Of a stretch of 64,000 nucleotides of DNA, positions 1 through 64,000 are shown one piece after another (positions within the stretch are counted from its first letter, which is position 1; each line of letters opens with the position of its first letter). The DNA is from Sphingomonadales bacterium. Lineage in GTDB: Bacteria; Pseudomonadota; Alphaproteobacteria; Sphingomonadales; Sphingomonadaceae. The stretch spans positions 105,294 to 169,293 of the forward strand of contig JBBSFH010000003.1 in NCBI GenBank assembly GCA_038238915.1, written 5' to 3'. The notes below the pieces were generated by a model that was given only the letters and a program-made list of their open reading frames with translations, had not been told where the DNA came from and searched no databases. Made by a program: the position numbers and the translations under genes.

Positions 1-3000
1 ATCCAGACCATGCGGGGCCGCGTGGCGGCGGCCCGAGAGGATCGTAGCGGTCATGGCACGGCGGAAGCGGATACGGCGCACCGCCCCGTCGCCGCCGCGC
101 CATTGCCCGTCACCGCCCGAACCGCGACGGACGGCGAATTCTTCGAGCATCACCGGAAAGCGCGTCTCCAGGATCTCGGGATCGGTCATCCGGCTGTTGG
201 TCATGTGCGTCTGCACCGCGTCGGCCCCTTCAAAGCCCGGACCCGCACCCGCGCCGCCGCAGATCGTCTCATAATATTGGTGCTCTGCATCGCCGAAGGT
301 GAGATTGCTCATCGTTCCCGCCGATGCAGCCATGGCACCGAACGCGCCGAGCAATGCATCGGTGACGATCTGGCTGACCTCGACATTGCCCGCGACCACT
401 GCTGCGGGCGGGCGCGGGTTGAGCAACGATCCCTCGGGCACGATCAGATCGACCGGTCGCAGAAACCCGTCGTTCAGTGGAACATCCTCGCCGACGAGCA
501 GCCGCAGCACATAGAGCACCGCTGCGCGTGTGACCGCGAGCGGGGCATTGAAGCTGCCCGGGCGTTGCGGCGCGGTGCCGCCGAAATCGATCGTGAGCCG
601 CCGCCGGGTCCGATCGACGCGCAGCGCGACCCGCACCTCAGCGCCATCGTCGAGTGCGCAGGCAAAGGCCCCGTCCTTCAGTGTCGCGGTGAGGCGCGCC
701 ACTGCCTCGGCTGCCTTGTCCTGCACGTGCGCCATGAACGCCGCGACGGTCTCGGCTCCATGCGTCTGCGCGGCTGCGATCAGTTCGCCCGCACCGCTCG
801 CGCAGGCGGCAAGCTGCGCCTTCAGATCGGCGACATTCTGATCGGGATTGCGCGCGGGCCACGGCCCTGCCGCCAGCGCCGTGCGCAACTCGGCCTCCCG
901 CAAGCTGCCCGCATCGACGACAAGCAAGCCATTGAGCAGCACGCCCTCCTCGTCGAGCGTGGTGCTGCGCGCGGGCATCGAGCCGGGCGCGATCCCGCCC
1001 ACATCGGCGTGATGGCCACGTGCGGCAACGAAGAAGGCCGGTGCTTGGCCGCCCGGCAGGAATACGGGTCGGATCACGGTGATATCGGGCAGGTGCGTGC
1101 CACCGCGATAGGGGTTGTTGAGGGCCCACGCATCGCCATCGCGCGCGGGCGCAGCCACCATGACCGCGCGCACGCTGTCACCCATCGAGCCAAGGTGAAC
1201 CGGGATGTGCGGCGCATTGGCGACAAGCGCGCCCGCCCCATCGAAAATCGCGCACGAAAAGTCGAGCCTTTCCCGGATGTTGACCGAGCGGGCCGAGAGC
1301 TGGAGCGAGGTGCCCATGCGCTCAGCGATGGCCATGAACAGGCTCTGCATCAGCGCGAGGCGTACCGGATCGGCATCGACCTCCGCACCTGCGCGCGCGC
1401 GGACGATGGGTGTGGCGCGGGCCAGCATAAGCTCGCCGTGCGGTTCCACGTGCGCGTGCCAACCGGGCTCGATGACGGTGGTCGCAGACGCATCCACGAC
1501 GATCGCCGGACCCTCGATCGTCGCGCCCGCGCCGAGATCCTCGCGCCGGTAAATGGGGGTGGAATGCCGGCGACCGTCCATTCGTACCTGCGCGCGCGCA
1601 GCCTCGCGGAGCGGACCCTGCTGCGGCGGCAGTTCGGGCGGCGCATAGTCCGCGCCAAGCGCACGGCCTACCGCTTCGACGACGAGCCGGTCGAGCACGA
1701 TCGCCGCCTCGGGCGTGATGAAACCGAACCGGCGGCCATGTTCGGCCTCGAAGGCGGTTCGCATCGTGGACGCATCGGCGAGGGGAACATCGAAGCCCCG
1801 GTCGCCTTGCGCGTAGCGGACGTGCGCAGTCGCGGTCAGCGTCACCTCACCGACCGGTACGCCCTGGTCATCCAGCGCCGAGCGCGCGGCATCACCCAAT
1901 GTCCGCGCCGTGGCAGCGGCGCGTGCTGCTGTATCGGCGGCAAAAGCCCATCCGAGCGTTAACGCGCGTGTCACGGTCACGTCCGCCAGACCCATGCCGA
2001 GCGCGGAGAGCACACCCGCCAGCGGATGGATCAACACGCGCGCGATGGCGAGCGCGTCCGCGACGAGGCAGGCGTGTTGGCCGCCCGCGCCGCCGAAGGA
2101 GATCAGCGTGTACTCGGCCGGGTCGTGGCCGCGCTCGGTCGAAATGCGGCGGATCGCGCGCGCCATCGTGTCGACGGCGATGGTGACCAGGCCTTCGGCT
2201 AGGTCTTCGGAGGCAAGGCATTGGCCATTGGTGGCCGGAATTTGGGACGCAAGCGCCTGCAAAACCGTGCGGCTGGCGTCGGGATCGATTTGCTGGTTGC
2301 CGTTTTCACCGAATACGGCCGGAAAAAAATCGGGCCGGATCTTGCCGAGCAACACGTTGCAATCGGTCACCGTCGCCGGGCCGCCGCGACGGTAGCAAGC
2401 GGGGCCGGGGTCCGAACCCGCCGAGGCGGGACCGACCGCAAGGCCGCCGCCCACGACCGAGCAGACCGAGCCGCCTCCCGCCGCGACGGTATGGATGGAG
2501 AGCATCGGCGCGGCGATGCGCACGCCCGCGATTTCGGTCTCGAACTGGCGCTCGTAGCTGCCCGCATAGAGCGACACGTCGGTCGAGGTGCCCCCCATGT
2601 CGAAACCGATCAGCTTTGTCAGGCCGAGTGCGGTGGCGGTGCGCGCCATACCGACGATACCGCCCGCGGGGCCCGAAAGGATTGCGTCCTTGCCCCGGAA
2701 GCGATCGGCGGCGACGAGACCACCTGCAGACTGCATGAAGAACAGCCGCGCCTCGTGGCCGAGGCCCTCGCGGACCGCATCGACGTAGCGGCGCAGACCG
2801 GGCGAAAGATAGGCGTCCGCTACGGTGGTCTCGGCGCGCGCAATCAGGCGCTGCGTCGCCGAGACCTCGTGGCTCGCGGACACCTGCGCGAAGCCGAGTT
2901 CGTGCGCGATCGTCGCGAGGCGCGCCTCATGATCTGGGCGCAGCCAGCCGTGCATCAACGCGATCGCGACCGACGCAAACCCCGCCTCGCGGGCCTTGGC

Positions 3001-3432
3001 GAGCGCCGCTCGCGCGCCCGCCTCGTCGAGCGCGATCAGCACCTCGCCCTCGGCGGTGATACGCTCGTCCACCTCGATCACGGTGGCGGCGAGCGGCGGC
3101 GGCTTGACGATGGCGCGCGCGAAAATATCGGGCCGCGCCTGATTGCCGATGATCAGCGCGTCGCCGAAGCCGCGCGTGGTGACGAAGACGGTGGGTTCGC
3201 CGGTGCGCGTCAGCAGCGCGTTGGTGGCGACGGTGGTGCCGATTTTGACGAGCGGCGGCCCTGCATCGATGCCGCCGAGCGCACGCACGCCCGCAACTGC
3301 TGCATCGGCATACCGCGCCGGATCGTGACTGAGCAGTTTGAGCGTGCGGATCGTGCCATCGGGGGCGCGGGCGACGATATCGGTGAAGGTGCCGCCGCGA
3401 TCGATCCAATATTCCGCGCTGCCGTCCCCCAT
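1..3432 (-). CDS. 5-oxoprolinase / N-methylhydantoinase (fused hydantoinase A + hydantoinase B); C-terminus cut by window edge
   Basis: Hand translation of the minus strand from the ATG (plus 'cat' 3430-3432) gives MGDGSAEYWIDRGGTFTDIVARAPDGTIRTLKLLSHDP... It later shows GFDMGGTSTDVSLYAGS (hydantoinase A block) and NNPYRGGTHLPDITVIRPVF (hydantoinase B block). The frame stays open to nt 1, so there is no in-window stop and the ORF track omits it. All listed minus ORFs in 1-3600 lie in the other two frames. Confidence 0.85.
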   Translation of the reverse strand, partial: MGDGSAEYWIDRGGTFTDIVARAPDGTIRTLKLLSHDPARYADAAVAGVRALGGIDAGPPLVKIGTTVATNALLTRTGEPTVFVTTRGFGDALIIGNQARPDIFARAIVKPPPLAATVIEVDERITAEGEVLIALDEAGARAALAKAREAGFASVAIALMHGWLRPDHEARLATIAHELGFAQVSASHEVSATQRLIARAETTVADAYLSPGLRRYVDAVREGLGHEARLFFMQSAGGLVAADRFRGKDAILSGPAGGIVGMARTATALGLTKLIGFDMGGTSTDVSLYAGSYERQFETEIAGVRIAAPMLSIHTVAAGGGSVCSVVGGGLAVGPASAGSDPGPACYRRGGPATVTDCNVLLGKIRPDFFPAVFGENGNQQIDPDASRTVLQALASQIPATNGQCLASEDLAEGLVTIAVDTMARAIRRISTERGHDPAEYTLISFGGAGGQHACLVADALAIARVLIHPLAGVLSALGMGLADVTVTRALTLGWAFAADTAARAAATARTLGDAARSALDDQGVPVGEVTLTATAHVRYAQGDRGFDVPLADASTMRTAFEAEHGRRFGFITPEAAIVLDRLVVEAVGRALGADYAPPELPPQQGPLREAARAQVRMDGRRHSTPIYRREDLGAGATIEGPAIVVDASATTVIEPGWHAHVEPHGELMLARATPIVRARAGAEVDADPVRLALMQSLFMAIAERMGTSLQLSARSVNIRERLDFSCAIFDGAGALVANAPHIPVHLGSMGDSVRAVMVAAPARDGDAWALNNPYRGGTHLPDITVIRPVFLPGGQAPAFFVAARGHHADVGGIAPGSMPARSTTLDEEGVLLNGLLVVDAGSLREAELRTALAAGPWPARNPDQNVADLKAQLAACASGAGELIAAAQTHGAETVAAFMAHVQDKAAEAVARLTATLKDGAFACALDDGAEVRVALRVDRTRRRLTIDFGGTAPQRPGSFNAPLAVTRAAVLYVLRLLVGEDVPLNDGFLRPVDLIVPEGSLLNPRPPAAVVAGNVEVSQIVTDALLGAFGAMAASAGTMSNLTFGDAEHQYYETICGGAGAGPGFEGADAVQTHMTNSRMTDPEILETRFPVMLEEFAVRRGSGGDGQWRGGDGAVRRIRFRRAMTATILSGRRHAAPHGLD

Positions 3433-3528
3433 CCGTTCCAACCCGTGTGCGTAAGCGGGCGTTGTCGCGGGTCGCCGATCGGATGGCAAGCGCCGCGGGT
3501 GCGCCTCCGCCGCTGCATGAACGCCAGA

Positions 3529-3573
3529 GCAGGGCAGGGGCTGGCTTGGCCTGAGGGGTTACTCCACAGCACC
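3529..3573 (+). repeat. Intergenic repeat family, copy 0 (most diverged)
   Basis: gcAGGGCAGGGGCTGGCTTGGCCTGAGGGGTTACTCCACAGCACCG. It shares the 5' box (CAGGG..GGGGCTG) and the 3' box (GTTA.C..ACAGCACC) with the copies at 34.3, 36.1, 38.1 and 48.1 kb. Confidence 0.5.
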
Positions 3574-3823
3574 GTTGCCAAGACCTGCGGCTCATTTATA
3601 CGACCACGCTTCGGGTGTTAAGCGCGCAGCATGGCGTGTCGTAAGCGAAGGGACGCCAAGCGATGGAAGCGATCTTGCACGATCCCCTCGCCGGTTCGCT
3701 CGGCGCGGGCCCGCCGTGGGCGAAAGGCGCACGTTGGCCCTCGTCCGCCATCATCGAGGGTCGCGCGCAGCAGTGCCTGGTCGTTTCGGGCCGGATTTGG
3801 GCCAGCCGCGTGAGCGTACTGCC

Positions 3824-4558
3824 ATGATCTCGGCCGATGCTGCAGGACGCCGTGTCGCGCTTGGCCGCAATCTCACGCACGGGATGCTCGATGCGCTTGG
3901 GCGCGCGATCGTGATCGGCGACTATACCGGCCGCACCTTCCCCACCGAGGCCGAACTCGCGCGCGAGCATGGCGTCAGCCGCTCGGTCACGCGCGAGGCG
4001 GTCAAGATGTTGACCGCGAAGGGTTTGCTCAGCGCCCGCCCGCGCCAGGGAACCGTAGTCGAACCTCAGACGCGCTGGAATTTGTTCGATACTGACGTGC
4101 TGCGCTGGCTTCTGGAGCGCAAATTCTCGCTCCAACTCTTGCGCCACTTCTCGGAACTTCGGATCGCAATCGAACCGCAGGCGGCCGCGATTGCCGCGCG
4201 CGATGCCAACGCGGACGCGCTCGCTGCGATCCGGCGCGGGCTCGAACGGATGCGCGCCGCAGACGCGGGCGCGGACGATTCGCTTGAATCGGACATCGCG
4301 TTTCACGTGGCTGTCCTTCGCGCGTCCGCCAACCCGTTCTACGAACAGTTCCAGAGTGTGGTCGCAACCGCGCTGCAAACCTCGATCCGTTTCACCAATC
4401 GCTTCAAGGGTCGCAGCGCCAGCCTCCCCGCGCACGAGGCGGTCGAGCGCGCGATCGCTGCACGCGATCCCGCCGCCGCGCACGCGGCGATGGTGGCCAT
4501 CATCGCCGATGTGCTGATCCTTATCGAAGAGGCGGCACGGTCCGAATACGCCGCCTGA
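3824..4558 (+). CDS. GntR/FadR-family transcriptional regulator
   Basis: In-frame ATG at 3824 inside ORF 3575..4558. Winged-helix block FPTEAELAREHGVSRSVTREAVKMLTAKGLLSARPRQGTVV, followed by an all-helical FadR-type C-terminal domain. The upstream part of the ORF is Arg/Pro-rich and looks non-coding. Confidence 0.85.
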   Translation: MISADAAGRRVALGRNLTHGMLDALGRAIVIGDYTGRTFPTEAELAREHGVSRSVTREAVKMLTAKGLLSARPRQGTVVEPQTRWNLFDTDVLRWLLERKFSLQLLRHFSELRIAIEPQAAAIAARDANADALAAIRRGLERMRAADAGADDSLESDIAFHVAVLRASANPFYEQFQSVVATALQTSIRFTNRFKGRSASLPAHEAVERAIAARDPAAAHAAMVAIIADVLILIEEAARSEYAA

Positions 4559-4730
4559 CCGGGCCGACGATCCAGCGCGGTTGGCGCGCGACCGGTCGGC
4601 ACCGGCTCTCTCTGCACGCCTGTCACGAGAATCCCGAAGATCGTTTGCGCCCATCCGCTCGAAGAAAGCTGGGGATAAGGGAGAGCGGTGCTGCCGGAAC
4701 CTGCTAGACGCTGATCAGGAGGAGTCCGGC

Positions 4731-7511
4731 TTGCCACCAATCTTGTTCGCGCCCCAGCGTCGCCTTCCGCTCTTTCTAGCGCTCGCGCTCGCCGCGGTCT
4801 GGCAGGCGGTATCCGTGTGGCACATTGCACATGGCGCCCCGGTCTATGTGTTCGTGCTCTCGTGGGCCGTTGCGGCACCGCTTGCGCTCGCGCTGATAGC
4901 GCTGGCCTTTCTACCCCAGGCTGGTCGTGGCATCGATCTGGAGGAGGTCGACGAGCGGGTCGAGCAAGTGCGCGGTCGCGTCGAGCAGATGGCTGCGCAG
5001 GCTGAAGCCGTGGCGGCGAGTCTGGGTGAGTTCACCCAACGGGTGCGGACCATTGCCGAGACCGCCGAGCGGCATGGCGAACAGCTGGCCCGCGCCGCGC
5101 GCGCCATCGCCACCGCCAGCGCGGACGCGCAGCGCGGCGCGAGCGGCGCAACGACCGCCGCCGAGGCGCTGGTGGCGACGTTGCCGCGCGTGGCTGAGCA
5201 GACGCGCGAGATCGATGCGACGCTGCGGCGCACCAACGCAGATGCGGAGCAGCAGCTACGCGCGCTCGATACGTTGCTGGGCGCGGTGCGGCTTCAGAAC
5301 AGTGAATCGGTCGCTGCTGCGGACCAGGCCGTGGGCGCGATCGCCCGGCTGCTTACGCACATCAACGAGACTTCCAGGGACGCGACCGGTGCGATTGCCA
5401 AGCGGACGTATGCACTGGATGCGGCGGTCGATGGCGCGCTCGATCGGTCGACTGCGCTTCTGGATCGCGTGCGCGCGCAGACCGACGCGCATCTTGGGGA
5501 GATCGAATCGCGGCTGGAGGCGGCCCGGGCACTCGTGGAGACGATCGGCGTGGAGGGCGTGCGATCGATCTCGCAGCGTCTCGACGTGCTGGTCGGCGGC
5601 GCACAGAAGCTCAAGACGCTGTTCGCGGGGCACGAGGAAGCGAGCGCGGGGCTGCCCGAGCAGTTCGCGGACGCGGCGGGACAGATCGAGACGCGGCTTC
5701 GCGCGATGGACGAGGCGGGCGCGGCCACGGTCGGAGCGTTGAACGCGAGCTTCGGCCGCATCCATGGCGGCCTCGCGGAGCTACGCCTTCCGCTCGAAGC
5801 GGGTCGTACCGCGATCGCGACCTTGGCGGAGCAGGTAGACCAGCTGCGCCGCGCCTCCGACGAAGTGGCGGGCGGGCTGGAGGCACGCCTTCCCGCGACC
5901 GTCGAGCGCATCGACGCGCTGGGGCGAGGCGCTGGCGAGCTTGGCGCACAGGCCGAGGCGCTGCTCAGTGCGCTGGGCCAGGCCGATGGAGCCGCTCGAG
6001 ACGTTGGCCAGCGCGTCGCGCAAGCGCGGCAGGAGACGGCCGCGTTGGGTACGCACGATGCGCAACGGATCGCGGAGCGCTTCGACGCGCTGGATGCGCG
6101 GATCGGCGAAATCGGCGAACGGTTCGGCGGACTGGAAAATCATGGCACGCGCAGCTTCGGCGTGCTCGGCGAGACGATAGACTCCATGCCCATACGCATC
6201 GCAGAGGCTGGTCGCGCGCATGACGGGCTGCTGACTGCAGCGGGCGAGGCGCTTCATGATCATACCGCCTCGGCCGAACAGCGGCTGATGGACATGGCTC
6301 GCTCGGGTGAGACGCTCGGCTCGCGGATGCGCGATCGCATGGCGGCCGAGATCGAGAGGATCGAGACCGATCTTGCCGCAATGCGCGCCTCGGCCGAGGA
6401 AGGGCTGGGAGCCTTAACGGAGGCGATCCGGGGTGCGCATGCGCAGGCGGAGCGGCTTGGCGAGCCAATCGCCGGATCGCATGCGACCGCGGAGCGCGTG
6501 CACGCGCGGCTGACGGACGCGCGGATTGAACTCAGGGAGCTCGGTACGGACCTGGCGGCTCACCTGCCCGCCGCGGCGATACGGCTCGGCGAGATGGAAG
6601 CTGCGGCGCATTCGCTTGGGGACCGCGTGGATGCGCTCACCAGCACCGCCCGCGATGGCGGGCAGGCGATCGGCGCGGTTTCGGATCGGCTTGCGAAGGA
6701 GGCGAATGCGCTGCACGCGGCGACGTCCGTCCTGAGCGACAATTATCGCCAAGCGGCTTCGATGTTCACCGAACTGGGCGAACGCGCGGGAGTGAGCCGG
6801 GACGAGCAGGCTCGCGCCTTCGCCGACCTGTTCGCGCGGCTCCAGGGCTCGGCTGCGGAAACTGTCGAGACGATGCGCAAATCGCTCGCCCATGTTATCG
6901 AGGAGGCCGAAACTGCGCTCGACCGCGCCGGATCGGAGCGCGCCGAGGTGGCCTTCGGCGCGCCGATCCGCCTCCAGATTGCGGCGGTCGAGGCCGCGAC
7001 CGAGCGAGCGAGCGCCGCGACGCAGGCGGCGGCAGAGCGCATCGCGGGCCAGTTGCGGCGCGTATCGGACCATCTCGAAGCCGTGCAGGCCCATGCGGAC
7101 GAGATCGACACGCACATGGACGTCCGCGTGCGCGACAGCCTGTCCGCACAATCGTCCCGTCTGATCGAGCATCTTCAGGCGGCAGCGATCGACGTCGGCA
7201 AGCTGATGGCCGTCGATGCGGACGGCCGTGCGTGGGTGCGCTATCTCAAGGGCGACAAGGGCGTGTTCGCACGTCGGCTCGTGGCCACGTTCGACGCGGA
7301 TACGCGCCGCCGCATCGCACGCCACTACACGCACGACGGCGCGTTCAGCGACGAGGCGAACCGCTACATGGATTTCTTCGAGCGGTTGATGCGCCGCGTG
7401 CTGCGCGATCCCGAGGGCGATGCGATCGCCTCGACGATGGTGACCTCGGATCTCGGCAAACTCTACGTCGCGCTCGCACGGGGGGCGGGGCGCTGGGAAC
7501 CGATGGCCTGA
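4731..7511 (+). CDS. Membrane-anchored long coiled-coil / apolipoprotein-like helical-repeat protein (function unknown)
   Basis: ORF 4581..7511. The likely start is the TTG at 4731, 7-8 nt after AGGAGG. N-terminus has two hydrophobic segments (LPLFLALALAAVWQAV..., VYVFVLSWAVAAPLALALIALAFL). About 750 aa of Ala/Glu/Arg/Leu-rich helical repeats follow, then a globular-looking tail (...WVRYLKGDKGVFARRLV...YMDFFERLMRRVL...). Confidence 0.6.
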   Translation: MPPILFAPQRRLPLFLALALAAVWQAVSVWHIAHGAPVYVFVLSWAVAAPLALALIALAFLPQAGRGIDLEEVDERVEQVRGRVEQMAAQAEAVAASLGEFTQRVRTIAETAERHGEQLARAARAIATASADAQRGASGATTAAEALVATLPRVAEQTREIDATLRRTNADAEQQLRALDTLLGAVRLQNSESVAAADQAVGAIARLLTHINETSRDATGAIAKRTYALDAAVDGALDRSTALLDRVRAQTDAHLGEIESRLEAARALVETIGVEGVRSISQRLDVLVGGAQKLKTLFAGHEEASAGLPEQFADAAGQIETRLRAMDEAGAATVGALNASFGRIHGGLAELRLPLEAGRTAIATLAEQVDQLRRASDEVAGGLEARLPATVERIDALGRGAGELGAQAEALLSALGQADGAARDVGQRVAQARQETAALGTHDAQRIAERFDALDARIGEIGERFGGLENHGTRSFGVLGETIDSMPIRIAEAGRAHDGLLTAAGEALHDHTASAEQRLMDMARSGETLGSRMRDRMAAEIERIETDLAAMRASAEEGLGALTEAIRGAHAQAERLGEPIAGSHATAERVHARLTDARIELRELGTDLAAHLPAAAIRLGEMEAAAHSLGDRVDALTSTARDGGQAIGAVSDRLAKEANALHAATSVLSDNYRQAASMFTELGERAGVSRDEQARAFADLFARLQGSAAETVETMRKSLAHVIEEAETALDRAGSERAEVAFGAPIRLQIAAVEAATERASAATQAAAERIAGQLRRVSDHLEAVQAHADEIDTHMDVRVRDSLSAQSSRLIEHLQAAAIDVGKLMAVDADGRAWVRYLKGDKGVFARRLVATFDADTRRRIARHYTHDGAFSDEANRYMDFFERLMRRVLRDPEGDAIASTMVTSDLGKLYVALARGAGRWEPMA

Positions 7512-7521
7512 GCCCTCGCCA

Positions 7522-8010
7522 TCAGCCAAGCGGAACGCGGAACGTCAGCGCCCACCAGACTACGCCCGCCGCGATCGCAACCGCGTAGGGCAGCGCCTCT
7601 CCCTCGCGCGCGAGGCGCGGGCGGCTCGCGTCGTCCCGCGATGCGAACGCGAGGCGCCGCAGGAGGTTGAGCAAGAGAACAAGCACACCCCCGGCAAGCG
7701 CGACGCCGAGGAGGAGAACGGGAAGCTGTCTGAGCCCCGTCCACAAGGCGAGCGCGGTCATCAGCTTGACGTCTCCCCCGCCGAGCCAGCCGTGCGAGAA
7801 AGCGAACAGGCCAAAGCCGAACATCAGCGCGGGCGCCGCCAGGTGCGACCGCCATCCGAACCCGGGCATGAGCAGCCCGTCCACCACTGCTGCGAGCGCG
7901 ATCAGGACCGAAAGCCAATCGGGAATCTCATAGCGCCGCAGATCGGATGCCGCCGCGGCGAGTACGGCCGCGAACGCGATCAGTTCGGGCAGGTGACGAA
8001 GCGCGCTCAA
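7522..8010 (-). CDS. cpaA: Type IV prepilin (Flp) peptidase, A24 family, CpaA/TadV
   Basis: 162-aa polytopic membrane protein. The two catalytic-Asp contexts are LRRYEIPDW and GGGDVKLMTAL. It is the last gene of the tad operon. Confidence 0.85.
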   Translation of the reverse strand: MSALRHLPELIAFAAVLAAAASDLRRYEIPDWLSVLIALAAVVDGLLMPGFGWRSHLAAPALMFGFGLFAFSHGWLGGGDVKLMTALALWTGLRQLPVLLLGVALAGGVLVLLLNLLRRLAFASRDDASRPRLAREGEALPYAVAIAAGVVWWALTFRVPLG

Positions 8011-8915
8011 CGCCCGGGCGCATTCTCGCCACTAAGACGACCCGTCAGGTTCTTGAGATAGATAAGGTTGTTCCACGCGGTCCGGTCGAACGCGGGGCTG
8101 AGTTCCATTGCGCGATTGAAGTAGCCTTCGGCCGCCGCATAGTCGCCGCGTGCCATCGCCGCGAAGCCGATCGTGTTGAGATCGCGCGCGAGTGTGGTGC
8201 GGTTCGATCCCTTGAAGGCGGCTTTATAGTCGCCTTGTAACGCGAGCGTCAGACGAAGGTTGGTCTGAGCGGATTCGAGTCCGGGATGAACTACGAGCGC
8301 TGCACGCAGATCCTCGGCTGCCTCGGCATAGTTCCCGCGCAGCAGTCGTGAATAGCCCCGATTGGCAAGCGCGCTCTCCGAATCGGGAACAAGCGCGAGC
8401 GCATGACCATAGGCGCGATCGGCGGCGGACCAGTTGCGAGTGCGATCCGCGGCAACTCCAAGCGCGGTCCATGCGCGCACGAGCTTCGGATCGCCCGCGA
8501 CCGCCGCATTGAGGGCATGGATCGCGGCCACATCATGCCCACGCCGCAGCTCGGCGATCCCAAACCCCTGCAGCGCGCGCGCGCCGACCTGCGGCTCGGC
8601 CTCCAAATGCGCGAAGGTCGAGGCAGCTTCGTCGAGCTGATCCGACGCGAGCGCGCATTCGCCAAGACGCAGTGCCAGCTCCACCTCTGGGGCGTGAAGG
8701 TGTGCGCCATCGATCAGTGCTCGCGCCGCGCTCACGCGGTTGTCGTGCAGCGCGGCATCGATCAGAGAGAGCGGATCGGCGGCGTGAGCGGACAGCGCGC
8801 TGACCAAAGGCGCGATCGCTGCGGGCGGTGCGTTCGCGGTTGCGCCCGGCGCGGCGGCAGCCACCCCCGCAACAACCACGAGCGCCGCCGCCAGCCATGT
8901 GCGCACGGTGATCAT
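8007..8915 (-). CDS. TPR-repeat protein with signal peptide (TadD-like pilus assembly factor)
   Basis: Signal peptide MITVRTWLAAALVVVAGVAAAAPGATA. Repeated 34-aa TPR-like units (e.g. AWTALGVAADRTRNWSAADRAYGHALALVP, ALANRGYSRLLRGNYAEAAEDLRAAL). 4-nt overlaps with both neighbours. Confidence 0.7.
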   Translation of the reverse strand: MITVRTWLAAALVVVAGVAAAAPGATANAPPAAIAPLVSALSAHAADPLSLIDAALHDNRVSAARALIDGAHLHAPEVELALRLGECALASDQLDEAASTFAHLEAEPQVGARALQGFGIAELRRGHDVAAIHALNAAVAGDPKLVRAWTALGVAADRTRNWSAADRAYGHALALVPDSESALANRGYSRLLRGNYAEAAEDLRAALVVHPGLESAQTNLRLTLALQGDYKAAFKGSNRTTLARDLNTIGFAAMARGDYAAAEGYFNRAMELSPAFDRTAWNNLIYLKNLTGRLSGENAPGR

Positions 8916-10066
8916 GCCTGACGTACCATCGCCGCGAACCGCTCGCGTTCGGTCTGCTCACGTGCCGAAAGCCCGGCGCGCACGCGGGTGGCGAAGCGGT
9001 TCAGTTCGTCATCGTCGCTGTCGAACATTCGGACATCGCGCTCGCCAGGCAGCGGCTGCTGCTGCACCCCGGCTGCGGGCGAGACCCACCGCCTTCGAGC
9101 GCCTCCAGTTGCCGCGATCATCGCGACCGATGCAGGCGCGCGCGCCGTAAGCCGTTGACGCGGCGGCATGGCCGGGCTTGGCGAAGATGCTGCGGTGTAA
9201 GTCGGCTGCGCAAACCTTGGCGCCAGGCCGGAGATCGCGAGAGCGATTTCCTCGTTCGACCAGCGCAGAACGCTAGTCGCGGCATCTGCCTGCGCAGAGC
9301 GTACCAAGGTCGGCTCCCGCATCAGCCCTGGCGGCTGCGCCTCCATTCGCCCCACGTTCGCAAGCGCGGTCTTGGCGTTCACCGCAGCCGTGTCGGCGGC
9401 GATCAGGCGTCGGTCATCCGCATCCGACCAGCCGCGTGCAACCACGGTCAATCCCGCCGCCGTCTGTTCGCCGGGCGATCCTTGCGCGGAGGCATGCAAG
9501 ATTAGTCGCTGCTCGCCTTCGCTCGTGCGCTCGACCATCGTGTCGGTTGCCGCATCGGTCGGTTCGGACTCGGCGACGTCCGCGCGGATGGAGGCGATCA
9601 GCTCCAGCGTCCGCTGCGCGGATGCGCGCGCCGCGGGCTGATCGCTGGCCGCCGCGCGTTGGAGCGGTACGCGCGCGGCGGCATAGTCGCCCGTGATCAC
9701 CAGCGCAAAGCCGAGATTGTTGAGCGTGACCGGATCGTCGGGATCGATCAGCAGTGCCGCTTCATAGAAGCCGCGCGATACATCGGGGCGGCCGAGCCGA
9801 TCGTAGCATACCGCCACGCCGTTCAGCGCATCGACCGATCGAGGATCCGCGACCAGTGCCTTGCGGAACGCCGCGAGCGCCTCGGGCACATTTTCAAGCG
9901 CAAGGAGCGATTTTCCCGTCTGATATGCGTCGACGGAGCTCGATCGGGACGCTTCGGTCGCGCTGAAGCGGATATCGATTGGCGGGCCGCGGTGCGCGGA
10001 TGCGCCGCTGGCGTCGAGCAGCAGGAGAACATCGAGCGAGAATGCGAGCGCCGGGGCGGTGCGCAT
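8912..10066 (-). CDS. TPR-repeat protein (Tad-locus associated)
   Basis: N-terminal TPR units (AYQTGKSLLALENVPEALAAFRKALVADPRSVDALNGVAVCYDRLGRPDVSRGFYEAALLIDPDDPVTLNNLGFAL). The C-terminal half is low-complexity. Sits in the operon between tadC and the second TPR gene. Confidence 0.65.
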   Translation of the reverse strand: MRTAPALAFSLDVLLLLDASGASAHRGPPIDIRFSATEASRSSSVDAYQTGKSLLALENVPEALAAFRKALVADPRSVDALNGVAVCYDRLGRPDVSRGFYEAALLIDPDDPVTLNNLGFALVITGDYAAARVPLQRAAASDQPAARASAQRTLELIASIRADVAESEPTDAATDTMVERTSEGEQRLILHASAQGSPGEQTAAGLTVVARGWSDADDRRLIAADTAAVNAKTALANVGRMEAQPPGLMREPTLVRSAQADAATSVLRWSNEEIALAISGLAPRFAQPTYTAASSPSPAMPPRQRLTARAPASVAMIAATGGARRRWVSPAAGVQQQPLPGERDVRMFDSDDDELNRFATRVRAGLSAREQTERERFAAMVRQA

Positions 10067-10069
10067 GGC

Positions 10070-11032
10070 CTAGTGCCCGGCCACGTGTGCGCCGCCGCTG
10101 AACTGACCCCGGATTTTGATCACCGCGGGAAGCATCAGCACCGCAATCATCGTCGGCAACAGGAACACGACCACGGGTACGGACAGCAGCACCGGCAGGC
10201 GATGGGCTTTCTCCTCCGCACGCATCCGCCGCGCCTCGCGCATTTCGGCAGCGTAGATGCGCAGACCCTGCGCGATGCTCGATCCGAGGCGGGCGGACTG
10301 GTTGAGCAGCGCGACGAAAGCTGCAATCTCGGTCAGGCCCGACCGACGGCCGAGATTCTTCAGCGCGTCCTCGCGCGTGCGTCCGGCGCGCAGCTCGAGT
10401 GTCAGCGCGGCGAAAAGCTCGGAGAGGAGGGGATGCGCCTCGGTGATCTCGGCTCCGACGCGGGCGAAGCTGGCGTCGATGCCAAGACCCGCCTCGACGC
10501 ATACCAGCAGCAGGTCGAGCGCGTCGGGGAACGCATTAAGGATCGCTTTGCGCCGCTCGCCCGCCTTTGACGAGATGATGAAGTCGGGAAGATACAAGCC
10601 AGCCGCAGCCGCACCCACGATCTCCATGTAGGTGTTGAGCGAGCCAGGATAGTGGGTGAGAGTGAAATAGGCCACGACGAGCGCGGGCATGCCGAGCGTC
10701 AGCAATGTCTTTGCAAAGACGAACACGCGAACCGCGTGAGGCTGCGAATAGCCCGCCAGCATAAGCTTGTTGGAGAGCGTATCGGCCTTGTCATCCGCGA
10801 GCGAAATCCCGCGCCGCTCGATCTCGCGGACCAATCGCGCCCAAGGTGAGCGGGTATGATCGGTCAGGAGCCGCATCTGATTCGGCTCGGCACTCATGTC
10901 TGCCGATGCCAGGCGTCGTCGGAGATCGACTTTTGGCTCGAACATCGGCGCCAACGCCATGACTGCCAGCGCGACGGCCGCAAAAATGACCAGTGAGACG
11001 AGCAGAAGCTGTGTGTCCGGTCCCGAAAACAT
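10070..11032 (-). CDS. tadC: Flp pilus assembly inner-membrane platform protein TadC (T2SS-F family)
   Basis: 320 aa. N-terminal TM, cytoplasmic T2SSF-like domain (...FPDALDLLLVCVEAGLGIDASFARVG...), C-terminal TM pair. Paralogous to and adjacent to tadB. Confidence 0.85.
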   Translation of the reverse strand: MFSGPDTQLLLVSLVIFAAVALAVMALAPMFEPKVDLRRRLASADMSAEPNQMRLLTDHTRSPWARLVREIERRGISLADDKADTLSNKLMLAGYSQPHAVRVFVFAKTLLTLGMPALVVAYFTLTHYPGSLNTYMEIVGAAAAGLYLPDFIISSKAGERRKAILNAFPDALDLLLVCVEAGLGIDASFARVGAEITEAHPLLSELFAALTLELRAGRTREDALKNLGRRSGLTEIAAFVALLNQSARLGSSIAQGLRIYAAEMREARRMRAEEKAHRLPVLLSVPVVVFLLPTMIAVLMLPAVIKIRGQFSGGAHVAGH

Positions 11033-11033
11033 C

Positions 11034-12029
11034 CTACACCTTTATCTTGATCATGCTCTTCATGACCACGACCCCCGTTGCGTACATCGCAAACATGATC
11101 GCAACGCCAGGCATGAACCAGCGGTCGTCGAGCACGTCCAGATAGAATTTGGGCTGCACCGCGAATAGAAAGCAGAAGGTGGCGACCGGCAGCAGGCTCA
11201 GCATCATGCCCGTGATCTTGCCCTCGCTCGAAAGCGCGCGGACTTTGAGGACCATGCTCGCGCGTTCGCGTATGACCCGGGCCAGGCCATCGAGAATATC
11301 CGCCAGATTGCCGCCGGTGTCCGCCTGGATCGAGACCGAGACCACGAACATCTGCATGTCCGGCGTGCTCACCCGCTCGGCGAGATTGCTTAGCGCGCGG
11401 CGCAGATCATAGCCGTAGTTCATCTCGTCGATGACGGTGCGGAACTCGGTCCGGATCGGCTCGGGGGATTCTTCAACCAGCAGGATCAGCGCACTCTGCA
11501 CCGGATGCCCTGCACGCAGGCCGCGCACGAAGATGTCGAGCGCGGTCGGGAACTGTGCCTCGAATTTGCCGATGCGCGACGCGCCACGACGCGCGACGAG
11601 CGCCAGCGGCAGCGCCACGCCGACGGCGAGCGCAAAGACGAGCACGAGCAGAATCGCGGCGGGCGATCGGAATCTCCCCAGAATGCCCCCCAGCACCGGA
11701 AATCCGATTGCAATCGCAGCGGTCGCGCCCACCATCTTCATCAGGAAGCGCTCCGGCCGAGTGGTCATCCCGGCCTGTCCAAGCTGGCGTGTGAGGAATG
11801 CCCAGAGCGGGATTGGGATCCAGGCCGGCCCGCGCCGACCCGCATCGCGTCGAAGCGTGGCCCGGGCCGCATCGCCGGTGCTATCGGCCGCGAGCGCCCG
11901 CATCCGCTTGGCAATCCGAGTGTCGGATCCGCGTTGATCCTGCAGCAGGCGGTAGAGCCCGACCACCACGAGCGCGATCGCAGCGAACACGATCGCGTAG
12001 AACAGCAGCATCGCCTCGTCGCGGGTCAT
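11034..12029 (-). CDS. tadB: Flp pilus assembly inner-membrane platform protein TadB (T2SS-F family)
   Basis: 331 aa with the same architecture (...FPTALDIFVRGLRAGHPVQSAL...). The ATG overlaps the cpaF stop (ATGA at 12026-12029). Confidence 0.85.
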   Translation of the reverse strand: MTRDEAMLLFYAIVFAAIALVVVGLYRLLQDQRGSDTRIAKRMRALAADSTGDAARATLRRDAGRRGPAWIPIPLWAFLTRQLGQAGMTTRPERFLMKMVGATAAIAIGFPVLGGILGRFRSPAAILLVLVFALAVGVALPLALVARRGASRIGKFEAQFPTALDIFVRGLRAGHPVQSALILLVEESPEPIRTEFRTVIDEMNYGYDLRRALSNLAERVSTPDMQMFVVSVSIQADTGGNLADILDGLARVIRERASMVLKVRALSSEGKITGMMLSLLPVATFCFLFAVQPKFYLDVLDDRWFMPGVAIMFAMYATGVVVMKSMIKIKV

Positions 12030-13447
12030 GCGACCACCTGCGTGTCGGAGAAGGGATTGAAGACGTGTTGGGGTATGTCGATCCCGCGCGCGTTGAGCAC
12101 GCGCATGAAGTTCGGACGAACGCCTGTGGGCCGGAAACTGCCGATCACCTTGCCGTCAGCAGCGATCCCCAGACGTTCGAAGCGGAAGATTTCCTGGAGT
12201 AGCACCACATCGCCTTCCATGCCCGTTACCTCGGACAGTGAGGTCAAGCGGCGGCTGCCATCGCTCAGGCGTTCGAGCTGGAGCACGATCTGAACCGCAG
12301 ATGCGATCTGGTTGCGAATTGAGCGCGGGGCGATATCCAGCCCCGCCATGCCGACCATCTGTTCGACGCGGCTGAGCGCATCGCGGGCCGTATTTGCGTG
12401 GACGGTGGTCATCGAGCCATCGTGGCCCGTGTTCATCGCCTGCAGCACGTCGAACGCCTCGCCCGAGCGGATTTCGCCCAGGATGATGCGATCGGGGCGC
12501 ATTCGCAGCGCGTTCTTGAGCAGTTCGCGTTGTGCGATTTCTCCACGCCCCTCGATGTTCGCGGGCCGGGTTTCCAGCCGGACCACGTGGCGCTGCTGGA
12601 GCTGGAGCTCGGCGGAATCCTCGATCGTGACCACGCGCTCGTGTCCGTCGATCGCCGACGACATCGCATTCAACATCGTCGTCTTGCCCGATCCGGTGCC
12701 GCCCGAGATCAGCACGTTGCGCCGTGCGCGCACCACCCCTTCAAGGACCAGCGCGCAATCCGCGCTCATCGATCCCAGTTGGACGAGGCGAGCCATGTCG
12801 ATCGGCGTCTTGGAAAACTTGCGGATCGACAGCACCGGCCCGTCGAGCGCCAATGGCGGGATAATCGCGTTGATACGGCTGCCATCGGGCAGACGCGCAT
12901 CGACCATCGGCGAGCTTTCATCGACCCGGCGGCCGACATTGGCGACGATCTTGCCGATCACGCGCAGCAGGTGGCGATCGTCGGCAAAGCGCGTGCGCGT
13001 CTCCTCGATCTTGCCGAAGCGCTCGATGAACACGAGCGAGGCACCATTGACCATGATGTCCGAAATCGTCGGATCTTTGAGCAGGGGTTCGAGCGGCCCC
13101 AGACCCATCATCTCATCGACGATATCGTCCACGAGCTGGCGGCGCTCGACGAGATTGAGCGCATAACTTTCCTCCTTCAGCATCTCCGAGACGAGATCGC
13201 CGATCTCGCGGCTCACCTGATCGCGGGTGAGCGTATCGAGCGCGGCGAGATTGATTCGTTCGATCAGTTTCTGGTGCAGGCTGACCTTGAGTTCGGTGTG
13301 CTGATTGATCTTGGACAGCTCGGGGGCGGGCGTTGCGGCAGGAGCGGCAGGAGCGGGAGTGATTGCCGGAGAGGGCGCGCGCGCGCGATCGGGCTCGCGC
13401 CCGTCGGACGGAACCTCGGTCGGCTGCGGGCGCGTGGGCCACTTCAC
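12026..13447 (-). CDS. cpaF: Flp pilus assembly ATPase CpaF/TadA
   Basis: Walker A ISGGTGSGKTTMLNAM, Asp box VVTIEDSAELQL, Walker B/His box RMRPDRIILGEIR...GHDGSMTTVHAN. The proposed GTG start at 13447 overlaps the stop of the cpaE C-terminal frame (GTGA). It is aa 414 of the 886-aa track ORF. Confidence 0.9.
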   Translation of the reverse strand: MKWPTRPQPTEVPSDGREPDRARAPSPAITPAPAAPAATPAPELSKINQHTELKVSLHQKLIERINLAALDTLTRDQVSREIGDLVSEMLKEESYALNLVERRQLVDDIVDEMMGLGPLEPLLKDPTISDIMVNGASLVFIERFGKIEETRTRFADDRHLLRVIGKIVANVGRRVDESSPMVDARLPDGSRINAIIPPLALDGPVLSIRKFSKTPIDMARLVQLGSMSADCALVLEGVVRARRNVLISGGTGSGKTTMLNAMSSAIDGHERVVTIEDSAELQLQQRHVVRLETRPANIEGRGEIAQRELLKNALRMRPDRIILGEIRSGEAFDVLQAMNTGHDGSMTTVHANTARDALSRVEQMVGMAGLDIAPRSIRNQIASAVQIVLQLERLSDGSRRLTSLSEVTGMEGDVVLLQEIFRFERLGIAADGKVIGSFRPTGVRPNFMRVLNARGIDIPQHVFNPFSDTQVVA

Positions 13448-14671
13448 GTCGCCACCTCCGCCGCCTTGAGCGCGGCAGCAAGGGATTTCACCATCGCGCG
13501 CAGATCGCGCTCGGTCCGTGATCGCGGCTTTATGGCGGACAATGGTTTGCCCTGATCGATCGCCGAGCTGACGAGGCGATAATCGTTGGTGATCCCGAAA
13601 TCGATCTTGCGTCCGATCGCAGCTTCGCTCTCGCTCAGATCGGCGCGGCCGAACAGCGGATGGATGATGCGGTTGACGACAAGCTGAACCCGATCGGCAA
13701 AGCCATTCTGCGCGATCACCTCGAGCTGCCGGCTTGGCCTGATGCAGACCGGGAACCGACAGGCCGGTCACCAGACACGTTATCGCCGACCTTTCGATCG
13801 CGTGCATCGACCACTCGGTCCACGCAGCCGGCAGCTCCAGGAGCACGATATCATAGGCTTCCGTCGCAGCATCGAGCACGCGGTCCACCCCTTCGACACC
13901 GACCGCGTCGAGAGGGCGCAGATCGATCGGTGCGCCCACCACCTCGAGACCCGAGCCGTGGCGCACAGCGATCGAGCGCAGCAACTCGCCGTCCAGCCGG
14001 GCGCCCGCCTCGATCACATCGGTCAGTCCGAGTTGCGGGCGCAAGTCCAGGTACAGCGCGGCAGTTCCGAACTGGACGTTGAAATCGATCAGGCACACTC
14101 GGGCGTCCGCCGCCCAGAGTATGCCGAGCTGCGTCGCGATGCTGGTCACGCCGCTGCCGCCGATCGCGCCGACGAGCGCGACGACCTGACCCCGGCGTGC
14201 CGGCGCTCGCGCACGCGCGATTACGCGGCCCATTTCGGTCACCGCGCGGACCGTCTGCCTGACATCGTCGAGCACCAGCGGGAAGGCCAGCGCGTCGGCG
14301 GCGGCCGCACGCATCGCGAGGCGGGTGCGATCGACGTCGAGATCGCGGATCGCGGCGATCACGGGAACGCTGCCCGCCAGATCGCGGGCGAAGCGTTCGA
14401 ACTCGACGCGCTGCGTCGGCACGGCGGGATCGATCTCGAAAATAATCACGTCCGCGTCGCGCAGTTCGGCGGCCGCTGCGGCGACGTTGACGAGCAGCGC
14501 GCTGTCCACGCGCACGTCCATGTCATCGGCATCGCTGAGCGCCGCGGCTGCGGCCAGCGAGGTGCCGGGCTGAAGCAGCAGGCGGACACGCGTGGCGCGA
14601 TCGTTCGACCGCGTCGGCTCCCCGATCTCGCGTCGGATGGGAACAATCTGCGCCGTGGCGGCGGGGTTCAT
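13444..14671 (-). pseudogene. cpaE: cpaE/tadZ (ParA/MinD-like pilus localisation ATPase) interrupted by a 1-nt frameshift near 13729-13732
   Basis: The N-terminal 318 aa are CpaE-like (receiver-like domain, deviant Walker A VALVGAIGGSGVTSIATQLG). They lie in the frame of ORF 12026..14686. The genuine C-terminus (IAQNGFADRVQLVVNRIIHPLFGRADLSESEAAIGRKIDFGITNDYRLVSSAIDQGKPL...) is in ORF 13444..13719, another frame. The junction reads ...HQAK|(c)RQLEVIAQNG at a CCGG. Start is the ATG at 14671 or the TTG at 14686. Confidence 0.7.
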
Positions 14672-14682
14672 TTCATCCCCGC

Positions 14683-14994
14683 TCAATTCGGGGTCTGGAT
14701 GATCGGAATCGAGACAGTGGCCTGTTCTCCAGCGCCGCCCTGTCCGCCGATATCGGTCTTGCCGTTTGTCTTGAGCAGGGGCTTGAGCTTGCCCGCCCGG
14801 TAGCGGATCAGCGCGTCGGTACTGCGCTGCCCGTCGCCGCCCTCGATCAATGCGCCCTCGAACCGCGGATGCGGATCGGCGATCTGCGTTGCAATGTTAC
14901 TGCGTACCGACGCGCCGAGTTCGGGATCGGGTTCGGCGCGCGCGGCGGTGGCACCAAGCGCGATCAGGCCGAGATATGCCAGCATCCGTCTCAT
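14683..14994 (-). CDS. Small secreted protein in the cpaD position of the tad operon
   Basis: ATG at 14994 gives MRRMLAYLGLIALGATAARA|EPD..., a clear signal peptide. It sits between the cpaC stop (14997) and the cpaE start. I recognised no family. Confidence 0.5.
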   Translation of the reverse strand: MRRMLAYLGLIALGATAARAEPDPELGASVRSNIATQIADPHPRFEGALIEGGDGQRSTDALIRYRAGKLKPLLKTNGKTDIGGQGGAGEQATVSIPIIQTPN

Positions 14995-14996
14995 AA

Positions 14997-16402
14997 TCAC
15001 CTCAATACATGCCCGTGATCGCCTTCGATGCCGCCCGGCTGGACGCTGGGTGTCTTGACGACCCCGCGCTTCTCGGACTTGCCGAACAGCAGGATGTCGG
15101 CATCGCCGGGCTGCTGGACGCGGTCGGTAGGCAGCGCGATCGCGTCCGCCGAGACGGGGCGCACGATATGCGGCGTAACTATGATGACCAGTTCGGTCTC
15201 GTTGCGATTGTAGAGCGTCGAGCGGAACAGCGCGCCCAGGATCGGGATGCGGCCGAGCAGCGGGATCGCCTTCACCGTGTCCTGGAAATCGGACTGGATC
15301 AGTCCCGCCATGGCAAAGGACTGACCGTCGCGCAGTTCGAGCGCGGTCTTGGCGCGGCGCACCTTGAGGCCGGGGATCTGCAAGCCCGAAATCGTGACGC
15401 CGGCTGCGGGGTCCAGCGAACTGACCTCGGGCGCGACCGAAAGATTGATCAGCCCGTCCTCGATCACGGTCGGCACGAAGGCGAGCGCGACTCCGAACTG
15501 CTTGAACTCGATCTGCAGGCGGCCGTTCGAGTCGACGCCCGTCGGCACCGGGAACTCGCCGCCAGCAAGGAAACTCGCGGTCTCTCCCGAGAGCGCAACC
15601 AGATTGGGCTGGGCGAGCGTATGGACGAGGCCCTGCTGCTCCAGCGCGTCGATCTGGAGCGAGACGCCCGCGCCGAGGAAGTTGGCGAGGAATTGAAGGG
15701 ATTGGCCTTGGGATCGATCTGCGGGACCGAGTAGCCGCCCGCCAGCGGGCCGTTCGCGGTCAGGCCGTTCTGGGTGATTGCCCCATTGCCTACAGTGGTG
15801 TTGGTGGTGCGGATCGCGCCGTTGAATACCGTCAGGCTGTTGATCCCCAGCGCCTTGACCGTCCCGCGCGACATCTCGGCGAAGCGCACCTCCAGCAGAA
15901 CCTGCTGCGGCTGGCCGACGTTCATCAGGTTGATGACCTTCTTGGGCGCGAAGGTCTCCGCCACGATCGCTGCACGTTCGGCCGCCGCCGCGCTCGACAC
16001 CTTGCCCTCGAGCACGATCGAATCGTTGGAAACGCTCACCCCCACGTGTTCGCTGGGCATCAGTTCGGACAATCGGCGCTTCAGGCCCTGCGTGTCCGGA
16101 CCTACCACCACGTCCACGACCGCGATGACGCCGCCCTTGCGATCGAGCAGTGTCAGGTTGGTGACACCGATCTTCTTGCCCATGACGTAGACCGCGCGGA
16201 TCGACGTGGGCAGTACGTCTGCGATCTCGCTATTGCCGATCAGCGCGCGCGCAATCGGCTGTTCCACGCGCAGCGTCTGCGACTTGTTGAGCGCGACGTT
16301 CATCTCGGCGTTGCCATGCACGAGCATGGGCGCGGTCTGTGCGTAGCCGGGCAGGGGGCTGCCCACGAGGAGCGCGATGATGGGGACGATGTGTTTCATC
16401 AA
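14997..16402 (-). pseudogene. cpaC: cpaC/rcpA outer-membrane secretin, interrupted by a frameshift at about 15685-15730
   Basis: ORF 15464..16402 carries the signal peptide and N-domains up to ...GPLAGGYSVPQIDPKANPF, then turns into Ser/Arg-rich nonsense. The secretin domain continues in another frame: (FLANFLGAGVSLQIDALEQQGLVHTLAQPNLVALSGETASFLAGGEFPV)PTGVDSNGRLQIEFKQFGV...IPLLGRIPILGALFRS...ELVIIVTPHIV. Only its tail is listed, as ORF 14997..15548. Confidence 0.7.
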
Positions 16403-17460
16403 CTTGGCACCGCGTAACTCTCCGAGACCGAACCCTTTTGGGTGCCGCGCACGATCTCGATGTGCGCCGCCGCCTCGTGGCGTGGCGCACGCGCGACGCG
16501 CATTGCGCTGCGGTGGACAATCGGCGCGGGCGCGCGGCGCGGGCCGTCGTGTAGATCGGCAAGATAGGTGGTGGGCACGGCGGCGCGGCTTTCATCGGTG
16601 AGCGCGCGCAGCGCCAGCGTCAGCGTACCGCTGGGCAGATTGGAGCCGAGCACAAGCTTGGCCGCCTGTTCCGCAGTGACCTCGAGCGTCGCGGTACGGA
16701 CCGGGGTCGGTTTCTCGTTCAAGGTGTTGGCGTTCTGCCCGATCGCCAGCACGCGCACGTTCTGCACCAGGAGATCGCTGATCGGCGTGGGCCTGGCGGC
16801 GTCCGTGCTGACGGTGCGCAGTGCCGTGCCGCCCGACTGTACGCCGGGCGGAACATAGGCGAGTGGGCGACGGCCGTTCGTGCTCGCGCCAGGCTGCGGT
16901 GCCGCGACGGCCGCTACGACCGAACTGGCCGCCGCCGCTGCCGCCGCGCTGTCCATCGCGCGCTGCGAGACGATGGTTTCGGTACGCGCCGCCTTCTCGG
17001 GCGGAGTGTAGGAGACGAAGATATCGACGCGGTCCCCGGGGGCGACGAGGCCCGCGACGCCGGTGGGTTCGGATACGTTGACCGAGATGGCGCGCATGGA
17101 TGGACCGATGACGCCCAGCATCGAGAGGCGGTTGCCCTTGGCGGAGATCGCAGCATCGGTGATGACCTCGTTCACGCCGATCGGTCGCAGCGCAACCCGA
17201 GCGCCGTTGGCGACTGCAAGCGGGATGCTGGCGAACGCATCTGCGGGGCGCGACGCGGCGGGAAGCTCGATCAGCTTGAGCGCATCGGCCGAAATCTTGT
17301 CGCCGAACTGGAGGGCGCGGGCGGCGGCGACGACGGGGAGTGTCGCGGAAGCAACGACCGGCGAAGTTCCCCGTGGGCGCAGGATGGTGCGCGCAAGGAC
17401 CACCCCGATCAGGCCGAGGATGAGCGCCGCGGCGAGCATGACGAGAGACGATCTACGCAT
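16399..17460 (-). CDS. cpaB: Flp pilus assembly protein CpaB/RcpC
   Basis: N-terminal TM anchor MRRSSLVMLAAALILGLIGVVLA. SAF-like region (...FGDKISADALKLIELP...) and RcpC-type C-terminal part (...VQNVRVLAIGQN...ATLEVTAEQAAKLVL). ATGA overlap with cpaC. Confidence 0.85.
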   Translation of the reverse strand: MRRSSLVMLAAALILGLIGVVLARTILRPRGTSPVVASATLPVVAAARALQFGDKISADALKLIELPAASRPADAFASIPLAVANGARVALRPIGVNEVITDAAISAKGNRLSMLGVIGPSMRAISVNVSEPTGVAGLVAPGDRVDIFVSYTPPEKAARTETIVSQRAMDSAAAAAAASSVVAAVAAPQPGASTNGRRPLAYVPPGVQSGGTALRTVSTDAARPTPISDLLVQNVRVLAIGQNANTLNEKPTPVRTATLEVTAEQAAKLVLGSNLPSGTLTLALRALTDESRAAVPTTYLADLHDGPRRAPAPIVHRSAMRVARAPRHEAAAHIEIVRGTQKGSVSESYAVPS

Positions 17461-17493
17461 ACGCTATCGACTCTCCCGAGAGATAACTACATC

Positions 17494-17518
17494 AAAACCA
17501 GACAACGACGCGGTCTGG
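17494..17518 (-). terminator. Intrinsic-terminator-like hairpin (attenuator) after the second flp gene
   Basis: The minus strand reads CCAGAC-cgcgtcgtt-GTCTGG followed by TTTT. It lies between the flp stop (17534) and the cpaB start (17460). Confidence 0.45.
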
Positions 17519-17533
17519 GATACTCTTAATAAA

Positions 17534-17692
17534 TTACTTTGCCGTTATCAGCGCAGACGCGCTTTCCAGTACGCCGCTGATCGCCGATCCGAGGACGGAG
17601 AGACCCGCGAGCACCAGGAATGCGATGACCGCCGCGATCAGGGCATACTCCACCGCCGCGGCACCACGTCTATCAAGAAGCCATGCTTTCAC
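17534..17692 (-). CDS. flp: Flp-family type IVb pilin (52 aa), second copy
   Basis: Hand translation gives (GTG)VKAWLLDRRGAAAVEYALIAAVIAFLVLAGLSVLGSAISGVLESASALITAK*. It has the Flp signature G/AAAVEYALI plus a hydrophobic helix. It is too short for the 60-aa ORF track. Confidence 0.8.
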   Translation of the reverse strand: MKAWLLDRRGAAAVEYALIAAVIAFLVLAGLSVLGSAISGVLESASALITAK

Positions 17693-17715
17693 GATTTGAC
17701 CCCGAAAATCCGGTG

Positions 17716-17741
17716 CAGGGCTCGCGCGAACGCGAGCCCTG
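17716..17741 (-). terminator. Intrinsic-terminator-like hairpin directly after the first flp gene
   Basis: The minus strand reads CAGGGCTCGCG-ttcg-CGCGAGCCCTG, a perfect 11-bp stem. It starts 6 nt after the flp stop codon and is followed by caccggATTTTc. Confidence 0.55.
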
Positions 17742-17747
17742 TCTCGG

Positions 17748-17927
17748 TTACTTGGCGTGGGTGCTGTCGAGCTTCGCGGCGGTGTCGGTCAGCGTGCTGC
17801 TGATGCTGGTGCCGAACGTGTTGAGTGCGACGACGATCAGGCCGCCGATCACTGCGATGATCAGCGCATACTCGGCGGCGGCGGCGCCGCTGTTGCTCTT
17901 CTTGAGGTTCGAAAGAAGCTTGGTCAT
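17748..17927 (-). CDS. flp: Flp-family type IVb pilin (59 aa), first copy
   Basis: Hand translation gives MTKLLSNLKKSNSGAAAAEYALIIAVIGGLIVVALNTFGTSISSTLTDTAAKLDSTHAK*. Flp motif G/AAAAEYALI. ATG at 17927, TAA at 17748-17750. Below the ORF-track length cutoff. Confidence 0.85.
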   Translation of the reverse strand: MTKLLSNLKKSNSGAAAAEYALIIAVIGGLIVVALNTFGTSISSTLTDTAAKLDSTHAK

Positions 17928-18401
17928 GATTTACCCTTTTTACTAGCCACTGTTGAACTCGACTCGCCTGTGACCTCTCGGCTACAGAAAAGACGAGCAG
18001 AGCGCGACCGGAGTCCTGCCTGTCCACACCCCTACACTGAGTCCTGAACCGTTTCGGTTCGGACTCGTCATCCGGCTACACAGCTATTTCTGGGGCGTAA
18101 AGAGACAATTGCGATTGTTTGTTGGAAACAACGACATGACGGGGAATCTTAGTAATTTTTACACGTGCATCACCCTTTAAGAAAACCTATATAAATCAGA
18201 GCTTTACGGGGTCGCCTAGCAACATTCGGCTCCGGGTCGCTGTGCGACCGTATGTTGCAGCTCGGCCACAGGGCAATATCATCGTTCTAACTGCCACGAT
18301 TCGTTTCTTCGCCATCCTGCACGAATAATGTTGACGATCCGCATTAATTGGTTAATCGAGTAGCCGCTGGCTTGACCGGCAAGTCGAACAGGCGGTGTTG
18401 G

Positions 18402-18821
18402 ATGCGTGTCTTACGGGACCGGAAAGGGGCGGCGGCGGCTGAGTTCGCGCTCGTTTCGCTGCTGCTGATGACCATGATCTTCGGCACTTTCCAGTATGGT
18501 AGCCTGCTGTTCACCTACGTCGCGATGGAAGATGCGGCGCGTAACGCGGCACGCGCGCTCGCGGTCTGTGCCATATCCACCGAAAGCGATGCGATCGCGC
18601 AGGCCCGGCCGACGCTTCCTTCGTGGATCGCGGCGGGGAATTTCACCTTCTCGCTTCCAGCCACCGCCGATGCCAATGACGTCGCGTTCCAGATCAGCGT
18701 GCCCAGCAGCAAGGCCACGATCCTGTCTCTGGTGCCCATGCCCGAAATGCTGACGACCAGCGTGACGATGCGCTACGAACCGCTCTCCTACGCGCCCGGC
18801 TCATGCCTCTCCGGCGCCTGA
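18402..18821 (+). CDS. TadE-like pseudopilin / pilus assembly protein
   Basis: ATG at 18402 inside ORF 18348..18821. The N-terminus MRVLRDRKGAAAAEFALVSLLLMTMIFG is the TadE/TadG-type processed leader plus hydrophobic helix. Divergent from the flp operon. Confidence 0.75.
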   Translation: MRVLRDRKGAAAAEFALVSLLLMTMIFGTFQYGSLLFTYVAMEDAARNAARALAVCAISTESDAIAQARPTLPSWIAAGNFTFSLPATADANDVAFQISVPSSKATILSLVPMPEMLTTSVTMRYEPLSYAPGSCLSGA

Positions 18822-19864
18822 TCCGTGACAGGCGCGGTGCGGTCGCGACGATCGTCGCGCTCGCCTCGCCCGCGCTGCTGGCTTCGATCGGCTTCGGCGT
18901 CGATTGGGGGCTGGTCCAGGCAAACCGCAGCGCGCTCCAGACCGCCGCCGACGCGACGGCAGCGGCGGGGCGCGAGGTGCTCGATCCCTTCAGTCAGATC
19001 GACACGCAGCCCAGAGTCCTTGATACCACCCAACGCTACGCCAAGACGCTGAACATCGTCAGCGAAGGCGCGACCGCCAAGGTGGATATGGGCTGGTACG
19101 ATCCCAGCACGCACAAGTTCGGCCCGCCCCAGACGAGCCAGAATGATGGCACGCTGTTCGCCAACGCGCTCCAGGTGACGATGAGCATCGATCACAAGCT
19201 GGTGTTCGGGCCGTTCCTGGGACTTGACACAATCACGCTGGCACGCCGGTCGATCGCTTATAAATGTTCCAACTCGGACTATCCCATCGCGCGGGTCGCG
19301 GACGACCTCGTGCCGCCGCCGCCGGACAAGCCCGCGATCTACCTCTCTTACGGCACGCCCAAGGATCCGACGGTGCGCGGTTGGGTGTACAAGAACCCGA
19401 GCACGGGGCGGTGGAATCCCGCGTATAAATTCTGGTCTCCCACCGACAAGGAAGATGTTTCGTTCGTCGTGACGCTGAGCGACGGGACGCTGCTCCAGGT
19501 CGACACATATTGTCGGGGCACTTACCTCGTGGTTCCCGATGCGTTCGATGTGCACGGCTATGTCAACTCCAGGAGGGTGATCTCGGCGGACGTCAATCGC
19601 GGGTCCACGAACAACAGTTTCGATATCTTCCCCGACCAGAGTAAATACCCGCTGGATAATCGCCATATCAGCGTGGATTATGCCGTGCCCGTGGGCGATC
19701 TGCTCGATCTCTACGGCGTCTACAAGCTGAAGCCTGCGGACTTGCGGACGATCACCTATCCTTGCGGCAATCCCTCCTCATGCCCGCAGCAGTGGATCGC
19801 CAACGCCAGCCCCAGCCCCGAACGTCGCACGACACTCGTGGAAGACGTGCGCAACCTTTTCTAG
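18803..19864 (+). CDS. TadG-like pilus-associated protein
   Basis: N-terminus MPLRRLIRDRRGAVATIVALASPALLASIGFGVDWGLVQANRSALQTAADATAAAG matches the TadG-type N-terminal domain pattern. Overlaps the tadE-like gene by 19 nt. Confidence 0.65.
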   Translation: MPLRRLIRDRRGAVATIVALASPALLASIGFGVDWGLVQANRSALQTAADATAAAGREVLDPFSQIDTQPRVLDTTQRYAKTLNIVSEGATAKVDMGWYDPSTHKFGPPQTSQNDGTLFANALQVTMSIDHKLVFGPFLGLDTITLARRSIAYKCSNSDYPIARVADDLVPPPPDKPAIYLSYGTPKDPTVRGWVYKNPSTGRWNPAYKFWSPTDKEDVSFVVTLSDGTLLQVDTYCRGTYLVVPDAFDVHGYVNSRRVISADVNRGSTNNSFDIFPDQSKYPLDNRHISVDYAVPVGDLLDLYGVYKLKPADLRTITYPCGNPSSCPQQWIANASPSPERRTTLVEDVRNLF

Positions 19865-20478
19865 GCACCGCCGGGGGCCGGACAAAAATCGCACGCGACC
19901 CACCTCGAGGATCGCCCCCAATACCTTGATCCAATGAGTTTGCGACCGCCGACGCATGTTCGGCGCAATAGCCTTGCAAACCTGATCGAGCGGCGAACGG
20001 CGCTGGCGGGATTGTGGGCGGCCCTGAGGAAACTTCCTGTTCTTGGCGTCCGTCTCTTGGAGATCACGACGTGAACGCCAGCATCAGAAGTTCAAGTCAC
20101 AAGGCTCGACCCAAAGAGTTCTCTGCACCCACGCCGGCGTCTACAACAAATTCAACGTGCAGCAGTTCCTGAGCGCCCGACCCACCCTCCGCGCTTTTTC
20201 TGGGCAGTGGCGCATACGACTTGGAGCGGCCGGTACCGCGAAGCTCATGCGAGCAGCGCCTAGACCGCAATCAGCGCACCCGAGTGCATCGCTATGAAGT
20301 CGTTTTGCTTCTTCCAACCTGTGGCTCGTGGGACACAGTGTGCAAACCGGTAACCGTTGCTCCGATTTCCGTGTGGTAGCTGAAGATGGAACCGGTTACA
20401 CCGTTCATGTTCGGCGCAGACGTAAAAAATGTCGCATCGGACTGGGGCCCGATTGGCCCGTCTTTGGGGAGCTGCGCT

Positions 20479-21516
20479 TTGGCCAATGCCACGATCAGGG
20501 ACGTCGCTCGCGCCGCCTCGGTTTCGGTCGCGTCGGTCTCGCGCGCGCTCAGCGGTCATGCGGCCGTGCGTCTCGCCACACGCGCGCGCATCGAGGAAGC
20601 CGCGCGTGGCCTGGATTACGTCCCACACGCGGGCGCGCGCAGCCTCAGCCTGGCGAAGGCGCACGCGATCGGCGTGGTGCTGCCTGATCTGCACGGAGAG
20701 TTCTTCTCCGAAATCGTGCGCGGAATGGACCGCGAGGCGCACGCCCGCGGCTTCCATCTGCTGCTCTCCAACATGCACGCCGATCCCGCGCATGCCGCCG
20801 TCGCGATCGGCACGATGCGCGGGCGGGTCGATGGGCTGGCGATCATGGCACCGGATATCTCGCCCGAACTGCTCGCCGCCAGCCTGCCGCGCGCATTGCC
20901 CGTGGTGCTGATCAACACCCCCGCCATCGGCGCACACCCCATTTTGTGCGTGGAAAACCGCGCGGCGGTCACCGCGATGACGCGCCACCTGATCGACACC
21001 GGCCGCCGCGCCATCGTCCACATCGCGGGCCCGCGCGGTAATATCGATGCCGACGCGCGGCGTGAGGGCTTCCTCGCCGCGATGGCCGCTGCAGGCCTGC
21101 CCGCGCGCGTCATCGACGGCGATTTCCACGAGGAGGGCGGGGCCGAGGCCGCGCGACGGCTGTTGGCCGATGGCGAGGCCGTCGATGCGGTATTTGCCGC
21201 CAACGACATGATGGCGATCGGCTGCCTGTTCGCATTCCGATCAGCAGGCGTCGATGTACCGGACCGCATTGCGGTCGCGGGCTTCGACGATATTCCCGCC
21301 GCGCGCTACGTATCGCCCTCGCTTACAACGATGCGCGTCGATATCGCCGAACTCGGCGCGCGCGCGGTGGCGCGCCTCGTCGGAGCGATCACCGGCGACG
21401 CGCCTGTGCACTTCGAAGCGCCGCACCCCGAGCTGATCGTGCGCGAAAGCACCGGGGGACGGCGAAAAATCATATCAGCGAACCAGAACGAAAGGGTATG
21501 CTATGACCAACCGTAA
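20479..21516 (+). CDS. LacI-family transcriptional regulator (start uncertain: TTG 20479; ORF opens at 20386)
   Basis: HTH ATIRDVARAASVSVASVSRALSG...ARIEEAARGLDYVPHAGARSLS, followed by a periplasmic-binding-fold sugar-sensor domain (AIGVVLPDL...VDGLAIM...VVLIN...ANDMMAIGCL...VAGFDD). Confidence 0.85.
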   Translation: MANATIRDVARAASVSVASVSRALSGHAAVRLATRARIEEAARGLDYVPHAGARSLSLAKAHAIGVVLPDLHGEFFSEIVRGMDREAHARGFHLLLSNMHADPAHAAVAIGTMRGRVDGLAIMAPDISPELLAASLPRALPVVLINTPAIGAHPILCVENRAAVTAMTRHLIDTGRRAIVHIAGPRGNIDADARREGFLAAMAAAGLPARVIDGDFHEEGGAEAARRLLADGEAVDAVFAANDMMAIGCLFAFRSAGVDVPDRIAVAGFDDIPAARYVSPSLTTMRVDIAELGARAVARLVGAITGDAPVHFEAPHPELIVRESTGGRRKIISANQNERVCYDQP

Positions 21517-24406
21517 GATGATGATCCGCGCGGCGCTCGCGTGTGCGACCGCAGCGTGTGGCGTTCTCGCCGTGGCTCCTGCGATTGCGCAGACAACTAC
21601 CGCGAGCGTGCTGGGGACGGTTGCAGGCGCGACCAGCGGCACCGTGACCGCGCGAAGCACCACTACCGGCTTCCAGGCCCGCGCCGCGATCGGCGCGGGG
21701 GGCGACTACGCGCTGACCGGTCTCACGCCGGGGACATATACGCTGACCGCGCCCGGACCCGGTGGGGCGACGATCACGCGCGAAGTGACGATTGGCATCG
21801 GCCAGAACCTGACGTTCGATTTCGGCCCGGCGGTTGCCAGCCAGCCCGTCGACGACAAAAATGCGATTGTCGTGACCGGCAGCCGCCTCGTCGAGACCCG
21901 CACGAGCGAGGTGGCGACTAACATCACGCCCGAGCAGATCCGGGTACTGCCGCAGACGGATCGCAACTTCCTGTCCTTTGCCGCGCTCGCGCCTGGTGTT
22001 CGCTATTCGGACAGCGAGACCGACAAGGGATTCAGCTCGGGCGCTTCGACCGCTAGCCAGGTCAACGTATTCGTCGACGGGCAGAGCCTGAAGAATGGCA
22101 TCACCGAGGGCGGCATCGCTGGTCAGCAGAACAGCCGCGGCAATCCCTTCCCGCAATTGGGCGTTCAGGAGTTCCGCGTACTGACACAGAACTACAAGGC
22201 CGAATACGAGCAGGCCGCCGCCGCGATCATCACTGCGGTGACCAAATCGGGAACGAACCAGTTTCATGGCGAATTGATCGGCGCTTACACAGACCGCTCG
22301 TTGTCCGAAACCGATGCGATCAATCGCGGGCGCAATTTGCCCAAGCCCGCTTTCGAGCGCAAACAGTACGGTGGCGCCCTCGGTGGACCGATCATCAAGG
22401 ACCATCTGTTCTTCTTCTTCACCTACGAAGGCAACGATCAAAACCGCGCCTTCAACGTGCAGGCGCGCGGCACGCCGGCGCAGCAAGCGGCCGTGGAGGC
22501 GAGTTCGGGTCGCAAGCTCTCCGAGTTTGCGGGCTCCTTTGTGAGCCCCTTCCGCGCCAAACTGTATTTCGGCAAGCTGACGTGGCAGCCCGACGATCGC
22601 AACCAGATCGATCTCAGCTACAGCCGCCGCGAGGAGACCGACGTCCAGGGCTTCGGCGACACGACCTCGTTCGAGACGGCGGAAAACAAAAAGAATCTTG
22701 TTGAAGGCTATAATCTCCGCTGGAAAATGAGGAACGATCGAGTATTGAACGAGGTGTCAGCTGACTACATCAACTATAACTTTAACCCGACGTCGATCAA
22801 TCCCAATCTGCCTACCTTTGACTACGCAGGCGTGATTCGATTCGGAGGCAAGGACTCGACGCGGACGATCCATCAGAAGACCTATACGTTCCGCGATGAT
22901 CTGACCGTATCGCACATCGACTGGCACGGATCGCATATCTTCAAGGGCGGCTTTAAGCTCGCGCTGCTAGATTTCGATTACATCGACGCGCGCGAGATTC
23001 AGCCGATCTACTTTTTCAACCAGGACGCGAGCAAGAACCTTGATTTTAGCTTCCCGTCTACGGCGATTTTAGGCACCGGCAATCCGCGGATCAAGGACTC
23101 GGATATTCAGCTCGGGCTTTTCGTACAGGACGACTGGAAGATCGACCGTCACTTGACGCTCAACCTCGGTGTGCGCTGGGATTATGAGACTAACCAGTTC
23201 AACAACAGTTATGTTACGCCGTCCAACGCGGTCGCGGTGCTACAGGGTTTGCGGCAGACTAATTACTTCAAGAGCAGCGACTTCATCAGCAACGGTTCAA
23301 ACCGCGATCCTTACCCGTATGCGATCCAGCCACGCATCGGATTATCCTACGATCTCCACGGCGATCAGCGCTGGGTAATCTTTGGTGGTTATGGGCGCTA
23401 CTTCGATCGTAACGCGTTCAACAATTCGCGTGACGAGCGCTTTCGCCAGCAATTTACCGATGGCCGTTTCGAATTTTCGCGCGATGGATTGCCGCGCAAC
23501 GGCAGCCCGACCATCGTCTTCGATCCCAAATATCTGACGCGAGACGGGTTGCTTGCGTTGCAGGCACAGGCGCTGACAGGGCTTCCTGAACTGTTCGCCG
23601 TCCAGAACAGTGCCAAGCCTCCAAAGACCGATCAGTTCAGCCTGGGCGTCCGCCACCGCATGGGCCCGGTAGTTGCCTCGGTGACGGGTAGCTACATCAT
23701 CGGCAAAAATGGCTTTACCAATCTGTTCGGATCACGCGATCCGGTGACAGGCAATTGCTGCGACACGGCGCTCGCACGGCAATATGGTTTCGGGAACGTG
23801 CTGGTCGGTCGGGATGACCTCAGCACGCGCTACTGGGGCCTCTATGTCCAGATCCAGAAGCCATACACGGAACGGTCGGGCTGGGGGTTGGACGTCGCCT
23901 ACACGCTCTCCAAGGCGCAGCAGGACGGCAACGATCTGTTCAGCCTCGATAAGGCCATTCCGTCGGACTACGGCTACCGCGATAGGCCCGGCACCGAACG
24001 GCACGTTCTCGTGCTATCGGGCCAAGTCGATCTGCCGTTCGGCTTCCGCTTCTCCACCCTGTCCACCTTCAGCAGCGGCTCGGCGTTCCAGGTGTTCGAT
24101 GCCACCAAGGGCTTCGATACCAATCAGGTCGTGATCCGTACCCAATATCCCGAGGCGAACTGCATCGGGATCTTCGCTCGCTGCGAGGTTAACCTCACGC
24201 TGGAAAAGGATTTCAAGCTGTTCCGCACGCACCAGCTCGGCTTCGCGGTCGATGTGCTGAACGCCTTCAACAACGATAACTACGGGAGCTTCCCAGGTTT
24301 CGTCTGTTGCGGGGGAAGTTCGGCCAACTTCGGTGATATCAAACAGGCCGGGAGCGTCATTACCCTGCCTCGGCGCTTTCAATTCCGCGCGTCCTACCGC
24401 TTCTAG
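21503..24406 (+). CDS. TonB-dependent outer-membrane receptor with N-terminal carboxypeptidase-regulatory-like domain (Oar-like)
   Basis: Signal peptide ...VLAVAPAIAQ. CarboxypepD_reg-like VLGTVAGA...GDYALTGLTPGTYTLTA. Plug IVVTGSRLVETRTSEVATNITPEQI. 967 aa ending in ...RFQFRASYRF (terminal Phe). Confidence 0.9.
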   Translation: MTNRKMMIRAALACATAACGVLAVAPAIAQTTTASVLGTVAGATSGTVTARSTTTGFQARAAIGAGGDYALTGLTPGTYTLTAPGPGGATITREVTIGIGQNLTFDFGPAVASQPVDDKNAIVVTGSRLVETRTSEVATNITPEQIRVLPQTDRNFLSFAALAPGVRYSDSETDKGFSSGASTASQVNVFVDGQSLKNGITEGGIAGQQNSRGNPFPQLGVQEFRVLTQNYKAEYEQAAAAIITAVTKSGTNQFHGELIGAYTDRSLSETDAINRGRNLPKPAFERKQYGGALGGPIIKDHLFFFFTYEGNDQNRAFNVQARGTPAQQAAVEASSGRKLSEFAGSFVSPFRAKLYFGKLTWQPDDRNQIDLSYSRREETDVQGFGDTTSFETAENKKNLVEGYNLRWKMRNDRVLNEVSADYINYNFNPTSINPNLPTFDYAGVIRFGGKDSTRTIHQKTYTFRDDLTVSHIDWHGSHIFKGGFKLALLDFDYIDAREIQPIYFFNQDASKNLDFSFPSTAILGTGNPRIKDSDIQLGLFVQDDWKIDRHLTLNLGVRWDYETNQFNNSYVTPSNAVAVLQGLRQTNYFKSSDFISNGSNRDPYPYAIQPRIGLSYDLHGDQRWVIFGGYGRYFDRNAFNNSRDERFRQQFTDGRFEFSRDGLPRNGSPTIVFDPKYLTRDGLLALQAQALTGLPELFAVQNSAKPPKTDQFSLGVRHRMGPVVASVTGSYIIGKNGFTNLFGSRDPVTGNCCDTALARQYGFGNVLVGRDDLSTRYWGLYVQIQKPYTERSGWGLDVAYTLSKAQQDGNDLFSLDKAIPSDYGYRDRPGTERHVLVLSGQVDLPFGFRFSTLSTFSSGSAFQVFDATKGFDTNQVVIRTQYPEANCIGIFARCEVNLTLEKDFKLFRTHQLGFAVDVLNAFNNDNYGSFPGFVCCGGSSANFGDIKQAGSVITLPRRFQFRASYRF

Positions 24407-24461
24407 ACCCTCCGGGGGCGGAGAGTTCTCCGCCCCCGTTCTCAGTCGTGGAGTTACCGCA

Positions 24462-25877
24462 GTGATCACTCGCCGCTCGCTCGTTGCCGGAGGAGCCGCG
24501 CTCGCTGCGCTTGCCCGGCCCACGCTGTCGCACGCCGCGTTATCGCCACGTTCCCCGTTGATCGATCAAATCGAAGAGCGCACCTTCCGATACTTCCAGG
24601 ACACCACGGACCCCCACACCGGCCTCGCCCCCGATCGCTGGCCCTCCGCCCCGTTCGCCAGCATCGCCGCCACGGGCTTCGCTCTCACCGCGCTCCCCAT
24701 CGGCGTCACCCGCGGGTGGATCACCCGCGAACAGGCCCGCGCCCGCACGCTCGCCACGCTGCGCTTCTTCTGGACTGCGCCCCAGGGCGACGCGCGCGGC
24801 GGCACCACCGGCTACAAGGGCTTCTTCTATCACTTCCTCGATCTGCGCCACGGCCACCGCACGGGTCGCTGCGAACTCTCCTCGGTGGACACTACGCTGC
24901 TGCTCGGCGGCATCCTGTTCGCGGGCCAATGGTTCGACGCCGATCATCCGCAAGAAGCCGAAATCCGCCGCCTCGCCGCCCAAATCTATGCGCGCGTTGA
25001 CTGGCGCTGGATGCAGGCGCGAAGCCCACGTATCGCCATGGGCTGGCATCCCGAAAACGGTTTCATCGCGCGCGACTGGACCGGCTACAACGAGGCGATG
25101 CTCGTCTACCTGCTCGCGCTCGCAGCGCCCGAGCATGGTGTCGGTCCCGACGCCTGGGCGGCGTGGTGCGCCACATACGGCGCGAACTGGCGCGGCGAGG
25201 GGGCCACACGCCACCTCGCCTTCGCTCCGCACTTCGGCCACCAGTATAGCCACGGCTGGGTCGATTTCCGGGGGATCCGCGATGCCGCGATGCGCGAGGC
25301 AGGGCTCGACTATTTCGAGAACAGCCGCCGCGCCACCTACGCGCAGCGCGCCTACGCGATCCAGAACCCGATGGGGTGGCGGGGCTATCGCGCCGACATT
25401 TGGGGGCTGACCGCGTGCGATGGTCCCGGATCGGGGAACGTGATCGCGGGCGACCACAGTCGCCGGCTGCGCGGCTATTCGGCGCGCGGTCCCGTCGGGT
25501 TCCCGGACGGCTTCGACGATGGCACGCTCGCCCCCACCGCCGCGATCGCCTCGCTGCCGTTCGCACCCGAGATCGTCGTGCCATGCGCGGAGGCGATGGT
25601 GCGGCTGCACGGTTCAAGAATTTACGGGCGCCATGGTTTCGCGGACTCGTTCAACCCGAGCGTGCGGGGGATCGGCGTGCATTCCCGCTTCGGCACGATC
25701 GACGCAGAGCATGGCTGGGTTGCGAACGATCGGCTCGGCATCGATCAGGGGCCGATCCTCGCGATGATCGCCAACGCCAGGGACGAACTGGTCTGGCGCA
25801 CGATGCGCCGCAACCCGGTCATTCGGCGTGGTCTCGAACGTGCGGGCTTCACGGGTGGTTGGCTCGCGTCGGCGTGA
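24462..25877 (+). CDS. GH144-like (putative endo-beta-1,2-glucanase / 'glucoamylase-like' DUF3131) periplasmic enzyme
   Basis: GTG at 24462, 8 nt after GGAG, inside ORF 24333..25877. Tat-type leader VITRRSLVAGGAALAALARPTLSHA. Blocks FRYFQDTTDPHTGLAPDR, SIAATGFALTA, GFFYHFLD, ELSSVDTTLLLGGILFA, WGLTACDGPG, DGTLAPTAAIASLPFAPE and LGIDQGPILAMIAN match my recollection of this family. Confidence 0.7.
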   Translation: MITRRSLVAGGAALAALARPTLSHAALSPRSPLIDQIEERTFRYFQDTTDPHTGLAPDRWPSAPFASIAATGFALTALPIGVTRGWITREQARARTLATLRFFWTAPQGDARGGTTGYKGFFYHFLDLRHGHRTGRCELSSVDTTLLLGGILFAGQWFDADHPQEAEIRRLAAQIYARVDWRWMQARSPRIAMGWHPENGFIARDWTGYNEAMLVYLLALAAPEHGVGPDAWAAWCATYGANWRGEGATRHLAFAPHFGHQYSHGWVDFRGIRDAAMREAGLDYFENSRRATYAQRAYAIQNPMGWRGYRADIWGLTACDGPGSGNVIAGDHSRRLRGYSARGPVGFPDGFDDGTLAPTAAIASLPFAPEIVVPCAEAMVRLHGSRIYGRHGFADSFNPSVRGIGVHSRFGTIDAEHGWVANDRLGIDQGPILAMIANARDELVWRTMRRNPVIRRGLERAGFTGGWLASA

Positions 25878-26210
25878 TGCCATGTCCGCGCGTCCGCGCT
25901 AATTTCAAGTACTGATGATCGAAGACGGGCTTGTGTAGTGATCGGGCTGCGCCTCGGTTCGGTCGCGCCTCGCATGTGTGCCAAGATATATTGCCATGGT
26001 AACTGGCTTTCCGACTCGTCCAAATAGATCGACGAGACTAACATAATGTGAAAGCTCTTCGTTACTGACGTGCAAATATATGGAACTTATGTGAGCGTAT
26101 GTCGCAGCCATATCATCAAATCTGTTGACATGGTTCGATGCGAAAGCGCGCGGTCGCGCCTGAAGCCATAAAACTGAGCCTGCATCGCTATCGAACAATT
26201 TGCCTTTCCA

Positions 26211-26876
26211 ATGAACGCTGCCGCAGGCGGGGCCGACGGTTTTGCGGCAAACATGATGGCTGGCATCGTGATCGGCGATGGGTCGACGACGCCTCGTTCG
26301 CTCCAGCCACAGTCCTTTCGGCAGTTGCTGCAGACCGCCACCGGCGAGACTCATCAGCGATTGCACCATCATTCCGGCCTTTCAGCAGTGCAAGACGGCA
26401 CGATCAGCCGATCGGACTACCGAAGCCTGCTCGAACGCCTCCATGGATTCCATCGCGCTTTCGAACTCGCAGCAGGTCTCACCGCCGAGCGTAGTGTGTG
26501 GCTGGCGCTCGATATCGAGGCGCTGGGTGGCTTCGATCAACCGGGCGGCTCGCCGCCGCTATGTCCTGCCATGCCAGACTTCGATACGGCCGAAAGCGTC
26601 CTCGGCGCGCTCTATGTCGTCGAAGGCTCGGCGCTCGGCGGGCGTAGCCTGGCGCGTGGCCTCGATCGCCTGCTCGGGCCCGGGACGCCGCACGGTCGGC
26701 GCTTCTTCGAAGGGCGCGGTCAGGAAACAGGCGCGGCGTGGCGCGCGTTCCTTGTCCGTCTGGAGCACGCATCGAGAGAATCATCCGCGCGCGCTGCGGT
26801 CATCGAAAGCGCTGTCGAGACGTTTTCGGTGTTCGAGAAGTGGCTCAACGGTTGGAGTACAGCGGATGCCAGTTGA
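26211..26876 (+). CDS. bphO: Heme oxygenase (biliverdin-producing, BphO-type)
   Basis: 221 aa. Heme-oxygenase-like helical pattern (FRQLLQTATGETHQRLHHH..., DYRSLLERLHGFH, ALYVVEGSALGG). Lies directly upstream of the phytochrome gene and overlaps it by 11 nt. Confidence 0.75.
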   Translation: MNAAAGGADGFAANMMAGIVIGDGSTTPRSLQPQSFRQLLQTATGETHQRLHHHSGLSAVQDGTISRSDYRSLLERLHGFHRAFELAAGLTAERSVWLALDIEALGGFDQPGGSPPLCPAMPDFDTAESVLGALYVVEGSALGGRSLARGLDRLLGPGTPHGRRFFEGRGQETGAAWRAFLVRLEHASRESSARAAVIESAVETFSVFEKWLNGWSTADAS

Positions 26877-29535
26877 AATCGAGCCGATCACGGGCGTGAT
26901 CGACGCCACAAATTGCGACCGCGAACCCATCCACATCCCCGGTGCGATCCTGCCGCATGGTGCGATGCTGGTGCTGGACCCGGACAGTTTGGAAGTCCTG
27001 CAGGTCGCAGGCGATACGGCTGGTCTGCTCGGCGTACAGATTGCCGCGCTGCTCGGTTCGTCCGCCACCGACTTGTTCAATCCCGAGCAGGTCGCGCATC
27101 TTCGCGCCCTGAATGCGCGGTTCGACCTTGCCAAGCCCCGTCACCTGCTCGATCCGGTGCTGCGCATCGATCCGGCGCGCCCGCTCGACGCGAGCCTGCA
27201 TCGCAGCGGCGGTGCGCTCGTCCTGGAGTTCGAAGCCGCCGATATCGGCGACCGACTTGCCGCCGATCCGCTCGCCGGCGTGCAGGAAATGATCGCGGGT
27301 TTCGACGAGCCCGGTTCGCTTCAATCGCTCTGCCAGCTTGCGGCTGAACGTGTGCGCAATGTCGCGGGCTACGACCGGGTACTGGTCTATCGCTTCATGC
27401 AGGACGATTCGGGCTGGGTGATCGCGGAGGCGCGCGAGCCACATCTCGAACCGTTCCTCGATCTTCATTACCCGGCCGCCGACATTCCCAGCCAGGCTCG
27501 CGCGCTTTACGTGAAGAGTCCGCTCAGGCTGATCACGCAGGTCAACTACGATCCCGCACCGCTGACGCCGGTGAACAATCCGCGCACGGGCGAACCGCTC
27601 GACATGAGCCACGCCATCCTGCGCGACGTCTCGCCGATCCATCGCCAGTATCTTCGCAACATGGGCATCGATGCATCGATGTCGATCTCGATCATACAGG
27701 CGGGCAAGCTCTGGGGGCTGATCGCCTGTCATAACCACAGCCCGCGCCTGTTACCGCGCCACCTTCGCGCGGTGTGCGAGCTATTCGGTTCGATGTTCTC
27801 GCTGCAGCTCGAGGCGCGCGAGAAGGGAGAGCAATTCCACGAGCGGCTGGCCAGCCGGATGGTGCTGCAGAACCTGATGCTCAACCTCGCCAGCGCCGAA
27901 GACTATGCAGCCGGACTGACGCAGCAGTCGCCAAACCTGCTCGATTATATTCACGGTGGCGAAGCCGCGCTCGACGGCGTTCGCCGCGGCGGCGTGGCGG
28001 TCTGCGTCAAGGACCGATTGACCTTCCTCGGCATCACACCGAGCCAGGTCGAGATCGAAGCGCTGGTCGGGTGGCTGGATACGCACATGCAGCGAAGCGA
28101 GGGGGTTTACTCGACCGACCGCCTCGGGGAGGTGTGGGTAGATGCCAAGGCGTTCGCCGAGGTGGCTTCGGGTATTCTGGTGATCTCGGTCTCGCCCGAC
28201 CATTCCGACTACATTATCTGGTTCCGGCCCGAGATGGTTACGAACGTCCATTGGGCAGGCGCGCCGGAGAAGCGCGTCGAATCCGGTCCCGACGGCGATC
28301 GCCTGGCACCGCGCCGATCCTTCGAGCTGTGGAAGGAGACGGTGGTCGGTCGCAGCATTCAGTGGACTCCCGCGGACGCGGACGCAGCATTCGATCTGCG
28401 CGTCTCGCTGCTGCACGTCGTGCTGCGTCGCATCAAGTCGGCCGCGCGCGAGCGCAAGGCGGCTGCTGACCGCGACCAGCTGCTGATGGCCGAACTCGAC
28501 CATCGCGTGAAGAATACTCTGGCAAACATCCAGGCTCTGGTCGTTCAAACCAGCCGCAGCGCCGAATCGCTGACCGGCTTCGTCGAAGGGCTCGATGGTC
28601 GCATCCAGTCGATGGCGAAGGCGCATAGCCTGCTGTCCGAAAGCCGCTGGGAAGGCGTTTCGATCGGACGTCTGATGCGCGAGGAACTCGATCCTTACAG
28701 CAAGCGCAACAACGTCATCGCCCTGCGCGGGCCGGAGATCGTGCTGACGCCGAAATCGGCGCTATCTTTGTCGCTGGCTGTCCATGAGCTGGCGACCAAT
28801 GCGAGCAAATTCGGTGCGCTGCAGTCTACTAGCGGCAGTGTAACTATAGAATGGGATGTGTCCGGCGACGGCGGGATCAAATTATTGTGGCGTGAGGCCG
28901 ATGGGCCGGTAGTTCTGCCACCCACCCGGCGGGGCTTCGGCTCGACGCTTATCGAGCGTGCCCTTGCGATGGAAACCGGCGGCAGAGCGAAGATCGAATA
29001 TCTGCCAGAAGGCGTGGTTTGCGAAGTCTCGCTGCCGGCAACTTCTGTTTCACGGCTCGCCCCCGAGCTGCCGGTGTTGCCCGAGATCATCGCGACAGGC
29101 CGCATACTAACTGCCACGATCGCTGATCCCTATCGCGTCCTAGTTGTCGAAGATTCGTTTCTCGTCGTCATGCTCCTTGAGGATCTGTTCGAGAAAATCG
29201 GCTGGAAGATCGTCGGACCGGCAACGCGGGTGGACGAGGCGCTGGAGTTCGCACGCTCCGAGACCTTCGACGCGGCCTTCCTCGATCTCAATCTTAATGG
29301 CGAGATGTCGTGGCCGGTAGCCGCCATGCTGCAGGAGCGAAACATCCCGTTCGCGTTCAGCACGGGCTACAACGTCGAGACCTTGCTGCCCGCCAGCCTC
29401 AAGGGCACGCCCATTGTCAGCAAGCCCTTCCAACCCGCTGAGGTCGAGGCATGTTTGCGACAGATCATCATCGACCAGCGCAGTCGGGACCTGGGCGAAG
29501 CGAGCGATGGAAATCGGGCGCTCGATCTTCGCTGA
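26866..29535 (+). CDS. bphP: Bacteriophytochrome: PAS-GAF-PHY photosensory core + HWE/HisKA_2 histidine kinase + C-terminal receiver
   Basis: ATG at 26866 (GGAG 8 nt upstream) inside ORF 26278..29535. Biliverdin Cys context ATNCDREPIHIPGAILPHG. GAF blocks HYPAADIPSQARALY and SPIHRQYLRNMGIDASMSISI. Kinase blocks ELDHRVKNTLANIQALV, HELATNASKFGAL and GFGSTLIERAL. Receiver RVLVVEDSFLV...FLDLNLNGE...STGY...KPF. Confidence 0.9.
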   Translation: MPVEIEPITGVIDATNCDREPIHIPGAILPHGAMLVLDPDSLEVLQVAGDTAGLLGVQIAALLGSSATDLFNPEQVAHLRALNARFDLAKPRHLLDPVLRIDPARPLDASLHRSGGALVLEFEAADIGDRLAADPLAGVQEMIAGFDEPGSLQSLCQLAAERVRNVAGYDRVLVYRFMQDDSGWVIAEAREPHLEPFLDLHYPAADIPSQARALYVKSPLRLITQVNYDPAPLTPVNNPRTGEPLDMSHAILRDVSPIHRQYLRNMGIDASMSISIIQAGKLWGLIACHNHSPRLLPRHLRAVCELFGSMFSLQLEAREKGEQFHERLASRMVLQNLMLNLASAEDYAAGLTQQSPNLLDYIHGGEAALDGVRRGGVAVCVKDRLTFLGITPSQVEIEALVGWLDTHMQRSEGVYSTDRLGEVWVDAKAFAEVASGILVISVSPDHSDYIIWFRPEMVTNVHWAGAPEKRVESGPDGDRLAPRRSFELWKETVVGRSIQWTPADADAAFDLRVSLLHVVLRRIKSAARERKAAADRDQLLMAELDHRVKNTLANIQALVVQTSRSAESLTGFVEGLDGRIQSMAKAHSLLSESRWEGVSIGRLMREELDPYSKRNNVIALRGPEIVLTPKSALSLSLAVHELATNASKFGALQSTSGSVTIEWDVSGDGGIKLLWREADGPVVLPPTRRGFGSTLIERALAMETGGRAKIEYLPEGVVCEVSLPATSVSRLAPELPVLPEIIATGRILTATIADPYRVLVVEDSFLVVMLLEDLFEKIGWKIVGPATRVDEALEFARSETFDAAFLDLNLNGEMSWPVAAMLQERNIPFAFSTGYNVETLLPASLKGTPIVSKPFQPAEVEACLRQIIIDQRSRDLGEASDGNRALDLR

Positions 29536-29787
29536 GCCGATGCTCACCCACGATTTGTCAGCGCGTCATCTCGCTCGTCTGCGTGACGCTGGCCAATGAC
29601 ACCGCTCGACCGTGAGTTTGCTGCCACTTCGAACATCCCCGCCATATCGGCGTTGCTCGAAATGATCTGCCGGACAACTGTCGTTGGCTTCGCTAATGGC
29701 CTGGATCGGAAGTTTCAAACCTGGGCGCGAACCACGGCTGGCCATGCGGGATCTTCGGCGGCTGCTGGTATCGTGCCACTCGAACGG

Positions 29788-30762
29788 TCAGGCACTTGCA
29801 GCCCGCCCGCCGGCGGTTCCCACGAACTCACGGTCGTGCCGTTCGAGGCAGGCGGCGATGGCCGCGGCGATCGGCTGCTCCGTGCGGTCGGCGACGAACA
29901 GATATTCGCCCCCCGGGTTGACCTCCAGAAATACATGCTCGCCTTCGGGCGTGACGCGGAAGTCGACCGCTCCATATTTCAGGCCAAGAAGGTCCATCAG
30001 CGCCTGCAACTTGTCCGCAACGTCGTCCGGCAGCCGATAGCGTGCCACCTCGGCGGTGCCGATGCCGCTGCGGTAATCGACCTGATGCTCGGCGTCCGAA
30101 CGGAAGCTCGCGGTGAACATCTCGCCATCGATCGCCGTGGTGCGCAGATCGAGATCGGCCGCGACGAACTTCTGGAAGATCACCGGCGCGAACCTTACGC
30201 TGTCGATGCGTCCAAGATCCGCCGCCTCCACCCGCGCCGTCTCGCGTGGTGCTTCGGCGATGTTGCGGAATGCCTTGCGGATCACTTCGCCCGGCCCGTG
30301 CGTCCCGATGAAGGCGCGCGCTTCCTCGGGGATGTTGGTGATCAGCGTTTCGGGAATGCTCAGCCCCACCTGCCGCGCGAGCTGCAACTGTCGGATTTTA
30401 CGTTGCGCCACTTCGTCCGCCATCGGCGGGTTCATCCAGAAACAGTCGATCGAATACCACGTCCCCATCAGCGCTTCGGTCGATTCGGACCAGGCGAACA
30501 GTCGCGCCACCTCGTCGGTGAGTGCCGGATCGAGCGTGATCGGCTTGATCCGCCGGTGCCACACCGCACCAACCTCCATCAGGTCGAGATCAGAGCCATC
30601 GGGCAGTCTGAACCCCAGCCGCATGTTGTCCGCGTCCGCGCCCATGCGCAGGCCGAGCTTGCTCGGGAACCAGCCGTTATCGACGATCGTGTAGGGGCGG
30701 GACAGGTGCTGCGTCACCCGACGCACATGCTCGTTGTCGAGGAAAGATATGATCAGGATCAT
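29788..30762 (-). CDS. ATP-grasp ligase resembling MvdC/MvdD-type graspetide (RiPP) macrocyclases
   Basis: ATG at 30762, 5 nt after GGAG, inside ORF 29788..30798. Blocks MILIISFLDNEHVRRV, AVWHRRIKP, QRKIRQLQLARQVGLSIPETLITNIPEEARAFI and KYGAVDFRVTPEGEHVFLEVNPGGEYLF match my recollection of the microviridin ATP-grasp blocks (VLIVTHSHDNES, AVWYRR, QLQLQVARQLGLLIPGTL, NYGAIDMIVTPDERYIFLEINPVGEF). No HMM was run. Confidence 0.75.
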   Translation of the reverse strand: MILIISFLDNEHVRRVTQHLSRPYTIVDNGWFPSKLGLRMGADADNMRLGFRLPDGSDLDLMEVGAVWHRRIKPITLDPALTDEVARLFAWSESTEALMGTWYSIDCFWMNPPMADEVAQRKIRQLQLARQVGLSIPETLITNIPEEARAFIGTHGPGEVIRKAFRNIAEAPRETARVEAADLGRIDSVRFAPVIFQKFVAADLDLRTTAIDGEMFTASFRSDAEHQVDYRSGIGTAEVARYRLPDDVADKLQALMDLLGLKYGAVDFRVTPEGEHVFLEVNPGGEYLFVADRTEQPIAAAIAACLERHDREFVGTAGGRAASA

Positions 30763-30824
30763 GCGCGCTCCATGCGTAAACGCCCGGCAGTGAACCACCG
30801 GGCTATCGAGCTGTTTTGGGTTGA

Positions 30825-32021
30825 CTAGTTCTGCCCGGCTGTGAGTTGCTGATAGGCCGCCGCGAGTTGCTGCGACATCGCGTGGCCCGCGTGATCGAGC
30901 AGGCCCGCCGAGGCGAGCTGGCCGAGCGCCGACAGGATATGCCGATAGGCTTCGGTGAGCTGCGCGCGCGCCGCATCGTCCGCGCGGCCGCCACCCGCGC
31001 CGCCCGCGCCATGCGCACCCTGCGCGCCGCCGAGCACGAACGGCTGTCCCCCGCCGCCGCCGCCGCCGAACACCGGCCCAGGGCCGCCGTGGGGAAAGCC
31101 GTGGTTCTCGAACACGTCTTTGGGAATATCCTTCGGCGGGTCCTTGTGGAAGTCCTTCGGCGGGTCCTTGTGGAAGTCCTTCGGCGGGTCCTTGTGGAAG
31201 TCCTTCGGCGGGTCCTTGTGGAAGTCCTTCGGCGGGTCCTTGGGAGGGTCCTTCCCATTATCCTGTACAGGGTTCTTGGGAAGCTGGGCCTGATAGTGGG
31301 CGAGAATTCGCTTTCTAGAGAGCGCCGTGGCGAAGATCGCCACCTCATCGATCAGGCCATAGAATGTTCGATGGATCGTGCTGCCGACAGGAATCATGCC
31401 CATCCGGTCGCCAATCGCCAGAGCGACTTCCGGGTCGTCTGGCGGCGTGTGTGGCCACTTGGTATCGATGTCGATCGCAGTCGTATTGATGGGAGTCGCG
31501 CTGTCCAGAATGCCGTTCAGGTAAATCCGGATCGCCAGCCCGTCGTAGGTGGCGACCACATGGGTCTCCGCACCCAATGCGACCACCCCGGTGCTGTCGG
31601 CAGCGACGACGTGAGGTGTTGAAGATCCGTCGTTCATGCGGAGTTCCACACGAACCTTCGCGTCCGGATTCACGCTCAGGCCGTATTGCGTCGTGCCCGC
31701 GTAACTCTCTTTTTCCAGGATGCGCTGCTGAAGGCCGGTCGGGCCGTCCCATCGAACCTTGGCTTCCATCGTTATTCGGGGCGGATTGTTGGTCGCACTG
31801 TTGGGAACGACAATTCGTCCGGTCGTGCCGTCGAACAGCGCCGCCGTGTCTCCGCCGTGGAAGCCGGGGTGCCCCAGCGTGATTCCACCGGTCGAGTAGG
31901 TTCCATCGTTGCCGTGCCCGGACGCATCGGCTGCTGGCGCGCTTACGGTAGCCTCCCCCAGGCGCCAGTAGCCGATTGGTCCGTCCGCCAACACTTCAGC
32001 CGCATAGGTTGCGAGTGCCAT
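30825..32021 (-). CDS. LamG/ConA-like lectin-fold protein with C-terminal KDPPKDFH repeats, Gly-rich block and conserved helical tail
   Basis: ATG at 32021, 7 nt after GAGGGG. The LamG pattern includes LFDGTTGRIVVPNS, HVVATYDGLAIRIYLNG and FYGLIDEVAIFATALSRKRILAHY. The C-terminal module follows: ...GKDPPKDPPKDFHKDPPKDFHKDPPKDFHKDPPKDFHKDPPKDIPKDVFENHGFPHGGPGPVFGGGGGGGQPFVLGG...RADDAARAQLTEAYRHILSALGQLASAGLLDHAGHAMSQQLAAAYQQLTAGQN. No signal peptide. Confidence 0.8.
   Translation of the reverse strand: MALATYAAEVLADGPIGYWRLGEATVSAPAADASGHGNDGTYSTGGITLGHPGFHGGDTAALFDGTTGRIVVPNSATNNPPRITMEAKVRWDGPTGLQQRILEKESYAGTTQYGLSVNPDAKVRVELRMNDGSSTPHVVAADSTGVVALGAETHVVATYDGLAIRIYLNGILDSATPINTTAIDIDTKWPHTPPDDPEVALAIGDRMGMIPVGSTIHRTFYGLIDEVAIFATALSRKRILAHYQAQLPKNPVQDNGKDPPKDPPKDFHKDPPKDFHKDPPKDFHKDPPKDFHKDPPKDIPKDVFENHGFPHGGPGPVFGGGGGGGQPFVLGGAQGAHGAGGAGGGRADDAARAQLTEAYRHILSALGQLASAGLLDHAGHAMSQQLAAAYQQLTAGQN
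31129..31250 (-). repeat. Coding tandem repeat: four perfect 24-bp units plus one degenerate unit (encodes KDPPKDFH)
   Basis: The plus-strand unit tccttcggcgggtccttgtggaag is repeated head-to-tail at 31129, 31153, 31177 and 31201. A fifth unit at 31225 diverges in its last third. Confidence 0.9.
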
Positions 32022-32129
32022 AGCCAATCCCCTCGATAGTCCCGCGAGTAACTGCCCGCCTCGGCCGAGCTACGATGAGCGGTGAAGACCGCCTTCGCCG
32101 CTCCACACATGCCGAGGCGGGTCTGCGAC

Positions 32130-33875
32130 CTAGTTTTGCGCGCTTGTGAGCTGCTGGTAAGCCGCGCTCAATTGCTGGTACATCGCCTGACCCTGCGGAT
32201 CGAGCAGCCCCGCCTGGGCAAGCTGGCCCAGCGCGCCCAGCAGTTGCTGGTAGGCCTGTGTGAGCAGCGCGCGCGCGGCATCGTCGCGTCCGCCGCCGCC
32301 GGCTGCCGGGCCGTGTGCTCCGCCGCCGAGCACGAACGGCGTGCCGCCCCCGCCCTGATTGCCGAACACCGGACCCTGCCCGCCGAACTGCGGCCCGGGG
32401 TTGCCGCCGCCTCCCGGGAACCCCGGGTTCTCAACAAGCTGCTTGGGATTTTCGAACCCCGGCGGCTTTTGCGGATCGAAAACCGCTTCCTTGGCATGTT
32501 CCTTGATGAAGTCCTTCAAGGCTTCCTTCGGAAAGTCCTTGTGGAAGTCCTTGGGATTATCCTTGATAATGTCCTTCGGGTTATCCTTGTGACCATCCTT
32601 CGGCTGGTCCTTGTGGAAGTCCTTGGGATTGTCCTTGATCACATCCTTGGGATTGTCCTTGTGACCATCCTTGTGGCCATCCTTGTGACCATCTTTCGGC
32701 TGGTCCTTGTGCAAGTCTTTTGGATCGTCCTTGATGAAATCCTTCGGGTTGTCCTTGATCGCTTCTTTAGGGCTATCCTTGGGATGATCCTTGACGAAGT
32801 CTTTGACCGGTTCCTTGATCAGATCCTTCGGCGAGTGCTTCACCACGGGCCCGCACGACACGCTCGATCCGATTGAACTGCGTGGCCCGTCAAGCGCGGC
32901 CTGGATCCGCGTTACCTGGCCGGTGCTGAACATTACCATCGCGGCGTCGTCGACATAGTCCATGTAATTCATGAACATGTCGCCGTTGGGGCCGTTCGAG
33001 CAACTGATGGTCGGGAACGGCGGATGGCCGAAGTTCGGCCCACCCTGGTTGGGCGTGTCGGCAACGGCATCGGTGCCGCCGCATCCGCCGCCGTCATCGC
33101 CCCAGATATGGAGGAGGTTCAGCCAATGGCCAACCTCGTGCGTTGCCGTCCGCCCAAGGTTGAACGGCGCGGCGGCGGTGCCCGTCGTGCCGAAGCCCGT
33201 ATGCAGGATCACCACGCCATCGGTCGCCGCCGCACCGCCGGGGAACTGCGCATAGCCCAGTAGCGGGCTGGTAAGCTGACAGACCCACAGATTCAGATAC
33301 TGGTCCCTCGGCCACGCGTCCGCGCCGCCCGTCGCCGCCGATTTGACCGTGTCGTCATGGCCGAAGCTGGCCACCGCCGTCTGCGTCCGGGTGACGCCGT
33401 TGGTCGCTGCGCCGTTCGGATCGTGCGTCGCCAATTCGAAGACGATCCGCGCATCGGCGGCGAGCGGCGCGAAAGGCGCGGGTACCGTCGAAACGTCGGG
33501 ATTGGCCTTGCGGTAATCGCGGTTTAGAACCGCGATCTGGCTGTCGATCTGCGCCTGGCTGATGTTCTGGGTGGCGGTGTTGTACACCACATGCACCACC
33601 ACCGGGATCTTGGTGCAGCCCGTGCGCTGCGGGGACATCAGTGATTCGGCTCGGAACGCGCCATCCTCGATGCGCGCGCGCGCCGCCGCATAACGCGGAT
33701 CGGTGTTCAAAAGCCGCCGATGCACCTCCATCGTGCCGCATGAGCGCTTGGTTGGTGACGGTGGAAGCGCGTCCCCGCCATCGGGTCTGGCCCCGCCGCC
33801 GCCGCCGCCCGCTCCTCCATAAGCCGGGCCCCCGCCTGGGGCGTCGGGCTTGTTATCCGTCGGTTCGCTCATCAT
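32130..33875 (-). CDS. M43 (pappalysin/ulilysin-type) zinc metalloprotease with C-terminal KDxPKDxx repeats, Gly-rich block and conserved helical tail
   Basis: ATG at 33875 or 33872 after AGGAGGAAG, inside ORF 32130..34031. Zinc site [31 protein letters not shown]. Met-turn region [23 protein letters not shown]. About 14 K-D-x-P-K-D-x-x units follow ([82 protein letters not shown]...). Then the Gly-rich block and the tail [52 protein letters not shown]. No signal peptide. Confidence 0.85.
32484..32840 (-). repeat. Coding tandem repeat region: imperfect 24-bp (and 12-bp) units encoding KDxPKDxx / KDGH
   Basis: Plus-strand periodic motif 'tccttg..atc..tccttggg..t' runs through 32.48-32.84 kb. 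This corresponds to aa 398-516 of track ORF 32130..34031. Confidence 0.8.
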
Positions 33876-33925
33876 TCTTCCTCCTTCGTCACAAGGTTTG
33901 GAACGCGAAACGCAACCTGCCTGCC

Positions 33926-34231
33926 TTACTCCGCCGACAGCACCAATTTGTCCGGGGTCGATTGTGCGACGTGATATTTGCCCGACCAGCCCGGCGCGTC
34001 GATCGTCAGACGATCCCCCGCAATCGACCACGCCCCCGGCGTGCTCGTGGGCCGGTCATCGGGTCCAGGCGCGTTTGCATGCGCCACGCCCGCCTGCGCG
34101 ATCTTGATTCCCCGGCGTCCGCGCGCGGGGGGGATCGGCGAACCGGCGGGCTTGAGCACGATCTGCCCCTGGCCGCCCTCCTCGCGCACTTCCACCCAGT
34201 CTCCGATCAACGTCGCTGGATCGAGTGCCAT
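33926..34231 (-). CDS. Small hypothetical protein (101 aa), first gene of the KD-repeat/ATP-grasp operon
   Basis: ATG at 34231 preceded by [38 protein letters not shown]...[34 protein letters not shown] looks like a small beta-rich (lipocalin/META-like?) domain. Family not recognised. Confidence 0.5.
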
Positions 34232-34324
34232 CTCGCCTCTCCCACGCGCCCTTCAGGCACCTCAAGAATTACGTGAATGTAATCCGAAATCGCGAACGAC
34301 GCAAGCCCGCTCACAAATAATAAG

Positions 34325-34390
34325 GGGGGAGGGGGTGGTGTCGGGCAAAGGGGCCTTTGCGCCCAGGCCGAGTTAACCTAACAGCGTCCC
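34325..34390 (+). repeat. Intergenic repeat family, copy 1
   Basis: ...GGGGGTGGTGTCGGGCAAAGGGGCCTTTGCGCCCAGGCCGAGTTAACCTAACAGCGTCCCC. Lies in the divergent region between the small ORF (34231) and the permease start (34525). Confidence 0.55.
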
Positions 34391-34524
34391 CGCCATCATC
34401 CCGTCAATCTAGAGCTCGACGATCACCACCGAATACAACACGATATGGATCGACAGGGCTGACTGGTCCCGGGCAGATTTTAATGTCACCTGAGCGAAGC
34501 AGGGCGACCGAGAGGAAAAGCAGG

Positions 34525-35967
34525 ATGGCGTTTTTGGGGCCAGTCAAGCCGATCGAAGCCAATCGAAGCGTCGAGGCGACGCACCGGTTGCGCCCGACAC
34601 TCAGCTGGCCGCACCTGATCGCACTCGGCGTCGGCGCGATCGTCGGTACCGGTATCTATACGCTGACCGGCGTCGGTGCCGCGCGGGCGGGGCCGGCGGT
34701 GATACTGTCATTCGCGATCGCGGGCGCTGTCTGCGCATGCGCCGCGCTCGCCTATGCAGAACTGGCGACGCTGATTCCGCGCGCCGGGAGTGCCTATACC
34801 TACACATATTCGGTGGCTGGCGAAGTCCCTGCCTGGGTGGTGGGATGGAGCCTGATCCTCGAATATTCGCTCGCCTGCTCCACTGTCGCGGTCGGCTGGT
34901 CGGGTTATCTGGTCGGCTGGCTCAAGGCAGCCGGGGTCGCTTTACCAGCGGCATTGCTGGTCGGGCCGCATGCTGGCGGGATCATCAACCTGCCCGCCGT
35001 GATCGTCTCGCTGGCGATCGCTGGCATGTTGATGGCCGGCACGCGCGAGAGCGCCACGCTCAACATCGTCCTGGTGGTTATCAAGCTCGTTGCGCTGACG
35101 GCGTTCGTCGCGATCGCCGCGCCAGCGTTCAACAGTGCCAACTTTCACCCGTTCATGCCCTACGGCTTTGGCAGCCACGAGACGGGCGGGACGACGCACG
35201 GCGTAATGGCGGCGGCGGCGATCGTTTTCTTTGCCTTCTATGGCTTCGACGCGGTTGCGACTTCGGCGGAGGAAGCGCGGCGGCCGGGGCGGGATTTAAC
35301 TATCGGCATCATTGGTTCGATGCTGGTCTGCACAACGGTTTACATTCTTGTTGCGCTGACGGCTGTGGGTGCAACATCCTATTTGACACTGGGCAACTCA
35401 CCCGAGCCGCTGGCGCTCGTGCTGCGAACGCTGGGTCATCCCGCAGCCGCCTATCTCATCGCTGGCGCTGCGCTGGTCGCGCTGCCCTCGGTAATCCTCG
35501 TCATGATGTACGGCCAGAGCCGCATCTTCTTCGTCATGGCGCGAGACGGGCTTCTGCCGCGCTCCTTCGCCAAGGTTTCGAAGCGAACCGGGTCGCCGGT
35601 GCTCGTGACCGGAATCACCGGTGTCCTTGTCGCAGCGACCGCAGGGGTGTTCAGCTTGGGCGAGATTGCCGAGCTGGCCAACGCCGGCACCCTGCTCGCT
35701 TTTATTGCGGTCTCGGGATGCATGATGGCGCTGCGTCGGCGCGCACCTCATCTGCCGCGTGTGTTTCGTTGCCCCCAACCCTACGTCATCGGTGCGCTAG
35801 CGATCGTCGGCTGTTTATACCTGCTAGCCAGTCTCCCGGAAAAGACGCTGGTACGGTTCGCCATCTGGAACGTGATCGGGATCGTCGTCTACTTGCTCTA
35901 TAGCCGCAGCCGCAGTGTGCTGGGGCGCGGCGATGTCGTGGAACACTCCGCGGGGCAGGCAGCATAG
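34525..35967 (+). CDS. APC-superfamily amino acid permease
   Basis: ATG at 34525 inside ORF 34357..35967. About 12 hydrophobic segments. N-terminal signature LIALGVGAIVGTGIYTLTGVGAARAGPAVILSFAIAG...AELATLIPRAGSAYTYTY. Confidence 0.9.
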   Translation: MAFLGPVKPIEANRSVEATHRLRPTLSWPHLIALGVGAIVGTGIYTLTGVGAARAGPAVILSFAIAGAVCACAALAYAELATLIPRAGSAYTYTYSVAGEVPAWVVGWSLILEYSLACSTVAVGWSGYLVGWLKAAGVALPAALLVGPHAGGIINLPAVIVSLAIAGMLMAGTRESATLNIVLVVIKLVALTAFVAIAAPAFNSANFHPFMPYGFGSHETGGTTHGVMAAAAIVFFAFYGFDAVATSAEEARRPGRDLTIGIIGSMLVCTTVYILVALTAVGATSYLTLGNSPEPLALVLRTLGHPAAAYLIAGAALVALPSVILVMMYGQSRIFFVMARDGLLPRSFAKVSKRTGSPVLVTGITGVLVAATAGVFSLGEIAELANAGTLLAFIAVSGCMMALRRRAPHLPRVFRCPQPYVIGALAIVGCLYLLASLPEKTLVRFAIWNVIGIVVYLLYSRSRSVLGRGDVVEHSAGQAA

Positions 35968-36075
35968 GGGGGCGGGATTAAGGTCAAATTAGCGTCATTC
36001 CCTACGTTTTTCGCCTGCGGCGGCGTGTTTGACGAAATGTAAGCGGGGCGGCAGCGACCGCCGTTGCATGAGCGT

Positions 36076-36124
36076 CAGGGTGGGGCAGGGGCCTGTGCGG
36101 CTCGATAAGTTGACTTAACAGCGC
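36076..36124 (+). repeat. Intergenic repeat family, copy 2
   Basis: CAGGGTGGGGCAGGGGCCTGTGCGGCTCGATAAGTTGACTTAACAGCGC. Lies in the convergent gap between the permease and the patatin gene. Confidence 0.55.
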
Positions 36125-36127
36125 TTG

Positions 36128-37300
36128 TCAGCGGTCCGCCCGCGAATGTTTCCGCCACGGCGTGCCTCCCCCCTGCCATTGTCGGCCACCGTAGCTGATC
36201 AGGCATCGCATGAAGGCGGGATCGAATACGGCGTCGTGGCCTGCGTCGGATGAGCCGCAGGTGTGGCCCTCCGCGCTGGCGATCTCGGTCTGGAAATCCG
36301 ATGGCGCGGCTCGCGCGACCTCCTCGATCGAGCTCATCTCGATCTGGTTGACCGCCAGCGTGCGCAGGCGGGCGAGCGTGGGAATCAGCCCGGGTGCAAG
36401 GCGCGCGATGTGCTCGGCGCGGGGATCACCGTTGACAAGGATATACAGTCGGCTCGGAGCCTCGTCCGCCATCGCGTGCGCGGCGGCGCGCTGGATATCG
36501 GTGACGAACACCGAGCGGCGGACGCCGCCGTCGAAATAGGGGTGGCCGCCCAGTTCCACTCGGTCGAACTCGATCGGCACGGCGGCGGACGCCAATAGCG
36601 CGCCAACATAGCAGTCCTCGCGCTCGCGCCCTGTGAGTTCGGCGGCAATGCGTGTGAGATCGATCGCGTACATCTCGCCATCGAGTGCGTCGACCACGCC
36701 GACAAGCAGCAGCCGACCCTTGGCGCTTTCGCGCGCCACCGAATTATAGATGGGGGCGAGGCTGGCGCGGACGCGCGTTTGCAGGGGACGCGTGTCCGCG
36801 AATGATCCGGCGAGTGCGCCGCGCGCGAGACCGCGGCGGTCGATGAGATCGCGCTCGCGGTCGATCGTGTAGGCGTGAAGCAGCGCGGAATCATAGGCGG
36901 TGCCGAGGAAGGCAAACGTCGCCTGCAGCGCACCGGTACTGACCCCCGTGACGAAATCGAACGCGGGGCGGGGATCGGCGTGCGCGCCCGACCATCCCGC
37001 GAGCAGCCCCGCGCCATAGGCACCCCACGGTCCACCACCCGAAAGGACGAGAATCGAGTGCGTCGGCGCGGGAGTGCCGTCGGGTAGGGGTTTTTCGCTC
37101 GTGGTGCGTGGCCGCGAGAGCGCGCTGGTCATCGCGCTCATCAGCGGAGCCATCGACGAAGGCGTGGTGCGCGCGTCGGACGCCGCGTCATCGAGCCGGT
37201 AACGGAACTCTCCGAGGCGCGGACATGCGAAGCGCAGCGGCGTGCTCGCGCAGCTACCAAGCGCAAGCAGCAGCGCCAGCAGGAGTCCGTTTCGTCGCAT
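36128..37300 (-). CDS. Patatin-like phospholipase, predicted lipoprotein
   Basis: ATG at 37300 gives MRRNGLLLALLLALGSC (lipobox). Oxyanion/glycine motif LVLSGGGPWGAYGAGLLAGW, nucleophile GVSTGA (GxSxG), catalytic Asp context YFDGGV. Confidence 0.85.
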   Translation of the reverse strand: MRRNGLLLALLLALGSCASTPLRFACPRLGEFRYRLDDAASDARTTPSSMAPLMSAMTSALSRPRTTSEKPLPDGTPAPTHSILVLSGGGPWGAYGAGLLAGWSGAHADPRPAFDFVTGVSTGALQATFAFLGTAYDSALLHAYTIDRERDLIDRRGLARGALAGSFADTRPLQTRVRASLAPIYNSVARESAKGRLLLVGVVDALDGEMYAIDLTRIAAELTGREREDCYVGALLASAAVPIEFDRVELGGHPYFDGGVRRSVFVTDIQRAAAHAMADEAPSRLYILVNGDPRAEHIARLAPGLIPTLARLRTLAVNQIEMSSIEEVARAAPSDFQTEIASAEGHTCGSSDAGHDAVFDPAFMRCLISYGGRQWQGGGTPWRKHSRADR

Positions 37301-37465
37301 GGCAGAAGCTAACATCACCCCGACTGCGCGCAAGCCCGAACCAGGGCTCAGCGCGGCAACTGACGCTGCTCGGTCGCGACACGTCCGATGCCGCATCCCA
37401 GGTCGTCAGGAAGGTGCTTGGGACTGCAGGCAAGTCGATCTGCGCAAGAGGGGGAAGGGCGTCAG

Positions 37466-37813
37466 CTACTTTTGCGCTTTGCGAGCCGCGTAGCGGGCGT
37501 CCCGCGCCGCTTTCATCTGTGCTGCGTCAGCAGGCTTCAACCGGGCAGCTTTGAGCGCCGCCGCGGCTTCGGCTTCCGCAAGGCTGGCCGCTTCGATTGC
37601 CACCTTTTGGGCCTTTGCCGCCGCGATGGCCGCGACGTTCGCGGCGCGTTCCTCGGCTCGGGTCTTGTCTTGGGCTTCCCGGGCCCGACGTCGTTCCGCC
37701 ATCAATGCGTCATCAACCGGAGGCTTCGCCTTGAGTTGGGCCACGGCCTTTTGCCTGGCCTTCGTGGCCGACGCTACGCGATCTTGAAAGGAAGGGTCTT
37801 TGAACGAAGCCAC
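37466..37813 (-). CDS. Small Lys/Ala-rich conserved hypothetical protein (DUF6481-like, tentative)
   Basis: 115 aa: MASFKDPSFQDRVASATKARQKAVAQLKAKP...RYAARKAQK. The composition and N-terminal motif resemble a small alphaproteobacterial family. Assigned from memory only. Confidence 0.5.
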   Translation of the reverse strand: MASFKDPSFQDRVASATKARQKAVAQLKAKPPVDDALMAERRRAREAQDKTRAEERAANVAAIAAAKAQKVAIEAASLAEAEAAAALKAARLKPADAAQMKAARDARYAARKAQK

Positions 37814-38080
37814 GGATTATCCTTGATGGTGTGCTACAAATTATCTGCGCTGCCGAGTATGCGGCGATTGTCCCGCATTCAAGCTCACCAACGTCTGCAC
37901 TGCGGGAGTGTTGCGGTGACCTGCTGTGCGCAGGTTTGGGTATCCGCAACAAGATTGCCCATCGACGGCCAACGCCATGCGGATGGGCGGCGTCCGACCC
38001 CGATCGTCCTTTGGCACCTGGACGAGACGGTGGTTGGCCATCAGGGGACTGCCGATCGCCTGCTGCGACCGCCACCGCGT

Positions 38081-38140
38081 GAAATCCAGCGCGGGGTCGG
38101 GGCTGTGCGCTTCGATGGAGTTAACCTGACAGCACCCCCG
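38081..38140 (+). repeat. Intergenic repeat family, copy 3
   Basis: gaaatCCAGCGCGGGGTCGGGGCTGTGCGCTTCGATGGAGTTAACCTGACAGCACCCCCG. Lies about 100 nt upstream of the Fe-ADH start. Confidence 0.6.
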
Positions 38141-38241
38141 ACTGGTCGGTTGAACAGTTATCCGCTTTGAGCTTACGTAAGCTCTTGCTACCCTGCAGTA
38201 GCACGGGCCAAGTGAACTGGCCCGTATGGGAGGAGCCGGAG

Positions 38242-39417
38242 ATGACGAGCGCTGCGCATGTCGTGCTGACCGCGACCGAGCGAGTGCATCTGGGAGTACC
38301 CGCTGCGGAGGCGGTGGTGACCGAGGCCGAGCGCCTCGGCGCGGCCCGCGTGTTCCTGCTGACAAGCACCAGCCTAGCCGAACGCACCGACGAGATTGCG
38401 AAGATCGAAGCCGCGTTGGGCGCGCGCCACGCCGCGACGCACCACGGCATCCGGCCGAATGCGCCCAGATCGGACGTGCTCGCTGCTGCCACGCGCGCGC
38501 GCGAGGTCGGGGCCGATCTCGTCGTAACGGTTGGCGGCGGTTCGGTGACCGATGCCGGCAAGATCGTGTTGATCTGCCTCAAACACGATATACGCACCGT
38601 CGAGGATTTCGAGCCATTCCGCACGCGCGTCGAGGACGACGGTACCGTCGTGCAGCCGGAATTCGCCGCGCCCGACATCCGCGCGATCTGCGTGCCGACG
38701 ACGCTTTCGGGGGGCGAGTTCAACCCGCTCTCGGGCGCGACCGATGAGCGGATCAAGCTCAAGCAGGGCTATTCGCAGCGCATGATGGTGCCCGTGTCGG
38801 TCGTGCTCGATCCCGCGATCACGCGGCACACGCCCGAATGGTTGTGGCTGTCGACCGGCATCCGCTCGGTCGATCATGCAGTCGAGACGCTGGGCTCGCT
38901 GCAATCGAACGATTATTGCGACGGCATCGCGGACAGCGCGCTCCGGCTGCTCGCTGCGGGGCTGCCGCGCGTAAAGGCGGACCCTGACGATATGGAGGCG
39001 CGCCTCAAGTGCCAGATTGGCGCGTGGCAATCGATGCTGCCGATCCTGGCCGGCGTTCCGATGGGGGCGAGCCACGCGATCGGGCATGTGCTGGGCGGTA
39101 CCTGCGACGTGCCGCACGGCTATACCTCGTGCGTGATGTCACCGTTCGTGCAAGCGTTCAACGCGCCGGTGAACGCGGCACGCCAGACGCGGATAAGCGA
39201 CTGTCTCGGCGCGGCGGACCGGCACGCATCCGAACTGCTCGACCGCTTCATCGCCGGGCTGGGGATGCCGCGTAGCCTGAAGGCGGTAGGGGTGCAGCGC
39301 GATCAGTTCCCGATTATCGCCAGGTACACACTGCTCGACTTCTGGGGGCGGACCAATCCCCGGCCGATCCGCAACGAGGAGGATGTGATGGGCATCCTCG
39401 AGAGCGCGGCAGGCTAG
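38242..39417 (+). CDS. Iron-containing alcohol dehydrogenase family (maleylacetate-reductase-like)
   Basis: ATG at 38242 after GGGAGGAG. Blocks DLVVTVGGGSVTDAGK, CVPTTLSGGEF and GASHAIGHVLGGTCDVPHG. Confidence 0.85.
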   Translation: MTSAAHVVLTATERVHLGVPAAEAVVTEAERLGAARVFLLTSTSLAERTDEIAKIEAALGARHAATHHGIRPNAPRSDVLAAATRAREVGADLVVTVGGGSVTDAGKIVLICLKHDIRTVEDFEPFRTRVEDDGTVVQPEFAAPDIRAICVPTTLSGGEFNPLSGATDERIKLKQGYSQRMMVPVSVVLDPAITRHTPEWLWLSTGIRSVDHAVETLGSLQSNDYCDGIADSALRLLAAGLPRVKADPDDMEARLKCQIGAWQSMLPILAGVPMGASHAIGHVLGGTCDVPHGYTSCVMSPFVQAFNAPVNAARQTRISDCLGAADRHASELLDRFIAGLGMPRSLKAVGVQRDQFPIIARYTLLDFWGRTNPRPIRNEEDVMGILESAAG

Positions 39418-39432
39418 AGAACGCGTGACGCC

Positions 39433-40116
39433 GTGCGTAAGATCGCAGTGGGAAGGCCGCAGTTGTTTGCGGCGGAGGGCACCGTGACAGCGGACGGGAC
39501 GAGGAGCGCGCGCGCGGCGACGACGCCGCTCAAGAGCGAAGTCGCGGCCTACAAGCGCCGCCGCATTGTCGAGGAGGCAAGTCGGCTGTTCTTCTCGGCA
39601 GGCTATGAGACGACGACGCTGGACGCGGTCGCCGAGCGGTTGCATGTCACCAAGCCGTTCATCTACTCCTATTACAAGAACAAAGGCGAACTGCTTTACG
39701 ACATCTGCCAGACGGGGATCCAATTGTCGCTCACCGCACTTGAGGATGCGCTGGAAGTCGAAGGTACTGCGACCGAACAGCTCAAGATGGTGGTCGAACG
39801 CGTGGCGCGCATCATCATCGAGAACCAGCAATATATCAGTGTCTATCAGCGCGAGGAGAAAAGCCTCGCGTCCGAGGACGCGCGCCGCATTCGCGAACTT
39901 CGCCACCGGTTCGATCAGATCCTGAGCCGCCTGCTCGCCAGGGGCAAGCAGGCGGGCGAGTTCGAGTTCGATGACGCGTCGCGCACCGCGCTCTGGATCG
40001 GCGGCATCCTCAGCTGGATCGCCAACTGGTATCACGAGGGTGGCCGCTGGTCCGCCACGGAGGTCGTGATGGACGCGATTTCGATTGTGATGCGTCTGGT
40101 GGTCAAGCCACGATGA
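39433..40116 (+). CDS. TetR-family transcriptional regulator
   Basis: HTH region RRRIVEEASRLFFSAGYETTTLDAVAERLHVTKPFIYSYYKNKGELL. The stop overlaps the next start (ATGA). Confidence 0.85.
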   Translation: MRKIAVGRPQLFAAEGTVTADGTRSARAATTPLKSEVAAYKRRRIVEEASRLFFSAGYETTTLDAVAERLHVTKPFIYSYYKNKGELLYDICQTGIQLSLTALEDALEVEGTATEQLKMVVERVARIIIENQQYISVYQREEKSLASEDARRIRELRHRFDQILSRLLARGKQAGEFEFDDASRTALWIGGILSWIANWYHEGGRWSATEVVMDAISIVMRLVVKPR

Positions 40117-41714
40117 GCAACGACCCGCGCGTTCCCGACCGGTCTGTGTGCGTGCTGCGTTACTTGCTCGACCGCATGGCCGCCGAACGCCGCGATCAAG
40201 TTCATGTGGTTTTCGAGGACGGCGGATCGTGGACTTTTGCCGAGCTGCGGCGAAGGACAGTGGCGGTCGCGGCCGGGTTGCAGAAGCTGGGCGTCGCGCA
40301 GGGCGATCACGTCGCGGTGTGGCTTCCACACGGGCGCGAGGCGCTGCTGGCCTTTTATGCGATCAACTATCTCGGCGCGGTGTTCGTGCCCTTCAATACA
40401 GCTTATCGCGGTGCGATCCTCGAGCATGTGCTCGGCAATGCTGGCGCGCGCCTTCTGATCGCCCATGCGCAGCTGATCGGCCGGCTGGCCGACGCCGACA
40501 CTGCGTCCATTGAACAGCTGATAGTGGTGGGCGACAGCGCGCCGCCAACGCGGTTTCCCACGGTCGCGTTCGCGGCGGTAACGGGCGCGGAGGCTGATCT
40601 CTCCCCGCCCCAACGACCAATCGAGCCGTGGGATCCGCAGTCGGTCATCTACACTTCGGGTACGACGGGCCCATCCAAGGGGGTGCTATCTTCGTACCTC
40701 CATCTCTACAGCAACGCCGGGCCCGAGGCGTGGCCGTTCGTTACCGGCAACGACCGCTTCCTCGTCAACATGCCGATCTTCCACATCGGCGGCCTCGGCG
40801 TCCCGTTCGTCATGCTCGCGCGAGGCGGCTCCATCGCGCTGATGGAGAATTTCTCGACCGAACGCTTCTGGGAGTTCGCGCGCACCAGCGACAGCACGGT
40901 CGCGTTCCTGCTAGGCGCGATGGCGACCTTCCTGATGAAAGCTTCGTCCTCGCCCGGCGACCGCGATCATATAATTCGACTGGTGATGATGGTGCCGCTG
41001 ACCGGCATCAGCGCAGCATTCCGCGAGCGGTTCGGCGCGGACGTCTACACAATCTTTAACATGACGGAAATTTCGACACCGATCGTCTCTGAAGCCAATC
41101 CGACGAAAGCGGGGACGTGCGGGCGAGTGCGGCCGGGTGTGGAGGTGCGATTGGTCGATGGCAATGATTGCGAGGTGCTCGTTGGCGCGGTGGGTGAAAT
41201 GCTGGTCCGTACTGACCGGCCGTGGGCGATGAACAGCGGCTACTATGGCAATGCCGAGGCGACCGCGCGCGCGTGGCGCAACGGCTGGTTCCACACCGGC
41301 GATGCGTTTCGATGTGACGCGGAGGGCTATTTCTATTTCGTCGATCGTGTGAAGGACGCGATCCGACGGCGCGGCGAAAACATTTCGTCCTTCGAGGTCG
41401 AGGCGCAGCTTCTCGCCCACCCGCATGTGCGCGAGGCGGCTGTGATCGGCGTGCCGAGCGAGTATTCGGAGGAGGACGTGCTGGCAGTGATCGCACCGGT
41501 TGAGGGATGCGCGATCAATCCGGCGGCGCTGCTTGTGTTCCTTGAAACGCGACTGCCCTATTTCATGATTCCGCGCTACATCCGGCTGCTGGATGATCTG
41601 CCCAAGACCCCGTCCGCCAAGGTGATGAAGGCCGAGCTGCGCGCGTCGGGCATTACGGCGGATTGCTGGGACCGGGAATTGGCCGGCATCCGGCTGAAGC
41701 GCGACCGATTGTAG
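40113..41714 (+). CDS. AMP-dependent acyl-CoA synthetase/ligase
   Basis: AMP-binding motif SVIYTSGTTGPSKGVL, plus WFHTGD and the C-terminal ...PKTPSAKVMK. Confidence 0.9.
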   Translation: MSNDPRVPDRSVCVLRYLLDRMAAERRDQVHVVFEDGGSWTFAELRRRTVAVAAGLQKLGVAQGDHVAVWLPHGREALLAFYAINYLGAVFVPFNTAYRGAILEHVLGNAGARLLIAHAQLIGRLADADTASIEQLIVVGDSAPPTRFPTVAFAAVTGAEADLSPPQRPIEPWDPQSVIYTSGTTGPSKGVLSSYLHLYSNAGPEAWPFVTGNDRFLVNMPIFHIGGLGVPFVMLARGGSIALMENFSTERFWEFARTSDSTVAFLLGAMATFLMKASSSPGDRDHIIRLVMMVPLTGISAAFRERFGADVYTIFNMTEISTPIVSEANPTKAGTCGRVRPGVEVRLVDGNDCEVLVGAVGEMLVRTDRPWAMNSGYYGNAEATARAWRNGWFHTGDAFRCDAEGYFYFVDRVKDAIRRRGENISSFEVEAQLLAHPHVREAAVIGVPSEYSEEDVLAVIAPVEGCAINPAALLVFLETRLPYFMIPRYIRLLDDLPKTPSAKVMKAELRASGITADCWDRELAGIRLKRDRL

Positions 41715-41748
41715 CTGACCGCCGCGCTAGCCGGGTGCCAACCCCGCG

Positions 41749-43977
41749 CTAGTAGCTCAGTCCAAGCGTAACGCCGAAGGTTCGCGGAGGGGTGAGCGAA
41801 CCGACGCGCACGCTGTTGAACAGGGGGGCGGTGATGATGTTGTTCGAGATCACGAAATGATCGGTCAGGTTGCGTCCCCAGACCTCCAGCGACCAGCTTT
41901 TCGAACTGCGATAGCGAAGTCCCGCGTTGAGCAGCGCGTATGGTGCCTGTGTGGCATCGGCGTTGTTGAACTCGGTGAAGAAAACGCGATCCTGCCAGTT
42001 GACGTCAGCGCGCAAGTTGAAGGATCCCTTGCTGCCCTTGTACAGTTCATAATCGGCAGCAGCCCGAAACGTGAATTCGGGCGCGTTCGACAGGCGGTTG
42101 CCCGACAGATCGACCTGCTTGAACGCTTGCCGGTAATCGCCGCTGGTGAATTTGGTGTATGTCGCGTTCAGGTAAGTGGCGAAGAGATCGAGTTGCAGCG
42201 CGGGAACCGGCCGCGCATGCAGTTCGGCTTCGACGCCGTAGTTGCGCGCCGAAGCGGCGTTGACTGTGGTGACGACGCTGTCCGCACCGACGAAGCCGAC
42301 CTGAAGGTCCGAATAATCGATGTAGAACAGCGCCAGCGTGCCACTCAGCCGGTGATCGTGCGTGCTAGATTTGGCACCGATCTCGTATCCCCACGCATAC
42401 TCGGGGTTGATCACCGGGTTCTGCGAGCCGACGTTGATGACGCCGGATTTGAAGCCGCGCGTGACCGAGGCATAGAGCAGGGTATCGTCGGTCGCCTGCC
42501 AGTTGAGCACGACCGTGGGCGTGAACGCGTCCCAGCTCTTCGCCTTGTCGGTCGATACGCTGCTCAGGAACTCGAAGCTGCCGACGCCCTTGCGCTTTTC
42601 GTAGCTGTAGCGACCGCCTGCCGTGAGCTTCAGCCGATCGGTGAACTTGTAGGCACCCTGTAGGTAGACGCCGTAGGCATCGGTGTCGACCGTACCCTGC
42701 TGGAGATAATTCTTGTCATTGAAGGTTGCGGCGGGCAGGCCGAACAGGATGCCAAGGTTGACCAGCGGAACGCGCACCGCGCCAGCGAGCTTTTCATGGA
42801 AATACATCGCGCCGAACAGAGCATCCCACCGATCGCTCTTGTAGGTGCCGACGAACTCCTGACTGACGGACTGACTGCTCTCGTTATAGTTGTTCTGCCC
42901 GAACAGCCAGACGTTCGAAGCGTCCAGATCGTCACGATTGAATCGGACGAAATCATGGTAGGACGTGATCGACTTGATGTCCCACGCTTCGTGGTTCCAA
43001 GTGATCGTTCCGGTGAAGTTGTTGCCGTGACGCTCGTTGATCGGATTTTGATCCGAATAGATGTTGCGAGGATTCAGTCTGATTCCGTTTTTCTGCGAGT
43101 AGGTAACGATCGAATCGCCGCCGAGCAGCGATCCCAGCGCGTTTTCGGGCGCAACGGTCGGACCGAAATAGTGGAACGCGTAATTATTGTCGTGTTCCTC
43201 GAAATGCTCGCCCGACAGTAGAAGATCGAACTCGGGCGAGGCCTTGATAAGGACCGAAGCGCGGATCGCCCACGCGTCGCGGTTGTCGATCGGGCTGCCC
43301 GTGAAGATGTTGCGCCCGTATCCGTCATGGCGATCATATTTGCCCGACACGCGGAACATAACCTTATCGTCGACAATCGGTCCGCCAACCCCGCCTTCGG
43401 CAGTGAACTGGTTGTAGTTGCCGTAGGTGAGATCGAGGTTGCTGCGCCACGCATTGCCCGGTTTCATCGTGACGATGTTGATCGCACCTGCCGTCGCGCC
43501 GCGGCCATACAGCGTGCCTTGTGGTCCGCGCAGCACTTCGACGCGCTCGATGTCGTAGAAGCCCGCGAGCTGCGCGGCGGGACGCGAGATGATCGCGCCA
43601 TCCTGCAGAAAGGCGACCGCGCCGTCCGCGCCGAGATCGATGCTGGTGAGCCCGATGCCGCGGATGAAGGTGCGGTTGACGCCAAACTGATCGCCCACCG
43701 ACAGGTTGGGGACCGCGCTGGCGAGCGAGCCGATGTTGGTGACGCCGCCCGCGCCGATCTGGTCCGCGCCGATTGCGGTGATCGATGCCGCAACTTTTGA
43801 AATCCGCTCGCTGCTGCGCGTCGCCGTGACGACGATCTCGCCCGGGGTATTTCCCTCCGACAGCGGTGCCTGTTGTGCCCGGGCGGGCACGACCATTGCC
43901 GCGAAAGCGCTTGCCGCGAGCAGGGCCGAGCCGCACCGATGCCGGGCGAGCGACGCCATTTGAGTCCGGTGTTCCAT
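41749..43977 (-). CDS. TonB-dependent outer-membrane receptor
   Basis: ATG at 43977 after GGGGAGGA, inside ORF 41749..44154. Signal peptide ...AAMVVPARAQQ. Plug EIVVTATRSSERISKV...NRTFIRGIG...IERVEVLRGPQGTLYGR. Beta-barrel ending ...FGVTLGLSY. Confidence 0.9.
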   Translation of the reverse strand: MEHRTQMASLARHRCGSALLAASAFAAMVVPARAQQAPLSEGNTPGEIVVTATRSSERISKVAASITAIGADQIGAGGVTNIGSLASAVPNLSVGDQFGVNRTFIRGIGLTSIDLGADGAVAFLQDGAIISRPAAQLAGFYDIERVEVLRGPQGTLYGRGATAGAINIVTMKPGNAWRSNLDLTYGNYNQFTAEGGVGGPIVDDKVMFRVSGKYDRHDGYGRNIFTGSPIDNRDAWAIRASVLIKASPEFDLLLSGEHFEEHDNNYAFHYFGPTVAPENALGSLLGGDSIVTYSQKNGIRLNPRNIYSDQNPINERHGNNFTGTITWNHEAWDIKSITSYHDFVRFNRDDLDASNVWLFGQNNYNESSQSVSQEFVGTYKSDRWDALFGAMYFHEKLAGAVRVPLVNLGILFGLPAATFNDKNYLQQGTVDTDAYGVYLQGAYKFTDRLKLTAGGRYSYEKRKGVGSFEFLSSVSTDKAKSWDAFTPTVVLNWQATDDTLLYASVTRGFKSGVINVGSQNPVINPEYAWGYEIGAKSSTHDHRLSGTLALFYIDYSDLQVGFVGADSVVTTVNAASARNYGVEAELHARPVPALQLDLFATYLNATYTKFTSGDYRQAFKQVDLSGNRLSNAPEFTFRAAADYELYKGSKGSFNLRADVNWQDRVFFTEFNNADATQAPYALLNAGLRYRSSKSWSLEVWGRNLTDHFVISNNIITAPLFNSVRVGSLTPPRTFGVTLGLSY

Positions 43978-44202
43978 CAATGTCCTCCCCGACGATCGCT
44001 TTTCTACTTTCGCGTAAAGAATACGACATTCGAGTAGGATGCAAGGGGGTTCGGCGCGAATCGATCGATCAGGATCGTAGAAACCTCCGCCGGGTTGACG
44101 CGCATTGCCCGCGCCGTATCTACTGCCGAGTAGGATTCGTAGACTGGCGGGCAACTATCCGCCTCCAGCTCTGCGACGTGGACGAGAGAACGGAGGGACG
44201 CG

Positions 44203-45075
44203 GTGGACCAGTTCGCGATCGGCACCTTTCGGGTCCACCGTGTCGAGGAATGGCGCGGGCCTCTCCTCCCGCCGCGCCAGCTGTTTGCGCTGCGCGATCC
44301 GGGACCGCCGATCGAGGATGTCGATCTCGATGATGACCCAATCGAGGCATATATCCAGAGCTGGGTGATCGAGACGCCGACCCGCACGATCCTGCTCGAT
44401 ACCGGCTGCGGCAACCACAAGAACCGGCCCGGTATCCCGGTCTTCGGCGATCTCTCGACCGATTTCCTCGACCGCCTCGCTGCGATCGGCTTCTCGCGAG
44501 GAGACATCGACCTTGTCGTGTGCACCCATCTCCATGTCGATCACGTCGGCTGGAACACGTGCCGCGATGGCGATCGGTGGGTGCCCACGTTCCCAAACGC
44601 CCGGTATGTATTTCCCCGTGCAGACGTCGAATATTGGGATCCGTGCAACCGGGAGCGCTTTCCAGCGATGATCGGCGCGGCGGTGAACGCGGGGTTCTTC
44701 GACGACAGTGTGCGCCCGATCCTCGACGCCGGCCTCGCCGATCTCGTATCCGCCCCGGTCGATCTTGATGAGGGCGTTTCGCTCGATCCCACACCTGGCC
44801 ATACTCCCGGCAGCCAGGCGATAACCATCGCCAGTGGTGGCGAACGCGCGATGTTCATCGGCGATGTCCTCCACCATCCGCTGCAGATCCGATATCCGCA
44901 GCTCAACAGCATCTTCTGTGAGGACGCCATTCGTGCGCGCGCCACGCGGCTGGGTGTGCTGGCGTGCGCGGCAGAGACGAACGCGGTCCTCGTGCCCGCG
45001 CATTTTGGAGACGAGCACATTGTGCGCGTCCAGCGCCACAGAGAGACCTTCCGCGCGGTCCCGGCCTTCGCGTGA
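44203..45075 (+). CDS. Metallo-beta-lactamase-fold hydrolase (lactonase/esterase-like)
   Basis: HxHxDH motif in VVCTHLHVDHVGWN, with later His/Asp ligand contexts (TPGHTPGS, HFGDEH). Confidence 0.8.
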   Translation: MDQFAIGTFRVHRVEEWRGPLLPPRQLFALRDPGPPIEDVDLDDDPIEAYIQSWVIETPTRTILLDTGCGNHKNRPGIPVFGDLSTDFLDRLAAIGFSRGDIDLVVCTHLHVDHVGWNTCRDGDRWVPTFPNARYVFPRADVEYWDPCNRERFPAMIGAAVNAGFFDDSVRPILDAGLADLVSAPVDLDEGVSLDPTPGHTPGSQAITIASGGERAMFIGDVLHHPLQIRYPQLNSIFCEDAIRARATRLGVLACAAETNAVLVPAHFGDEHIVRVQRHRETFRAVPAFA

Positions 45076-47021
45076 CCGTGCTGCCAAGCCAGCCATCGCG
45101 CAACGCCGATGCGGATTTCCTCGCCGCGCACGCGGAGACGCTGCGCGAGGCGATCGCCGCCGCCGATCCCGCGACGCTGCTGCTTGTTCTCGTCCAGCTG
45201 ACGGGGGCGCGCGCGTGGCTGGACCGCGCCCGGCCGTACATCGCGGGACCGATGAATTACCACGAGACGATGCCGGATGAGATGCGCACCGCAATCCGCG
45301 CGGAGTTGTACGACACTCTCCTGGATCATGCGCGGCATCCTCGCCCATGGCCCCCGATCCCGAGCGGAGAACTGCTCAACGACATGCTTGGCACTGCGGC
45401 GGGCGGCGCGGTCAGCGAAGATTATGCAGCAATGATGCGCGAAGACCTCGATCCCGCGCACCACGCGCCACGCGAACTGGCGCGGCGCGACACGAAGGCG
45501 CGCGTGCCGGACGATTTCAACGCGATCATCATTGGCGCGGGAATGTCGGGTATCGGCGCGGCGATCTACCTGCACGAAGCGGGCATCCGCTTCACGATCC
45601 TCGAAAAGGGATCGGCGGTCGGCGGCACGTGGTACCAGAACACCTATCCCGGTTGCGGGGTCGATACGCCCAACCATTTCTACTCCTATTCGTTCGAACC
45701 CGATTTCAACTGGACGCACTTCTACGCAAAGCGCGACGAACTCTGGCGATACTTCGAAACCATTGCTGACCGCCACGATCTGCGCCCGCACGTCCGTCTC
45801 GGGACCGAGGTAGTCTCGACCACATGGGACGAAGCCGCCGCGCGCTGGACGGTAGTCTCGCGCGACCGGGATGGAGTCACCCAAACGACCACCGCACGCA
45901 TCGTGATTTCGGCGGTTGGCATCCTCAGCCGCCCCAAATGGCCCGAGATCGAGGGATTGGACAGTTTCGTGGGCGTCAAGCTCCACAGCGGCGCTTGGGA
46001 TCCCGCGTTCGACTGGCGCGGCAAGCGCGTGGGGCTGATCGGTACCGGCGCTTCCGGCCACCAGATCGGTCCGACCATTGCGCCCGATGTCGCCAAGCTA
46101 TCGATATTCCAGCGTTCGCCGCACTGGGTCGTGCCGAACCCCAACTATTTCCTCGAAGTCTCGCCCGGCAAGCAGTGGGCGCTGGAGCATATCCCCTTTT
46201 ACGCGCGCTGGTATCGCTTCCAGCTCTTCTGGGCGTTCGCGGACGGCCTGCACGACGCGCTGAAGATCGATCCGGATTGGGGCGATCCCGCGCGCTCGAT
46301 CAACCGCGCCAACGATCGGCACCGGCAGTTCATGGAGCGCTTCATCAAGGCCGAACTCGGTGAGGACTCGCCACTGCTGGCCAAAGTGCTCCCGAGCTTC
46401 CCGCCCTATGGCAAGCGCATTCTGATCGACAATCACTGGTATCGCATGCTCAAGCGGCCCAATGTCGATCTCGTCACCGAGCAGATTCGCCGCGTCGTGC
46501 CTGAAGGCATTGAGACCGAGGACGGCGTGGTCCACCCGCTCGACGCGGTCCTGTGCGCGACGGGCTTCCAGGCGAGCAAGATGCTGGCACCGATGCGGGT
46601 CACCGGCCGTCGCGGTGTCGAGCTGCACCAGATGTGGAAGCCCGATGACGCCACCGCATATCAGGGGACGATGGTACCCGGCTTCCCCAATTTCTTCCTG
46701 CTGCTCGGCCCCAACACCGCGCTCGCGCACGGCGGCAACGCGATCTTCATCGTCGAATGCCAGATGCGCCTCGTGATGAATGCGCTGAACGCCCTGGTGG
46801 ACGAGAACCATATCTCGGTCGACGTGCGCGAGTCCGCGCACGACGCTTACGTCGCCGAGGTGGACCGGCTGCATCGCGGAATGGTCTGGTCGCATCCGGG
46901 CGTCAAAAGCTGGTATCGCAATGCGGCCGGCCGCGTCTTTGCGGTGCTGCCGTTCCGGCTGGTGGATTTCTGGAAGATGACGTCCAGCCTCGACCGTGAC
47001 GCGCTTGCCTTCAGCGATTGA
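45072..47021 (+). CDS. Type I Baeyer-Villiger (flavin-containing) monooxygenase
   Basis: GTG at 45072 overlaps the MBL stop (GTGA). FAD GxGxxG IIIGAGMSGIGAA, GGTWYQNTYPGCGVD, BVMO fingerprint FVGVKLHSGAW (FxGxxxHxxxW), NADP site GLIGTGASGHQ. Confidence 0.85.
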   Translation: MTVLPSQPSRNADADFLAAHAETLREAIAAADPATLLLVLVQLTGARAWLDRARPYIAGPMNYHETMPDEMRTAIRAELYDTLLDHARHPRPWPPIPSGELLNDMLGTAAGGAVSEDYAAMMREDLDPAHHAPRELARRDTKARVPDDFNAIIIGAGMSGIGAAIYLHEAGIRFTILEKGSAVGGTWYQNTYPGCGVDTPNHFYSYSFEPDFNWTHFYAKRDELWRYFETIADRHDLRPHVRLGTEVVSTTWDEAAARWTVVSRDRDGVTQTTTARIVISAVGILSRPKWPEIEGLDSFVGVKLHSGAWDPAFDWRGKRVGLIGTGASGHQIGPTIAPDVAKLSIFQRSPHWVVPNPNYFLEVSPGKQWALEHIPFYARWYRFQLFWAFADGLHDALKIDPDWGDPARSINRANDRHRQFMERFIKAELGEDSPLLAKVLPSFPPYGKRILIDNHWYRMLKRPNVDLVTEQIRRVVPEGIETEDGVVHPLDAVLCATGFQASKMLAPMRVTGRRGVELHQMWKPDDATAYQGTMVPGFPNFFLLLGPNTALAHGGNAIFIVECQMRLVMNALNALVDENHISVDVRESAHDAYVAEVDRLHRGMVWSHPGVKSWYRNAAGRVFAVLPFRLVDFWKMTSSLDRDALAFSD

Positions 47022-47023
47022 GC

Positions 47024-48046
47024 ATGTCAGCCGGACAACTAGCGGGCCTCAAAGTGGTCGAGTTTGCCGGACTTGGCCCGGTTGCCTTCGCCGGCATGAT
47101 GCTGGCCGACATGGGGGCGGACGTGACCCGCATCGCGCGCCCGGGCGAGCCCGCGGTCAGCCCCGGCGATCCCGCGCTCGACATCCTGCTGCGCGGCCGC
47201 GCCTACGTCAGGCTTGATCTGCGCTCCCCAGGCGGGGTTGCGCAAGCCATGCCGCTGGTCGAACAGGCGGACATACTAATCGAGGGCTTCCGCCCGGGCG
47301 TGATGGAGCGGCTCGGCCTTGGTCCTGAACCGTGCGTCGCCGCGAACCCCGCGCTGATCTACGTGCGCCTCACCGGCTGGGGGCAGACCGGGCCGCTCGC
47401 GCACAAGGCGGGTCACGATATCAACTATCTCGCGGTCGCGGGCGCGCTGCATCCGATCGGTCCGGCGGGCAAACCGCCCGTACCGCCGCTCAATTACATC
47501 GGCGATTTCGGGGGCGGGGGGATGCTGGCGGTAGTCGGCGCGCTCGCCGCGCTCGCCGCGCGAGCGCGCACGGGACGCGGCGAAGTGATCGATGTGGCGA
47601 TGGTCGATGGCATCGGCCTGCAGATGGCGATGCTATACTCGTGGCGGGCAATGGGCTTCTGGACCGACCGGCGCGGCGAGAATCTGCTCGATGGCGGTGC
47701 GTATTTCTATCGCTGCTACGAAACCGCAGACGGGGCTTATCTCGCGGTTGGCGCACTGGAACCGCAGTTCCACCGGGCCTTTATCGACGGTCTGGGCCTC
47801 GACCCGGCTGGGTTCGAGCCCCAATATGACCGATCGCGATGGCCAGAACGCGCCGAGCGCATTGCCGGGGTGATCGCCGGGAAGACGCGCGCCGCATGGG
47901 TGGAGGCCTTCGCCGATCTCGACGGCTGTGTGTCGCCGGTGCTCACACCCGACGAAGCCATCGACCATCCCGCCAGCCGCGCGCGCGCGGCGCATATCGA
48001 GGCGGCGGGACAATGGCAGCCCGCCCCCGCACCCCGCTTTGGGTGA
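47024..48046 (+). CDS. Family III CoA-transferase (CaiB/BaiF, alpha-methylacyl-CoA racemase-like)
   Basis: MSAGQLAGLKVVEFAGLGPVAFAGMMLADMGADVTRIARPG..., DILIEGFRPGVMERLGLGPE, GHDINYLAVAGAL. ATG at 47024 (the track ORF opens at TTG 47018). Confidence 0.85.
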   Translation: MSAGQLAGLKVVEFAGLGPVAFAGMMLADMGADVTRIARPGEPAVSPGDPALDILLRGRAYVRLDLRSPGGVAQAMPLVEQADILIEGFRPGVMERLGLGPEPCVAANPALIYVRLTGWGQTGPLAHKAGHDINYLAVAGALHPIGPAGKPPVPPLNYIGDFGGGGMLAVVGALAALAARARTGRGEVIDVAMVDGIGLQMAMLYSWRAMGFWTDRRGENLLDGGAYFYRCYETADGAYLAVGALEPQFHRAFIDGLGLDPAGFEPQYDRSRWPERAERIAGVIAGKTRAAWVEAFADLDGCVSPVLTPDEAIDHPASRARAAHIEAAGQWQPAPAPRFG

Positions 48047-48064
48047 CCGTGATCGCCGTTGCAC

Positions 48065-48127
48065 GAAGTCCAGGGTGGGGTTTGGGGGCTGTGCGCCTCG
48101 TCACGGTTAACCTGACAGCACCGACGG
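48065..48127 (+). repeat. Intergenic repeat family, copy 4
   Basis: gaagtCCAGGGTGGGGTTTGGGGGCTGTGCGCCTCGTCACGGTTAACCTGACAGCACCGACGG. Lies in the convergent gap between the CoA-transferase and paralog A. Confidence 0.6.
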
Positions 48128-48165
48128 TTTCGCTATGGATAAAGCCCTCCAGAGCGATGTCGAGG

Positions 48166-49641
48166 TCAGCGGCGTGGCGGTGGTATCGTACGCGCTGAGG
48201 TGCCGCTTGGAGGAGCGGTCCTGTTCGGAGCGCCAGCCTGCGCTGGCCCTGCGGCCACGTGCGGTGCCGTTGTTGCGTCCGTTCTGGATGTGCTGCCTGC
48301 ACCTGCGACGGGTGCCGCATTTCCGCCCGCCGGTGGAGGCGTGACCACCGTGCCACCCGAAGCACCCGTCGCGCCACTGCTGCCGGTTGCGGGCGGCGGC
48401 GGAAGCGGCGGTGCGACCACGCTTGCCGGGATCGGTGCCCCCGCGCTTGCCAGGCGCGTATCCATCGCCGTGCGCCGCGCCGTCTCGGCGTCGCGCACGC
48501 CTGCCGCGCGCGTGCTATCCGATGCGCTCGCCAGCCGTGCCTCCTCTTGCGGATTGAGCGTGTTGACGCGGATGCGGTCCACCTCCTGAACACCCGCGAG
48601 CCGGGCGAGCGGCACATAATCGCTGCGGAAGACAAGCTCGACCTGGCTATTGAGATCGACGCTGGTGTTCGTTTCCTCGGTGGTGCGCGTCTGTTCGGTG
48701 GTGACATAGCCGATGGTGTTCTTGACGCTGGCAGATGCGCCCCATGGCCCCATGCCGAAGCTGCCGCTGGCGGCGATCTCGTTGTGCATATCGAAGCTCG
48801 ATCCGCGATCGTCGTTGGCGGCGCTGCGTGTATCGATGTGAAAGCGCATTCCCGCGCTGATCCGCCCGCTTTCGATGACGATGCGTTGCAGGCCCATCAT
48901 CACCATCGAGGAGAGCATCTGCTGCCGGTTCTTCGCCATCGCCGCGCGCGCGAAGCCCACCAGGCCCTCGGGATCGCCGCTCGGCACAGGATCTTCGGGG
49001 CGCAGCAAAAGCCCGCCGCGCAGCGCGCCCTCGCTCGGCATCTGCTGTCCGGGTGCCAGGACGAGACGGGTCTCGCGGTCGCGCTGGGCTTGGGCTTCGG
49101 CGCGTTCGTCGGGCGTCATCGCGGCGCGATCCTCGGCACTGGTATCGTCCTCGGGGCCCTGGACGCGGAAGTTGGGGAATTTATCCGCGAGCCACGCGCG
49201 CGCGCCGGACACGCCCACCTGCGCGTCGGCGAACCCTTCGGTGCTGGCTGCTACGTTGCGGATCAGATCGAGATAGGCCTGCAGCTGCTGCTGGTTGCTA
49301 TCGTTCATCGCCTTGAAGACGCCGGTGATCAGCTCGGTGACGAAGCGCGGGAAAGAGACCGCGTTCAGCACCGCCTGCGTGGTGCCCGCGAGCCGATCGG
49401 TGGCGACGCCCGAGTAAGCATGACCCGCGCCGCCCTGCGCCATGGCGAGCGGGGCGGGAGCAGCCTCAGCCTGCTGCGCGAGCGCGCGAGCTGTGTGCGC
49501 CACCTTGACGAGCGCGCCCGCGATCTCGCGGCGGGTTTCGGGATGGAGCGCGTGATAGCGTTCGGACGCGGTGAGCAGATCGCGGACTGCCCCGCGAACC
49601 TCCGGGGTTGGCGCTGCGCGTGCGAGGGCGGGCTGGCCCAC
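48166..49641 (-). CDS. Unknown family 1, paralog A (491 aa; long Pro/Ala/Gly-rich C-terminal tail)
   Basis: Shares three blocks with paralogs B, C and D: SFPRFVTELITGVFKAMNDSNQQQLQAYLDLIRNVAAS, KNRQQMLSSMVMMGLQRIVIESGRISAGMRF and VELVFRSDYVPL. No signal peptide, TM segment or nucleotide-binding motif seen. Confidence 0.75.
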   Translation of the reverse strand: MGQPALARAAPTPEVRGAVRDLLTASERYHALHPETRREIAGALVKVAHTARALAQQAEAAPAPLAMAQGGAGHAYSGVATDRLAGTTQAVLNAVSFPRFVTELITGVFKAMNDSNQQQLQAYLDLIRNVAASTEGFADAQVGVSGARAWLADKFPNFRVQGPEDDTSAEDRAAMTPDERAEAQAQRDRETRLVLAPGQQMPSEGALRGGLLLRPEDPVPSGDPEGLVGFARAAMAKNRQQMLSSMVMMGLQRIVIESGRISAGMRFHIDTRSAANDDRGSSFDMHNEIAASGSFGMGPWGASASVKNTIGYVTTEQTRTTEETNTSVDLNSQVELVFRSDYVPLARLAGVQEVDRIRVNTLNPQEEARLASASDSTRAAGVRDAETARRTAMDTRLASAGAPIPASVVAPPLPPPPATGSSGATGASGGTVVTPPPAGGNAAPVAGAGSTSRTDATTAPHVAAGPAQAGAPNRTAPPSGTSARTIPPPRR

Positions 49642-49644
49642 GGC

Positions 49645-50619
49645 TCAGGCCGCGAGCGCCGCCCACGGCGAGCGCGCGGGCGCGGTCACCGGCGCGGCGG
49701 TTGGGCCAGTGGCGGGAGAAGCGGCGGGCGCGCTCGCCTCGCCGATCTTGAGCGACAGTTGCAGCCAATCGATCGCGGCGGGGATCACCGGATGATCGAG
49801 CGCGACCAGCGGACCGGCGGTCGTGACGAGCTTGGGCGCGGCGTCCGCCAGCCACGACAGGATCGTCATCCCCGCCGCCGCCCGGCTGGCGTGGAGCGAA
49901 GTGTGCACATCGGGGAGCCGACCCATGCGCAGCGCCCCCGCGACCGCGCCCCAGACGTCGTGCGCGCCAAGCGCGAGGCGCAGATCGGGGTGGTGGAAGA
50001 TCGCGAACGCGGCCTTGATCGTGGCGAGCAGATCCTGCGCCATCATTACGGTGAGCCCGCTCGCAGCATTGGCCAGCCCCTCGGCAACGCGCGTGGCGGC
50101 GCGGCGCACGCGCGCCTGCTGCTGGAGGCCGCCCCACTGCGGATTGGTGGCGGCTTCATCGAGTTTGTAGAGCGCCTCGGTCAGTTCGATCATATCGGTT
50201 TCGAAATCGGCGTTGCCGGGATGATCGGCGGCGGCGACGCCGGTATCGCTGCCGAACAGGCGCGCGAATAGCGCCGCGCGCTCGTCCGGCGTGGCGCGCG
50301 TGTGGCGGTGTTGCCAGAATTGGGCGACATCGGGGGCGGCTCCGCCGAGTGCGAATGGAACGCCCGCACCGCTGAGCCCGGTCAGCGCCTCGGCAGCCCC
50401 GATCAGCCCGGCTGCATCGAGTTCGGCGGCAAGATACAGCCCCGCGATCGCGCGCAGTTGCGCGGAATCGGCGGTCGCGATGGGTGGCGGCAGGTCGATG
50501 CCCAGATCTTCGAGCGCCGTGGCAAAGCTGTGCGCTTGCGCGATCAGCCGCTCGGCCTCGCCGATCGCGCGCAACATCGTGGGTGCGTCGGGCGCTTCGT
50601 GGAGAGGACGCCCGGCCAT
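49645..50619 (-). CDS. Unknown family 2, short member (324 aa, all-helical)
   Basis: Blocks FWQHRHTRATPDERAALFARLFG, NADFETDMIELTEAL and HHPDLRLALGAHDVWGAV align to the C-terminal half of the 612-aa protein at 54210..56048. The start overlaps the stop of paralog B by 1 nt (TGATG). Confidence 0.7.
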   Translation of the reverse strand: MAGRPLHEAPDAPTMLRAIGEAERLIAQAHSFATALEDLGIDLPPPIATADSAQLRAIAGLYLAAELDAAGLIGAAEALTGLSGAGVPFALGGAAPDVAQFWQHRHTRATPDERAALFARLFGSDTGVAAADHPGNADFETDMIELTEALYKLDEAATNPQWGGLQQQARVRRAATRVAEGLANAASGLTVMMAQDLLATIKAAFAIFHHPDLRLALGAHDVWGAVAGALRMGRLPDVHTSLHASRAAAGMTILSWLADAAPKLVTTAGPLVALDHPVIPAAIDWLQLSLKIGEASAPAASPATGPTAAPVTAPARSPWAALAA

Positions 50620-51830
50620 CAGGCGTGCGCCGGGGCGGGCGTTGCGGCGGCGGCGGAGGGTTTGTTGGGATTGTACGGGAGCGAATTGCCCTGGATGACG
50701 CTCATCATCTCGGGCGTCGCCATCTTCTCCAGCGGCAGGTAATCGCTCTTGAAGTTGACGCGCACGTCGCCCGAGAGCTTGGCCTTGACTTCGGCCTTGC
50801 TTTCGCTCGTCTCATCGACCGCCGAGCCGACGGTGGCCATATGTTCCTGGACGTTTTCGTTGGTGTCGCTCGCGGAAACGCCCCAGCCGCTGAATCCCGC
50901 AGACGCCACGTTGCGGTTCATCGAGCTTTCCTTGTCGAACATCGATGCGCGCGCATCGGTCTTGGCAGTATCGCTCGCGCGCATATCGAACACGACTTTG
51001 GCATTTATTGACCCATCCGTAATAACTATGCGGTTTATACCGAGCATGACCATCGATGATAGCAGTTGCTGGCGTTGGCGAGCCATCTGCAATCTTGCGG
51101 CGGTGACGAGACGCGCCTCCGCGTTCGCGTCCGACAGATCAGTGATCGGCGGGTTGATGTTCATCTCGGCACTGATCTTGGCAAGCGCAACGGCGGGATC
51201 GTCGCCAACCGGCACGAGACGAGCGACGGGCGGCGCGGGATCGCCCTCGGCGAACGACGAGCTGCTCGAGATGTCGACAGCAAGCGCATCGGGAAAGCGC
51301 CCGGCGAGATAATCACGCCCCGCGCCCTCGCCGATATTGTCGGTCATGAATTGATCGACGGTCTTGGCGACGTTGGAGATCAGCTCGCCATAGGCTCGCA
51401 TCTGTTGCATCGAACTTTCGACGATCGCCTGGAAGACGTTCTTGATCAGACCACCGACGAACTTGGGGAAATCGACCTTCTGCACCAGCGCGCCGAACTG
51501 CTCGACACCCTGTTTGACCGCGCCCGCCTCGAAATTTTTGCCGACTTGTCCGGGTAGTCCCTTGGTAAGTTTGCCAAAGTTCTTGATGCCATCTGCCTGA
51601 TCCATCGCGCTCGCGGTAGGCGGCGTCGGCGTCGCCGACAGCGCGGTGCTCACCGCGTTCGGATCGGCGATGTAGCTCATCACTTTCACCATATCGCGCG
51701 CGAGCTGCTGCTGTTCGGGCTGCGGCAGTGCGCCAAACGCGGGGGCGGCGATCAGCATATCGCGCACCTGCGGACGCACGGCGGCAAGCGCCTGCCCGCT
51801 TGTCCAGCCGGGCGGATCGGCGAGCGCCAC
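50619..51830 (-). CDS. Unknown family 1, paralog B (403 aa)
   Basis: Blocks DFPKFVGGLIKNVFQAIVESSMQQMRAYGELISNVAKT, RQRQQLLSSMVMLGINRIVITDGSINAKVVF and VRVNFKSDYLPL. Confidence 0.75.
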   Translation of the reverse strand: MALADPPGWTSGQALAAVRPQVRDMLIAAPAFGALPQPEQQQLARDMVKVMSYIADPNAVSTALSATPTPPTASAMDQADGIKNFGKLTKGLPGQVGKNFEAGAVKQGVEQFGALVQKVDFPKFVGGLIKNVFQAIVESSMQQMRAYGELISNVAKTVDQFMTDNIGEGAGRDYLAGRFPDALAVDISSSSSFAEGDPAPPVARLVPVGDDPAVALAKISAEMNINPPITDLSDANAEARLVTAARLQMARQRQQLLSSMVMLGINRIVITDGSINAKVVFDMRASDTAKTDARASMFDKESSMNRNVASAGFSGWGVSASDTNENVQEHMATVGSAVDETSESKAEVKAKLSGDVRVNFKSDYLPLEKMATPEMMSVIQGNSLPYNPNKPSAAAATPAPAHA

Positions 51831-51834
51831 GGCC

Positions 51835-53136
51835 TTACGCCCGGGCGGGAGCGGCGGCGGGCGCGGCGGCGGCTGGCGGCGGCGTGGCCACGCGTGCCGA
51901 CGGCAACACGTTGGGATCGACCGGCGTGGAGTTTCCCTGGATCGCGGCGATCATGCCGGGCGTCGCCATCTTGTCCAAGGGCAGGTAATCGCTTTTGAAG
52001 TTGACTTCGACCGCGCCCATCAAATCGGCCGACGCCTGCAAGGACTCGACGCTCGAATCCTGCGCCGCGCTCATCGCGGTGATGATAGGCTTATTCTCGA
52101 ACTGGTATGTGCCCTTGGCGTAACGCTCGCTCGAACTGTCGACCGCGCCGTCCTTGTCGCGGGTGTAATTACCCTTACTGCTGCCATCGTAGGTGCCAGA
52201 CCCCGCGTAGGTCGTCTGGACGTTGCCATTCTGGTCGCGCGCCATGTCCATCGCCTGCGCGCTACGCTCGAGTTTACGGTTTTCCGCCGCTTGGAACTTG
52301 AACATCACCTTGGCCGAAATCTTGCCGCTGGTGACGACGATGCGATTGATGCCAAGCAGGACGGTGCTCGCCATCATCTGCTGGCGCTGCTTGGCAAGCT
52401 GCATTCGCGCGCCGACGACGAGCGCGCGCTCGACATTCTCGTCCGAGAGATCGAGGCTTTTCAGCTCGCCGTTCTCGAAACTCATCGAGCTGTTGACCTT
52501 CGCCCGCGCCTCACCCTCGTCCACCCCCTCGCGCAATTTCAGCTTGGGCTGCGGGTTGTCGCTCATCTCGTCGACGCCGATTTCGAACATGTCGGGGAAC
52601 TTTTGCTTAACATGATCGCGGCCGGCGTTTTCGGAGACATTGTCTTTCATGAATTCTTCCAGCGATTTGGCCACACTGGCGACCATCTTGCTGAATTCTT
52701 CCATCTGGGTAATCGACGTGTGAACGATCGCGTCGAACACGTTGGTGATCAGCCCGCCGACGAAGCCGGGAAAGTTGATGCCCTGGACGTAGTTGACCGC
52801 CGCAGTCACGCCCGCGTTGATCGCATCGGCCTTGAACCCACCCTTGCCGATCTCGCTCACTGCCTTCTGATGATCCTGAAACGTCCCCTCCTGTACCGGA
52901 CCGAAGGCACGCGCTGCGGGCGCGATGCCAAGGCCACCCGGAAGCCGCTGGCCCTCAAAACCCTCGGGCGCAGCCAGATAATCGGAGACAAGCGCCAGAT
53001 CCTTGGCGAGCGCGCGCTGCTTCTCGGGCGACATTGCAGCAAACGCGGGGCTACGCGTGAGAAGCCCGCGCACCGCCTCGCGCACTTCGGCGCGCGGGGT
53101 GGGCAGACGGACCGGGGGGGCGGAGGGCGGATGCAT
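51835..53136 (-). CDS. Unknown family 1, paralog C (433 aa)
   Basis: Blocks NFPGFVGGLITNVFDAIVHTSITQMEEFSKMVASVAKS, KQRQQMMASTVLLGINRIVVTSGKISAKVMF and VEVNFKSDYLPL. The N-terminal block PRAEVREAVRGLLTRSPAFAAMSPEKQRALAKDLALVSDYLAAP is shared with A and B. Confidence 0.75.
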   Translation of the reverse strand: MHPPSAPPVRLPTPRAEVREAVRGLLTRSPAFAAMSPEKQRALAKDLALVSDYLAAPEGFEGQRLPGGLGIAPAARAFGPVQEGTFQDHQKAVSEIGKGGFKADAINAGVTAAVNYVQGINFPGFVGGLITNVFDAIVHTSITQMEEFSKMVASVAKSLEEFMKDNVSENAGRDHVKQKFPDMFEIGVDEMSDNPQPKLKLREGVDEGEARAKVNSSMSFENGELKSLDLSDENVERALVVGARMQLAKQRQQMMASTVLLGINRIVVTSGKISAKVMFKFQAAENRKLERSAQAMDMARDQNGNVQTTYAGSGTYDGSSKGNYTRDKDGAVDSSSERYAKGTYQFENKPIITAMSAAQDSSVESLQASADLMGAVEVNFKSDYLPLDKMATPGMIAAIQGNSTPVDPNVLPSARVATPPPAAAAPAAAPARA

Positions 53137-53162
53137 CGGACTTCACTCCGTCTTGGAAGGGA

Positions 53163-54197
53163 TCAGGCGGCGAGTTGCTGGAGCGCCTGCGGACTCACCT
53201 CGAACTCGGCCGGACGCAGATAAAGGCTGATGCGCGGCGGCGCGTTGACGCCAGCGCGCACCGAGAGGATCGAGAAACGCCCGGGCCATACCTCGTCCTC
53301 GGGCGTGAACGCGGTCATCCAGCGACTGAGCGCGGCGAGTTCGCGCGGGCGTTCGGACATGCCGAGCGTCAGCAGGCTCAAAAACTCGGGCGGCAGATCG
53401 GGGATGCGCGCCAGCTGGACGTACAGCTCGAATTCGGGGCCGTGGTGCCCGATCCCGAACGCCATCAACGCCGAGGCGGGAGGAAGCTCGAAGCGCCCGC
53501 CGAGCACCAGGCCCAGGATTTGCATGATGCCGGGCAACCGCTCCCCCATCCCCAGTTCGTCGAGCACCGGACCGAGATCGGAGAGTTTGAGCGCATCGGG
53601 ATAGATGAACGTCAGCCGCTGGCCGCCCATATCGCGCTGCGCGCTGATCGTGGTGAACAGCGGCCTCAGCCCCGGCAGCATCCGCTGCGCGGTGGTGACC
53701 ACCTGGAACAGCGCAGGCGGCAGCTGCATCATCGCGGCGGGCGAGGTTTCGTAATAGACCTTGGAGGCATACAACCCGTCGCTATCGGTCGCAGCGCCGA
53801 AGAACGCGCCATAATCGAGGTTGTCCGATCCGAACCCGCGATAGGGTTCGGAGCGCTCGTCGAACCAGCGCAGCGTATCGCGCCCCAGGAACGCGCCGAC
53901 CATGCGGCGCATCTCGCGCGTCGCCTCGTCGCGCCGGTCCGCACCGCTTGCCTGCGGGGGCAGCGGTTCGATCGTGAAGCGGAGCTTGACGGGCTGCGTC
54001 TCCGAAAAGCTCGGCTCGAACGGTGCGGCCATCGGCGAGAGCGCGTTCCTCGCATAGCGCGGATCGCCTGCGGGCATCGGAAAGGTGCGGCCGATCAGGT
54101 CCGCCATCGGCGGTCCGGGATCGGCGGCTCCCAGCGCGCGCGCCGCCTGCGCGAGCCGCTGGGTGACCTTGGCGGAGAGGGGTTGGATGCGCATCAT
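53163..54197 (-). CDS. Hypothetical protein, possibly ABBA/DMATS-like aromatic prenyltransferase fold (tentative)
   Basis: 344 aa with recurring beta-strand motifs spaced like alpha-beta-beta-alpha repeats: VKLRFTIEPL, SKVYYETSP, QRLTFIYPD, EFELYVQL, RISLYLRPAEF. Assigned by pattern only. Confidence 0.3.
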   Translation of the reverse strand: MMRIQPLSAKVTQRLAQAARALGAADPGPPMADLIGRTFPMPAGDPRYARNALSPMAAPFEPSFSETQPVKLRFTIEPLPPQASGADRRDEATREMRRMVGAFLGRDTLRWFDERSEPYRGFGSDNLDYGAFFGAATDSDGLYASKVYYETSPAAMMQLPPALFQVVTTAQRMLPGLRPLFTTISAQRDMGGQRLTFIYPDALKLSDLGPVLDELGMGERLPGIMQILGLVLGGRFELPPASALMAFGIGHHGPEFELYVQLARIPDLPPEFLSLLTLGMSERPRELAALSRWMTAFTPEDEVWPGRFSILSVRAGVNAPPRISLYLRPAEFEVSPQALQQLAA

Positions 54198-54209
54198 GAT
54201 GCTCTCTCC

Positions 54210-56048
54210 CTAGTGACGTTGTGCGTTGCCGTTGCGCATTCCCATGCCCATTGCCGCGCCCGGGATCTCGTCCAGGAACTCGCGCGCGAACGCCGGGATC
54301 TGCACGGGTTGCGAGGTCATCACCGGAGACATTCGCGGCTGGCTCATCTCGTCCACACGGCTGTCCGACGTGGCGGTATCGGCGAGCCAGAGTTCGCACG
54401 CGTTGACGAGATCATAGTCGGACGGGTTTTTGGTCGCCTGGCTCGACAGCGTTGGCGCGGGCGAGCGCACGTCCATCATGTCGATCAGCACGCCCATCGG
54501 GCGCATGATCTTCACGATGTTGTTCGCCAGCCACGCGGTGATGATCGCGCCGCAGGTCGCGAGTACGCGGTAACGCGAACTGGTGCGCGCGCCGTGGAGG
54601 TCGCGCGTGGCGACCACGTCGATCACGCCCCACATGTCCTTGGCACCATGCGCGGCCTTGATCTCGGGATCGTCCAGGAGCGCGATCATCTGCTTGATCT
54701 CGCCCTGCAGTTCGAGCGCGGCGTAGTAAGTCATGCCAAAGCCGTGCAGCGACAGATTGGAGGCAAGATCGCGCGCCGCCTTGCGCATCTGCTGTGCTCC
54801 GGTTGCACTCGGCATCGCCGCGCGCAGCAGCTTGTCGACGTCCTGGTTGCGCACGAACTGCGAGACCGAGGAGACGAAGCGCAGCCACAGATCATTAAAA
54901 TCGGTATTGCCCTGGATCGCCGGATTCCCACCCGGCTGGCCCATCGTCATCGCGTAGAGATCGCGCCGCTCGGGCTCGCTCATGCGGTTGGGCGATTCCT
55001 TCCAGCGCTTGTAGAGGATTTGCCCGGCATTGCCCTTGCCGATCGCGAGCATGCCATTCTGGGCATTTTCGAGCAGCTTGTCGACGACCTGGAAGGCTTT
55101 TAGCTCATCGAGCATCGCCGCGCAGATCACCGGCCCCATCAGGCGCACATTGTCCGACACGATCTCGGTGTTCGAGACCGCGTCCAGATCGGGCAGATCG
55201 ATACCGATTTCGCTGGTGACGCCGTTGCCGGCAATGTTCTGGACCGTATCCAGCGCCTCGCTGACCTTGCGGCTGAGCTGCGGCGTGAACTGATCGACTT
55301 GCTTGAGCGCAAGCGCGCGCATCACCTTGGCGAACTCGGTCGCATCTACGTTCTGTGCGGGAGGGTGGGTGCCCTGTGTGTAGTTGGTACTGCCGTCCTG
55401 GTCATCGGCAATGGCACCGAGCTGGCCCAGAATGGCGAGCACGCGGCTGGATAGCGGCTTGTACGATTGTGCCTCGCCAACCGCCTTGAAGAAGGCCTTC
55501 CCCATAGCGGGCATCAGTGGGCTATCGGCGTCGGAGATCAGCGCGAAGTCGATGAACTGGTCTTGGGGCTGATCAGCCGGGTTAGGCGGCACATAGCCAA
55601 GACTGATTTTGACGGGGGGCGGCGTCACGCCGTCCAGCACCAGCAACCCGATTGTCAGCGCGCAGTCCACTGCGTTCGCTGTGTTGAGATTGCCCTTGAG
55701 GAGTTTGAGTGCGACGCCCGGCGGCTCGGAATCGAGCGATCCGACCGGATTGCCGAGTGTATCGTTCAACAGGCCGGTCCGGGCGTTGAACTGATCGCGC
55801 GCGGCAACAAACAGCGGATCGCAAAACTCGCCGCGTTGATCGTCGATGACGTCGAGCGTCAGCGCGATCCGGGCGCGTTCGGCCTTCTCCTCGATCGAAT
55901 AGAAAACCTGATCGGTCTCGCGGCCGACCCCCTGGCCGCCACGCGAGCGGGCAGAGCGATCGAGCTGGATCAATCGTTCGTTCAGCCGATGCCGTTCGGC
56001 AAGCTCGCGCTGGGCGATATCGCGGTACTGGATGGTGGTCACACTCAT
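54210..56048 (-). CDS. Unknown family 2, long member (612 aa)
   Basis: ATG at 56048, 8 nt after AAGGAG, inside ORF 54210..56393. Alternative ATGs at 56102 and 56099 overlap the S8 stop. The C-terminal half (LYKRWKESPNRMSEPERRDLYAMTMG, NTDFNDLWLRFVSSV, DDPEIKAAHGAKDMWGVI) is paralogous to 49645..50619. Confidence 0.7.
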   Translation of the reverse strand: MSVTTIQYRDIAQRELAERHRLNERLIQLDRSARSRGGQGVGRETDQVFYSIEEKAERARIALTLDVIDDQRGEFCDPLFVAARDQFNARTGLLNDTLGNPVGSLDSEPPGVALKLLKGNLNTANAVDCALTIGLLVLDGVTPPPVKISLGYVPPNPADQPQDQFIDFALISDADSPLMPAMGKAFFKAVGEAQSYKPLSSRVLAILGQLGAIADDQDGSTNYTQGTHPPAQNVDATEFAKVMRALALKQVDQFTPQLSRKVSEALDTVQNIAGNGVTSEIGIDLPDLDAVSNTEIVSDNVRLMGPVICAAMLDELKAFQVVDKLLENAQNGMLAIGKGNAGQILYKRWKESPNRMSEPERRDLYAMTMGQPGGNPAIQGNTDFNDLWLRFVSSVSQFVRNQDVDKLLRAAMPSATGAQQMRKAARDLASNLSLHGFGMTYYAALELQGEIKQMIALLDDPEIKAAHGAKDMWGVIDVVATRDLHGARTSSRYRVLATCGAIITAWLANNIVKIMRPMGVLIDMMDVRSPAPTLSSQATKNPSDYDLVNACELWLADTATSDSRVDEMSQPRMSPVMTSQPVQIPAFAREFLDEIPGAAMGMGMRNGNAQRH

Positions 56049-56098
56049 GGCTGGTCTCCTTTGCTCCGGTTGGCCTTTGCGTTTGCGTTGCGTGGCCA

Positions 56099-57529
56099 TC
56101 ATCCGTCCTCGGTTTCGGGTTGGTCGTGGTCGATGAAACGATCGACCGCAGCGAGCGCGGCGGCGGCATCGAGTACCCCCGCGCCGCAGCCGGGTGCCGG
56201 GCCGGGGAAGGTACGCGCGGACGCGGCTAGCAGGTGCTTGATCATGGGCGGATCGAGCGGGAAGGCGCGGCGTTCGGCGCGCGCGATCATCAGCGCGACC
56301 GTCGCGGTGACGAATGGCGCGGCAAAGCTGGTGCCCGTCGCGCGCTGATAGCCTTCGAGCGCAGCGGTGAAGACGCGCTCGCCCGGCGCGCACAGCGCCA
56401 CATGATCGCCGCGCGTCGAGAAGCCGGTAGGCCGCATGTCCGCGCCGACTGCGCCCACCGCGATCACCTGCGGGTAGGCGGCAGGCCAGTAGACGGTTTC
56501 CTTGCCGTTGTTGCCGCTCGCGGCGACGAAGGCGCAGCCGCGGTCCGCACCATAGGCGATCACGTCGGCGTGCGGCTTGGGGATATGCGCTCCGAGCTGC
56601 GCATCGTCTGTGCCGAAACTGAGGTTGAGCACGCGCGCGCCCAGATCGATCGCGAGCTTGGCGGCGGCATCAAGATCGGCGATCGCACCCATGCCGATCG
56701 CGCCCGCGCGCCCTGGCAGCCGGGCCGCGCCGAGCGCGCGCATCGGCAACAGCTGCGCCTCGCCCGCCATCCCCGGCGGCATATCGAGGCCGAGCGCGCC
56801 GATGATCGCCGCGCAGGCCGAGCCGTGGCCGACATAATGATCGACCGGCTCATGATCGGGATTGTTCCCGCTGCTAAGGATCTCGACACCTTGGGCGACA
56901 TCGCTCTGGCCAAGATTGACGGTATCATAGCCCTGGCGGAAGCGGCGCGCGAATTCGGGGTGGGTGGGTGCGACGCCGCTATCGACGATGCCCACGATCA
57001 CGGTGCTGTCGCCGGGTTCGTAGGCGAGCGCCTGCGGGCCACGGATCATCGCCCACGGCGCCCACATCTCCCCGTCGTCGACCGTTTCGACCGCGAAGGC
57101 CATGTCGAAAGGATTGGCGGCGACATAATTGGGGCTTGCCCACTCGACCGTGCTTACAGCCGAGAGCGCGTCGACCAGATTGCCGAGCGCGGTGGTGCGA
57201 TCGGTTTTGATGAGGAAGGTGCGCGCGAGGCCGCTCGTCTGTTCGGCGTCGGTATAGTGGCGGTTGCGGGAGCCCTTGCGGCCGATATTGGCGGCGGACG
57301 TATGCAGCCGCGCAATCGCAACCTCGCCGCCGTGCGCATGCAGGATGCGATCGATCGCGCCGCCGTCCATCGTGCGTGCCGCCGGAGCCGCGTGGTCGCG
57401 CACGTCGTTTCTCGCGGGGATCGCGGCAGGCGCTTCGCCGAGCGCCACCTTGAGTAGCAGCGAGCCGGGCAGGCAGTAGGCGCTCGATCCGGGCGGAACC
57501 CAGGGCGCGGCGAGGCGGCGCATCGTCAT
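56099..57529 (-). CDS. Subtilisin-like serine protease (S8 family) without an obvious signal peptide
   Basis: Catalytic contexts GIVDSGVAPTHPEF (Asp), HYVGHGSACAAIIGA (His), VAASGNNG (oxyanion Asn) and ATGTSFAAPFVTA (Ser). About 150 aa of N-terminal pro-region. ATGA overlap with the upstream gene. Confidence 0.85.
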   Translation of the reverse strand: MTMRRLAAPWVPPGSSAYCLPGSLLLKVALGEAPAAIPARNDVRDHAAPAARTMDGGAIDRILHAHGGEVAIARLHTSAANIGRKGSRNRHYTDAEQTSGLARTFLIKTDRTTALGNLVDALSAVSTVEWASPNYVAANPFDMAFAVETVDDGEMWAPWAMIRGPQALAYEPGDSTVIVGIVDSGVAPTHPEFARRFRQGYDTVNLGQSDVAQGVEILSSGNNPDHEPVDHYVGHGSACAAIIGALGLDMPPGMAGEAQLLPMRALGAARLPGRAGAIGMGAIADLDAAAKLAIDLGARVLNLSFGTDDAQLGAHIPKPHADVIAYGADRGCAFVAASGNNGKETVYWPAAYPQVIAVGAVGADMRPTGFSTRGDHVALCAPGERVFTAALEGYQRATGTSFAAPFVTATVALMIARAERRAFPLDPPMIKHLLAASARTFPGPAPGCGAGVLDAAAALAAVDRFIDHDQPETEDG

Positions 57530-58317
57530 GCGTGTGCTCCCGTGCCGTTGATTGCGCCGTTAGCCACCGGCGGCGGTGGCGCGAACGGGCGCAGATCAAA
57601 CGCCATCGAGGTGGCGACCATAGGCGCGGGCTCGACGCGAAGTTCACCCGCCCATTGATGCGGCGCGGGTGCGAGCAGCAGTTCGTCCGCGCTCGCCTTC
57701 ACCACCGCTACCGGCTCGCCGCCAAGCGTCACCGATGGCGGCCCCGCCTGCATGAGGTTGCGCCCGCGCACGCGCATCAGCGGCATGTCGCCCTCGCCGC
57801 CGGGGACGGGCACCACATGCTCCATCAGCGGCGCGGACGCGCGTTCGAGTGCCTTGCGCAGCCGATCGATGGGCAGGTTGGTCACGCGCCCGATCGCTGA
57901 ATCGCCGCCACGCGCCATGCTCTCCTTGAGCTTTGAGACGGTGCGCACGCCGACCCATTCGAGCTTGCGGCGATCCTCCTCGGACAACCCGTCGCCCAGT
58001 TCGTCGAGCGAGGTATCATGCGGACCGTCCGCAAACGCGACCGCGTTCTCCTCGATCATCGGCCGGGTGATCGCGGCGAACACGAGGTGGAACACGCTCG
58101 CCTGCACATCCGCCGCCCCGGCCGGGCGAATGCGGATTTCGCCCGCCGTAAACTCCACCTGCGCGCGCAGATCGAGCGTGATGTCCTTGATCGCGAAGGT
58201 GAGCGGCAGATTGAGGTTATGCGCCTTCACCGCCATCGCGGTCTGCGCCTTATCGAGCTGGCTTTGCACCGCCTGAATGAAGTTTTCGAGCGGGAGGGCG
58301 GCGGTGGCGGTGGTCAT
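57526..58317 (-). CDS. Hypothetical protein (263 aa): N-terminal helix + beta-hairpin domain, HhH-like middle, IPT/TIG-like C-terminus
   Basis: ATG at 58317 inside ORF 57526..58419, with an ATGA overlap onto the 75-aa ORF. PLENFIQAVQSQLDKAQTAMAVKAHNLNLPLTFAIKDITLDLRAQVEF; LEWVGVRTVSKLKE...LPIDRLRKAL; MRVRGRNLMQAGPPSVTLGGEPVAVVKASADELLLAP. Confidence 0.6.
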   Translation of the reverse strand: MTTATAALPLENFIQAVQSQLDKAQTAMAVKAHNLNLPLTFAIKDITLDLRAQVEFTAGEIRIRPAGAADVQASVFHLVFAAITRPMIEENAVAFADGPHDTSLDELGDGLSEEDRRKLEWVGVRTVSKLKESMARGGDSAIGRVTNLPIDRLRKALERASAPLMEHVVPVPGGEGDMPLMRVRGRNLMQAGPPSVTLGGEPVAVVKASADELLLAPAPHQWAGELRVEPAPMVATSMAFDLRPFAPPPPVANGAINGTGAHA

Positions 58318-58541
58318 GGCCGTGCCTCCCACGTGAGGTGGAGGCGCGAGGGGGGCGCATCGAACTGGGTTCGTGTGACGGTGCGCGGGAAATCGGCGAA
58401 CAGCGCGCCGCCGGTCCACGCGATTTCGATGGGGAGCTTCATTTCGATGCGGGTGACGCGCACGCCGACGCTACCGCCCGCGACCATTGCGCCCTCGGCC
58501 ACCTCCGCGATCATATCGCCCATTTGGCGCCGCGCGCTCAC
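58314..58541 (-). CDS. Small hypothetical protein (75 aa)
   Basis: MSARRQMGDMIAEVAEGAMVAGGSVGVRVTRIEMKLPIEIAWTGG... Coupled on both sides: its GTG start overlaps the stop of paralog D (GTGA) and its TGA stop overlaps the next ATG (ATGA). Confidence 0.5.
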   Translation of the reverse strand: MSARRQMGDMIAEVAEGAMVAGGSVGVRVTRIEMKLPIEIAWTGGALFADFPRTVTRTQFDAPPSRLHLTWEARP

Positions 58542-59677
58542 CGTGTTGCTCCAGCGGGTGCGGGCGGCGGGGCGGACGCGATCACGACCGGCGGGGGCAG
58601 CGTGGCGACGGCGCTTGGGGGTTGCGTTGGTGCAATCGGTGGCGTGGCAGCGCGCTGCGGTCCGCGCGCGTGGCGTTCGAGCTGGCCGCGCTTGGCATCG
58701 TCCACGAAACGATCGAGCGGCACGGTCTCGCTGGCGAAGTTGATCTTCACTTCGCCAAATAACTGCGCCTTGAGTTCGCTATCGGCCTGGACATTGACGC
58801 CCATGGTCGAAACCTTCGTCGTCGGAGCGTCGTAGGTGGTCGAGCCGCGCGCTCCCCACTGTGTCGCATTGCTTTGCGGATCCGAACCGGTCGCATAATC
58901 GAATTTCTTGTGATCGGCAGCAGACGCGCGGAAGCGGACGTTGGCGTTGATCGAGCCATCCTTGACCACAACGCGATTCATTCCGAGCAGCACCATCGTC
59001 GAGAGCGTCTGCAACCGCTGCTTCGCCACGGTCTCGCGCGCATGGGCGAGGATCTGCTGTTCGAGCACCTCCGAAGTCAGTTCCTGTCCTTCCAGGCCAT
59101 AATCTGCGAGCACGCGCGGTGCCTCCGCCTCCCCGTCCGGCCCGGCTGTCCTGGCGATCGGCACCAATGTTGGTGTGCCGCTTTCGTGGTTCAGCGCCAC
59201 GTCACGCGGATATTGTTCGACAAGATAGTCACGCGCCTGGTTCGGCGTGACATTCTCCTGCGTGAATTGTTCGAGCGGCTTGGCGACGGCTGCGACAAGG
59301 TCGGCGAAGCTCTCCATCTGGCGGATCGACGCGTCGACGATCGCGTCGAACGTGCCGTGGACCAGGCTGGCAACGAAGGCGGGGAAATCGACTTCATCGA
59401 CAAGGTTGCCCACGCGCCGCCCGAGCGCGTCGGTTGCGAGTTCGCGCTTGGCGGGCGGAGAGGCGGGCGCTGGCGTTTGCGACGCGCTATCGGCGGGCGG
59501 GCCCGCCGCGTCGGGAATCTCGCGCCCGAACGCATCGCGCGCGAGGCTGCGCACGAGCGGCGCACGGCCGTAACTCGGCGGTGGAGGAGGGGGGCGCAGA
59601 CCCGGCACGTGCAACCGATCAGGCGCTGACGTGGAGGGGATCGAGTTCCCATTCGTTGGTGCGGTCGTGACGCCCAT
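58538..59677 (-). CDS. Unknown family 1, paralog D (379 aa; start uncertain, overlaps the end of the upstream gene by 59 nt)
   Basis: Blocks DFPAFVASLVHGTFDAIVDASIRQMESFADLVAAVAKP, KQRLQTLSTMVLLGMNRVVVKDGSINANVRF and VKINFASETVPL. Pro-rich N- and C-termini. Confidence 0.7.
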   Translation of the reverse strand: MGVTTAPTNGNSIPSTSAPDRLHVPGLRPPPPPPSYGRAPLVRSLARDAFGREIPDAAGPPADSASQTPAPASPPAKRELATDALGRRVGNLVDEVDFPAFVASLVHGTFDAIVDASIRQMESFADLVAAVAKPLEQFTQENVTPNQARDYLVEQYPRDVALNHESGTPTLVPIARTAGPDGEAEAPRVLADYGLEGQELTSEVLEQQILAHARETVAKQRLQTLSTMVLLGMNRVVVKDGSINANVRFRASAADHKKFDYATGSDPQSNATQWGARGSTTYDAPTTKVSTMGVNVQADSELKAQLFGEVKINFASETVPLDRFVDDAKRGQLERHARGPQRAATPPIAPTQPPSAVATLPPPVVIASAPPPAPAGATR

Positions 59678-62600
59678 CGCCGTGCAGGATCACGCGAACC
59701 GCCGATCGATGCTCGGGCTGCGTGGCGTGGGTGAAACGATGGCGCAGTTCGACCGTCATCCCCGCAACCGTCTCGCTGTCCGGCCCGTCGAGGACTTCTC
59801 CCTCGACCGCAAGTGACCAGCCGTCGCTCAGCCCCGCATTCTCGGGCATCACGCGCACATCGCCGACCGTGCCGCCGCCATAATGCCACGCGATCTTGAC
59901 CGCGCCGAAGGTTCTGCCGTGCTCGTCGGGCATTCGGGGCCAGTCCGCGACGCTGATCATCCCGGACTGGATATCGGCGTTCATCATGACTTGCGTTCGA
60001 GGCGCGCGCATGCCGTCCAGCTGTTCGAGCGAGAAGGTTACCCCGTCGCGTGCGGTGGTTTCGGTGCGGCGCATCCCCAACGGCGGCGGCCCGACGTCCA
60101 GCCCGCGCGCGGCGGTGCGCGTGGGCGGGGGCGGGGCCATGCGGCGCGGCGCGTAGGATTGCGCGTAGCCCGCCGGAGGCGATCCCCGGTTGGGCTGACG
60201 GCCGCCGGTGTCGGGCGCGTACATGATTTGCAGGATATTGTCCTCGACGCGCGCTTGCCGCATCTCGTAATCGTTCATGAACTCCTCGAAGCGCATGATG
60301 TAGCGGCTGCCTGTCGTGTGTGTATCCAGGTAGCTGCCGGGCGCTTGCGGTGTTCCGACCACGCGGTCCCAAGGGTCGGCGACGCGAACATAGGCGTTGG
60401 TGCCGTCCGAATAGAGGCCGACCACCACAACCGCGTGACCGCTATCGAACCCCGTCTGCCCCGGTGCCATGAGTTTGGTGACCACCATCGGGCCGTGCGC
60501 TTCAACCAACTGGCGGAAGCCATCGACGTTGAAGCATTGCGGCGGCCCAACTTCGAGTCCTACCTGCTTGGCAAACCGCGCCCGGGCCGCAGCGAGCGGC
60601 GATTGCCCGTCGGTGAGCGAAATGGCGCACAGCCGCGCCAGCATGTCCTCGTCTACCGATACGCGGTCGCGCCATCCAACAACCATGGCGGTTGCAGCGC
60701 CGACGCAGGTCGTACCGGTATGCTGCGGAACCAGGTCCACATCGTCCCAGGTGACGCTGAACGCGCCCGAGTCCATCGCGCGCGCGGGGGTGGATTTCGC
60801 ATACGCCAGCAGATGCCCGAACAGCCCGCCCGAGGGCGCGGCCTTCAGGTGGCCGATGTAGCGCAGCTTGGAGAAGTCGAAGCGCAGATTGGCGATATCG
60901 TCGGGCGAGGCCCAGTTGGGCTGTTCCGACGTGAGCGGTTGTCCTGCGGCGCGATAGGCTTCGAGCACCAGTTCCGAACAGAAAAAGCTGTCGTTGGAAG
61001 CCGTGCCCATGTCGATTCGGCCCGCGAACGCGCGGCAGCGGTCGGACAGGCCGTTGGGAAGCGCCGAGCACAGGCGCTGATCGATCTGGAACAGCGCCTG
61101 GCGCGCGATGCCGATGTGGTTGTAATCCTGCCCGATGTGGGCGGCGGCGGCGTCGGCCACCTGCTGGCGCTGATCGCGCGTGAGGCCGGGCACCCGGAAC
61201 GCGACTGCGACCGTGGCCGAAGCGATCGCGTCGCCGAGAGGCACCATGCGCACGCCCTCGCCCACCGCTTCGATCACCTGCCCGCCCTGATCCACATACA
61301 GCATCACGTGGCTGACCTGCCCGCTGGTGGCGGCGCGGATCGCACGGCTGATCGTCGCGTCCGTAGTCGAAAGGATGATGTCGCCCACCTGGAGCGCGTT
61401 CATCCCGATCGACTGGCCGCCGACGCCCGGATCGAGCGGGATTTCCGCATCGAACAGGCGGGCGGTGCGCGGGGGGAGGCCAAGCGACTGGCCGGTGGGC
61501 AGCGATACGCGTTGCTGGATCATCTGCATGAAATGATCCCAGTCCCACGGCGCGGCGTTGGGACAGGATGTATGCGTGGTGTGCGCGTCCGCTTCCGAAT
61601 GGCCGATGATGTGCGTGCGATCGGTCGGGATCGAGTATTTGTCGCAGAGATAGCTGACCAGCGCGGCCGATTCGGCGTATTGGATATCGGTGGGCGGTAG
61701 CGCAGGCAGCGTGGTGCGCCCGTAGGTCGCGCCGCGCTGGTTCACGCAGACGTGCTCAATCCCGATACTGCGCGAATTGACCCCGTGTGCGTGCCACGCG
61801 ATGTCCAGTTCGCGCACGAACTGCACGATCTCGCCATCCTGGCCCACGAGGTAATGAGCGCTCGAGTTCGCGTCGGCGCGCGTGAAGTGGCCAACCGTGC
61901 TTCCGGTCGTGTTCGCGTCGGTGATGTGGATGACGACGCGATCGATCGTGCGGCCCGGCCGAGAGGTGAAGGCGGGCGAGGCCTCGAAGCGCGATGCGCG
62001 CGGGTAATCGGGCGTCGCGGCGAGCGCGCCTGACCATGCCTGCGTCTGCACGGACGGATCGCTCGCGGCGGGGCCCTCAATCCCCATCGTATCGGGATCG
62101 ACGTCCATCGCACTGGCGCGCGGCCCGCATTCTCCGAGCGCCGCCGCCATGCCGAGCGTGGTCGCGACCGAACGCTGGACCGAGACGTAGAAATCGACCG
62201 GCGAGAAGCCTGCGCCCACGCCCACCTGCGCGCTCACGCCCTGGAAATTGGCCTGGGTATCGAACAGCGCCGATGCGCCCGCCACGATCCCCTCGCCGCC
62301 CGAGATGGTCGCCGAATTGCTCCAGCCGCCGAACGCATCGATCGCGCCACGTATCACGGTGATTTGCACCGACGCATTGACCGACAACACGAAGCCGACA
62401 TCGAACTGCGCGCTGCCGTAGACGCCCAGGCTGTTGTCGGGACCGAAGATGATGCCAGCCCCCAAAGTGCCGCCCGCGCCCAATCCTGCGCCCACGGACG
62501 GCCCGAGGCCGATCGACACGGGCGTGCCCGCAGCAGCCGATGCGGTTGCGGCAAGGCGGAGTGCAGCGATCATCGGTGCGAGCGGGCCGGTCAGCACCAT

Positions 62601-63410
62601 CAGCGCGGCATCGGCGGCCACCCGCGCGACGCCGCTCAGGCGGGTGACCGGGGGTGCCGTCACCGGGTTGCGCACGGACCCGATTGTCACGTCGTTCGAC
62701 ATCGCGCTCGCGGGGCTTCGTGTGCCGTTCCATGCCATCGACTTGGCTGCGGCGGGGGGTGGGGTCGATGTGGCTGGGGACGGCGTTGCTGCCGACGTGG
62801 ACGGGGCGGATGCGCTGGCCTTGTCCGGCGCTGGTGCGGTAGGCGCAGGCGCAGGCATCGGGCCGAAGCCGTCGTCATAATGCGCCGCAGGTGGCGGATT
62901 GGTGTTCGCGGGCTGACTGCTTGCGCGTTCGGCGGGGCGCTGGCCGGGCTGGGCGGTATCGCCAGCCCAGTCGAGCAAACCCTCGCCCGGCCCGCGCGCC
63001 CGGCCGGGGATTACCCGCACCCGGCGCAGACTGCGGCCGGTCAGCGCGCGTAGCGAGACATAGGGGCTATCCGTAGTGGGGAGGACTTCCACTTCGAAGG
63101 CCCCAGGCCCTGTCGCGGGCGCGGTTGCGAGCCCGAAATAGAGCTTCTCCGATCCGACGAACCGCGCGAGGATTTCGGGCGGCAGCACATAGACCGCCTC
63201 GCCGCGAGGGGCTGCGAGCGGACCGCCCGCACGGCTCGAATAGAAATTGCCCGCCGAACGCCGCGCCTTGCCCTCGGGTGCCAGCAGTGCGGGATCGGTC
63301 GCGACGGCCACCTCGGCGCGGCGAGGTTCGCCGTGGGTGCGGATGGTGAAGCCCAGCATCGGGAAGCGGTCGTTCACCTCGAGGCGGGTCGGGCGGATCA
63401 TCGCTGGCAT
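59619..63410 (-). CDS. Giant multidomain protein (1263 aa): unknown N-domain, Pro-rich linker, Gly-zipper hydrophobic region, Amidase_2 (PGRP-type N-acetylmuramoyl-L-alanine amidase), YiiX/permuted-papain NlpC/P60-like domain, second papain-like Cys peptidase domain, unknown C-domain
   Basis: ATG at 63410 follows the TAG of the upstream gene inside ORF 59619..63731. Amidase_2: RTIDRVVIHITDANTTG...AHYLVGQDGEIVQFV...AWHAHGVNSRSIGIEH...IIGHSEA...CPN (nt ~61512-61958). YiiX-like: QVGDIILSTTDATISRAIRAATSGQVSHVMLYV...NDSFFCSELVLEAY (nt ~60897-61400). Papain-like: QHTGTTCVGAATAMVVGW...DSGHAVVVVGLYSDG...VRVADPW (nt ~60252-60764). Gly-rich: GLGPSVGAGLGAGGTLGAGIIFG... (nt ~62142-62639). Confidence 0.8.
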   Translation of the reverse strand: MPAMIRPTRLEVNDRFPMLGFTIRTHGEPRRAEVAVATDPALLAPEGKARRSAGNFYSSRAGGPLAAPRGEAVYVLPPEILARFVGSEKLYFGLATAPATGPGAFEVEVLPTTDSPYVSLRALTGRSLRRVRVIPGRARGPGEGLLDWAGDTAQPGQRPAERASSQPANTNPPPAAHYDDGFGPMPAPAPTAPAPDKASASAPSTSAATPSPATSTPPPAAAKSMAWNGTRSPASAMSNDVTIGSVRNPVTAPPVTRLSGVARVAADAALMVLTGPLAPMIAALRLAATASAAAGTPVSIGLGPSVGAGLGAGGTLGAGIIFGPDNSLGVYGSAQFDVGFVLSVNASVQITVIRGAIDAFGGWSNSATISGGEGIVAGASALFDTQANFQGVSAQVGVGAGFSPVDFYVSVQRSVATTLGMAAALGECGPRASAMDVDPDTMGIEGPAASDPSVQTQAWSGALAATPDYPRASRFEASPAFTSRPGRTIDRVVIHITDANTTGSTVGHFTRADANSSAHYLVGQDGEIVQFVRELDIAWHAHGVNSRSIGIEHVCVNQRGATYGRTTLPALPPTDIQYAESAALVSYLCDKYSIPTDRTHIIGHSEADAHTTHTSCPNAAPWDWDHFMQMIQQRVSLPTGQSLGLPPRTARLFDAEIPLDPGVGGQSIGMNALQVGDIILSTTDATISRAIRAATSGQVSHVMLYVDQGGQVIEAVGEGVRMVPLGDAIASATVAVAFRVPGLTRDQRQQVADAAAAHIGQDYNHIGIARQALFQIDQRLCSALPNGLSDRCRAFAGRIDMGTASNDSFFCSELVLEAYRAAGQPLTSEQPNWASPDDIANLRFDFSKLRYIGHLKAAPSGGLFGHLLAYAKSTPARAMDSGAFSVTWDDVDLVPQHTGTTCVGAATAMVVGWRDRVSVDEDMLARLCAISLTDGQSPLAAARARFAKQVGLEVGPPQCFNVDGFRQLVEAHGPMVVTKLMAPGQTGFDSGHAVVVVGLYSDGTNAYVRVADPWDRVVGTPQAPGSYLDTHTTGSRYIMRFEEFMNDYEMRQARVEDNILQIMYAPDTGGRQPNRGSPPAGYAQSYAPRRMAPPPPTRTAARGLDVGPPPLGMRRTETTARDGVTFSLEQLDGMRAPRTQVMMNADIQSGMISVADWPRMPDEHGRTFGAVKIAWHYGGGTVGDVRVMPENAGLSDGWSLAVEGEVLDGPDSETVAGMTVELRHRFTHATQPEHRSAVRVILHGDGRHDRTNEWELDPLHVSA

Positions 63411-63414
63411 GGGG

Positions 63415-63798
63415 CTACCTCGGTCCGATGGGCGACGCGGGCGTCGCGGGGTTGGTGTGCGTTGGAAGCGGACGGGCACGCGCGCGGATCGCGCGGCGCT
63501 CGAAATCGGGGACGCTGCCGAGTAGCGCGCTGAGCGCATCATCATCGGTGACCTCGGCAATCGGTCCATGTGCGGCCTCGAAGCGCTCGACCGCGTCCGA
63601 AAACAGCCGCGCGAACAGCTTGGCCTGCACCGGTCCCGCCACGATGCGCGAATGGACGTGGACCGAGTCGGTCTCGGGGCGGAACTGGCCGAAATCCAGC
63701 AGGAACTCGAAGGCATTGTGGCCGACTTCACAATAGTTCGCGTAAACCGCGAGCGGTGCGCCGTTGGTAGCCGGGGCGAGTGCGGGTGGGGTCATCAC
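63415..63798 (-). CDS. DUF3467-like small protein (first gene of the sigma-54 operon)
   Basis: (GTG)MMTPPALAPATNGAPLAVYANYCEVGHNAFEFLLDFGQFRPE...VHSRIVAGPVQAKLFARLFSDAVERFE. The YAN..V.H...EF.LDF core matches my recollection of DUF3467. Confidence 0.6.
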   Translation of the reverse strand: MMTPPALAPATNGAPLAVYANYCEVGHNAFEFLLDFGQFRPETDSVHVHSRIVAGPVQAKLFARLFSDAVERFEAAHGPIAEVTDDDALSALLGSVPDFERRAIRARARPLPTHTNPATPASPIGPR

Positions 63799-63807
63799 GC
63801 AGCGCGA

Positions 63808-63823
63808 TGCAATCGGCGTGCCA
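63808..63823 (-). promoter_or_regulatory. Sigma-54 (RpoN) -24/-12 promoter
   Basis: The minus strand reads cTTGGCACgccgaTTGCATcgcg, which is TGGCAC-N5-TTGCA, the full consensus. It lies in the 121-nt gap between the Fis-HTH regulator stop (63920) and the operon's first start codon (63798/63795). Confidence 0.6.
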
Positions 63824-63919
63824 AGCCGAAACAGCGCGGGTGAGGGCGGGAGACAGCGTTCCGGCGATCCGATGTTACAAGCGCGGTGTCACATCGGCCC
63901 CGGCACTGCGAGACACCCG

Positions 63920-64000
63920 TTACACGCCAACGCTGCGTTCGATGTTGTAGTGCGCAAGCTTGCGGTAGAGCGTCATGCGCGACCAGTTGAGTGCCTTGGC
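63920..64000 (-). CDS. 3' end (last 26 codons) of a Fis-type HTH regulator, probably a sigma-54 enhancer-binding protein; the rest lies outside the window
   Basis: The minus-strand frame reads ...AKALNWSRMTLYRKLAHYNIERSVGV*. This is the characteristic C-terminal HTH_8 (..S..TLYRKL..Y.I) of NtrC-family activators. Confidence 0.55.
   Translation of the reverse strand, partial: AKALNWSRMTLYRKLAHYNIERSVGV

What the first reader, a model, noticed from the sequence alone, without database searches (positions are those of the whole stretch)
29788..34231. Candidate novel system 1: two unrelated enzymes share a K/D-repeat C-terminal module and are followed by an MvdD-type ATP-grasp ligase (a protein-scale graspetide?)
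Seen in the sequence: four minus-strand genes are packed head to tail. They are a small ORF (34231->33926), an M43/ulilysin-type Zn protease (33875->32130), a LamG lectin-fold protein (32021->30825) and an ATP-grasp ligase (30762->29788). Neither large protein has a signal peptide. Both end in the same tripartite module. Part (i) is tandem 8-residue K-D-x-P-K-D-x-x units, about 6 in the LamG protein and about 14 in the protease, including KDGH half-units. Part (ii) is a Gly-rich block with conserved ENxGFP...PFVLGG. Part (iii) is a ~50-aa helical tail. Established knowledge: MvdC/MvdD-class ATP-grasp enzymes form side-chain Lys-Asp/Glu lactams and Ser/Thr-Asp/Glu lactones on short RiPP precursors, which often carry repeated cores. 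Inference: here the repeated Lys/Asp units on full-size enzymes are the likely substrate. That would give chains of isopeptide macrocycles forming a stapled, protease-resistant stalk. The conserved tail could act as a C-terminal recognition ('follower') element. I know of no described case of graspetide-type cores appended to folded enzymes. The locus sits at the centre of the window.
Basis: partly seen in the sequence, partly recalled or inferred. Interest (0 to 1): 0.9.

Follow-up and report, generated by a model that had tools for sequence, protein, structure and literature searches.

The report
Enzymes carrying built-in graspetide repeat tails
Two unrelated full-size proteins here, a ulilysin-type protease and a LamG lectin-fold protein, end in the same Lys/Asp repeat array plus a conserved tail and sit beside a peptide-cyclising ATP-grasp enzyme; the same arrangement recurs on many enzyme types across bacteria, so whole proteins, not just short peptides, are probably its substrates.

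Summary
Four minus-strand genes encode a small protein, a pro-ulilysin-like M43 protease, a LamG protein and an MvdD/MdnB-type ATP-grasp.

Both large proteins end in the same module:
- a strictly in-phase tetrapeptide repeat K-[D/E]-x-[P/I/H/V], 29 and 12 units;
- a Gly-rich stretch with an invariant PF(V)L motif;
- a confident helical hairpin.

- All 17 ATP-grasp relatives at 40% identity or more that have upstream sequence carry a tail-bearing protein immediately upstream.
- Tail-associated ligases form an exclusive clade whose subclades follow repeat type.
- Starting from the tail motif alone, all 44 metagenome loci with at least 500 nt downstream have the ligase next.
- N-terminal domains vary: M43, tyrosinase, trypsin-like, subtilase, BNR, astacin, and LamG here.
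- In the larger family the repeat is [T/K/S]-L-K-F-x-D-D, with donors and acceptors as in graspetide cores.

Published surveys found no precursor for protease-linked ATP-grasps, or called the small neighbour the precursor. The small protein here is a lipocalin-like barrel.

Verdict: a natural follower-guided, protein-scale graspetide system, and a new variant of a known kind. Cross-links and biological role are unproven.

The parts
33926..34231 (-). Small accessory protein (101 aa). It is a lipocalin-like 8-stranded beta-barrel and the third conserved component of the cassette.
   Evidence: Homologues are found in all 10 M43-type loci, upstream of the protease or downstream of the ligase. The 12-sequence alignment A4 has invariant positions W12, V13, E14, E17, PPARGRR (34-40), P55, G56, D59, W68. 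AF2 pLDDT is 81 with 8 strands. Top Foldseek hits are lipocalin-like proteins (4qrl, TM 0.56, E 0.027). Pfam Lipocalin_4 is sub-threshold (E 0.0017-0.1).
32130..33875 (-). Pro-ulilysin-like M43 metalloprotease carrying the C-terminal module (581 aa). No signal peptide.
   Evidence: PF05572. Pro-ulilysin 8cd8 at 1.4e-113 over aa 38-337 and mirolysin at 3.9e-86. [11 protein letters not shown] and MFMNYMDY are visible in the sequence. Hydropathy.
32487..32828 (-). Protease repeat array: 29 in-phase K-[D/E]-x-x tetrapeptides (aa 350-463). Putative multi-core region.
32328..32486 (-). Protease linker with FDPQK/FENPK ([D/E]xxK) units, ENPGFP, the Gly-rich stretch and the PFVL motif (aa 464-516). 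PFVL is at 32328-32339.
   Evidence: PF is invariant in 17 of 17 tails. P, F and L are invariant in 28 tails.
32136..32288 (-). Protease C-terminal helical hairpin (aa 530-580).
   Evidence: AF2 on alignment A5: helices at tail residues 30-54 and 60-80, block mean pLDDT 85-96.
30825..32021 (-). LamG (Laminin_G_3) protein carrying the same module (398 aa). The LamG domain is aa 64-239 (31305-31832).
   Evidence: PF13385 3.4e-16. Module identity to the protease, 5e-40. The protein is a singleton in the 15-billion-protein collection.
31116..31253 (-). LamG repeat array: 12 in-phase K-D-x-x units (aa 257-302). At DNA level it is 5.2 copies of a 24-nt unit at 97% identity, which points to a recent expansion.
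30831..31115 (-). LamG Gly-rich block with ENHGFP, PFVL (31032-31043) and the helical hairpin (about aa 347-397).
   Evidence: Hairpin position is taken by alignment to the modelled protease tail.
29788..30762 (-). Graspetide-type ATP-grasp ligase (324 aa). The pre-ATP-grasp (leader-binding) domain is aa 1-113 (30424-30762). FLEVNPGGEY, containing the E-x-N residues I take to be the Mg/ATP site, is present.
   Evidence: It belongs to the exclusive tail-associated clade. The ATG at 30762 gives 324 aa, the same length as the ligase gene called in L086, which is 94% identical.
34317..34344 (-). Sigma-70-like promoter match upstream of the small gene (weak evidence). No minus-strand terminator-like site lies inside the cluster. 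Gene gaps are 50, 108 and 62 nt.

Best explanation
The cluster is a self-contained cassette: small barrel protein, then enzyme-with-module (two of them here), then ATP-grasp. In it, the ATP-grasp's substrates are the C-terminal modules of the full-size proteins themselves.

Proposed sequence of events:
1. The proteins are made in the cytoplasm without a signal peptide.
2. The ligase docks on the conserved element C-terminal to the repeats. That element is the invariant P-F-[V/I/A]-L motif, possibly with the helical hairpin, and it acts as a natural 'follower' in place of the usual N-terminal leader.
3. Using ATP, the ligase phosphorylates Asp/Glu side chains in the repeat array and closes them onto Lys side chains.
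4. Because the window's array has no Ser or Thr, the products would be macrolactams only. My preferred pairing is acid(i)-Lys(i+3), i.e. D-x-x-K, which gives a string of 17-membered rings. This is the mirror image of the MyxF (KxxE)n rings. K(i)-D(i+5) is not excluded.

Cross-linking would remove the charges and the free lysines, and would turn a floppy, cleavable polyampholyte into a rigid segment that proteases cannot cut. It could then act as a tether, or as a built-in inhibitor or latency element for the attached enzyme. The small lipocalin-like protein is most likely an accessory, either a cytoplasmic inhibitor or chaperone of the protease or a partner of the ligase, and not the precursor.

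Shown: the architecture, the co-occurrence, the co-phylogeny, and the donor/acceptor conservation.
Inferred: ligase docking on the follower, ring formation and topology, and the biological role.
For: 1. Enzyme type. The ligase matches MvdC/MvdD/SAV_5884 maturases and the solved MdnB, MdnC, CdnC and PsnB far better than RimK, and it has the pre-ATP-grasp domain.

2. Obligate adjacency, tested from both sides.
- Loci L001-L017 all have a tail-bearing protein directly upstream of the ligase; L019-L080 have none.
- Tail-first searches: 6 of 6 and 44 of 44 metagenome loci with at least 500 nt downstream.

3. Co-phylogeny. The 21 tail-associated ligases form an exact clade among 79, with subclades that follow repeat and N-domain type.

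4. The repeats look like graspetide cores.
- In the window's family K is 100% and D/E 100% conserved in perfect 4-residue phase, while the other two positions drift. The protease array is only 71% identical at DNA level.
- In the larger family the unit is [T 75%/K 14%/S 8%]-L-K-F-x-[D/E]-[D/E]. The position that swaps Thr, Lys and Ser is 97% nucleophile, which makes sense only for a donor residue.
- Astacin-type and S1-type relatives carry ETLKE, DTKKE, TIKRLDD and TTVLRD units.

5. No room for a separate precursor. Gene gaps are 50-108 nt, and only three gene families are conserved around the M43-type loci.

6. The PF motif.
- It is invariant in the tails.
- It resembles known leader recognition motifs: PFFARFL and the 'Phhx(1,2)h' pattern (Makarova 2022), RPFG, and 'EPFLLRFATP' in thuringinin-type leaders.

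7. Precedents.
- A leader moved to the C-terminus still directs ThfB (PMC13003496).
- MyxF makes tandem Lys-Glu lactams on (KxxE)n (PMC12848669).
- CorB lactamises five KxxxD repeats on a 22-kDa precursor (PMC13097080).

8. The module is portable. The window's LamG repeats, tail, intergenic region and ligase are collinear with the M43 repeats, tail, intergenic region and ligase of the closest relative L086 (81.9% identity). So LamG captured the ancestral tail by recombination in the repeats.
Against: - There is no chemical evidence of any cross-link.
- The ligase scores are below NCBIfam's curated cut-offs for every named maturase family, so its exact activity could differ.
- The K-D-x-x spacing has no characterised precedent. 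It has no acid at i+3 or i+4 after Lys, so the pairing is a guess.
- Modifying up to 29-35 units lying 50-160 residues from a single follower needs more processivity than has been shown. Four KxxE units and trivalent cores are the characterised maxima.
- A charged Pro-rich repeat could simply be a spacer, and the hairpin could be a docking or oligomerisation element.
- RODEO-based work assigns small neighbouring proteins as precursors in related groups.
- The LamG fusion is known from this one genome only.
- I could not read Iyer et al. 2009, which first catalogued these ligases.
Confidence: 0.68

Rival explanations
1. The small upstream protein is the real precursor or substrate of the ATP-grasp, as RODEO predicts for related groups. 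The protease matures it, and the C-terminal modules are unrelated appendages.
For: The small protein is as strictly conserved as the other two genes. In Carter 2026 the predicted precursors of the protease-linked groups 30 and 32 are ~100-aa proteins in the same kind of position. It carries conserved acidic and basic motifs: HEED, RGR, PDDR.
Against: It folds as an 8-strand lipocalin-like barrel (pLDDT 81), not a leader plus core. It has no repeated donor/acceptor units and no PFxL-type motif. Its position flips between upstream of the protease and downstream of the ligase, whereas the tail-to-ligase order is fixed. The group-30 'precursor' is itself a YscW-like folded protein. This rival does not explain why unrelated enzymes share the tail, or why 44 of 44 tails are followed by the ligase.
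Confidence: 0.1
2. The tail only recruits the ligase to the enzyme, as a docking or scaffold element. The ligase modifies other peptides, for example fragments that the protease cuts from cellular proteins (Makarova's proposal). The K/D repeats are a flexible spacer.
For: Makarova 2022 proposed that the linked peptidases supply peptides for the ligase. Most N-terminal domains are proteases. The hairpin is a well-folded unit that could mediate protein-protein binding.
Against: A spacer would not keep Lys and Asp/Glu 100% conserved in exact phase without a single indel over 12-35 units. Nor would it swap Thr, Lys and Ser at one position. Non-protease carriers (tyrosinase, BNR, LamG) have the same module. 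Repeat type co-varies with ligase subclade.
Confidence: 0.12
3. The ligase adds residues rather than closing rings: RimK- or TTL-like addition of Glu or another amino acid to the tail's C-terminus or to side chains of the acidic repeats.
For: It is an ATP-grasp fold with a weak RimK match (3.7e-9; 8e-4). TTL-family ATP-grasps are known to glutamylate acidic tails (established knowledge).
Against: Similarity to ring-forming maturases is 30-50 orders of magnitude better. The extreme C-termini of the tails are not conserved: QN, QG, AG, SC, GS and others. The invariant pairing of a nucleophile with an acid in each unit fits intramolecular closure.
Confidence: 0.05

Closest known systems
Graspetides in general: microviridin (MdnB/MdnC, MvdC/MvdD), plesiocin (PsnB), thuringinin, chryseoviridin (CdnC)
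   Same: The ligase family is the same, with a pre-ATP-grasp domain. The substrate is ribosomal and encoded next to the ligase. The repeated cores hold Thr/Ser/Lys donors and Asp/Glu acceptors. There is a short hydrophobic P-F-h-h recognition-like motif.
   Different: The substrate is a 398- or 581-aa protein with a folded N-terminal enzyme or lectin domain, not a peptide. The recognition-like element lies C-terminal to the cores. There are up to 29-35 units. No leader peptidase/ABC exporter, GNAT or methyltransferase gene is conserved nearby.
Myxomiditide / MyxF (PMC12848669)
   Same: Tandem lactam rings form on a short Lys/acid repeat. KxxE is installed N to C, and up to four units have been shown. 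The large TLKFxDD family has the same K-x-x-D spacing.
   Different: MyxF works with an N-terminal PFFxRFx leader on a microviridin-type peptide and alongside three other ligases. The window's K-D-x-x unit has the acid first (D-x-x-K) or needs an i+5 closure.
Corallotide / CorB (graspetide group 15, PMC13097080)
   Same: It has an unusually large precursor (~22 kDa) with five repeats, each closed by a Lys-Asp isopeptide (KxxxD).
   Different: CorA has an N-terminal helical leader domain, no enzyme domain and only five repeats. It needs partner proteins and a hydroxylase, and it is restricted to Corallococcus.
Engineered leader-to-follower fuscimiditide precursors (ThfA/ThfB, PMC13003496)
   Same: A recognition sequence placed C-terminal to one to three cores still directs the graspetide synthetase. 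The key motif is the short RPFG.
   Different: That arrangement is artificial, and the authors present their products as not seen in nature. Here the follower arrangement is natural and universal in a whole ligase clade.
Protease-linked 'orphan' ATP-grasps: Makarova 2022 branches 7/8 and Carter 2026 groups 30/32
   Same: These are MvdD-type ligases tightly linked to peptidases of unrelated families plus a small beta-rich protein (YscW-like). Group 30 also shows LamG (PF13385) in 15% of clusters. My astacin-type loci (L013, L015, L016 Cellulomonas) look like the same kind.
   Different: Those studies report no precursor or take the small protein as precursor. None describes the C-terminal module. 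An M43-linked group is absent from Carter's co-occurrence tables. I could not place the window's ligase in their trees.
Ulilysin / pappalysin family M43B
   Same: The catalytic domain and pro-peptide match pro-ulilysin at 1.4e-113.
   Different: The crystallised ulilysin constructs are 262-361 residues, and the match to the window protein ends at aa 337, before the repeat array. So they do not contain the ~245-aa repeat, PFVL and hairpin extension.

Membership tests
Graspetide (RiPP) biosynthetic system | ATP-grasp ligase of the MvdC/MvdD/MdnB/MdnC type with a pre-ATP-grasp (leader-binding) domain | tested here: met
   PF21068 2.3e-9, above its cut-off. TIGR04187 2.5e-61, MvdC 1.1e-53, MvdD 9.8e-51, all below the curated equivalog cut-offs. 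MdnB 5ig8 1.8e-40.
Graspetide (RiPP) biosynthetic system | Adjacent ribosomal substrate with conserved donor (Thr/Ser/Lys) and acceptor (Asp/Glu) residues in core motifs | tested here: met
   (K-[D/E]-x-x) x29 and x12, with K and the acid invariant. Relatives carry [T/K/S]-L-K-F-x-D-D. Adjacency is 17/17 and 44/44.
Graspetide (RiPP) biosynthetic system | N-terminal leader peptide preceding the core | tested here: not met
   The N-terminus is a folded M43 or LamG domain. The only leader-like motif (PFVL) and the hairpin lie C-terminal to the repeats.
Graspetide (RiPP) biosynthetic system | Substrate is a short precursor peptide. The largest characterised is ~22 kDa. | tested here: not met
   398 and 581 aa, against corallotide's ~22 kDa.
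Graspetide (RiPP) biosynthetic system | Side-chain omega-ester or omega-amide macrocycles are actually installed | not testable with these tools
   This needs intact-mass and MS/MS analysis after co-expression.
Microviridin (graspetide group 1) | Core TxKxPSDx(D/E)(D/E), PFFARFL leader, two ligases | tested here: not met
   No such core or leader is present, and there is a single ligase. A true microviridin locus in the outgroup (L022) shows the contrast.
RimK / D-Ala-D-Ala-ligase-type ATP-grasp | Best similarity to RimK/Ddl models | tested here: not met
   RimK 3.7e-9 against 2.5e-61 for maturases. 5zct 8e-4 against 1.8e-40.
M43B metzincin (ulilysin) | HExxHxxxxxH zinc site, Met-turn, and a cysteine-containing pro-peptide | tested here: met
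   [19 protein letters not shown] and KRSCGT are in the sequence. Pro-ulilysin 1.4e-113.
Makarova branch 7 / Carter group 30 (astacin + YscW + ATP-grasp) | Ligase falls in that published clade; neighbours are an astacin and a YscW-like protein | tested here: inconclusive
   The window has M43 and a lipocalin-like protein instead. Astacin-type loci (L013, L015, L016) are in the same tail-associated clade as the window. The published trees and sequences could not be searched for the window's ligase.

The most novel reading that the evidence does not exclude
A widespread, so far undescribed class of 'protein-scale graspetides'. Full-size enzymes (ulilysin-type, astacin, trypsin-like and subtilisin-like proteases, tyrosinases, BNR and LamG proteins) are made without signal peptides. 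Their C-terminal repeat arrays are stitched into chains of side-chain macrocycles by a dedicated ATP-grasp, guided by a natural C-terminal follower (the PFxL motif, possibly with the helical hairpin). This would supply the 'missing precursors' of the protease-linked ATP-grasp branches. It would also give the attached enzymes a cross-linked, protease-proof tether or a built-in inhibitor/latency element.
Probability: 0.6. Interest if true: 0.9.

Novelty: new variant of a known kind. Interest (0 to 1): 0.85.

Why it matters
Graspetide chemistry is currently understood as acting on short leader-first peptides. If confirmed, this system would show four things.

1. The same enzymes naturally modify whole folded proteins.
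2. Nature uses a C-terminal follower. That arrangement was only recently engineered, and its products were presented as not seen in nature.
3. Arrays of a dozen to about 35 minimal 4-residue Lys/Asp units can serve as cores.
4. The protease-linked 'orphan' ATP-grasp clades noted in 2022 and 2026 do have their substrates in plain sight. Genome-mining tools that cap precursor length, or pick the nearest small ORF, would miss them or mis-assign them.

Practically, a portable tag (repeat, PFxL, hairpin) that directs enzymatic stapling of any fused protein would be a useful protein-engineering tool.

It also raises a testable biological question: why do secreted-type hydrolases and oxidases that lack signal peptides carry a cross-linkable tail and a companion barrel protein?

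Tried and rejected
- Tail-only searches through the word-indexed 5.8-billion-protein database were nearly blind: 1 hit and 3 hits. The exhaustive HMMER search and the DNA-pattern scan were needed.
I replaced it with A6.
- Iyer et al. 2009 could not be opened. I therefore cannot exclude that they noted the peptidase tails. Makarova 2022, which builds on that work, says no precursor was found.
- Searching Makarova's supplements for Pfam names or ligase peptides gave nothing usable, because the files were truncated.
- PADLOC gave no defence-system match for any of the four proteins.
- The source organism was not identified. Exact-match look-ups give only an unnamed NCBI contig of 181,798 bp and Logan runs.
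- A weak tail-HMM hit at window 16859-17008 is a 50-codon alternative-frame fragment (RRPFVLAPG...) and I dismissed it.
- Three or four TPR proteins in the exhaustive search are false positives without a PFxL motif.
- A model of the ligase-tail complex could not be attempted, because there is no multimer option and chimeric inputs are not accepted.
- I considered and rejected the repeats as TonB-like or PEVK-like spacers. Exact phase, invariant K and acid, and the Thr/Lys/Ser interchange in relatives argue for chemistry, not spacing.

Full report
**1. What is in the window**

Four minus-strand ORFs lie head to tail with gaps of 50, 108 and 62 nt:
- a 101-aa protein (33926-34231);
- a 581-aa protease (32130-33875);
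- a 398-aa LamG protein (30825-32021);
- a 324-aa ATP-grasp (29788-30762).

They are flanked by unrelated genes. On one side is a convergent ORF whose translation looks like a phytochrome-type sensor kinase (not tested). On the other are an amino-acid permease and a patatin gene. A sigma-70-like match lies upstream of the first gene, and no minus-strand terminator-like site lies inside the cluster.

Pfam assigns Peptidase_M43, Laminin_G_3 and the MvdD pre-ATP-grasp domain. The protease matches pro-ulilysin, pro-peptide included, at 1.4e-113. None of the proteins has an N-terminal hydrophobic segment.

**2. The shared module**

The two large proteins share only their C-termini: BLASTP 5e-40, 54% identity over 179 aa. 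The module has three parts.

(i) A repeat array.
- The DNA period is 24 nt. The protein unit is a tetrapeptide, K-[D/E]-x-[P/I/H/V].
- There are 29 units in the protease and 12 in LamG, all in phase.
- In the window's two proteins and ten homologues, 296 of 297 spacings within the arrays are exactly 4. K is 100% conserved. The next residue is D (71%) or E (29%). Ser+Thr is 0-3%.
- The protease array has drifted to 71% DNA identity yet keeps K and the acid. The LamG array is 97% identical at DNA level, which indicates a recent expansion.

(ii) A linker.
- It has further [D/E]-x-x-K units (FDPQK, FENPK), then ENxGFP, then a Gly-rich stretch.
- It ends in PFVLGG.

(iii) A helical hairpin, modelled with 10-residue block mean pLDDT of 85-96. 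Everything before it in the modelled tail is disordered.

Only these two proteins in the window carry the tail.

**3. The ligase**

- NCBIfam: GRASP_SAV_5884 2.5e-61, MvdC 1.1e-53, MvdD 9.8e-51, RimK 3.7e-9. All are below the curated family cut-offs, so it is a distinct subfamily.
- PDB sequences: MdnB 1.8e-40, MdnC 7.6e-31, AMdnB, CdnC and PsnB, against RimK 8e-4.

**4. Relatives found from the ligase side**

A genome scan returned 80 loci.
- The ten closest ligases (58-69% identity) come from Sphingomonas, Sandaracinobacter, Ectothiorhodospiraceae, Deinococcaceae/Trueperaceae, Terriglobia, Rhodothermaceae and others. All have an M43 protease with 11-35 overlapping KDxxKD matches plus the PFVL tail directly upstream.
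- All ten also encode a homologue of the small protein, either upstream of the protease or downstream of the ligase.
- No other gene family is conserved around them. The core is therefore a three-gene cassette scattered across phyla.
- Ligases at 40-44% identity (L011-L017) also have a module-bearing protein directly upstream, with other N-terminal domains and other repeats. These are trypsin-like (DRVTTVLRDRPT, PVTIKRLDDG), astacin (PETLKE, DTKKE) and non-protease (DKFPPQ, FDTLKE).
- A broad tail HMM hits L001-L017 and nothing in L019-L080. L018 lacks upstream sequence.
- The outgroup holds classical loci, for example a PFFARFL...KYPSD microviridin precursor in L022.
- In a neighbour-joining tree of 79 ligases, the 21 tail-associated ones form an exact clade. 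Its subclades follow repeat and N-domain type.

**5. Relatives found from the tail side**

An exhaustive profile search of 1.84 billion cluster representatives gave 66 hits. In the hits I read, the tail lies at the extreme C-terminus. Their N-terminal domains include subtilase, trypsin-like, tyrosinase, astacin, BNR and M43.

All six hits with usable flanks have the ligase next.

A metagenome scan with nothing but the tail peptide TPHHSMAW gave 61 loci.
- All 44 loci with at least 500 nt downstream have a same-strand ligase. It starts about 17-700 nt after the tail in 43 of them and overlaps the tail match in one. Of the 44, 42 pass the strict filter, one starts at +704 and one overlaps.
- Every locus with at least 200 nt downstream shows the ligase N-terminus.
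- The nine loci without a ligase have less than 175 nt of downstream sequence.

N-terminal domains of 45 of these proteins:

| Domain | Count |
|---|---|
| M43 | 18 |
| Tyrosinase | 9 |
| Trypsin_2 | 5 |
| S8 subtilase | 4 |
| BNR | 4 |
| Astacin | 3 |

Their repeat unit, measured over 437 units, is [T 75%/K 14%/S 8%]-L-K-F-x-[D 89%/E 11%]-[D 96%/E 4%]. Thr, Lys and Ser share little except being the graspetide donor residues, so a position that swaps among them is the strongest single sequence argument that these repeats are cores. The K-x-x-D spacing equals MyxF's KxxE.

**6. The follower**

- PF is invariant in 17 of 17 tails.
- P, F and L are invariant in 28 tails.
- PFxLxTPHHSMAW is invariant in 45 tails.

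Graspetide leaders use short P-F-hydrophobic motifs. Examples are PFFARFL and the 'Phhx(1,2)h' pattern (Makarova 2022), RPFG in graspimiditides and EPFLLRFATP in thuringinin-type leaders. Moving the ThfA leader to the C-terminus still allows modification. I therefore read PFVL, possibly with the hairpin, as a natural follower. This is inference.

**7. The small protein**

It is a confident 8-strand barrel (pLDDT 81). Its best fold matches are lipocalin-like proteins, and Pfam Lipocalin_4 is sub-threshold. It has no repeats and no PFxL motif.

In Carter 2026, the predicted precursors of the protease-linked groups 30 and 32 are ~100-aa proteins. The group-30 example weakly matches YscW. I regard these small proteins as accessories: an inhibitor or chaperone, by analogy with cytoplasmic lipocalin-like staphostatins (my own knowledge), or a ligase partner as in rosaritide. 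I do not regard them as substrates.

**8. Evolution of the LamG fusion**

The closest relative, L086, has a small protein 85% identical and a ligase 94% identical. Its gene order is small, M43, ligase, with no LamG gene and about 14 repeat units.

Its late repeats, tail, intergenic region and ligase align collinearly with the window's LamG repeats, tail, intergenic region and ligase at 81.9% identity. They match the window's protease tail at only 74%. So LamG captured the ancestral tail by recombination inside the repeats, and the protease carries a more diverged copy. The module is portable. LamG (PF13385) also co-occurs in 15% of Carter's group 30 clusters.

**9. Literature status**

- Makarova 2022: branches 7 and 8 are linked to peptidases of several unrelated families, and no precursor was detected. 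The authors suggest the peptidases supply peptides. Branch 7 includes Cellulomonas, Lysobacter and Streptomyces.
- Carter 2026: the proteases are called neighbours involved in maturation or resistance. No M43 group appears in their tables.
- The largest characterised precursor is corallotide at ~22 kDa.
- I found no paper describing natural enzyme-fused cores or a natural follower.
- Iyer 2009 could not be read.

**10. Verdict**

Ring topology, completeness of modification and the biological role (stalk, latency element, or released cyclic peptides) remain open.

It does not meet the leader-first, short-peptide definition of a graspetide precursor. I therefore file it as a new variant of the graspetide kind rather than a member of any described group.

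Noticed in passing
window 30825-32129; L086:1290-3881: The LamG gene is absent from the closest relative (L086). The window's LamG tail, not the protease tail, is the ortholog of L086's M43 tail (81.9% against 74% DNA identity). This indicates an N-terminal domain swap by recombination inside the repeat array.
   Followed up: yes
window 31116-31253 and 32487-32828; L086:1290-2837: Repeat number changes fast: 29 units in the window's protease against about 14 in L086, whose ligase is 94% identical. The LamG array is 97% identical at DNA level, which points to a recent slippage expansion.
   Followed up: partly
L081, L082 (Logan contigs of about 2.5 kb): Short-read assemblies of the same locus start with a 110-residue partial gene just upstream of the ligase, probably inside or just after the K/D repeats. 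If so, these genes are likely fragmented and under-counted in metagenomes. Many database hits are C-terminal fragments.
   Followed up: partly
Carter et al. 2026 SI (Fig. S7, Table S4), group 30: The RODEO-predicted 'precursor' of the astacin-linked group 30 is a 112-aa protein that weakly matches YscW (E 0.0016). The astacins in my related loci carry repeat, PFxL and hairpin tails. The published precursor assignment for that group may therefore be wrong.
   Followed up: partly
P0050 (797 aa, from the exhaustive search): This protein seems to carry two modules in tandem: an internal helical hairpin, then a second repeat array (KFxDD units), a second PFVLATPHHSMAW motif and a second hairpin.
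   Followed up: no
L006:7934-9916, L007:7861-9555: Trueperaceae homologues have a second repeat type, EPPKG[V/F]F heptads, between the K-D-x-x array and the PFVL motif. It again has E-x-x-K spacing.
   Followed up: no
L014:8035-9918, L017:8068-9768: These two alphaproteobacterial members have a non-protease N-terminal region, two repeat types (DKFPPQ and FDTLKEIGGGG), and a short tail (PFVLATPHQAPQGALAQQYLAAQMARGMLGL) that lacks the second helix.
   Followed up: no
L083:3884-5324: A trypsin-like protease gene with repeats and tail is broken by frameshifts and stops in this assembly, so the tail was called as a separate 107-aa protein (P0002). Such artefacts could be mistaken for stand-alone precursors.
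   Followed up: partly
window 26278-29535 (+): A long ORF converging on the cassette has the look of a bacteriophytochrome-type sensor kinase (CDREPIHIPG..., kinase and receiver-like C-terminus). This is judged from the translation only.
   Followed up: no
window 16859-17008 (+): A 50-codon open stretch (…RRPFVLAPG…) gives a weak tail-HMM hit (E 7.6e-4). It is most likely a chance alternative-frame match in GC-rich DNA.
   Followed up: partly

What the first reader, a model, noticed from the sequence alone, without database searches (positions are those of the whole stretch)
30825..32840. The shared C-terminal module aligns almost residue for residue between the protease and the lectin-fold protein
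Seen in the sequence, LamG tail: FENHGFPHGGPGPVFGGGGGGGQPFVLGGAQGAHGAGGAGGGRADDAARAQLTEAYRHILSALGQLASAGLLDHAGHAMSQQLAAAYQQLTAGQN. M43 tail: [101 protein letters not shown]. Both end in ..AAYQQLT(A/S)(G/A)QN-stop. A portable C-terminal cassette on different 'head' domains is the hallmark of sorting, secretion or anchoring signals (as in PEP-CTERM or T9SS CTD logic) or of cargo-loading tags. So an alternative to the macrocyclisation idea is that the cassette is a dedicated export/assembly tag. A RimK-like reaction on the invariant C-terminus is also possible.
Basis: partly seen in the sequence, partly recalled or inferred. Interest (0 to 1): 0.8.

Follow-up and report, generated by a model that had tools for sequence, protein, structure and literature searches.

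The report
ATP-grasp substrate tail on proteases
The shared tail is real, but it is most likely the docking-and-substrate module for the neighbouring peptide-stapling (ATP-grasp) enzyme rather than an export tag; it marks a rare, apparently undescribed family in which whole proteases and a lectin-like protein look like the targets of a chemistry so far known only from small peptides.

Summary
**Observation: confirmed.** The M43 protease (32130..33875, −) and the LamG protein (30825..32021, −) share a C-terminal cassette (54% identity over 179 aa, E=5e-40). The cassette has four parts:
- strict K-[D/E]-x-P tetrads (29 and 12 copies);
- a Gly/Pro linker;
- an invariant PFVLGG motif;
- a ~50-aa helical hairpin.

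**Interpretation: only partly right.**
- The cassette is portable. Closely related cassettes sit on M43, astacin, S1-like and LamG heads. More distant versions (other repeats, same PF motif) sit on astacin, trypsin-like and unknown heads, and one protein has no head.
- In all 25 loci examined, the cassette gene ends 11–120 nt before a graspetide-type ATP-grasp macrocyclase gene (closest to MdnB/MdnC, not RimK).
- PF-h-h-(A/G) matches the known graspetide leader motif. "LPFVLAN" occurs in the N-terminal leaders of classical small precursors beside related enzymes.
- I found no signal peptide, TM anchor, conserved exporter or known sorting domain. The extreme C-terminus is not conserved between orthologues.

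**Best reading (confidence 0.6).** The tail is a C-terminally placed leader ("follower") and the K/D repeats are the core. The enzyme probably installs Lys–Asp/Glu isopeptide staples.

**Negative or inconclusive tests.** The modelled docking test was inconclusive and the co-variation test was negative.

**Novelty.** New variant of a known kind, not found in the literature I could search. It needs mass spectrometry.

The parts
33926..34231 (-). First gene of the operon: a 101-aa lipocalin-like protein (invariant W, PPxRGR and D in DDR). It is a partner of M43-headed cassette proteins only.
   Evidence: Conserved next to the module in the window, L001-L010 and L085-L087. Absent from the astacin, S1, trypsin-like and headless loci. 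Weak Lipocalin_4 PF13648 match (4 of 11 members, best E=6e-5). A promoter-like site lies at 34344-34317.
32130..33875 (-). M43 (pappalysin-type) pro-metalloprotease carrying the cassette, 581 aa. It has no signal peptide. Arg-x-Cys-Gly cysteine switch at 33735-33746; zinc motif [11 protein letters not shown] at 33108-33140.
   Evidence: Pfam PF05572 E=2e-13. Start at ATG 33875, preceded by AGGAGG and matching the orthologues' N-termini. Cysteine-switch and S1' Lys/Arg specificity of the family are from PMC6949598.
32481..32828 (-). M43 cassette part 1: 29 consecutive K-[D/E]-x-x tetrads, the putative core (Lys donors and Asp/Glu acceptors).
   Evidence: K and D/E are invariant while Asp codons split 13 GAC / 11 GAT and the third position uses 17 different codons. 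Ser+Thr make up only 6 of 808 repeat residues across family members.
32340..32480 (-). M43 cassette part 2: FDPQK...ENP... then a Gly/Pro-rich flexible linker.
   Evidence: An (F/L)DPxK junction is conserved across orthologues.
32322..32339 (-). M43 cassette part 3: PFVLGG, a leader-type 'P-h-h' recognition motif.
   Evidence: The P-F dipeptide is invariant in all 25 cassettes. It fits the graspetide leader signature Phhx(1,2)h (PMC8939145). LPFVLAN occurs in the N-terminal leaders of classical precursors L058/L066/L073.
32133..32285 (-). M43 cassette part 4: ~50-aa helix-turn-helix hairpin, to the C-terminus.
   Evidence: Aligned with the LamG tail. A helical hairpin was predicted for the LamG copy.
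30825..32021 (-). LamG (Laminin_G_3) protein carrying a second copy of the cassette, 398 aa, no signal peptide.
   Evidence: Pfam PF13385 E=3.4e-16. Identical to database protein P0003, which fixes the start. It is the only LamG-headed member found.
31110..31253 (-). LamG cassette part 1: 12 K-D-x-x tetrads (KDPPKDFH units).
   Evidence: The DNA is a 24-nt tandem array of 5.2 copies at 97% identity (31129-31254), which points to recent expansion.
31026..31109 (-). LamG cassette parts 2-3: Gly-rich linker (31044-31109) and PFVLGG (31026-31043).
30828..30980 (-). LamG cassette part 4: helical hairpin, to the C-terminus.
   Evidence: AlphaFold2 predicts helices at 417-443 and 449-466 of the tethered construct, pLDDT 83-90. 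The same hairpin forms when the cassette is folded alone, pLDDT 79-87 with the last block at 64. From PFVL onward it is 72% identical to the M43 tail, next best 50%.
29788..30762 (-). Graspetide-class ATP-grasp macrocyclase, 324 aa (P0035), the last gene of the operon.
   Evidence: NCBIfam TIGR04187 2.8e-61, MvdC 1.3e-53, MvdD 1.1e-50, all below the trusted cut-offs; RimK only 4.1e-9. Pfam MvdD pre-ATP-grasp domain. PDB by sequence: MdnB 1.7e-40, MdnC 6.8e-31, RimK 8.5e-4. The modelled fold matches MdnC, AMdnB, CdnC, MdnB, PruB and PsnB at TM 0.80-0.87.

Best explanation
The shared C-terminal cassette is the substrate module for the ATP-grasp enzyme encoded directly downstream. It works like a graspetide (microviridin-type RiPP) precursor turned back to front and grafted onto full-size proteins.

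Proposed steps (all inferred, none shown):
1. The PFVL(G/A) motif, probably helped by the helical hairpin behind it, is the leader-type recognition element. Here it lies C-terminal to the core, so it is a natural 'follower'.
2. The K-[D/E]-x-P tetrads are a multi-copy core.
3. In the cytoplasm the enzyme binds the tail, activates Asp/Glu side-chain carboxylates as acyl phosphates, and lets Lys epsilon-amines attack. This gives many Lys-Asp/Glu isopeptide (macrolactam) staples along the linker, each costing 18 Da.
4. Both the M43 pro-protease and the LamG protein of this operon are substrates of the one enzyme.

Consequences (more speculative): stapling removes the Lys and acid charges that the fused proteases recognise (pappalysins cut before Lys/Arg). 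It could therefore make the tail protease-proof, or restrict cleavage to unmodified sites. The small lipocalin-like protein is a partner specific to the M43 head, not part of the tail system.
For: (1) Strict linkage. In all 25 loci with a related ATP-grasp (>=40% identity) and upstream sequence available (window, L001-L017, L081, L085-L090), a cassette-bearing gene ends 11-120 nt before the enzyme gene. None was seen beside the 62 more distant ATP-grasps, several of which have ordinary small precursors instead.

(2) The linkage does not depend on the head. M43, LamG, astacin (L014-L016, L089, L090), S1/Nal1-like (L088), trypsin-like (L011, L012), unknown (L013, L017) and headless (L081) versions all keep the enzyme. 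The small lipocalin-like protein follows only M43 heads.

(3) The enzyme is a graspetide macrocyclase by sequence and by modelled fold, not a RimK.

(4) The invariant P-F plus two hydrophobic residues fits the graspetide leader signature Phhx(1,2)h. In microviridins that motif binds the ATP-grasp and starts catalysis (PMC8939145). Classical 76-aa precursors beside related enzymes carry LPFVLAN in their N-terminal leaders, and others carry PFFARFLE.

(5) The repeats offer only Lys and Asp/Glu as reactive residues. K and D/E are invariant, Ser+Thr are 6 of 808 residues, and synonymous codon variation shows selection at the protein level. The sister clades' repeats are also built from T/K plus D/E.

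(6) Precedents. Corallotide has five KxxxD isopeptide repeats installed by a TIGR04187-type synthetase on a 22-kDa precursor (PMC13097080). A graspetide leader moved to the C-terminus still directs modification, and ThfB can cyclise proteins (PMC13003496).

(7) The two tails in this operon are each other's closest relatives (72% against <=51% for any other), as expected for two substrates of one enzyme.

(8) There is no room for a separate small precursor gene between the cassette gene and the enzyme gene, and no other gene is conserved in all loci.
Against: There is no chemical evidence: no cross-link has been observed.

The AlphaFold2 model of the enzyme tethered to the LamG cassette left the repeats and the PFVL motif at pLDDT <50. 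The hairpin's confidence (83-90) was nearly the same when the cassette was folded alone (79-87).

A Mantel test found no tail-enzyme co-variation beyond shared ancestry: r=0.27, p=0.07, and r=0.20, p=0.13 within M43 loci, against r=0.36, p=0.003 for head versus enzyme.

The PF motif is short. The K-D adjacency and 4-residue period differ from known ring patterns such as KxxxD, so the ring topology cannot be predicted. All characterised graspetide precursors are peptides with N-terminal leaders, so a folded 40-65-kDa substrate is unprecedented in nature. The enzyme scores below the trusted cut-offs of every NCBIfam graspetide model.
Confidence: 0.6

Rival explanations
1. Export, sorting or cargo-loading tag. 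The tail directs the heads out of the cell or into a compartment, for example as a type 1 secretion-like C-terminal signal, and the ATP-grasp plays an accessory role.
For: The heads are of types that are usually extracellular (pappalysin, astacin, S1 protease, LamG) yet have no N-terminal signal peptide. Characterised pappalysins are secreted (PMC6949598), so some non-classical export route is needed if they act outside the cell. A Gly-rich stretch followed by a C-terminal amphipathic helix loosely recalls type 1 secretion substrates (my own knowledge). One locus (L086) has a MacB-type ABC/MFP pair next door.
Against: No transporter, sortase, exosortase or shell gene is conserved across the loci. 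The tails have no TM segment or basic cluster. There is no hit to any described sorting domain. Members occur in a monoderm (Cellulomonas, L016), where type 1 secretion does not apply. The extreme C-terminus is variable. A pure export tag would not explain the invariant coupling to a cytoplasmic ATP-dependent macrocyclase, or the leader-type PF motif.
Confidence: 0.08
2. RimK-like C-terminal ligation. The ATP-grasp adds amino acids (such as poly-Glu) to the C-terminal carboxylate of the tail.
For: RimK is a detectable distant relative of the enzyme (NCBIfam 4.1e-9; PDB 8.5e-4). Some database entries name homologues 'RimK-type'. The two tails in this window end identically in QN.
Against: The C-terminal residues are not conserved among orthologues (QN, AQG, NAG, ASC, GGV, IGS, LTS, AGF, LSS, GGA). 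The enzyme carries the MvdD pre-ATP-grasp domain. It matches graspetide macrocyclases far better than RimK in both sequence and fold.
Confidence: 0.04
3. The hairpin is an oligomerisation domain and the K/D/P array a rigid, charged spacer. The ATP-grasp then links molecules to each other through interchain Lys-Asp bonds (for example M43 to LamG), or acts on something else entirely. On this view the tail is structural rather than an enzyme-recognition element.
For: The hairpin is predicted as an autonomous fold with or without the enzyme. In sister clades the tail is a long coiled-coil-like helix. Two cassette proteins with near-identical tails are co-expressed in this operon. ThfB can cross-link protein dimers when engineered (PMC13003496). 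No tail-enzyme co-variation was detected.
Against: L013 and L017 have only ~25 residues after the PF motif, and in L081 the motif lies between two repeat blocks. So the hairpin is not universal, while the PF motif and the enzyme are. Most loci encode a single cassette protein. This rival overlaps with the best explanation: interchain instead of intrachain bonds would still make the cassette the enzyme's substrate.
Confidence: 0.15

Closest known systems
Graspetides (omega-ester/amide RiPPs: microviridin MdnA/MdnB/MdnC, plesiocin PsnA/PsnB, chryseoviridin CdnC)
   Same: The adjacent MvdC/MvdD-type ATP-grasp macrocyclase. A leader-type P-h-h motif. A repeated core made only of residues that these enzymes use as donors and acceptors. 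The substrate and enzyme genes form one operon.
   Different: The substrates are 400-650-aa proteins with folded protease or lectin heads, not peptides. The recognition element lies C-terminal to the core. The core is a strict 4-residue K-[D/E]-x-P array of up to ~50 units with almost no Ser/Thr. No leader-cleavage or export genes are conserved.
Corallotide (graspetide group 15, Corallococcus; PMC13097080)
   Same: An unusually large precursor (~22 kDa) with repeated Lys...Asp motifs that a TIGR04187-type synthetase converts to isopeptide macrolactams.
   Different: Corallotide has a KxxxD motif in five copies, an N-terminal leader, no fused enzyme domain, and requires a 2OG oxygenase partner. 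It is restricted to one genus.
Engineered 'follower' graspetides and ThfB protein cyclisation (PMC13003496, PMC12291112)
   Same: They show that a graspetide leader placed C-terminal to the core still directs the synthetase, and that such enzymes can staple proteins.
   Different: Those constructs are man-made, and the paper calls the C-terminal leader 'unnatural'. The arrangement here would be a natural one.
RODEO graspetide group 30 (65 predicted BGCs with astacin in 98.5%, a YscW-like protein in 80%, PF13385 in 15%; supplement of PMC13097080)
   Same: A bioinformatically defined graspetide group with an obligatory astacin neighbour. It may be the astacin branch of this superfamily.
   Different: The survey treats the protease as a neighbouring maturation or resistance gene, not as the precursor. 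I could not verify the identity with the loci found here. PF05572 (M43) does not appear in the co-occurrence tables that were readable.
Enzyme-fused RiPP precursors (borosin methyltransferase-core fusions; plant BURP-domain cyclopeptide precursors) - from my own knowledge
   Same: A full-size enzyme domain with repeated or terminal core peptide(s) in one polypeptide.
   Different: In those systems the fused domain is the modifying enzyme itself. Here the fused domain is a protease or lectin, and the modifying enzyme is separate.
C-terminal sorting signals (PEP-CTERM/exosortase, LPXTG/sortase, T9SS CTD, T1SS signals, encapsulin cargo peptides)
   Same: A portable C-terminal module on many different heads, preceded by a flexible linker.
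   Different: This cassette has no signal peptide, TM helix or basic cluster. It is helical rather than a beta-sandwich. No cognate sorting enzyme, transporter or shell gene is present. Its only invariant partner is a cytoplasmic ATP-grasp ligase.

Membership tests
Graspetide biosynthetic system | ATP-grasp macrocyclase of the MvdC/MvdD/PsnB type encoded with the substrate | tested here: met
   MvdD pre-ATP-grasp domain; TIGR04187 2.8e-61 (below its cut-off of 350 bits); MdnB 1.7e-40; fold TM 0.80-0.87 to six solved graspetide synthetases. The gene lies directly downstream of the cassette gene in 25 of 25 loci.
Graspetide biosynthetic system | Substrate carries a conserved leader recognition motif (Phhx(1,2)h, e.g. 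PFFARFL) | tested here: met
   PF-[VATIS]-[LMI]-[AGI]-[TGH] occurs in all 25 cassettes. The same LPFVLA motif occurs in the N-terminal leaders of classical precursors. Binding to the enzyme was not demonstrated, and the modelling was inconclusive.
Graspetide biosynthetic system | Leader is N-terminal to the core, within a small precursor peptide | tested here: not met
   The motif lies 31-114 residues from the C-terminus, after the repeats. The precursors are 400-650-aa proteins with folded heads.
Graspetide biosynthetic system | Core holds conserved Thr/Ser/Lys donors and Asp/Glu acceptors | tested here: met
   K and D/E are invariant in every tetrad, under protein-level selection.
Graspetide biosynthetic system | Side chain-to-side chain ester or amide cross-links in the product | not testable with these tools
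   Needs mass spectrometry or NMR of protein co-expressed with the enzyme.
RimK-type C-terminal glutamate ligase system | RimK-family enzyme and a conserved acceptor C-terminus | tested here: not met
   RimK model 36 bits against a cut-off of 143. PDB RimK 8.5e-4 against MdnB 1.7e-40. The C-terminal residues vary among orthologues.
Sortase/exosortase-type C-terminal sorting signals (LPXTG, PEP-CTERM, GlyGly-CTERM) | N-terminal signal peptide plus a C-terminal motif, TM helix and basic cluster, with a cognate sorting enzyme | tested here: not met
   No hydrophobic segment in the N-termini or tails (maximum Kyte-Doolittle 19-residue mean 1.43). No sorting enzyme is conserved. No NCBIfam or Pfam hit in the tail.
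T9SS C-terminal domain | ~80-aa beta-sandwich CTD (TIGR04183-type) on secreted proteins of Bacteroidota | tested here: not met
   The tail is predicted all-helical. No NCBIfam hit. Hosts are mainly Pseudomonadota, Deinococcota, Acidobacteriota and Cyanobacteriota; one locus (L009) is from a Rhodothermaceae MAG.
Type 1 secretion substrates | C-terminal signal, usually with GGxGxD RTX repeats, and a linked ABC/MFP/TolC system | tested here: not met
   No RTX nonapeptides are visible in the quoted cassette sequences. No ABC/MFP is conserved. The family occurs in a monoderm (L016). An unlinked transporter cannot be excluded.
Encapsulin cargo-loading peptide | Short C-terminal targeting peptide with a shell protein gene nearby | tested here: not met
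   No further gene is conserved apart from the ATP-grasp and, in M43 loci, the small lipocalin-like protein. None of the window ORFs scanned matched a shell protein in Pfam.

The most novel reading that the evidence does not exclude
This is a natural case of protein-scale graspetide chemistry. A dedicated ATP-grasp, guided by a C-terminal follower, would zip a ladder of up to dozens of Lys-Asp/Glu isopeptide staples into the tails of cytoplasmic pro-proteases and a lectin-like protein. The modification would gate what the fused protease can cut: it could protect the tail from self-cleavage, excise stapled units precisely, or cross-link protease to lectin. If so, it would be both the first natural follower-directed graspetide system and the first natural ATP-grasp 'protein stapling' system. 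The cassette has been shuffled between three unrelated protease folds.
Probability: 0.4. Interest if true: 0.85.

Novelty: new variant of a known kind. Interest (0 to 1): 0.72.

Why it matters
Graspetide enzymes are studied as tools for cyclising peptides and proteins. C-terminal leaders and protein substrates have so far only been engineered, and the 2026 paper that did so calls them unnatural. A natural system that already uses both would supply ready-made parts: a ~70-aa follower tag, a 4-residue staple unit, and a matching enzyme.

It would also widen what counts as a RiPP-type substrate. Genome-mining tools that look only for small precursors appear not to have reported this clade, although more than 120 enzyme clusters share at least 58% identity, including ones from cultured Mesorhizobium, Roseovarius, Paracoccus and Leptolyngbya.

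Biologically, it raises a testable question. Three unrelated protease families and a lectin fold, all lacking signal peptides, have been recruited onto the same stapled tail, and it is not known why.

Tried and rejected
1. Searching the 5.8-billion-protein collection with the 100-aa tail alone found nothing at E<=0.01. Adding the repeats gave 11 hits. An exhaustive profile search with the tail found only 25 clusters.

2. A MAFFT alignment mixing enzyme homologues with short tails misplaced the tails onto the enzyme region (A3), so I discarded it.

3. The AlphaFold2 'tethered peptide' docking and its control were inconclusive. The hairpin is autonomous, the PFVL motif is low-confidence, and no coordinates or PAE were available.

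4. The Mantel test for tail-enzyme co-variation was not significant.

5. The small protein gave no significant PDB sequence match (best E=0.6) and only a weak Lipocalin_4 match. I did not model its fold because its homologues could not be submitted to the predictor.

6. PADLOC defence models gave no hit for any of the four proteins.

7. Literature: no paper held combines graspetide or ATP-grasp with M43 or astacin. PF05572 and the cassette motifs are absent from the held supplements of the 2026 RODEO survey, but the dataset file is truncated there. I could not find the figure legend for its astacin-linked group 30. The Iyer/Aravind 2009 survey is not held.

8. The exact M43 protein, with the start I chose, is not in the protein collection, and P0003 has no gene position on record. 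So the source organism could not be named. The nearest enzyme relatives are Sphingomonas and Sandaracinobacter.

9. I considered the small lipocalin-like protein as the true precursor and rejected it. It lacks repeats and is absent from non-M43 loci.

Full report
**1. What is in the window**

Four genes lie head to tail on the minus strand behind a promoter-like site at 34344-34317:
- a 101-aa protein (33926..34231);
- an M43/pappalysin-type metalloprotease (32130..33875, 581 aa; ATG preceded by AGGAGG);
- a Laminin_G_3 protein (30825..32021, 398 aa, identical to database protein P0003);
- an ATP-grasp enzyme (29788..30762, 324 aa, identical to P0035).

These assignments rest. The flanking genes are unrelated and are not conserved in other loci: a heme oxygenase plus bacteriophytochrome, an amino-acid permease, a patatin-like protein and a glucoamylase-like protein.

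**2.

The two quoted tails are exactly as written.
- BLASTP aligns the C-terminal parts of the two proteins at 54% identity over 179 columns, E=5e-40.
- From the PFVLGG motif to the stop codon they are 72% identical.
- No third copy exists in the 64 kb.

It has four parts (coordinates):
- (i) a perfectly periodic array of K-[D/E]-x-x tetrads, 29 in the protease and 12 in the LamG protein;
- (ii) an FDPxK/ENP junction and a Gly/Pro-rich linker;
- (iii) PFVLGG;
- (iv) a ~50-residue helix-turn-helix hairpin.

Over eight family members the tetrad is K 100%, D/E 100% (75% D, 25% E), x, P 72%. Ser+Thr make up only 6 of 808 repeat residues. In the protease the Asp codons split 13 GAC / 11 GAT and the third tetrad position uses 17 different codons, so K and D/E are kept by selection on the protein. 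The LamG array, by contrast, is a 97%-identical 24-nt tandem repeat and must have expanded recently.

**3. The wider family**

*Close relatives of the enzyme.* A scan of one genome per species with the ATP-grasp found ten close orthologues at 58-68% identity. They come from Sphingomonas, Sandaracinobacter, Ectothiorhodospiraceae, Deinococcaceae, Trueperaceae, Terriglobia and Rhodothermaceae, plus two MAGs labelled bifidobacterial. Every one has, ending just before the enzyme gene, an M43 protein with 9-35 K-[D/E]-x-x tetrads, a PF(V/T)L(G/A)(G/T) motif and a homologous helical tail. The same holds for Mesorhizobium sp. L-8-10, Roseovarius aestuariivivens and Leptolyngbya sp. SIO1D8.

*Rarity of the cassette.*
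- Searching 5.8 billion proteins with repeats plus tail gave only 11 hits.
- An exhaustive profile search with the tail alone against 1.84 billion representatives gave 25 clusters, always with the tail at the extreme C-terminus.
- Among these hits, the same K-D-x-P cassette sits on astacin heads (P0031, P0033) and on an S1/Nal1-like serine-protease head with a GDSGS motif and 49 tetrads (P0023). In each case the gene is followed at once by an ATP-grasp 57-61% identical to the window's.

*More distant enzymes (40-46% identity; L011-L017, L081).* These are preceded by proteins built the same way but with other parts:
- heads: trypsin-like, astacin, unknown, or none;
- repeats: DTLKE, ETLKE, DTKKE, VTIKRLDD and similar, always made from T/K plus D/E;
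- then a Gly-rich stretch, PF(V/A/I/S)(L/M/I)(A/G/I)(T/H), and a helix.

*Tally.* All 25 loci with an enzyme at least 40% identical and upstream sequence available show the architecture. I saw it in none of the 62 loci with more distant enzymes, and several of those have ordinary small precursors. The enzyme clade itself is not tiny: more than 120 clusters at 58% identity or above.

**4. What the enzyme is**

- NCBIfam places it nearest the graspetide maturases: TIGR04187 2.8e-61, MvdC 1.3e-53, MvdD 1.1e-50. All are below their trusted cut-offs, so it is a separate subfamily. RimK scores only 4.1e-9.
- Pfam finds the MvdD pre-ATP-grasp domain.
- Against PDB sequences the best hits are MdnB (1.7e-40), MdnC, AMdnB, CdnC, PruB and PsnB. 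RimK scores 8.5e-4.
- An AlphaFold2 model (enzyme part pLDDT about 95) superposes on those same six graspetide synthetases at TM 0.80-0.87. RimK follows at about 0.75 with 15-18% identity.

**5. What the tail most likely is**

Graspetide precursors carry a leader motif, Phhx(1,2)h. The microviridin example is PFFARFL, which binds the middle subdomain of the ATP-grasp and is needed to start catalysis (PMC8939145).
- The only element invariant across all 25 cassettes is P-F followed by two hydrophobic residues and a small residue.
- Classical 76-aa precursors beside related ATP-grasps in Bosea and Rhodoplanes have LPFVLAN at residue 12 of their N-terminal leaders. Microviridin-type neighbours have PFFARFLE in the same place.

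So the cassette contains a bona fide leader-type motif, placed after the core instead of before it.

The precedents make the chemistry plausible:
- Corallotide carries five KxxxD isopeptide rings made by a TIGR04187-type synthetase on a 22-kDa precursor (PMC13097080).
- A graspetide leader moved to the C-terminus still works, and the same enzyme can cyclise proteins. The authors call that arrangement unnatural (PMC13003496).

My best explanation is therefore as follows. The cassette is the enzyme's substrate module, with a follower-type recognition element plus a multi-copy Lys/Asp-Glu core. The product is a protein whose linker carries many isopeptide staples. The linkage, the enzyme class and the motif match are shown. 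Binding, catalysis and ring topology are inferred.

**6. Tests that did not help**

- I modelled the enzyme tethered to the LamG cassette, using an alignment for the enzyme only. The repeats and the PFVL motif came out at pLDDT <50 and the hairpin at 83-90.
- Folding the cassette alone gave the same hairpin at 79-87. The hairpin is therefore an autonomous fold, and the model says nothing about docking. Coordinates could not be read.
- A Mantel test gave no tail-enzyme co-variation beyond shared ancestry.

Both results are neutral to mildly negative for the recognition idea. They keep alive the rival that the hairpin is an oligomerisation element and that the cross-links may be interchain.

**7. 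Why not an export or sorting tag, and why not RimK**

Against an export, sorting or cargo tag:
- No head has a signal peptide and no tail has a TM-like stretch.
- The tail matches no described domain.
- No transporter, sorting enzyme or shell gene is conserved.
- Members occur in a monoderm (L016, Cellulomonas).

Export by an unlinked route cannot be excluded. It remains an open question, because pappalysins are normally secreted zymogens (PMC6949598).

Against a RimK-like reaction: the C-terminal residues differ between orthologues, and the enzyme is not of the RimK type (section 4).

**8. Other members of the system**

*The 101-aa protein.* It accompanies only M43-headed cassettes: the window, L001-L010 and L085-L087. 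It is absent from the astacin, S1, trypsin-like and headless loci.
- It has invariant PPxRGR and DDR motifs and a weak lipocalin-like signature.
- I read it as a partner specific to the head, possibly an inhibitor or chaperone. I have no test for this.

*The M43 head.*
- It has the family's Arg-x-Cys-Gly cysteine-switch pro-segment (RSCG, 33735-33746).
- The family's S1' pocket prefers Lys/Arg (PMC6949598).
- An unmodified K-every-four-residues tail would therefore be a potential substrate of its own head, and converting Lys to isopeptide would remove that. This is speculation, but it suggests why protease heads dominate.

*The LamG copy.* It is the only LamG-headed member found. Its tail is closest to the M43 tail of the same operon (72% against <=51% for any other). 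This fits a local duplication with head replacement, or two substrates kept matched to one enzyme.

**9. Novelty**

I found no description of this architecture.
- No paper held combines graspetide or ATP-grasp with M43 or astacin.
- The Makarova survey does not mention it.
- The 2026 RODEO survey lists no PF05572 co-occurrence.
- That survey does list a group 30 with astacin in 98.5% of 65 clusters, which it treats as a neighbouring protease. This may be the astacin branch of the same superfamily. I could not verify that.

I rate the finding a new variant of a known kind: graspetide logic applied to whole proteins with a natural follower.

**10. Verdict**

- Observation: confirmed.
The cassette is portable and a wider family exists, but it is an enzyme-substrate module rather than an export tag.
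- Best-explanation confidence: 0.6.
- Interest: 0.72.

Noticed in passing
window 33926-34231 (-): A 101-aa lipocalin-like protein with invariant PPxRGR and DDR motifs. It is co-conserved only with M43-headed cassette genes and absent from the astacin, S1, trypsin-like and headless versions. Its function is unknown; it could be a protease inhibitor or chaperone.
   Followed up: partly
window 32022-32129: The 108-nt spacer between the M43 and LamG genes contains an 11-bp perfect inverted repeat (CCCGCCTCGGC ... GCCGAGGCGGG), which could form an mRNA stem-loop within the operon.
   Followed up: no
window 31129-31254: The LamG protein's repeats are encoded by a 24-nt tandem array (5.2 copies, 97% identical), much younger than the protease's array (71%). 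Repeat number probably changes quickly.
   Followed up: partly
window 26211-29535 (+): A heme oxygenase gene followed by a bacteriophytochrome (PAS_2-GAF-PHY-HWE histidine kinase-receiver), convergent with the ATP-grasp gene. It is not conserved in the other loci.
   Followed up: partly
window 59619-63731 (-): A 1370-aa protein combining Amidase_2, Peptidase_C92 and Peptidase_C70 (AvrRpt2-like) domains. Several large ORFs with no Pfam hit lie upstream of it (about 48-59 kb). It could be a toxin or cell-wall effector locus.
   Followed up: no
window 12026-14686 (-): A type II/IV secretion-family ATPase (T2SSE) within a run of co-directional ORFs, about 17 kb from the operon and not linked to it in other genomes.
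   Followed up: no
L081 10001-11609 (Gemmatimonadales MAG): A headless 211-aa cassette protein whose PFIMAT motif lies between two different repeat blocks. The ATP-grasp gene after it is split into two or three pieces, so it may be decaying or mis-assembled.
   Followed up: partly
L085 2248-3711 and L086 2363-3799: In Mesorhizobium and Roseovarius an M28 peptidase gene sits directly upstream of the three-gene module. In Roseovarius a MacB-type ABC/MFP exporter lies directly downstream on the other strand.
   Followed up: no
P0011 / L082 444-998: A TIGR03067-like head with a clear signal peptide, followed by K-[D/E]-x-x tetrads nearly identical to a Sandaracinobacter cassette but without the tail, on a 1175-bp metagenome contig. 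It may be an assembly chimera or a secreted variant.
   Followed up: no
L058, L066, L073 (about 9400-9700): Conserved 76-aa classical precursor candidates in Bosea and Rhodoplanes with the leader LPFVLANSKPYALEQY and a Ser/Thr/Asp-rich C-terminus, just upstream of their ATP-grasp genes.
   Followed up: partly
L088 1611-1913: The 100-aa gene upstream of the S1-headed cassette protein resembles that protein's own N-terminal ~60 residues, so it looks like a duplicated pro-domain-like piece.
   Followed up: no

Follow-up and report, generated by a model that had tools for sequence, protein, structure and literature searches.

A twelve-gene operon, conserved over eleven genes, with two paralog families, a subtilase, an ABBA-fold protein and a giant hydrolase: a candidate module for regulated envelope breach

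What is the function of an operon that encodes several copies of two uncharacterised protein families next to a protease and a giant hydrolase? This question is raised by a locus at the end of a 64-kb stretch of DNA from a Sphingomonadales bacterium, here called the window. Twelve tightly packed ORFs lie on the minus strand at 48166-63795 (Table 1), and an independent metagenome contig gave the same gene calls. The original prediction had placed twelve packed minus-strand genes at 63798-48166. All twelve were found and their lengths, taken from the refined coordinates, match those given before, but g01 most likely starts with the ATG at 63795 and not with the GTG at 63798. From g01 to g12, the successive intergenic gaps are 4, -59, -4, -4, -4, 50, 12, 26, 4, -1 and 3 nt. 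Seven of the 12 products are exact entries in a protein collection. The neighbours of the operon in the window are metabolic genes and no defence island is present. As had been noted before, ATPase motifs, Sec or Tat signals and obvious membrane proteins are absent: no Walker A motif, Tat motif or signal-peptide-like N-terminus was found in any of the 12 products and, apart from a borderline stretch within the glycine-rich region of g02, no transmembrane-grade hydrophobic segment.

Table 1. Position of the operon genes and of the adjoining features in the window.
Feature	Description	Position	Strand	Basis
g01	DUF3467 protein, 126 aa	63415..63795	-	Pfam DUF3467 1e-13
g02	multi-hydrolase, 1263 aa	59619..63410	-	Pfam domain matches
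g03	family-1 paralog D, 379 aa	58538..59677	-	BLASTP to B/C/A 3e-42/1e-38/5e-23
g04	75-aa protein, no known family	58314..58541	-	position conserved
g05	263-aa protein, weakly Trypco2/Pepco-like N-terminal domain	57526..58317	-	Pfam Trypco2 E 9e-4
g06	S8 subtilase, 476 aa	56099..57529	-	Peptidase_S8 1.9e-35
g07	family-2 long paralog, 612 aa	54210..56048	-	hhalign to family-2 short
g08	protein with predicted ABBA aromatic-prenyltransferase fold, 344 aa	53163..54197	-	AF2 and Foldseek
g09	family-1 paralog C, 433 aa	51835..53136	-	BLASTP to paralog B 9e-74; synteny
g10	family-1 paralog B, 403 aa	50619..51830	-	homologue search; AF2 model
g11	family-2 short paralog, 324 aa	49645..50619	-	paralogy with g07; no known family
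g12	family-1 paralog A, 491 aa, last operon gene	48166..49641	-	BLASTP to paralog B 2e-30
CoA_transf_3 gene	convergent with g12	47018-48046	+	domain match
Sigma-54 promoter	-24/-12 promoter TGGCACgccgaTTGCA	63808..63823	-	exact consensus match
Enhancer-binding-protein gene	3' end (last 26 codons and stop), cut by window edge	63920..64000	-	translation

From g02 to g12, eleven genes, the gene order is unchanged in essentially all of the 80 related loci that were retrieved. These loci span about eleven phyla with monoderm and diderm hosts, among them Proteobacteria, Acidobacteriota, Actinomycetota, Chloroflexota, Cyanobacteria, Bacteroidota, Gemmatimonadota and Armatimonadota. We conclude that the locus is one coherent conserved unit and a real operon. 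The cassette is rare and patchy, with 125 matches among 185,579 species genomes. Its hosts cut across lifestyles and have no common developmental trait; many of them compete in soil or live as micropredators, for example Lysobacter, Chitinophaga, Massilia and Burkholderia. In the explanation favoured below, the cassette would spread horizontally and would normally be silent. The gene set has moved between Gram-negative and Gram-positive lineages without being broken up, which points to a single, tightly integrated function that has escaped notice. Since monoderms and diderms share the cassette, any mechanism of crossing the envelope must do without outer-membrane or Sec components.

Four parts of the cassette are recognisable: the S8 protease, the giant hydrolase protein, the ABBA-fold protein and the weakly Pepco/Trypco2-like domain. 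Families 1 and 2 and the other small proteins had no match in Pfam, NCBIfam, PADLOC, PHROGs, PDB or BFVD, and for eight of the eleven conserved proteins, the family has no annotation, no solved relative and no entry in the defence, phage or secretion libraries. PADLOC reported a generic subtilase only. Profile and structure searches thus placed neither paralog family in a known machine, and no description of the cassette was found in the literature searched, so that within these sources the locus matches no described system, as originally proposed.

Several known systems were rejected by their components. A contractile injection, phage-tail-like or type VI apparatus would need a sheath, an Hcp/gp19 tube and gp25/gp27/gp6-like baseplate proteins, for which Pfam, NCBIfam and PHROG gave no matches, and an AAA+ ATPase, for which there is no Walker A motif. 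For type VII secretion, a mycosin above the cut-off, an ATPase such as the FtsK-type EccC, a transmembrane protein that could be an Ecc component and a WXG100 match are all missing. The original view that signature proteins of phage tails, T6SS and T7SS are absent therefore holds in these libraries. A holin-endolysin cassette was rejected because no small holin with 1-3 transmembrane segments is found among the 12 products; an endolysin-type domain without a signal peptide is present. A polymorphic toxin system would fit the variable middle of g02, but a co-varying immunity gene or a known trafficking domain was not found.

The two paralog families proposed earlier were recovered by sequence comparison. 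The four copies of family 1 show mutual BLASTP E values of 1e-22 to 9e-74, and the two copies of family 2 match with 4e-14 by BLASTP and with a probability of 99.8% (E 7e-29) by hhalign. Of the 1569 homologues of g10, none is named or has a Pfam domain; identity across phyla is 62-91%. The AF2 model of g10 (pLDDT 63.5) predicts helices followed by long beta-hairpins, the hairpin part at pLDDT 29-59. The model had no significant fold match in PDB and BFVD, and its non-significant neighbours were the stems of beta-pore-forming toxins. Among 2.9 million viral contigs, no relative of family 1 was detected. Orthologues of g03 fill the g03 position in all loci. Flexible Pro/Ala-rich tails are carried by the family-1 proteins, and g12 has a long Pro/Ala/Gly-rich tail. 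Fusions were found of family 1A with a PrmA-like methyltransferase and of family 2 with the ABBA protein. Pfam and PDB searches with g07 gave no match. The orthologues of g04 have 80-92 aa and the same position in most loci, and profile searches (Pfam, NCBIfam, PADLOC, PHROG) gave no match. The paralogs may form a self-assembling apparatus, the one structural support for which is the low-confidence family-1 model.

The Pfam match of g05 to Trypco2 (E 9e-4, 19.9 bits) covers residues 9-57 and profile positions 2-44 of 78 and stays below the cut-off of 24.2 bits. Among 13 orthologues, two matched Trypco2 at E<0.01, the best with 2e-4, and the profile had no PDB sequence match. Pepco proteins form beta-barrel pores once activated by a protease (bioRxiv 10.1101/2025.11.14.688446). 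The stop codon of g05 overlaps the start of the S8 gene g06 by 4 nt, and where a locus extends to this position, the two genes are neighbours in essentially every case. The triad D183/H235/S401 of g06 is invariant in 67/67 orthologues, and g06 is predicted to be active and to lack a signal peptide. It does not reach the curated cut-offs of the mycosin, PatA and IteS models; as a mycosin it reaches 135.3 bits against 278.75 (TIGR03921) and as PatA 73.1 bits against 421.05 (TIGR03895).

The earlier guess of an ABBA fold for the 344-aa protein was confirmed by modelling. The AF2 model of g08 (pLDDT 80.2, pTM 0.81) shows five beta-hairpin/helix-pair repeats, the order expected of a ten-stranded antiparallel ABBA (alpha-beta-beta-alpha) barrel. 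Foldseek against the PDB returned 6-DMATS, CymD, PriB and IptA at the top (E 4e-10, probability 1.00, TM 0.62-0.69, full length). There were 84 PDB matches at E<=0.001, and the top 50 (4e-10 to 2.6e-05) were all aromatic prenyltransferases. The predicted fold is therefore well supported. With Pfam PF11991 (Trp_DMAT), g08 scored 13.1 bits, below the cut-off of 25, and four orthologues had weak matches, the best at E 5.4e-4. A g08 profile search of 1.84 billion representatives found 231 clusters at 50% identity, far below expectation if canonical enzymes had been reached. Invariant residues are K146 and Y149 on beta4, R194 and T196 on beta6, and R322, Y326 and R328 on beta10; Y148 and Y259 are nearly invariant.

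The giant protein g02 consists of a conserved N-domain (1-160), a glycine-rich region, an Amidase_2 domain (486-618), a C92 domain (673-765), a C70 papain-like protease domain (890-1016) and a conserved C-domain extending to 1263. The Pfam E values are 3.6e-29 for Amidase_2, 2.9e-13 for Peptidase_C92 and 1.4e-17 for Peptidase_C70, and a weak similarity to C39_2 was seen. The amidase matches endolysin families of PHROG, down to 3.6e-24. Conservation of the two ends, N- and C-terminal, extends to about 70-76 of 82 loci; the middle is variable and can be an amidase, trypsin, C92 or DUF3238 domain. Trypsin was found in 12, DUF3238 in 3 and Amidase_2 in 12 of 28 orthologues, with no Amidase_2 match in the other 16, and the C70 residues Cys902 and His992 are kept in 23/28. 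The next gene after g02 is in every case that of family-1 paralog D, which is conserved. The peptidoglycan-degrading payload that had been proposed may apply to the protein encoded here, but not to all its orthologues. Since many have trypsin or DUF3238 middles and 16/28 have no Amidase_2, cleavage of the wall cannot be the universal output.

The promoter TGGCACgccgaTTGCA has the exact sequence TGGCAC-N5-TTGCA and is the sole match in the window at up to one mismatch. About 10 nt separate the end of its -12 element from the start codon of g01. It is located just downstream of the end of an enhancer-binding-protein gene, the translation of which ends with ...NWSRMTLYRKLAHYNIERSVGV*. These last 26 codons are 73% identical to residues 286-311 of an orthologue from Sphingomonas (locus L006), a protein of 311 aa with Sigma54_activat, AAA_lid_14 and HTH_8 domains and without an N-terminal sensor domain. 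The enhancer-binding proteins of the cassettes have 311-328 aa and AAA+ and HTH domains only, and over-production of such a sensor-less activator is expected to switch the operon on. Sigma-54-like motifs were found 28-170 nt upstream of g01 in 24 of about 33 loci that have g01. The DUF3467 gene is present in 30/33 loci with an enhancer-binding protein and in 0/28 BTAD-type loci. From this gene distribution, g01 is probably the regulatory partner of the activator; it would gain a function whether lysis, weapon or scaffold proves right. In 28 loci, a BTAD/SARP activator is found instead and no sigma-54 motif. In this half of the family, the whole DUF3467/sigma-54 module is replaced by the SARP and a different small protein. 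These loci include Actinobacteria, which are not known to have sigma-54. The original assignment as a sigma-54 operon is thus correct here, with an exact promoter behind the activator gene, but extends to about half of the family only. A dedicated upstream activator of either type is present in at least 61 loci.

As the best explanation we tentatively suggest that the cassette may be a module, switched at transcription and gated by its protease, that makes the membrane permeable and cuts the cell wall for lysis or release. The sensor-less sigma-54 activator of the PspF/HrpS type would turn the operon on, and the DUF3467 protein would probably restrain it in trans. When the activator fires, a multi-protein device would be built in the cytoplasm, in which the four family-1 and two family-2 paralogs would co-assemble in fixed positions. 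The S8 subtilase, and perhaps the C70 domain too, would cut pro-forms including the Pepco-like product of the translationally coupled g05, and free membrane-permeabilising oligomers. The ABBA-fold protein might give one component a lipid handle, or make a prenylated indole; prenylation would confer membrane affinity on proteins that have neither a transmembrane segment nor a signal peptide. The giant hydrolase could then pass the lesion and cut the wall with its endolysin-type amidase. The producer's own envelope would be breached, resulting in regulated lysis or release.

Several observations argue for such a lysis module. Signal peptides, Tat and Walker A motifs and transmembrane segments are lacking, and the eleven-gene order is kept across phyla. 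The Trypco2-like g05 overlaps the S8 gene and would by analogy to Pepco be activated by proteolysis. The S8 triad (67/67), the endolysin-type amidase and the predicted ABBA fold fit as well, as do the dedicated activators in at least 61 loci, the sensor-less enhancer-binding proteins, the DUF3467 co-occurrence (30/33) and, from the low-confidence family-1 model, the non-significant resemblance to pore-forming stems. Since the gene order is constant, there is no variable immunity-like gene, which fits an enzyme that does no harm before its release. The lysis reading is weakened by the Trypco2 score below cut-off and the size of g05, twice that of Pepco, by the family-1 hairpins at pLDDT 29-59 with no significant fold match and by ten accessory proteins, far beyond the apparent need of a lysis function. 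The trypsin/DUF3238 middles and the amidase absent in 16/28 also weigh against it, and the structural proteins, 60-65% identical across phyla, are unusually conservative for suicide or defence effectors. Further, PADLOC recognised a generic subtilase only, the neighbours are metabolic genes with no defence island, and no prenyl acceptor was found.

An outward antibacterial or predatory weapon, in which a family-1/2 translocon or released particle delivers the polymorphic g02 and the producer survives or a subpopulation is sacrificed, appears rather doubtful. The constant ends and exchangeable middle of g02 resemble polymorphic effectors, many hosts are soil competitors or micropredators, and the conserved set of 4+2 paralogs points to a hetero-oligomer of defined structure. 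However, such a weapon would lack an ATPase or any other source of energy, a protein in the membrane or across the envelope, a signal peptide and an immunity gene that co-varies with the variable domain. It shows no similarity to secretion, tail or toxin-complex components, and one cassette serves monoderms and diderms.

The paralogs could also build a scaffold (a coat, sheath or compartment) inside the cell or at the envelope, with the proteases and the hydrolase maturing it and remodelling the wall and the prenyltransferase modifying it. We consider such a developmental assembly unlikely, since the cassette is rare and patchy (125/185,579; 231 g08 clusters) with no shared developmental trait, and an exchangeable middle is odd for a housekeeping maturation enzyme. 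The highly conserved structural proteins and fixed paralog set, the flexible tails of family 1, the fusions to modifying enzymes and the developmental-type activators (sigma-54 enhancer-binding protein or SARP) would agree with it. Equally unlikely is a previously unrecognised kind of nanomachine in about eleven phyla. Its 4+2 paralogs, made without an export signal, would form a hetero-oligomeric membrane-active structure, matured by the subtilase and by ABBA prenylation, and would move an exchangeable hydrolase through the envelope with no need of ATP. If true, it would include the first aromatic prenyltransferase that lipidates large bacterial proteins.

Cyanobactins and other RiPPs are matured by S8 and C39-like proteases, and antibiotic clusters typically have SARP activators. 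A pathway of the natural-product or RiPP-like kind, in which the ABBA protein, the S8 and a C39/C70-type protease mature a prenylated peptide or indole with the large proteins as scaffolds or precursors, is nevertheless very unlikely: the fold of g08 is nearest to tryptophan prenyltransferases of secondary metabolism, S8 and g02 have weak similarity to PatA and C39_2, and part of the family has SARP activators, but a short precursor whose core is hypervariable is lacking (g04, although small, is conserved, and the candidates have 320-490 aa, 60-90% conserved), no transporter, cyclase, YcaO or other tailoring enzyme was found, the S8 protease scores 73 bits against the 421-bit PatA cut-off, and a peptidoglycan amidase has no place. 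A lysis module, a weapon or a scaffold would each add a new entry to the bacterial multi-protein systems.

Compared with known systems, the cassette shares with holin-endolysin cassettes an Amidase_2 wall hydrolase made in the cytoplasm, with an endolysin-type match and without an export signal, which could get to its substrate only through a lesion in the membrane. It differs in that a holin is missing, as the borderline segment of g02 is the only transmembrane candidate, in the lack of phage context (no family-1 relative in the viral contigs), and in a g02 of 1263 aa with two further protease-type domains and an amidase missing from more than half of the orthologues. Like polymorphic toxins, g02 combines conserved carrier parts with an exchangeable enzymatic module, but the variable part is in the middle and not at the C-terminal tip, and no adjacent immunity gene, known trafficking domain or linked secretion system is present. 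With the Pepco (Trypco1/2)- and EACC1-protease effector modules and the bacterial gasdermin-protease pairs, the cassette has in common a non-enzymatic beta-rich protein beside a protease, without signal peptide or transmembrane segment. By analogy, membrane permeabilisation would be unleashed by cleavage. The Trypco2 match of g05 is weak, and its gene overlaps the S8 gene. In contrast to Pepco with about 117 aa, g05 has 263 aa with extra domains and a match below the Pfam threshold; a sensor domain is lacking in the protease, the pair is embedded among nine more conserved genes, transcription and not a STAND or Avs sensor would be the trigger, and PADLOC does not recognise the locus. The regulation follows the Psp/Hrp logic (PspF-PspA, HrpS-HrpV) in that an activator of AAA+ and HTH domains adjoins a sigma-54 promoter and the small protein of the first gene travels with it (30/33 loci). 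Here, DUF3467 is unrelated to PspA or HrpV, and half of the family uses a SARP and another small protein. Finally, g08 is set apart from the DMATS-type ABBA enzymes (6-DMATS, CymD, PriB, IptA) by an identity of only 14-19%, a score below the Trp_DMAT cut-off and a non-biosynthetic operon. It shares with them the predicted full-length five-repeat barrel and Lys, Arg and Tyr residues on the predicted strands, which raises the specific possibility of protein prenylation in bacteria.

ORF listing and translation recovered all twelve co-directional minus-strand genes of the operon (g01 to g12), and the protein lengths were as originally predicted (126, 1263, 379, 75, 263, 476, 612, 344, 433, 403, 324 and 491 aa). 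Gene starts were refined from ribosome-binding sites, overlaps and independent gene calls. The spacing between successive genes was 4, -59, -4, -4, -4, 50, 12, 26, 4, -1 and 3 nt, which agrees with the claim of gaps of at most 50 nt and overlapping starts and stops. Pfam assigned DUF3467 to g01, Amidase_2, Peptidase_C92 (YaeF/YiiX type) and Peptidase_C70 (AvrRpt2-like) to the giant hydrolase g02 and Peptidase_S8 to g06, as had been proposed from the sequence. The four family-1 paralogs g12, g10, g09 and g03 (A to D) were related by BLASTP at E 1e-22 to 9e-74, and the two family-2 proteins g07 (long) and g11 (short) at 4e-14 with an hhalign probability of 99.8%. The original prediction was also right that ATPase motifs, export signals and obvious membrane proteins are missing: a Walker A motif was found in 0/12 products and a Tat motif or signal-peptide-like N-terminus in 0/12, and there was no transmembrane-grade hydrophobic stretch in the twelve products, save for one borderline case within g02, in its glycine-rich part.

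The 3'-side neighbours (window 41749-48046) are ordinary metabolic or transport genes, with no mobile-element or defence gene among the three. The stretch separating g12 from the convergent CoA-transferase gene showed no detectable intrinsic terminator. An Rfam scan of the whole window gave no matches, and a repeat scan picked up nothing besides the family-1 paralogy as echoed in the DNA. The annotated start of paralog D lies within the end of g02, giving the 59-nt overlap. Its N-terminal ~80 residues are Pro-rich and poorly conserved, and the Burkholderia gene call of 323 aa aligns from window residue 80, so the true start may lie further downstream. Longest-ORF extraction gave 409 aa for the same Burkholderia protein.

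Coordinates of the operon, its neighbours and selected features in the window and in related loci (prefix L, from other genomes)
Feature	Position	Strand	Remark
TonB-dependent receptor	41749-44154	-	3'-side neighbour of operon
Flavin monooxygenase-like protein	44964-47021	+	3'-side neighbour
Family III CoA-transferase	47018-48046	+	3'-side neighbour, convergent with g12
Operon g01-g12	48166-63795	-	twelve genes
g11 C-terminal motif	49645-49690	-	SPW type
g02/g03 overlap	59619-59677	-	g03 annotated start ATG 59677
g02 glycine/serine/valine-rich stretch	about 62060-62720	-	residues ~230-450
Domain with marginal FosB match	62916-63410	-	g02 N-domain
Promoter and g01 start region	63793-63823	-	GTG/ATG start 63798/63795
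Sigma-54 -24/-12 motif	63808-63823	-	TGGCACgccgaTTGCA; -12 element TTGCA ends at 63808
Enhancer-binding protein gene	63920-64000	-	last 26 codons
Paralog A/methyltransferase fusion	L001:12159-14300		Desulfobulbus MAG
Family-2 long/ABBA single ORF	L024:13679-16654		Cellulomonas humilata BE332
BTAD-type small protein	L049:4366-4755		example; takes place of DUF3467
BTAD-type small protein	L053:4396-4791		example; takes place of DUF3467
BTAD-type small protein	L055:5296-5664		example; takes place of DUF3467

The proposed check of gene neighbourhoods was carried out by tblastn with the twelve window proteins. The same order, 02-03-(04)-05-06-07-08-09-10-11-12, was found across distant genomes in essentially every sufficiently long locus; the Desulfobulbus and Burkholderia loci, two distant examples, have identical gene order. 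As each paralog occupies its own fixed position, the duplications are older than the spread. Paralog B has at least 1569 homologues, none of which is named or has a Pfam domain; their identity is 62-91%, and their sources are Alpha-, Beta-, Gamma- and Deltaproteobacteria and Actinomycetota. For paralog D, 125 relatives were found among 185,579 species (one genome per species), and the best 80 of these 125 defined the loci analysed. They come from Proteobacteria (including Sphingomonas, Erythrobacter, Phenylobacterium, Massilia, Burkholderia, Ramlibacter, Lysobacter and Xanthomonas), Desulfobacterota, Acidobacteriota, Chloroflexota, Cyanobacteria, Gemmatimonadota, Armatimonadota, Actinomycetota (Cellulomonas, Amycolatopsis) and Bacteroidota (Chitinophaga, Cytophagia). 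The cassette is uncommon and unevenly distributed: an exhaustive profile search with the single-copy g08 family returned only 231 clusters from 1.84 billion representatives. Two contigs of the Allosphingosinicella MAG SMAG_U104 (L028 and L036) each bear a copy, and one genome may therefore hold two. A search of 2.9 million viral contigs turned up no family-1 relative, so the cassette is not phage-borne; PHROGs matches were limited to the g02 amidase and a family of unknown function for g01.

Searching all products against Pfam, NCBIfam, PADLOC and PHROGs gave matches for DUF3467, the g02 hydrolase domains and S8 alone; family 1, family 2, the small protein g04 and the g02 N- and C-domains matched nothing. 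Relaxing the threshold to E 10 added only hints of Trypco2 and Trp_DMAT. A pooled Pfam scan of 73 orthologues from distant phyla yielded Trp_DMAT in four, Trypco2 in two and a single methyltransferase fusion, and nothing else. Profiles of family 1, family 2, g05, g08, g01 and the g02 N- and C-domains had no credible match among PDB sequences, and no significant neighbour emerged when the family-1 model was compared by Foldseek with PDB and BFVD. Families 1 and 2 thus match no known machine in these searches, as had been anticipated. By hhalign, family 1 was related neither to family 2 nor to g05, and the three are mutually unrelated.

The AlphaFold2 model of paralog B, of middling quality (pLDDT 63.5), has confident helices and a low-confidence C-terminal part with four long beta-strands. 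Its best fold neighbours were non-significant (E>=0.14) and align only to the long hairpin stems of beta-pore-forming toxins and of ring-forming proteins; we regard this modelled resemblance as no more than a lead. Low-complexity linkers and tails rich in Pro/Ala are a further feature of family-1 proteins. In a Desulfobulbus MAG, a PrmA-like/class-I methyltransferase domain lengthens paralog A to 713-716 aa, a fusion that hints at post-translational modification of cassette proteins. The g11 C-terminus has a conserved motif, …SPW[AS]x[LM][AG][AG], in proteobacterial, actinobacterial and Holophagales versions, which is absent from those of Acidobacteriota, Bacteroidota and Lysobacter type, and paralog D often ends …(G)TR. 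Both ends may be processing or modification signals.

The 344-aa protein g08 had been guessed to adopt an ABBA fold. Its AlphaFold2 model, built with 45 homologues (pLDDT 80.2, pTM 0.81), shows five beta-hairpin/helix-pair repeats. In Foldseek against PDB, the top matches were all aromatic prenyltransferases (6-DMATS, CymD, PriB, IptA, 5-DMATS), with a best E of 4e-10, probability 1.00 and TM 0.62-0.69 over the full length. By its predicted structure g08 is an ABBA-fold protein, but its sequence is distant from these enzymes and falls outside the Pfam DMATS family. It scored 13.1 bits against Trp_DMAT, and four orthologues gave weak Trp_DMAT matches. Conserved Lys, Arg and Tyr residues lie on predicted barrel strands of the model. 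Divergent g08 relatives were on contigs too short to show gene context. In Cellulomonas humilata, one uninterrupted ORF of 991 aa encodes the long family-2 protein together with the ABBA protein. This joining suggests that family 2 is the partner or substrate of g08. It occurs in one genome only, the two genes being separate in the sister genome L023, and is either a genuine Rosetta-stone fusion or an artefact of sequencing.

The catalytic residues D183, H235 and S401 of the S8 subtilase g06 are kept in 67/67 orthologues, and g06 falls short of the curated thresholds set for mycosin, PatA and the anti-phage protein IteS. In g02, the N-domain (~residues 1-160) and the C-terminal part (the C70 protease and a further ~230-aa domain) are conserved in about 70-76 of 82 loci, and the middle is exchangeable among orthologues. 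Pfam on 28 full-length orthologues counted Peptidase_C70 in 23, with its Cys/His pair retained in all of these, Amidase_2 and Trypsin_2 in 12 each, Peptidase_C92 in 7 and DUF3238 in 3. The amidase resembles phage endolysins (PHROGs). In the tblastn gene order of related loci, no gene for a co-varying immunity protein lies 3' of g02. A glycine/serine/valine-rich stretch of g02 (…GLGPSVGAGLGAGGTLGAGIIFG…VGVGAGFSPVDFYVSV…), present in about 20/82 orthologous loci, contains the locus's only borderline hydrophobic segment and might be a membrane-inserting or beta-rich module. The sole lead for the N-domain in the profile search of PDB sequences was the metallothiol transferase FosB (VOC/glyoxalase fold), at E 0.008 over 52 residues, probably a chance match.

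The g05 gene overlaps that of g06 by 4 nt. The g05 N-terminus, an amphipathic helix and beta-strands, matches Trypco2 weakly (E 9e-4, below the Pfam cut-off). Trypco1/2, renamed Pepco, has been shown to be a beta-barrel pore, assembled beforehand, that becomes active once an adjacent protease cuts off its tail (bioRxiv 10.1101/2025.11.14.688446), and the Trypco family was first defined by its co-occurrence with trypsin-like peptidases (PMC7159879). In the cassette, g05 adjoins the S8 gene and many g02 orthologues have trypsin domains.

The operon had been described as sigma-54-driven. An exact -24/-12 consensus precedes g01 and is the sole sigma-54 motif in the window, even at one mismatch. 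Directly upstream, a gene cut by the window edge ends in ...NWSRMTLYRKLAHYNIERSVGV before its stop; this end shares 73% identity with the C-terminal end of the enhancer-binding protein preceding the orthologous operon of Sphingomonas sp. 4RDLI-65. This protein and its relatives (311-328 aa) have a C-terminal Fis-type HTH and a sigma-54 interaction domain that begins at residue 9-22, and therefore no sensor domain. The same architecture is found in PspF and HrpR/S, on which a partner protein exerts control in trans. The -12 element ends ~10 nt before the g01 start, so that the predicted transcription start coincides with the start codon or lies no more than a few bases from it, which suggests a leaderless or nearly leaderless g01.

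Among the 80 related loci, two mutually exclusive regulatory set-ups were found. In 33 loci there is an enhancer-binding protein, with DUF3467 as the first operon gene in 30/33; of the ~33 loci that possess g01, 24 have a sigma-54-like motif 28-170 nt upstream of that gene. Another 28 loci have a SARP/BTAD activator, and in 24/28 a different, unannotated small protein stands just before g02; neither DUF3467 nor a sigma-54 motif occurs in any of the 28. This small protein (~105-130 aa, motif LLEDRTAxFIVRIWCE…EWRGSVEHVxTGxRxFF…FMKPHL) has no Pfam match and is absent from all enhancer-binding-protein loci. Sigma-54 control is therefore real in the window, but it is no defining trait of the cassette. 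DUF3467 is part of the regulatory module, and we propose that it would act as a PspA-like anti-activator.

Any model has to accommodate cytoplasmic products without export signal, membrane anchor or ATPase, encoded as the same set in monoderms and diderms. It must also include two or three proteases predicted to be active, a Pepco-like g05 coupled to a protease, a lipid-transferase fold (g08), a dedicated on-switch upstream, and an endolysin-type wall hydrolase that has many versions and no immunity gene. Since it uses most of these facts, we tentatively prefer a transcriptionally triggered, protease-gated device for regulated lysis or release. It would permeabilise the cytoplasmic membrane, g02 would then reach the wall, leading to lysis or release, and prenylation would supply membrane affinity. 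The main rival, an outward-directed weapon with g02 as polymorphic effector, accounts for the swappable g02 middle and the ecology of the hosts, but leaves the missing energy source, envelope components and immunity gene to be explained, and we consider it rather doubtful. A structural or developmental assembly, which we think unlikely, would also agree with the high degree of conservation and with the fusions to modifying enzymes. A RiPP-like pathway would account for the enzyme trio, though not for the large conserved 'precursors', and is very improbable. The cassette yields specific, testable predictions.

We tested defining features of contractile or tail-like systems including T6SS/eCIS, of T7SS, of a classic holin-endolysin cassette, of a cyanobactin-type RiPP cluster and of a polymorphic toxin with immunity, and the cassette did not show them, which rules these systems out. 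A full-text search of the openly accessible literature found no description of the gene set. Its likeness to known systems is at the level of logic: to protease-licensed pore effectors, to endolysins that need a membrane lesion and, in its control, to PspF.
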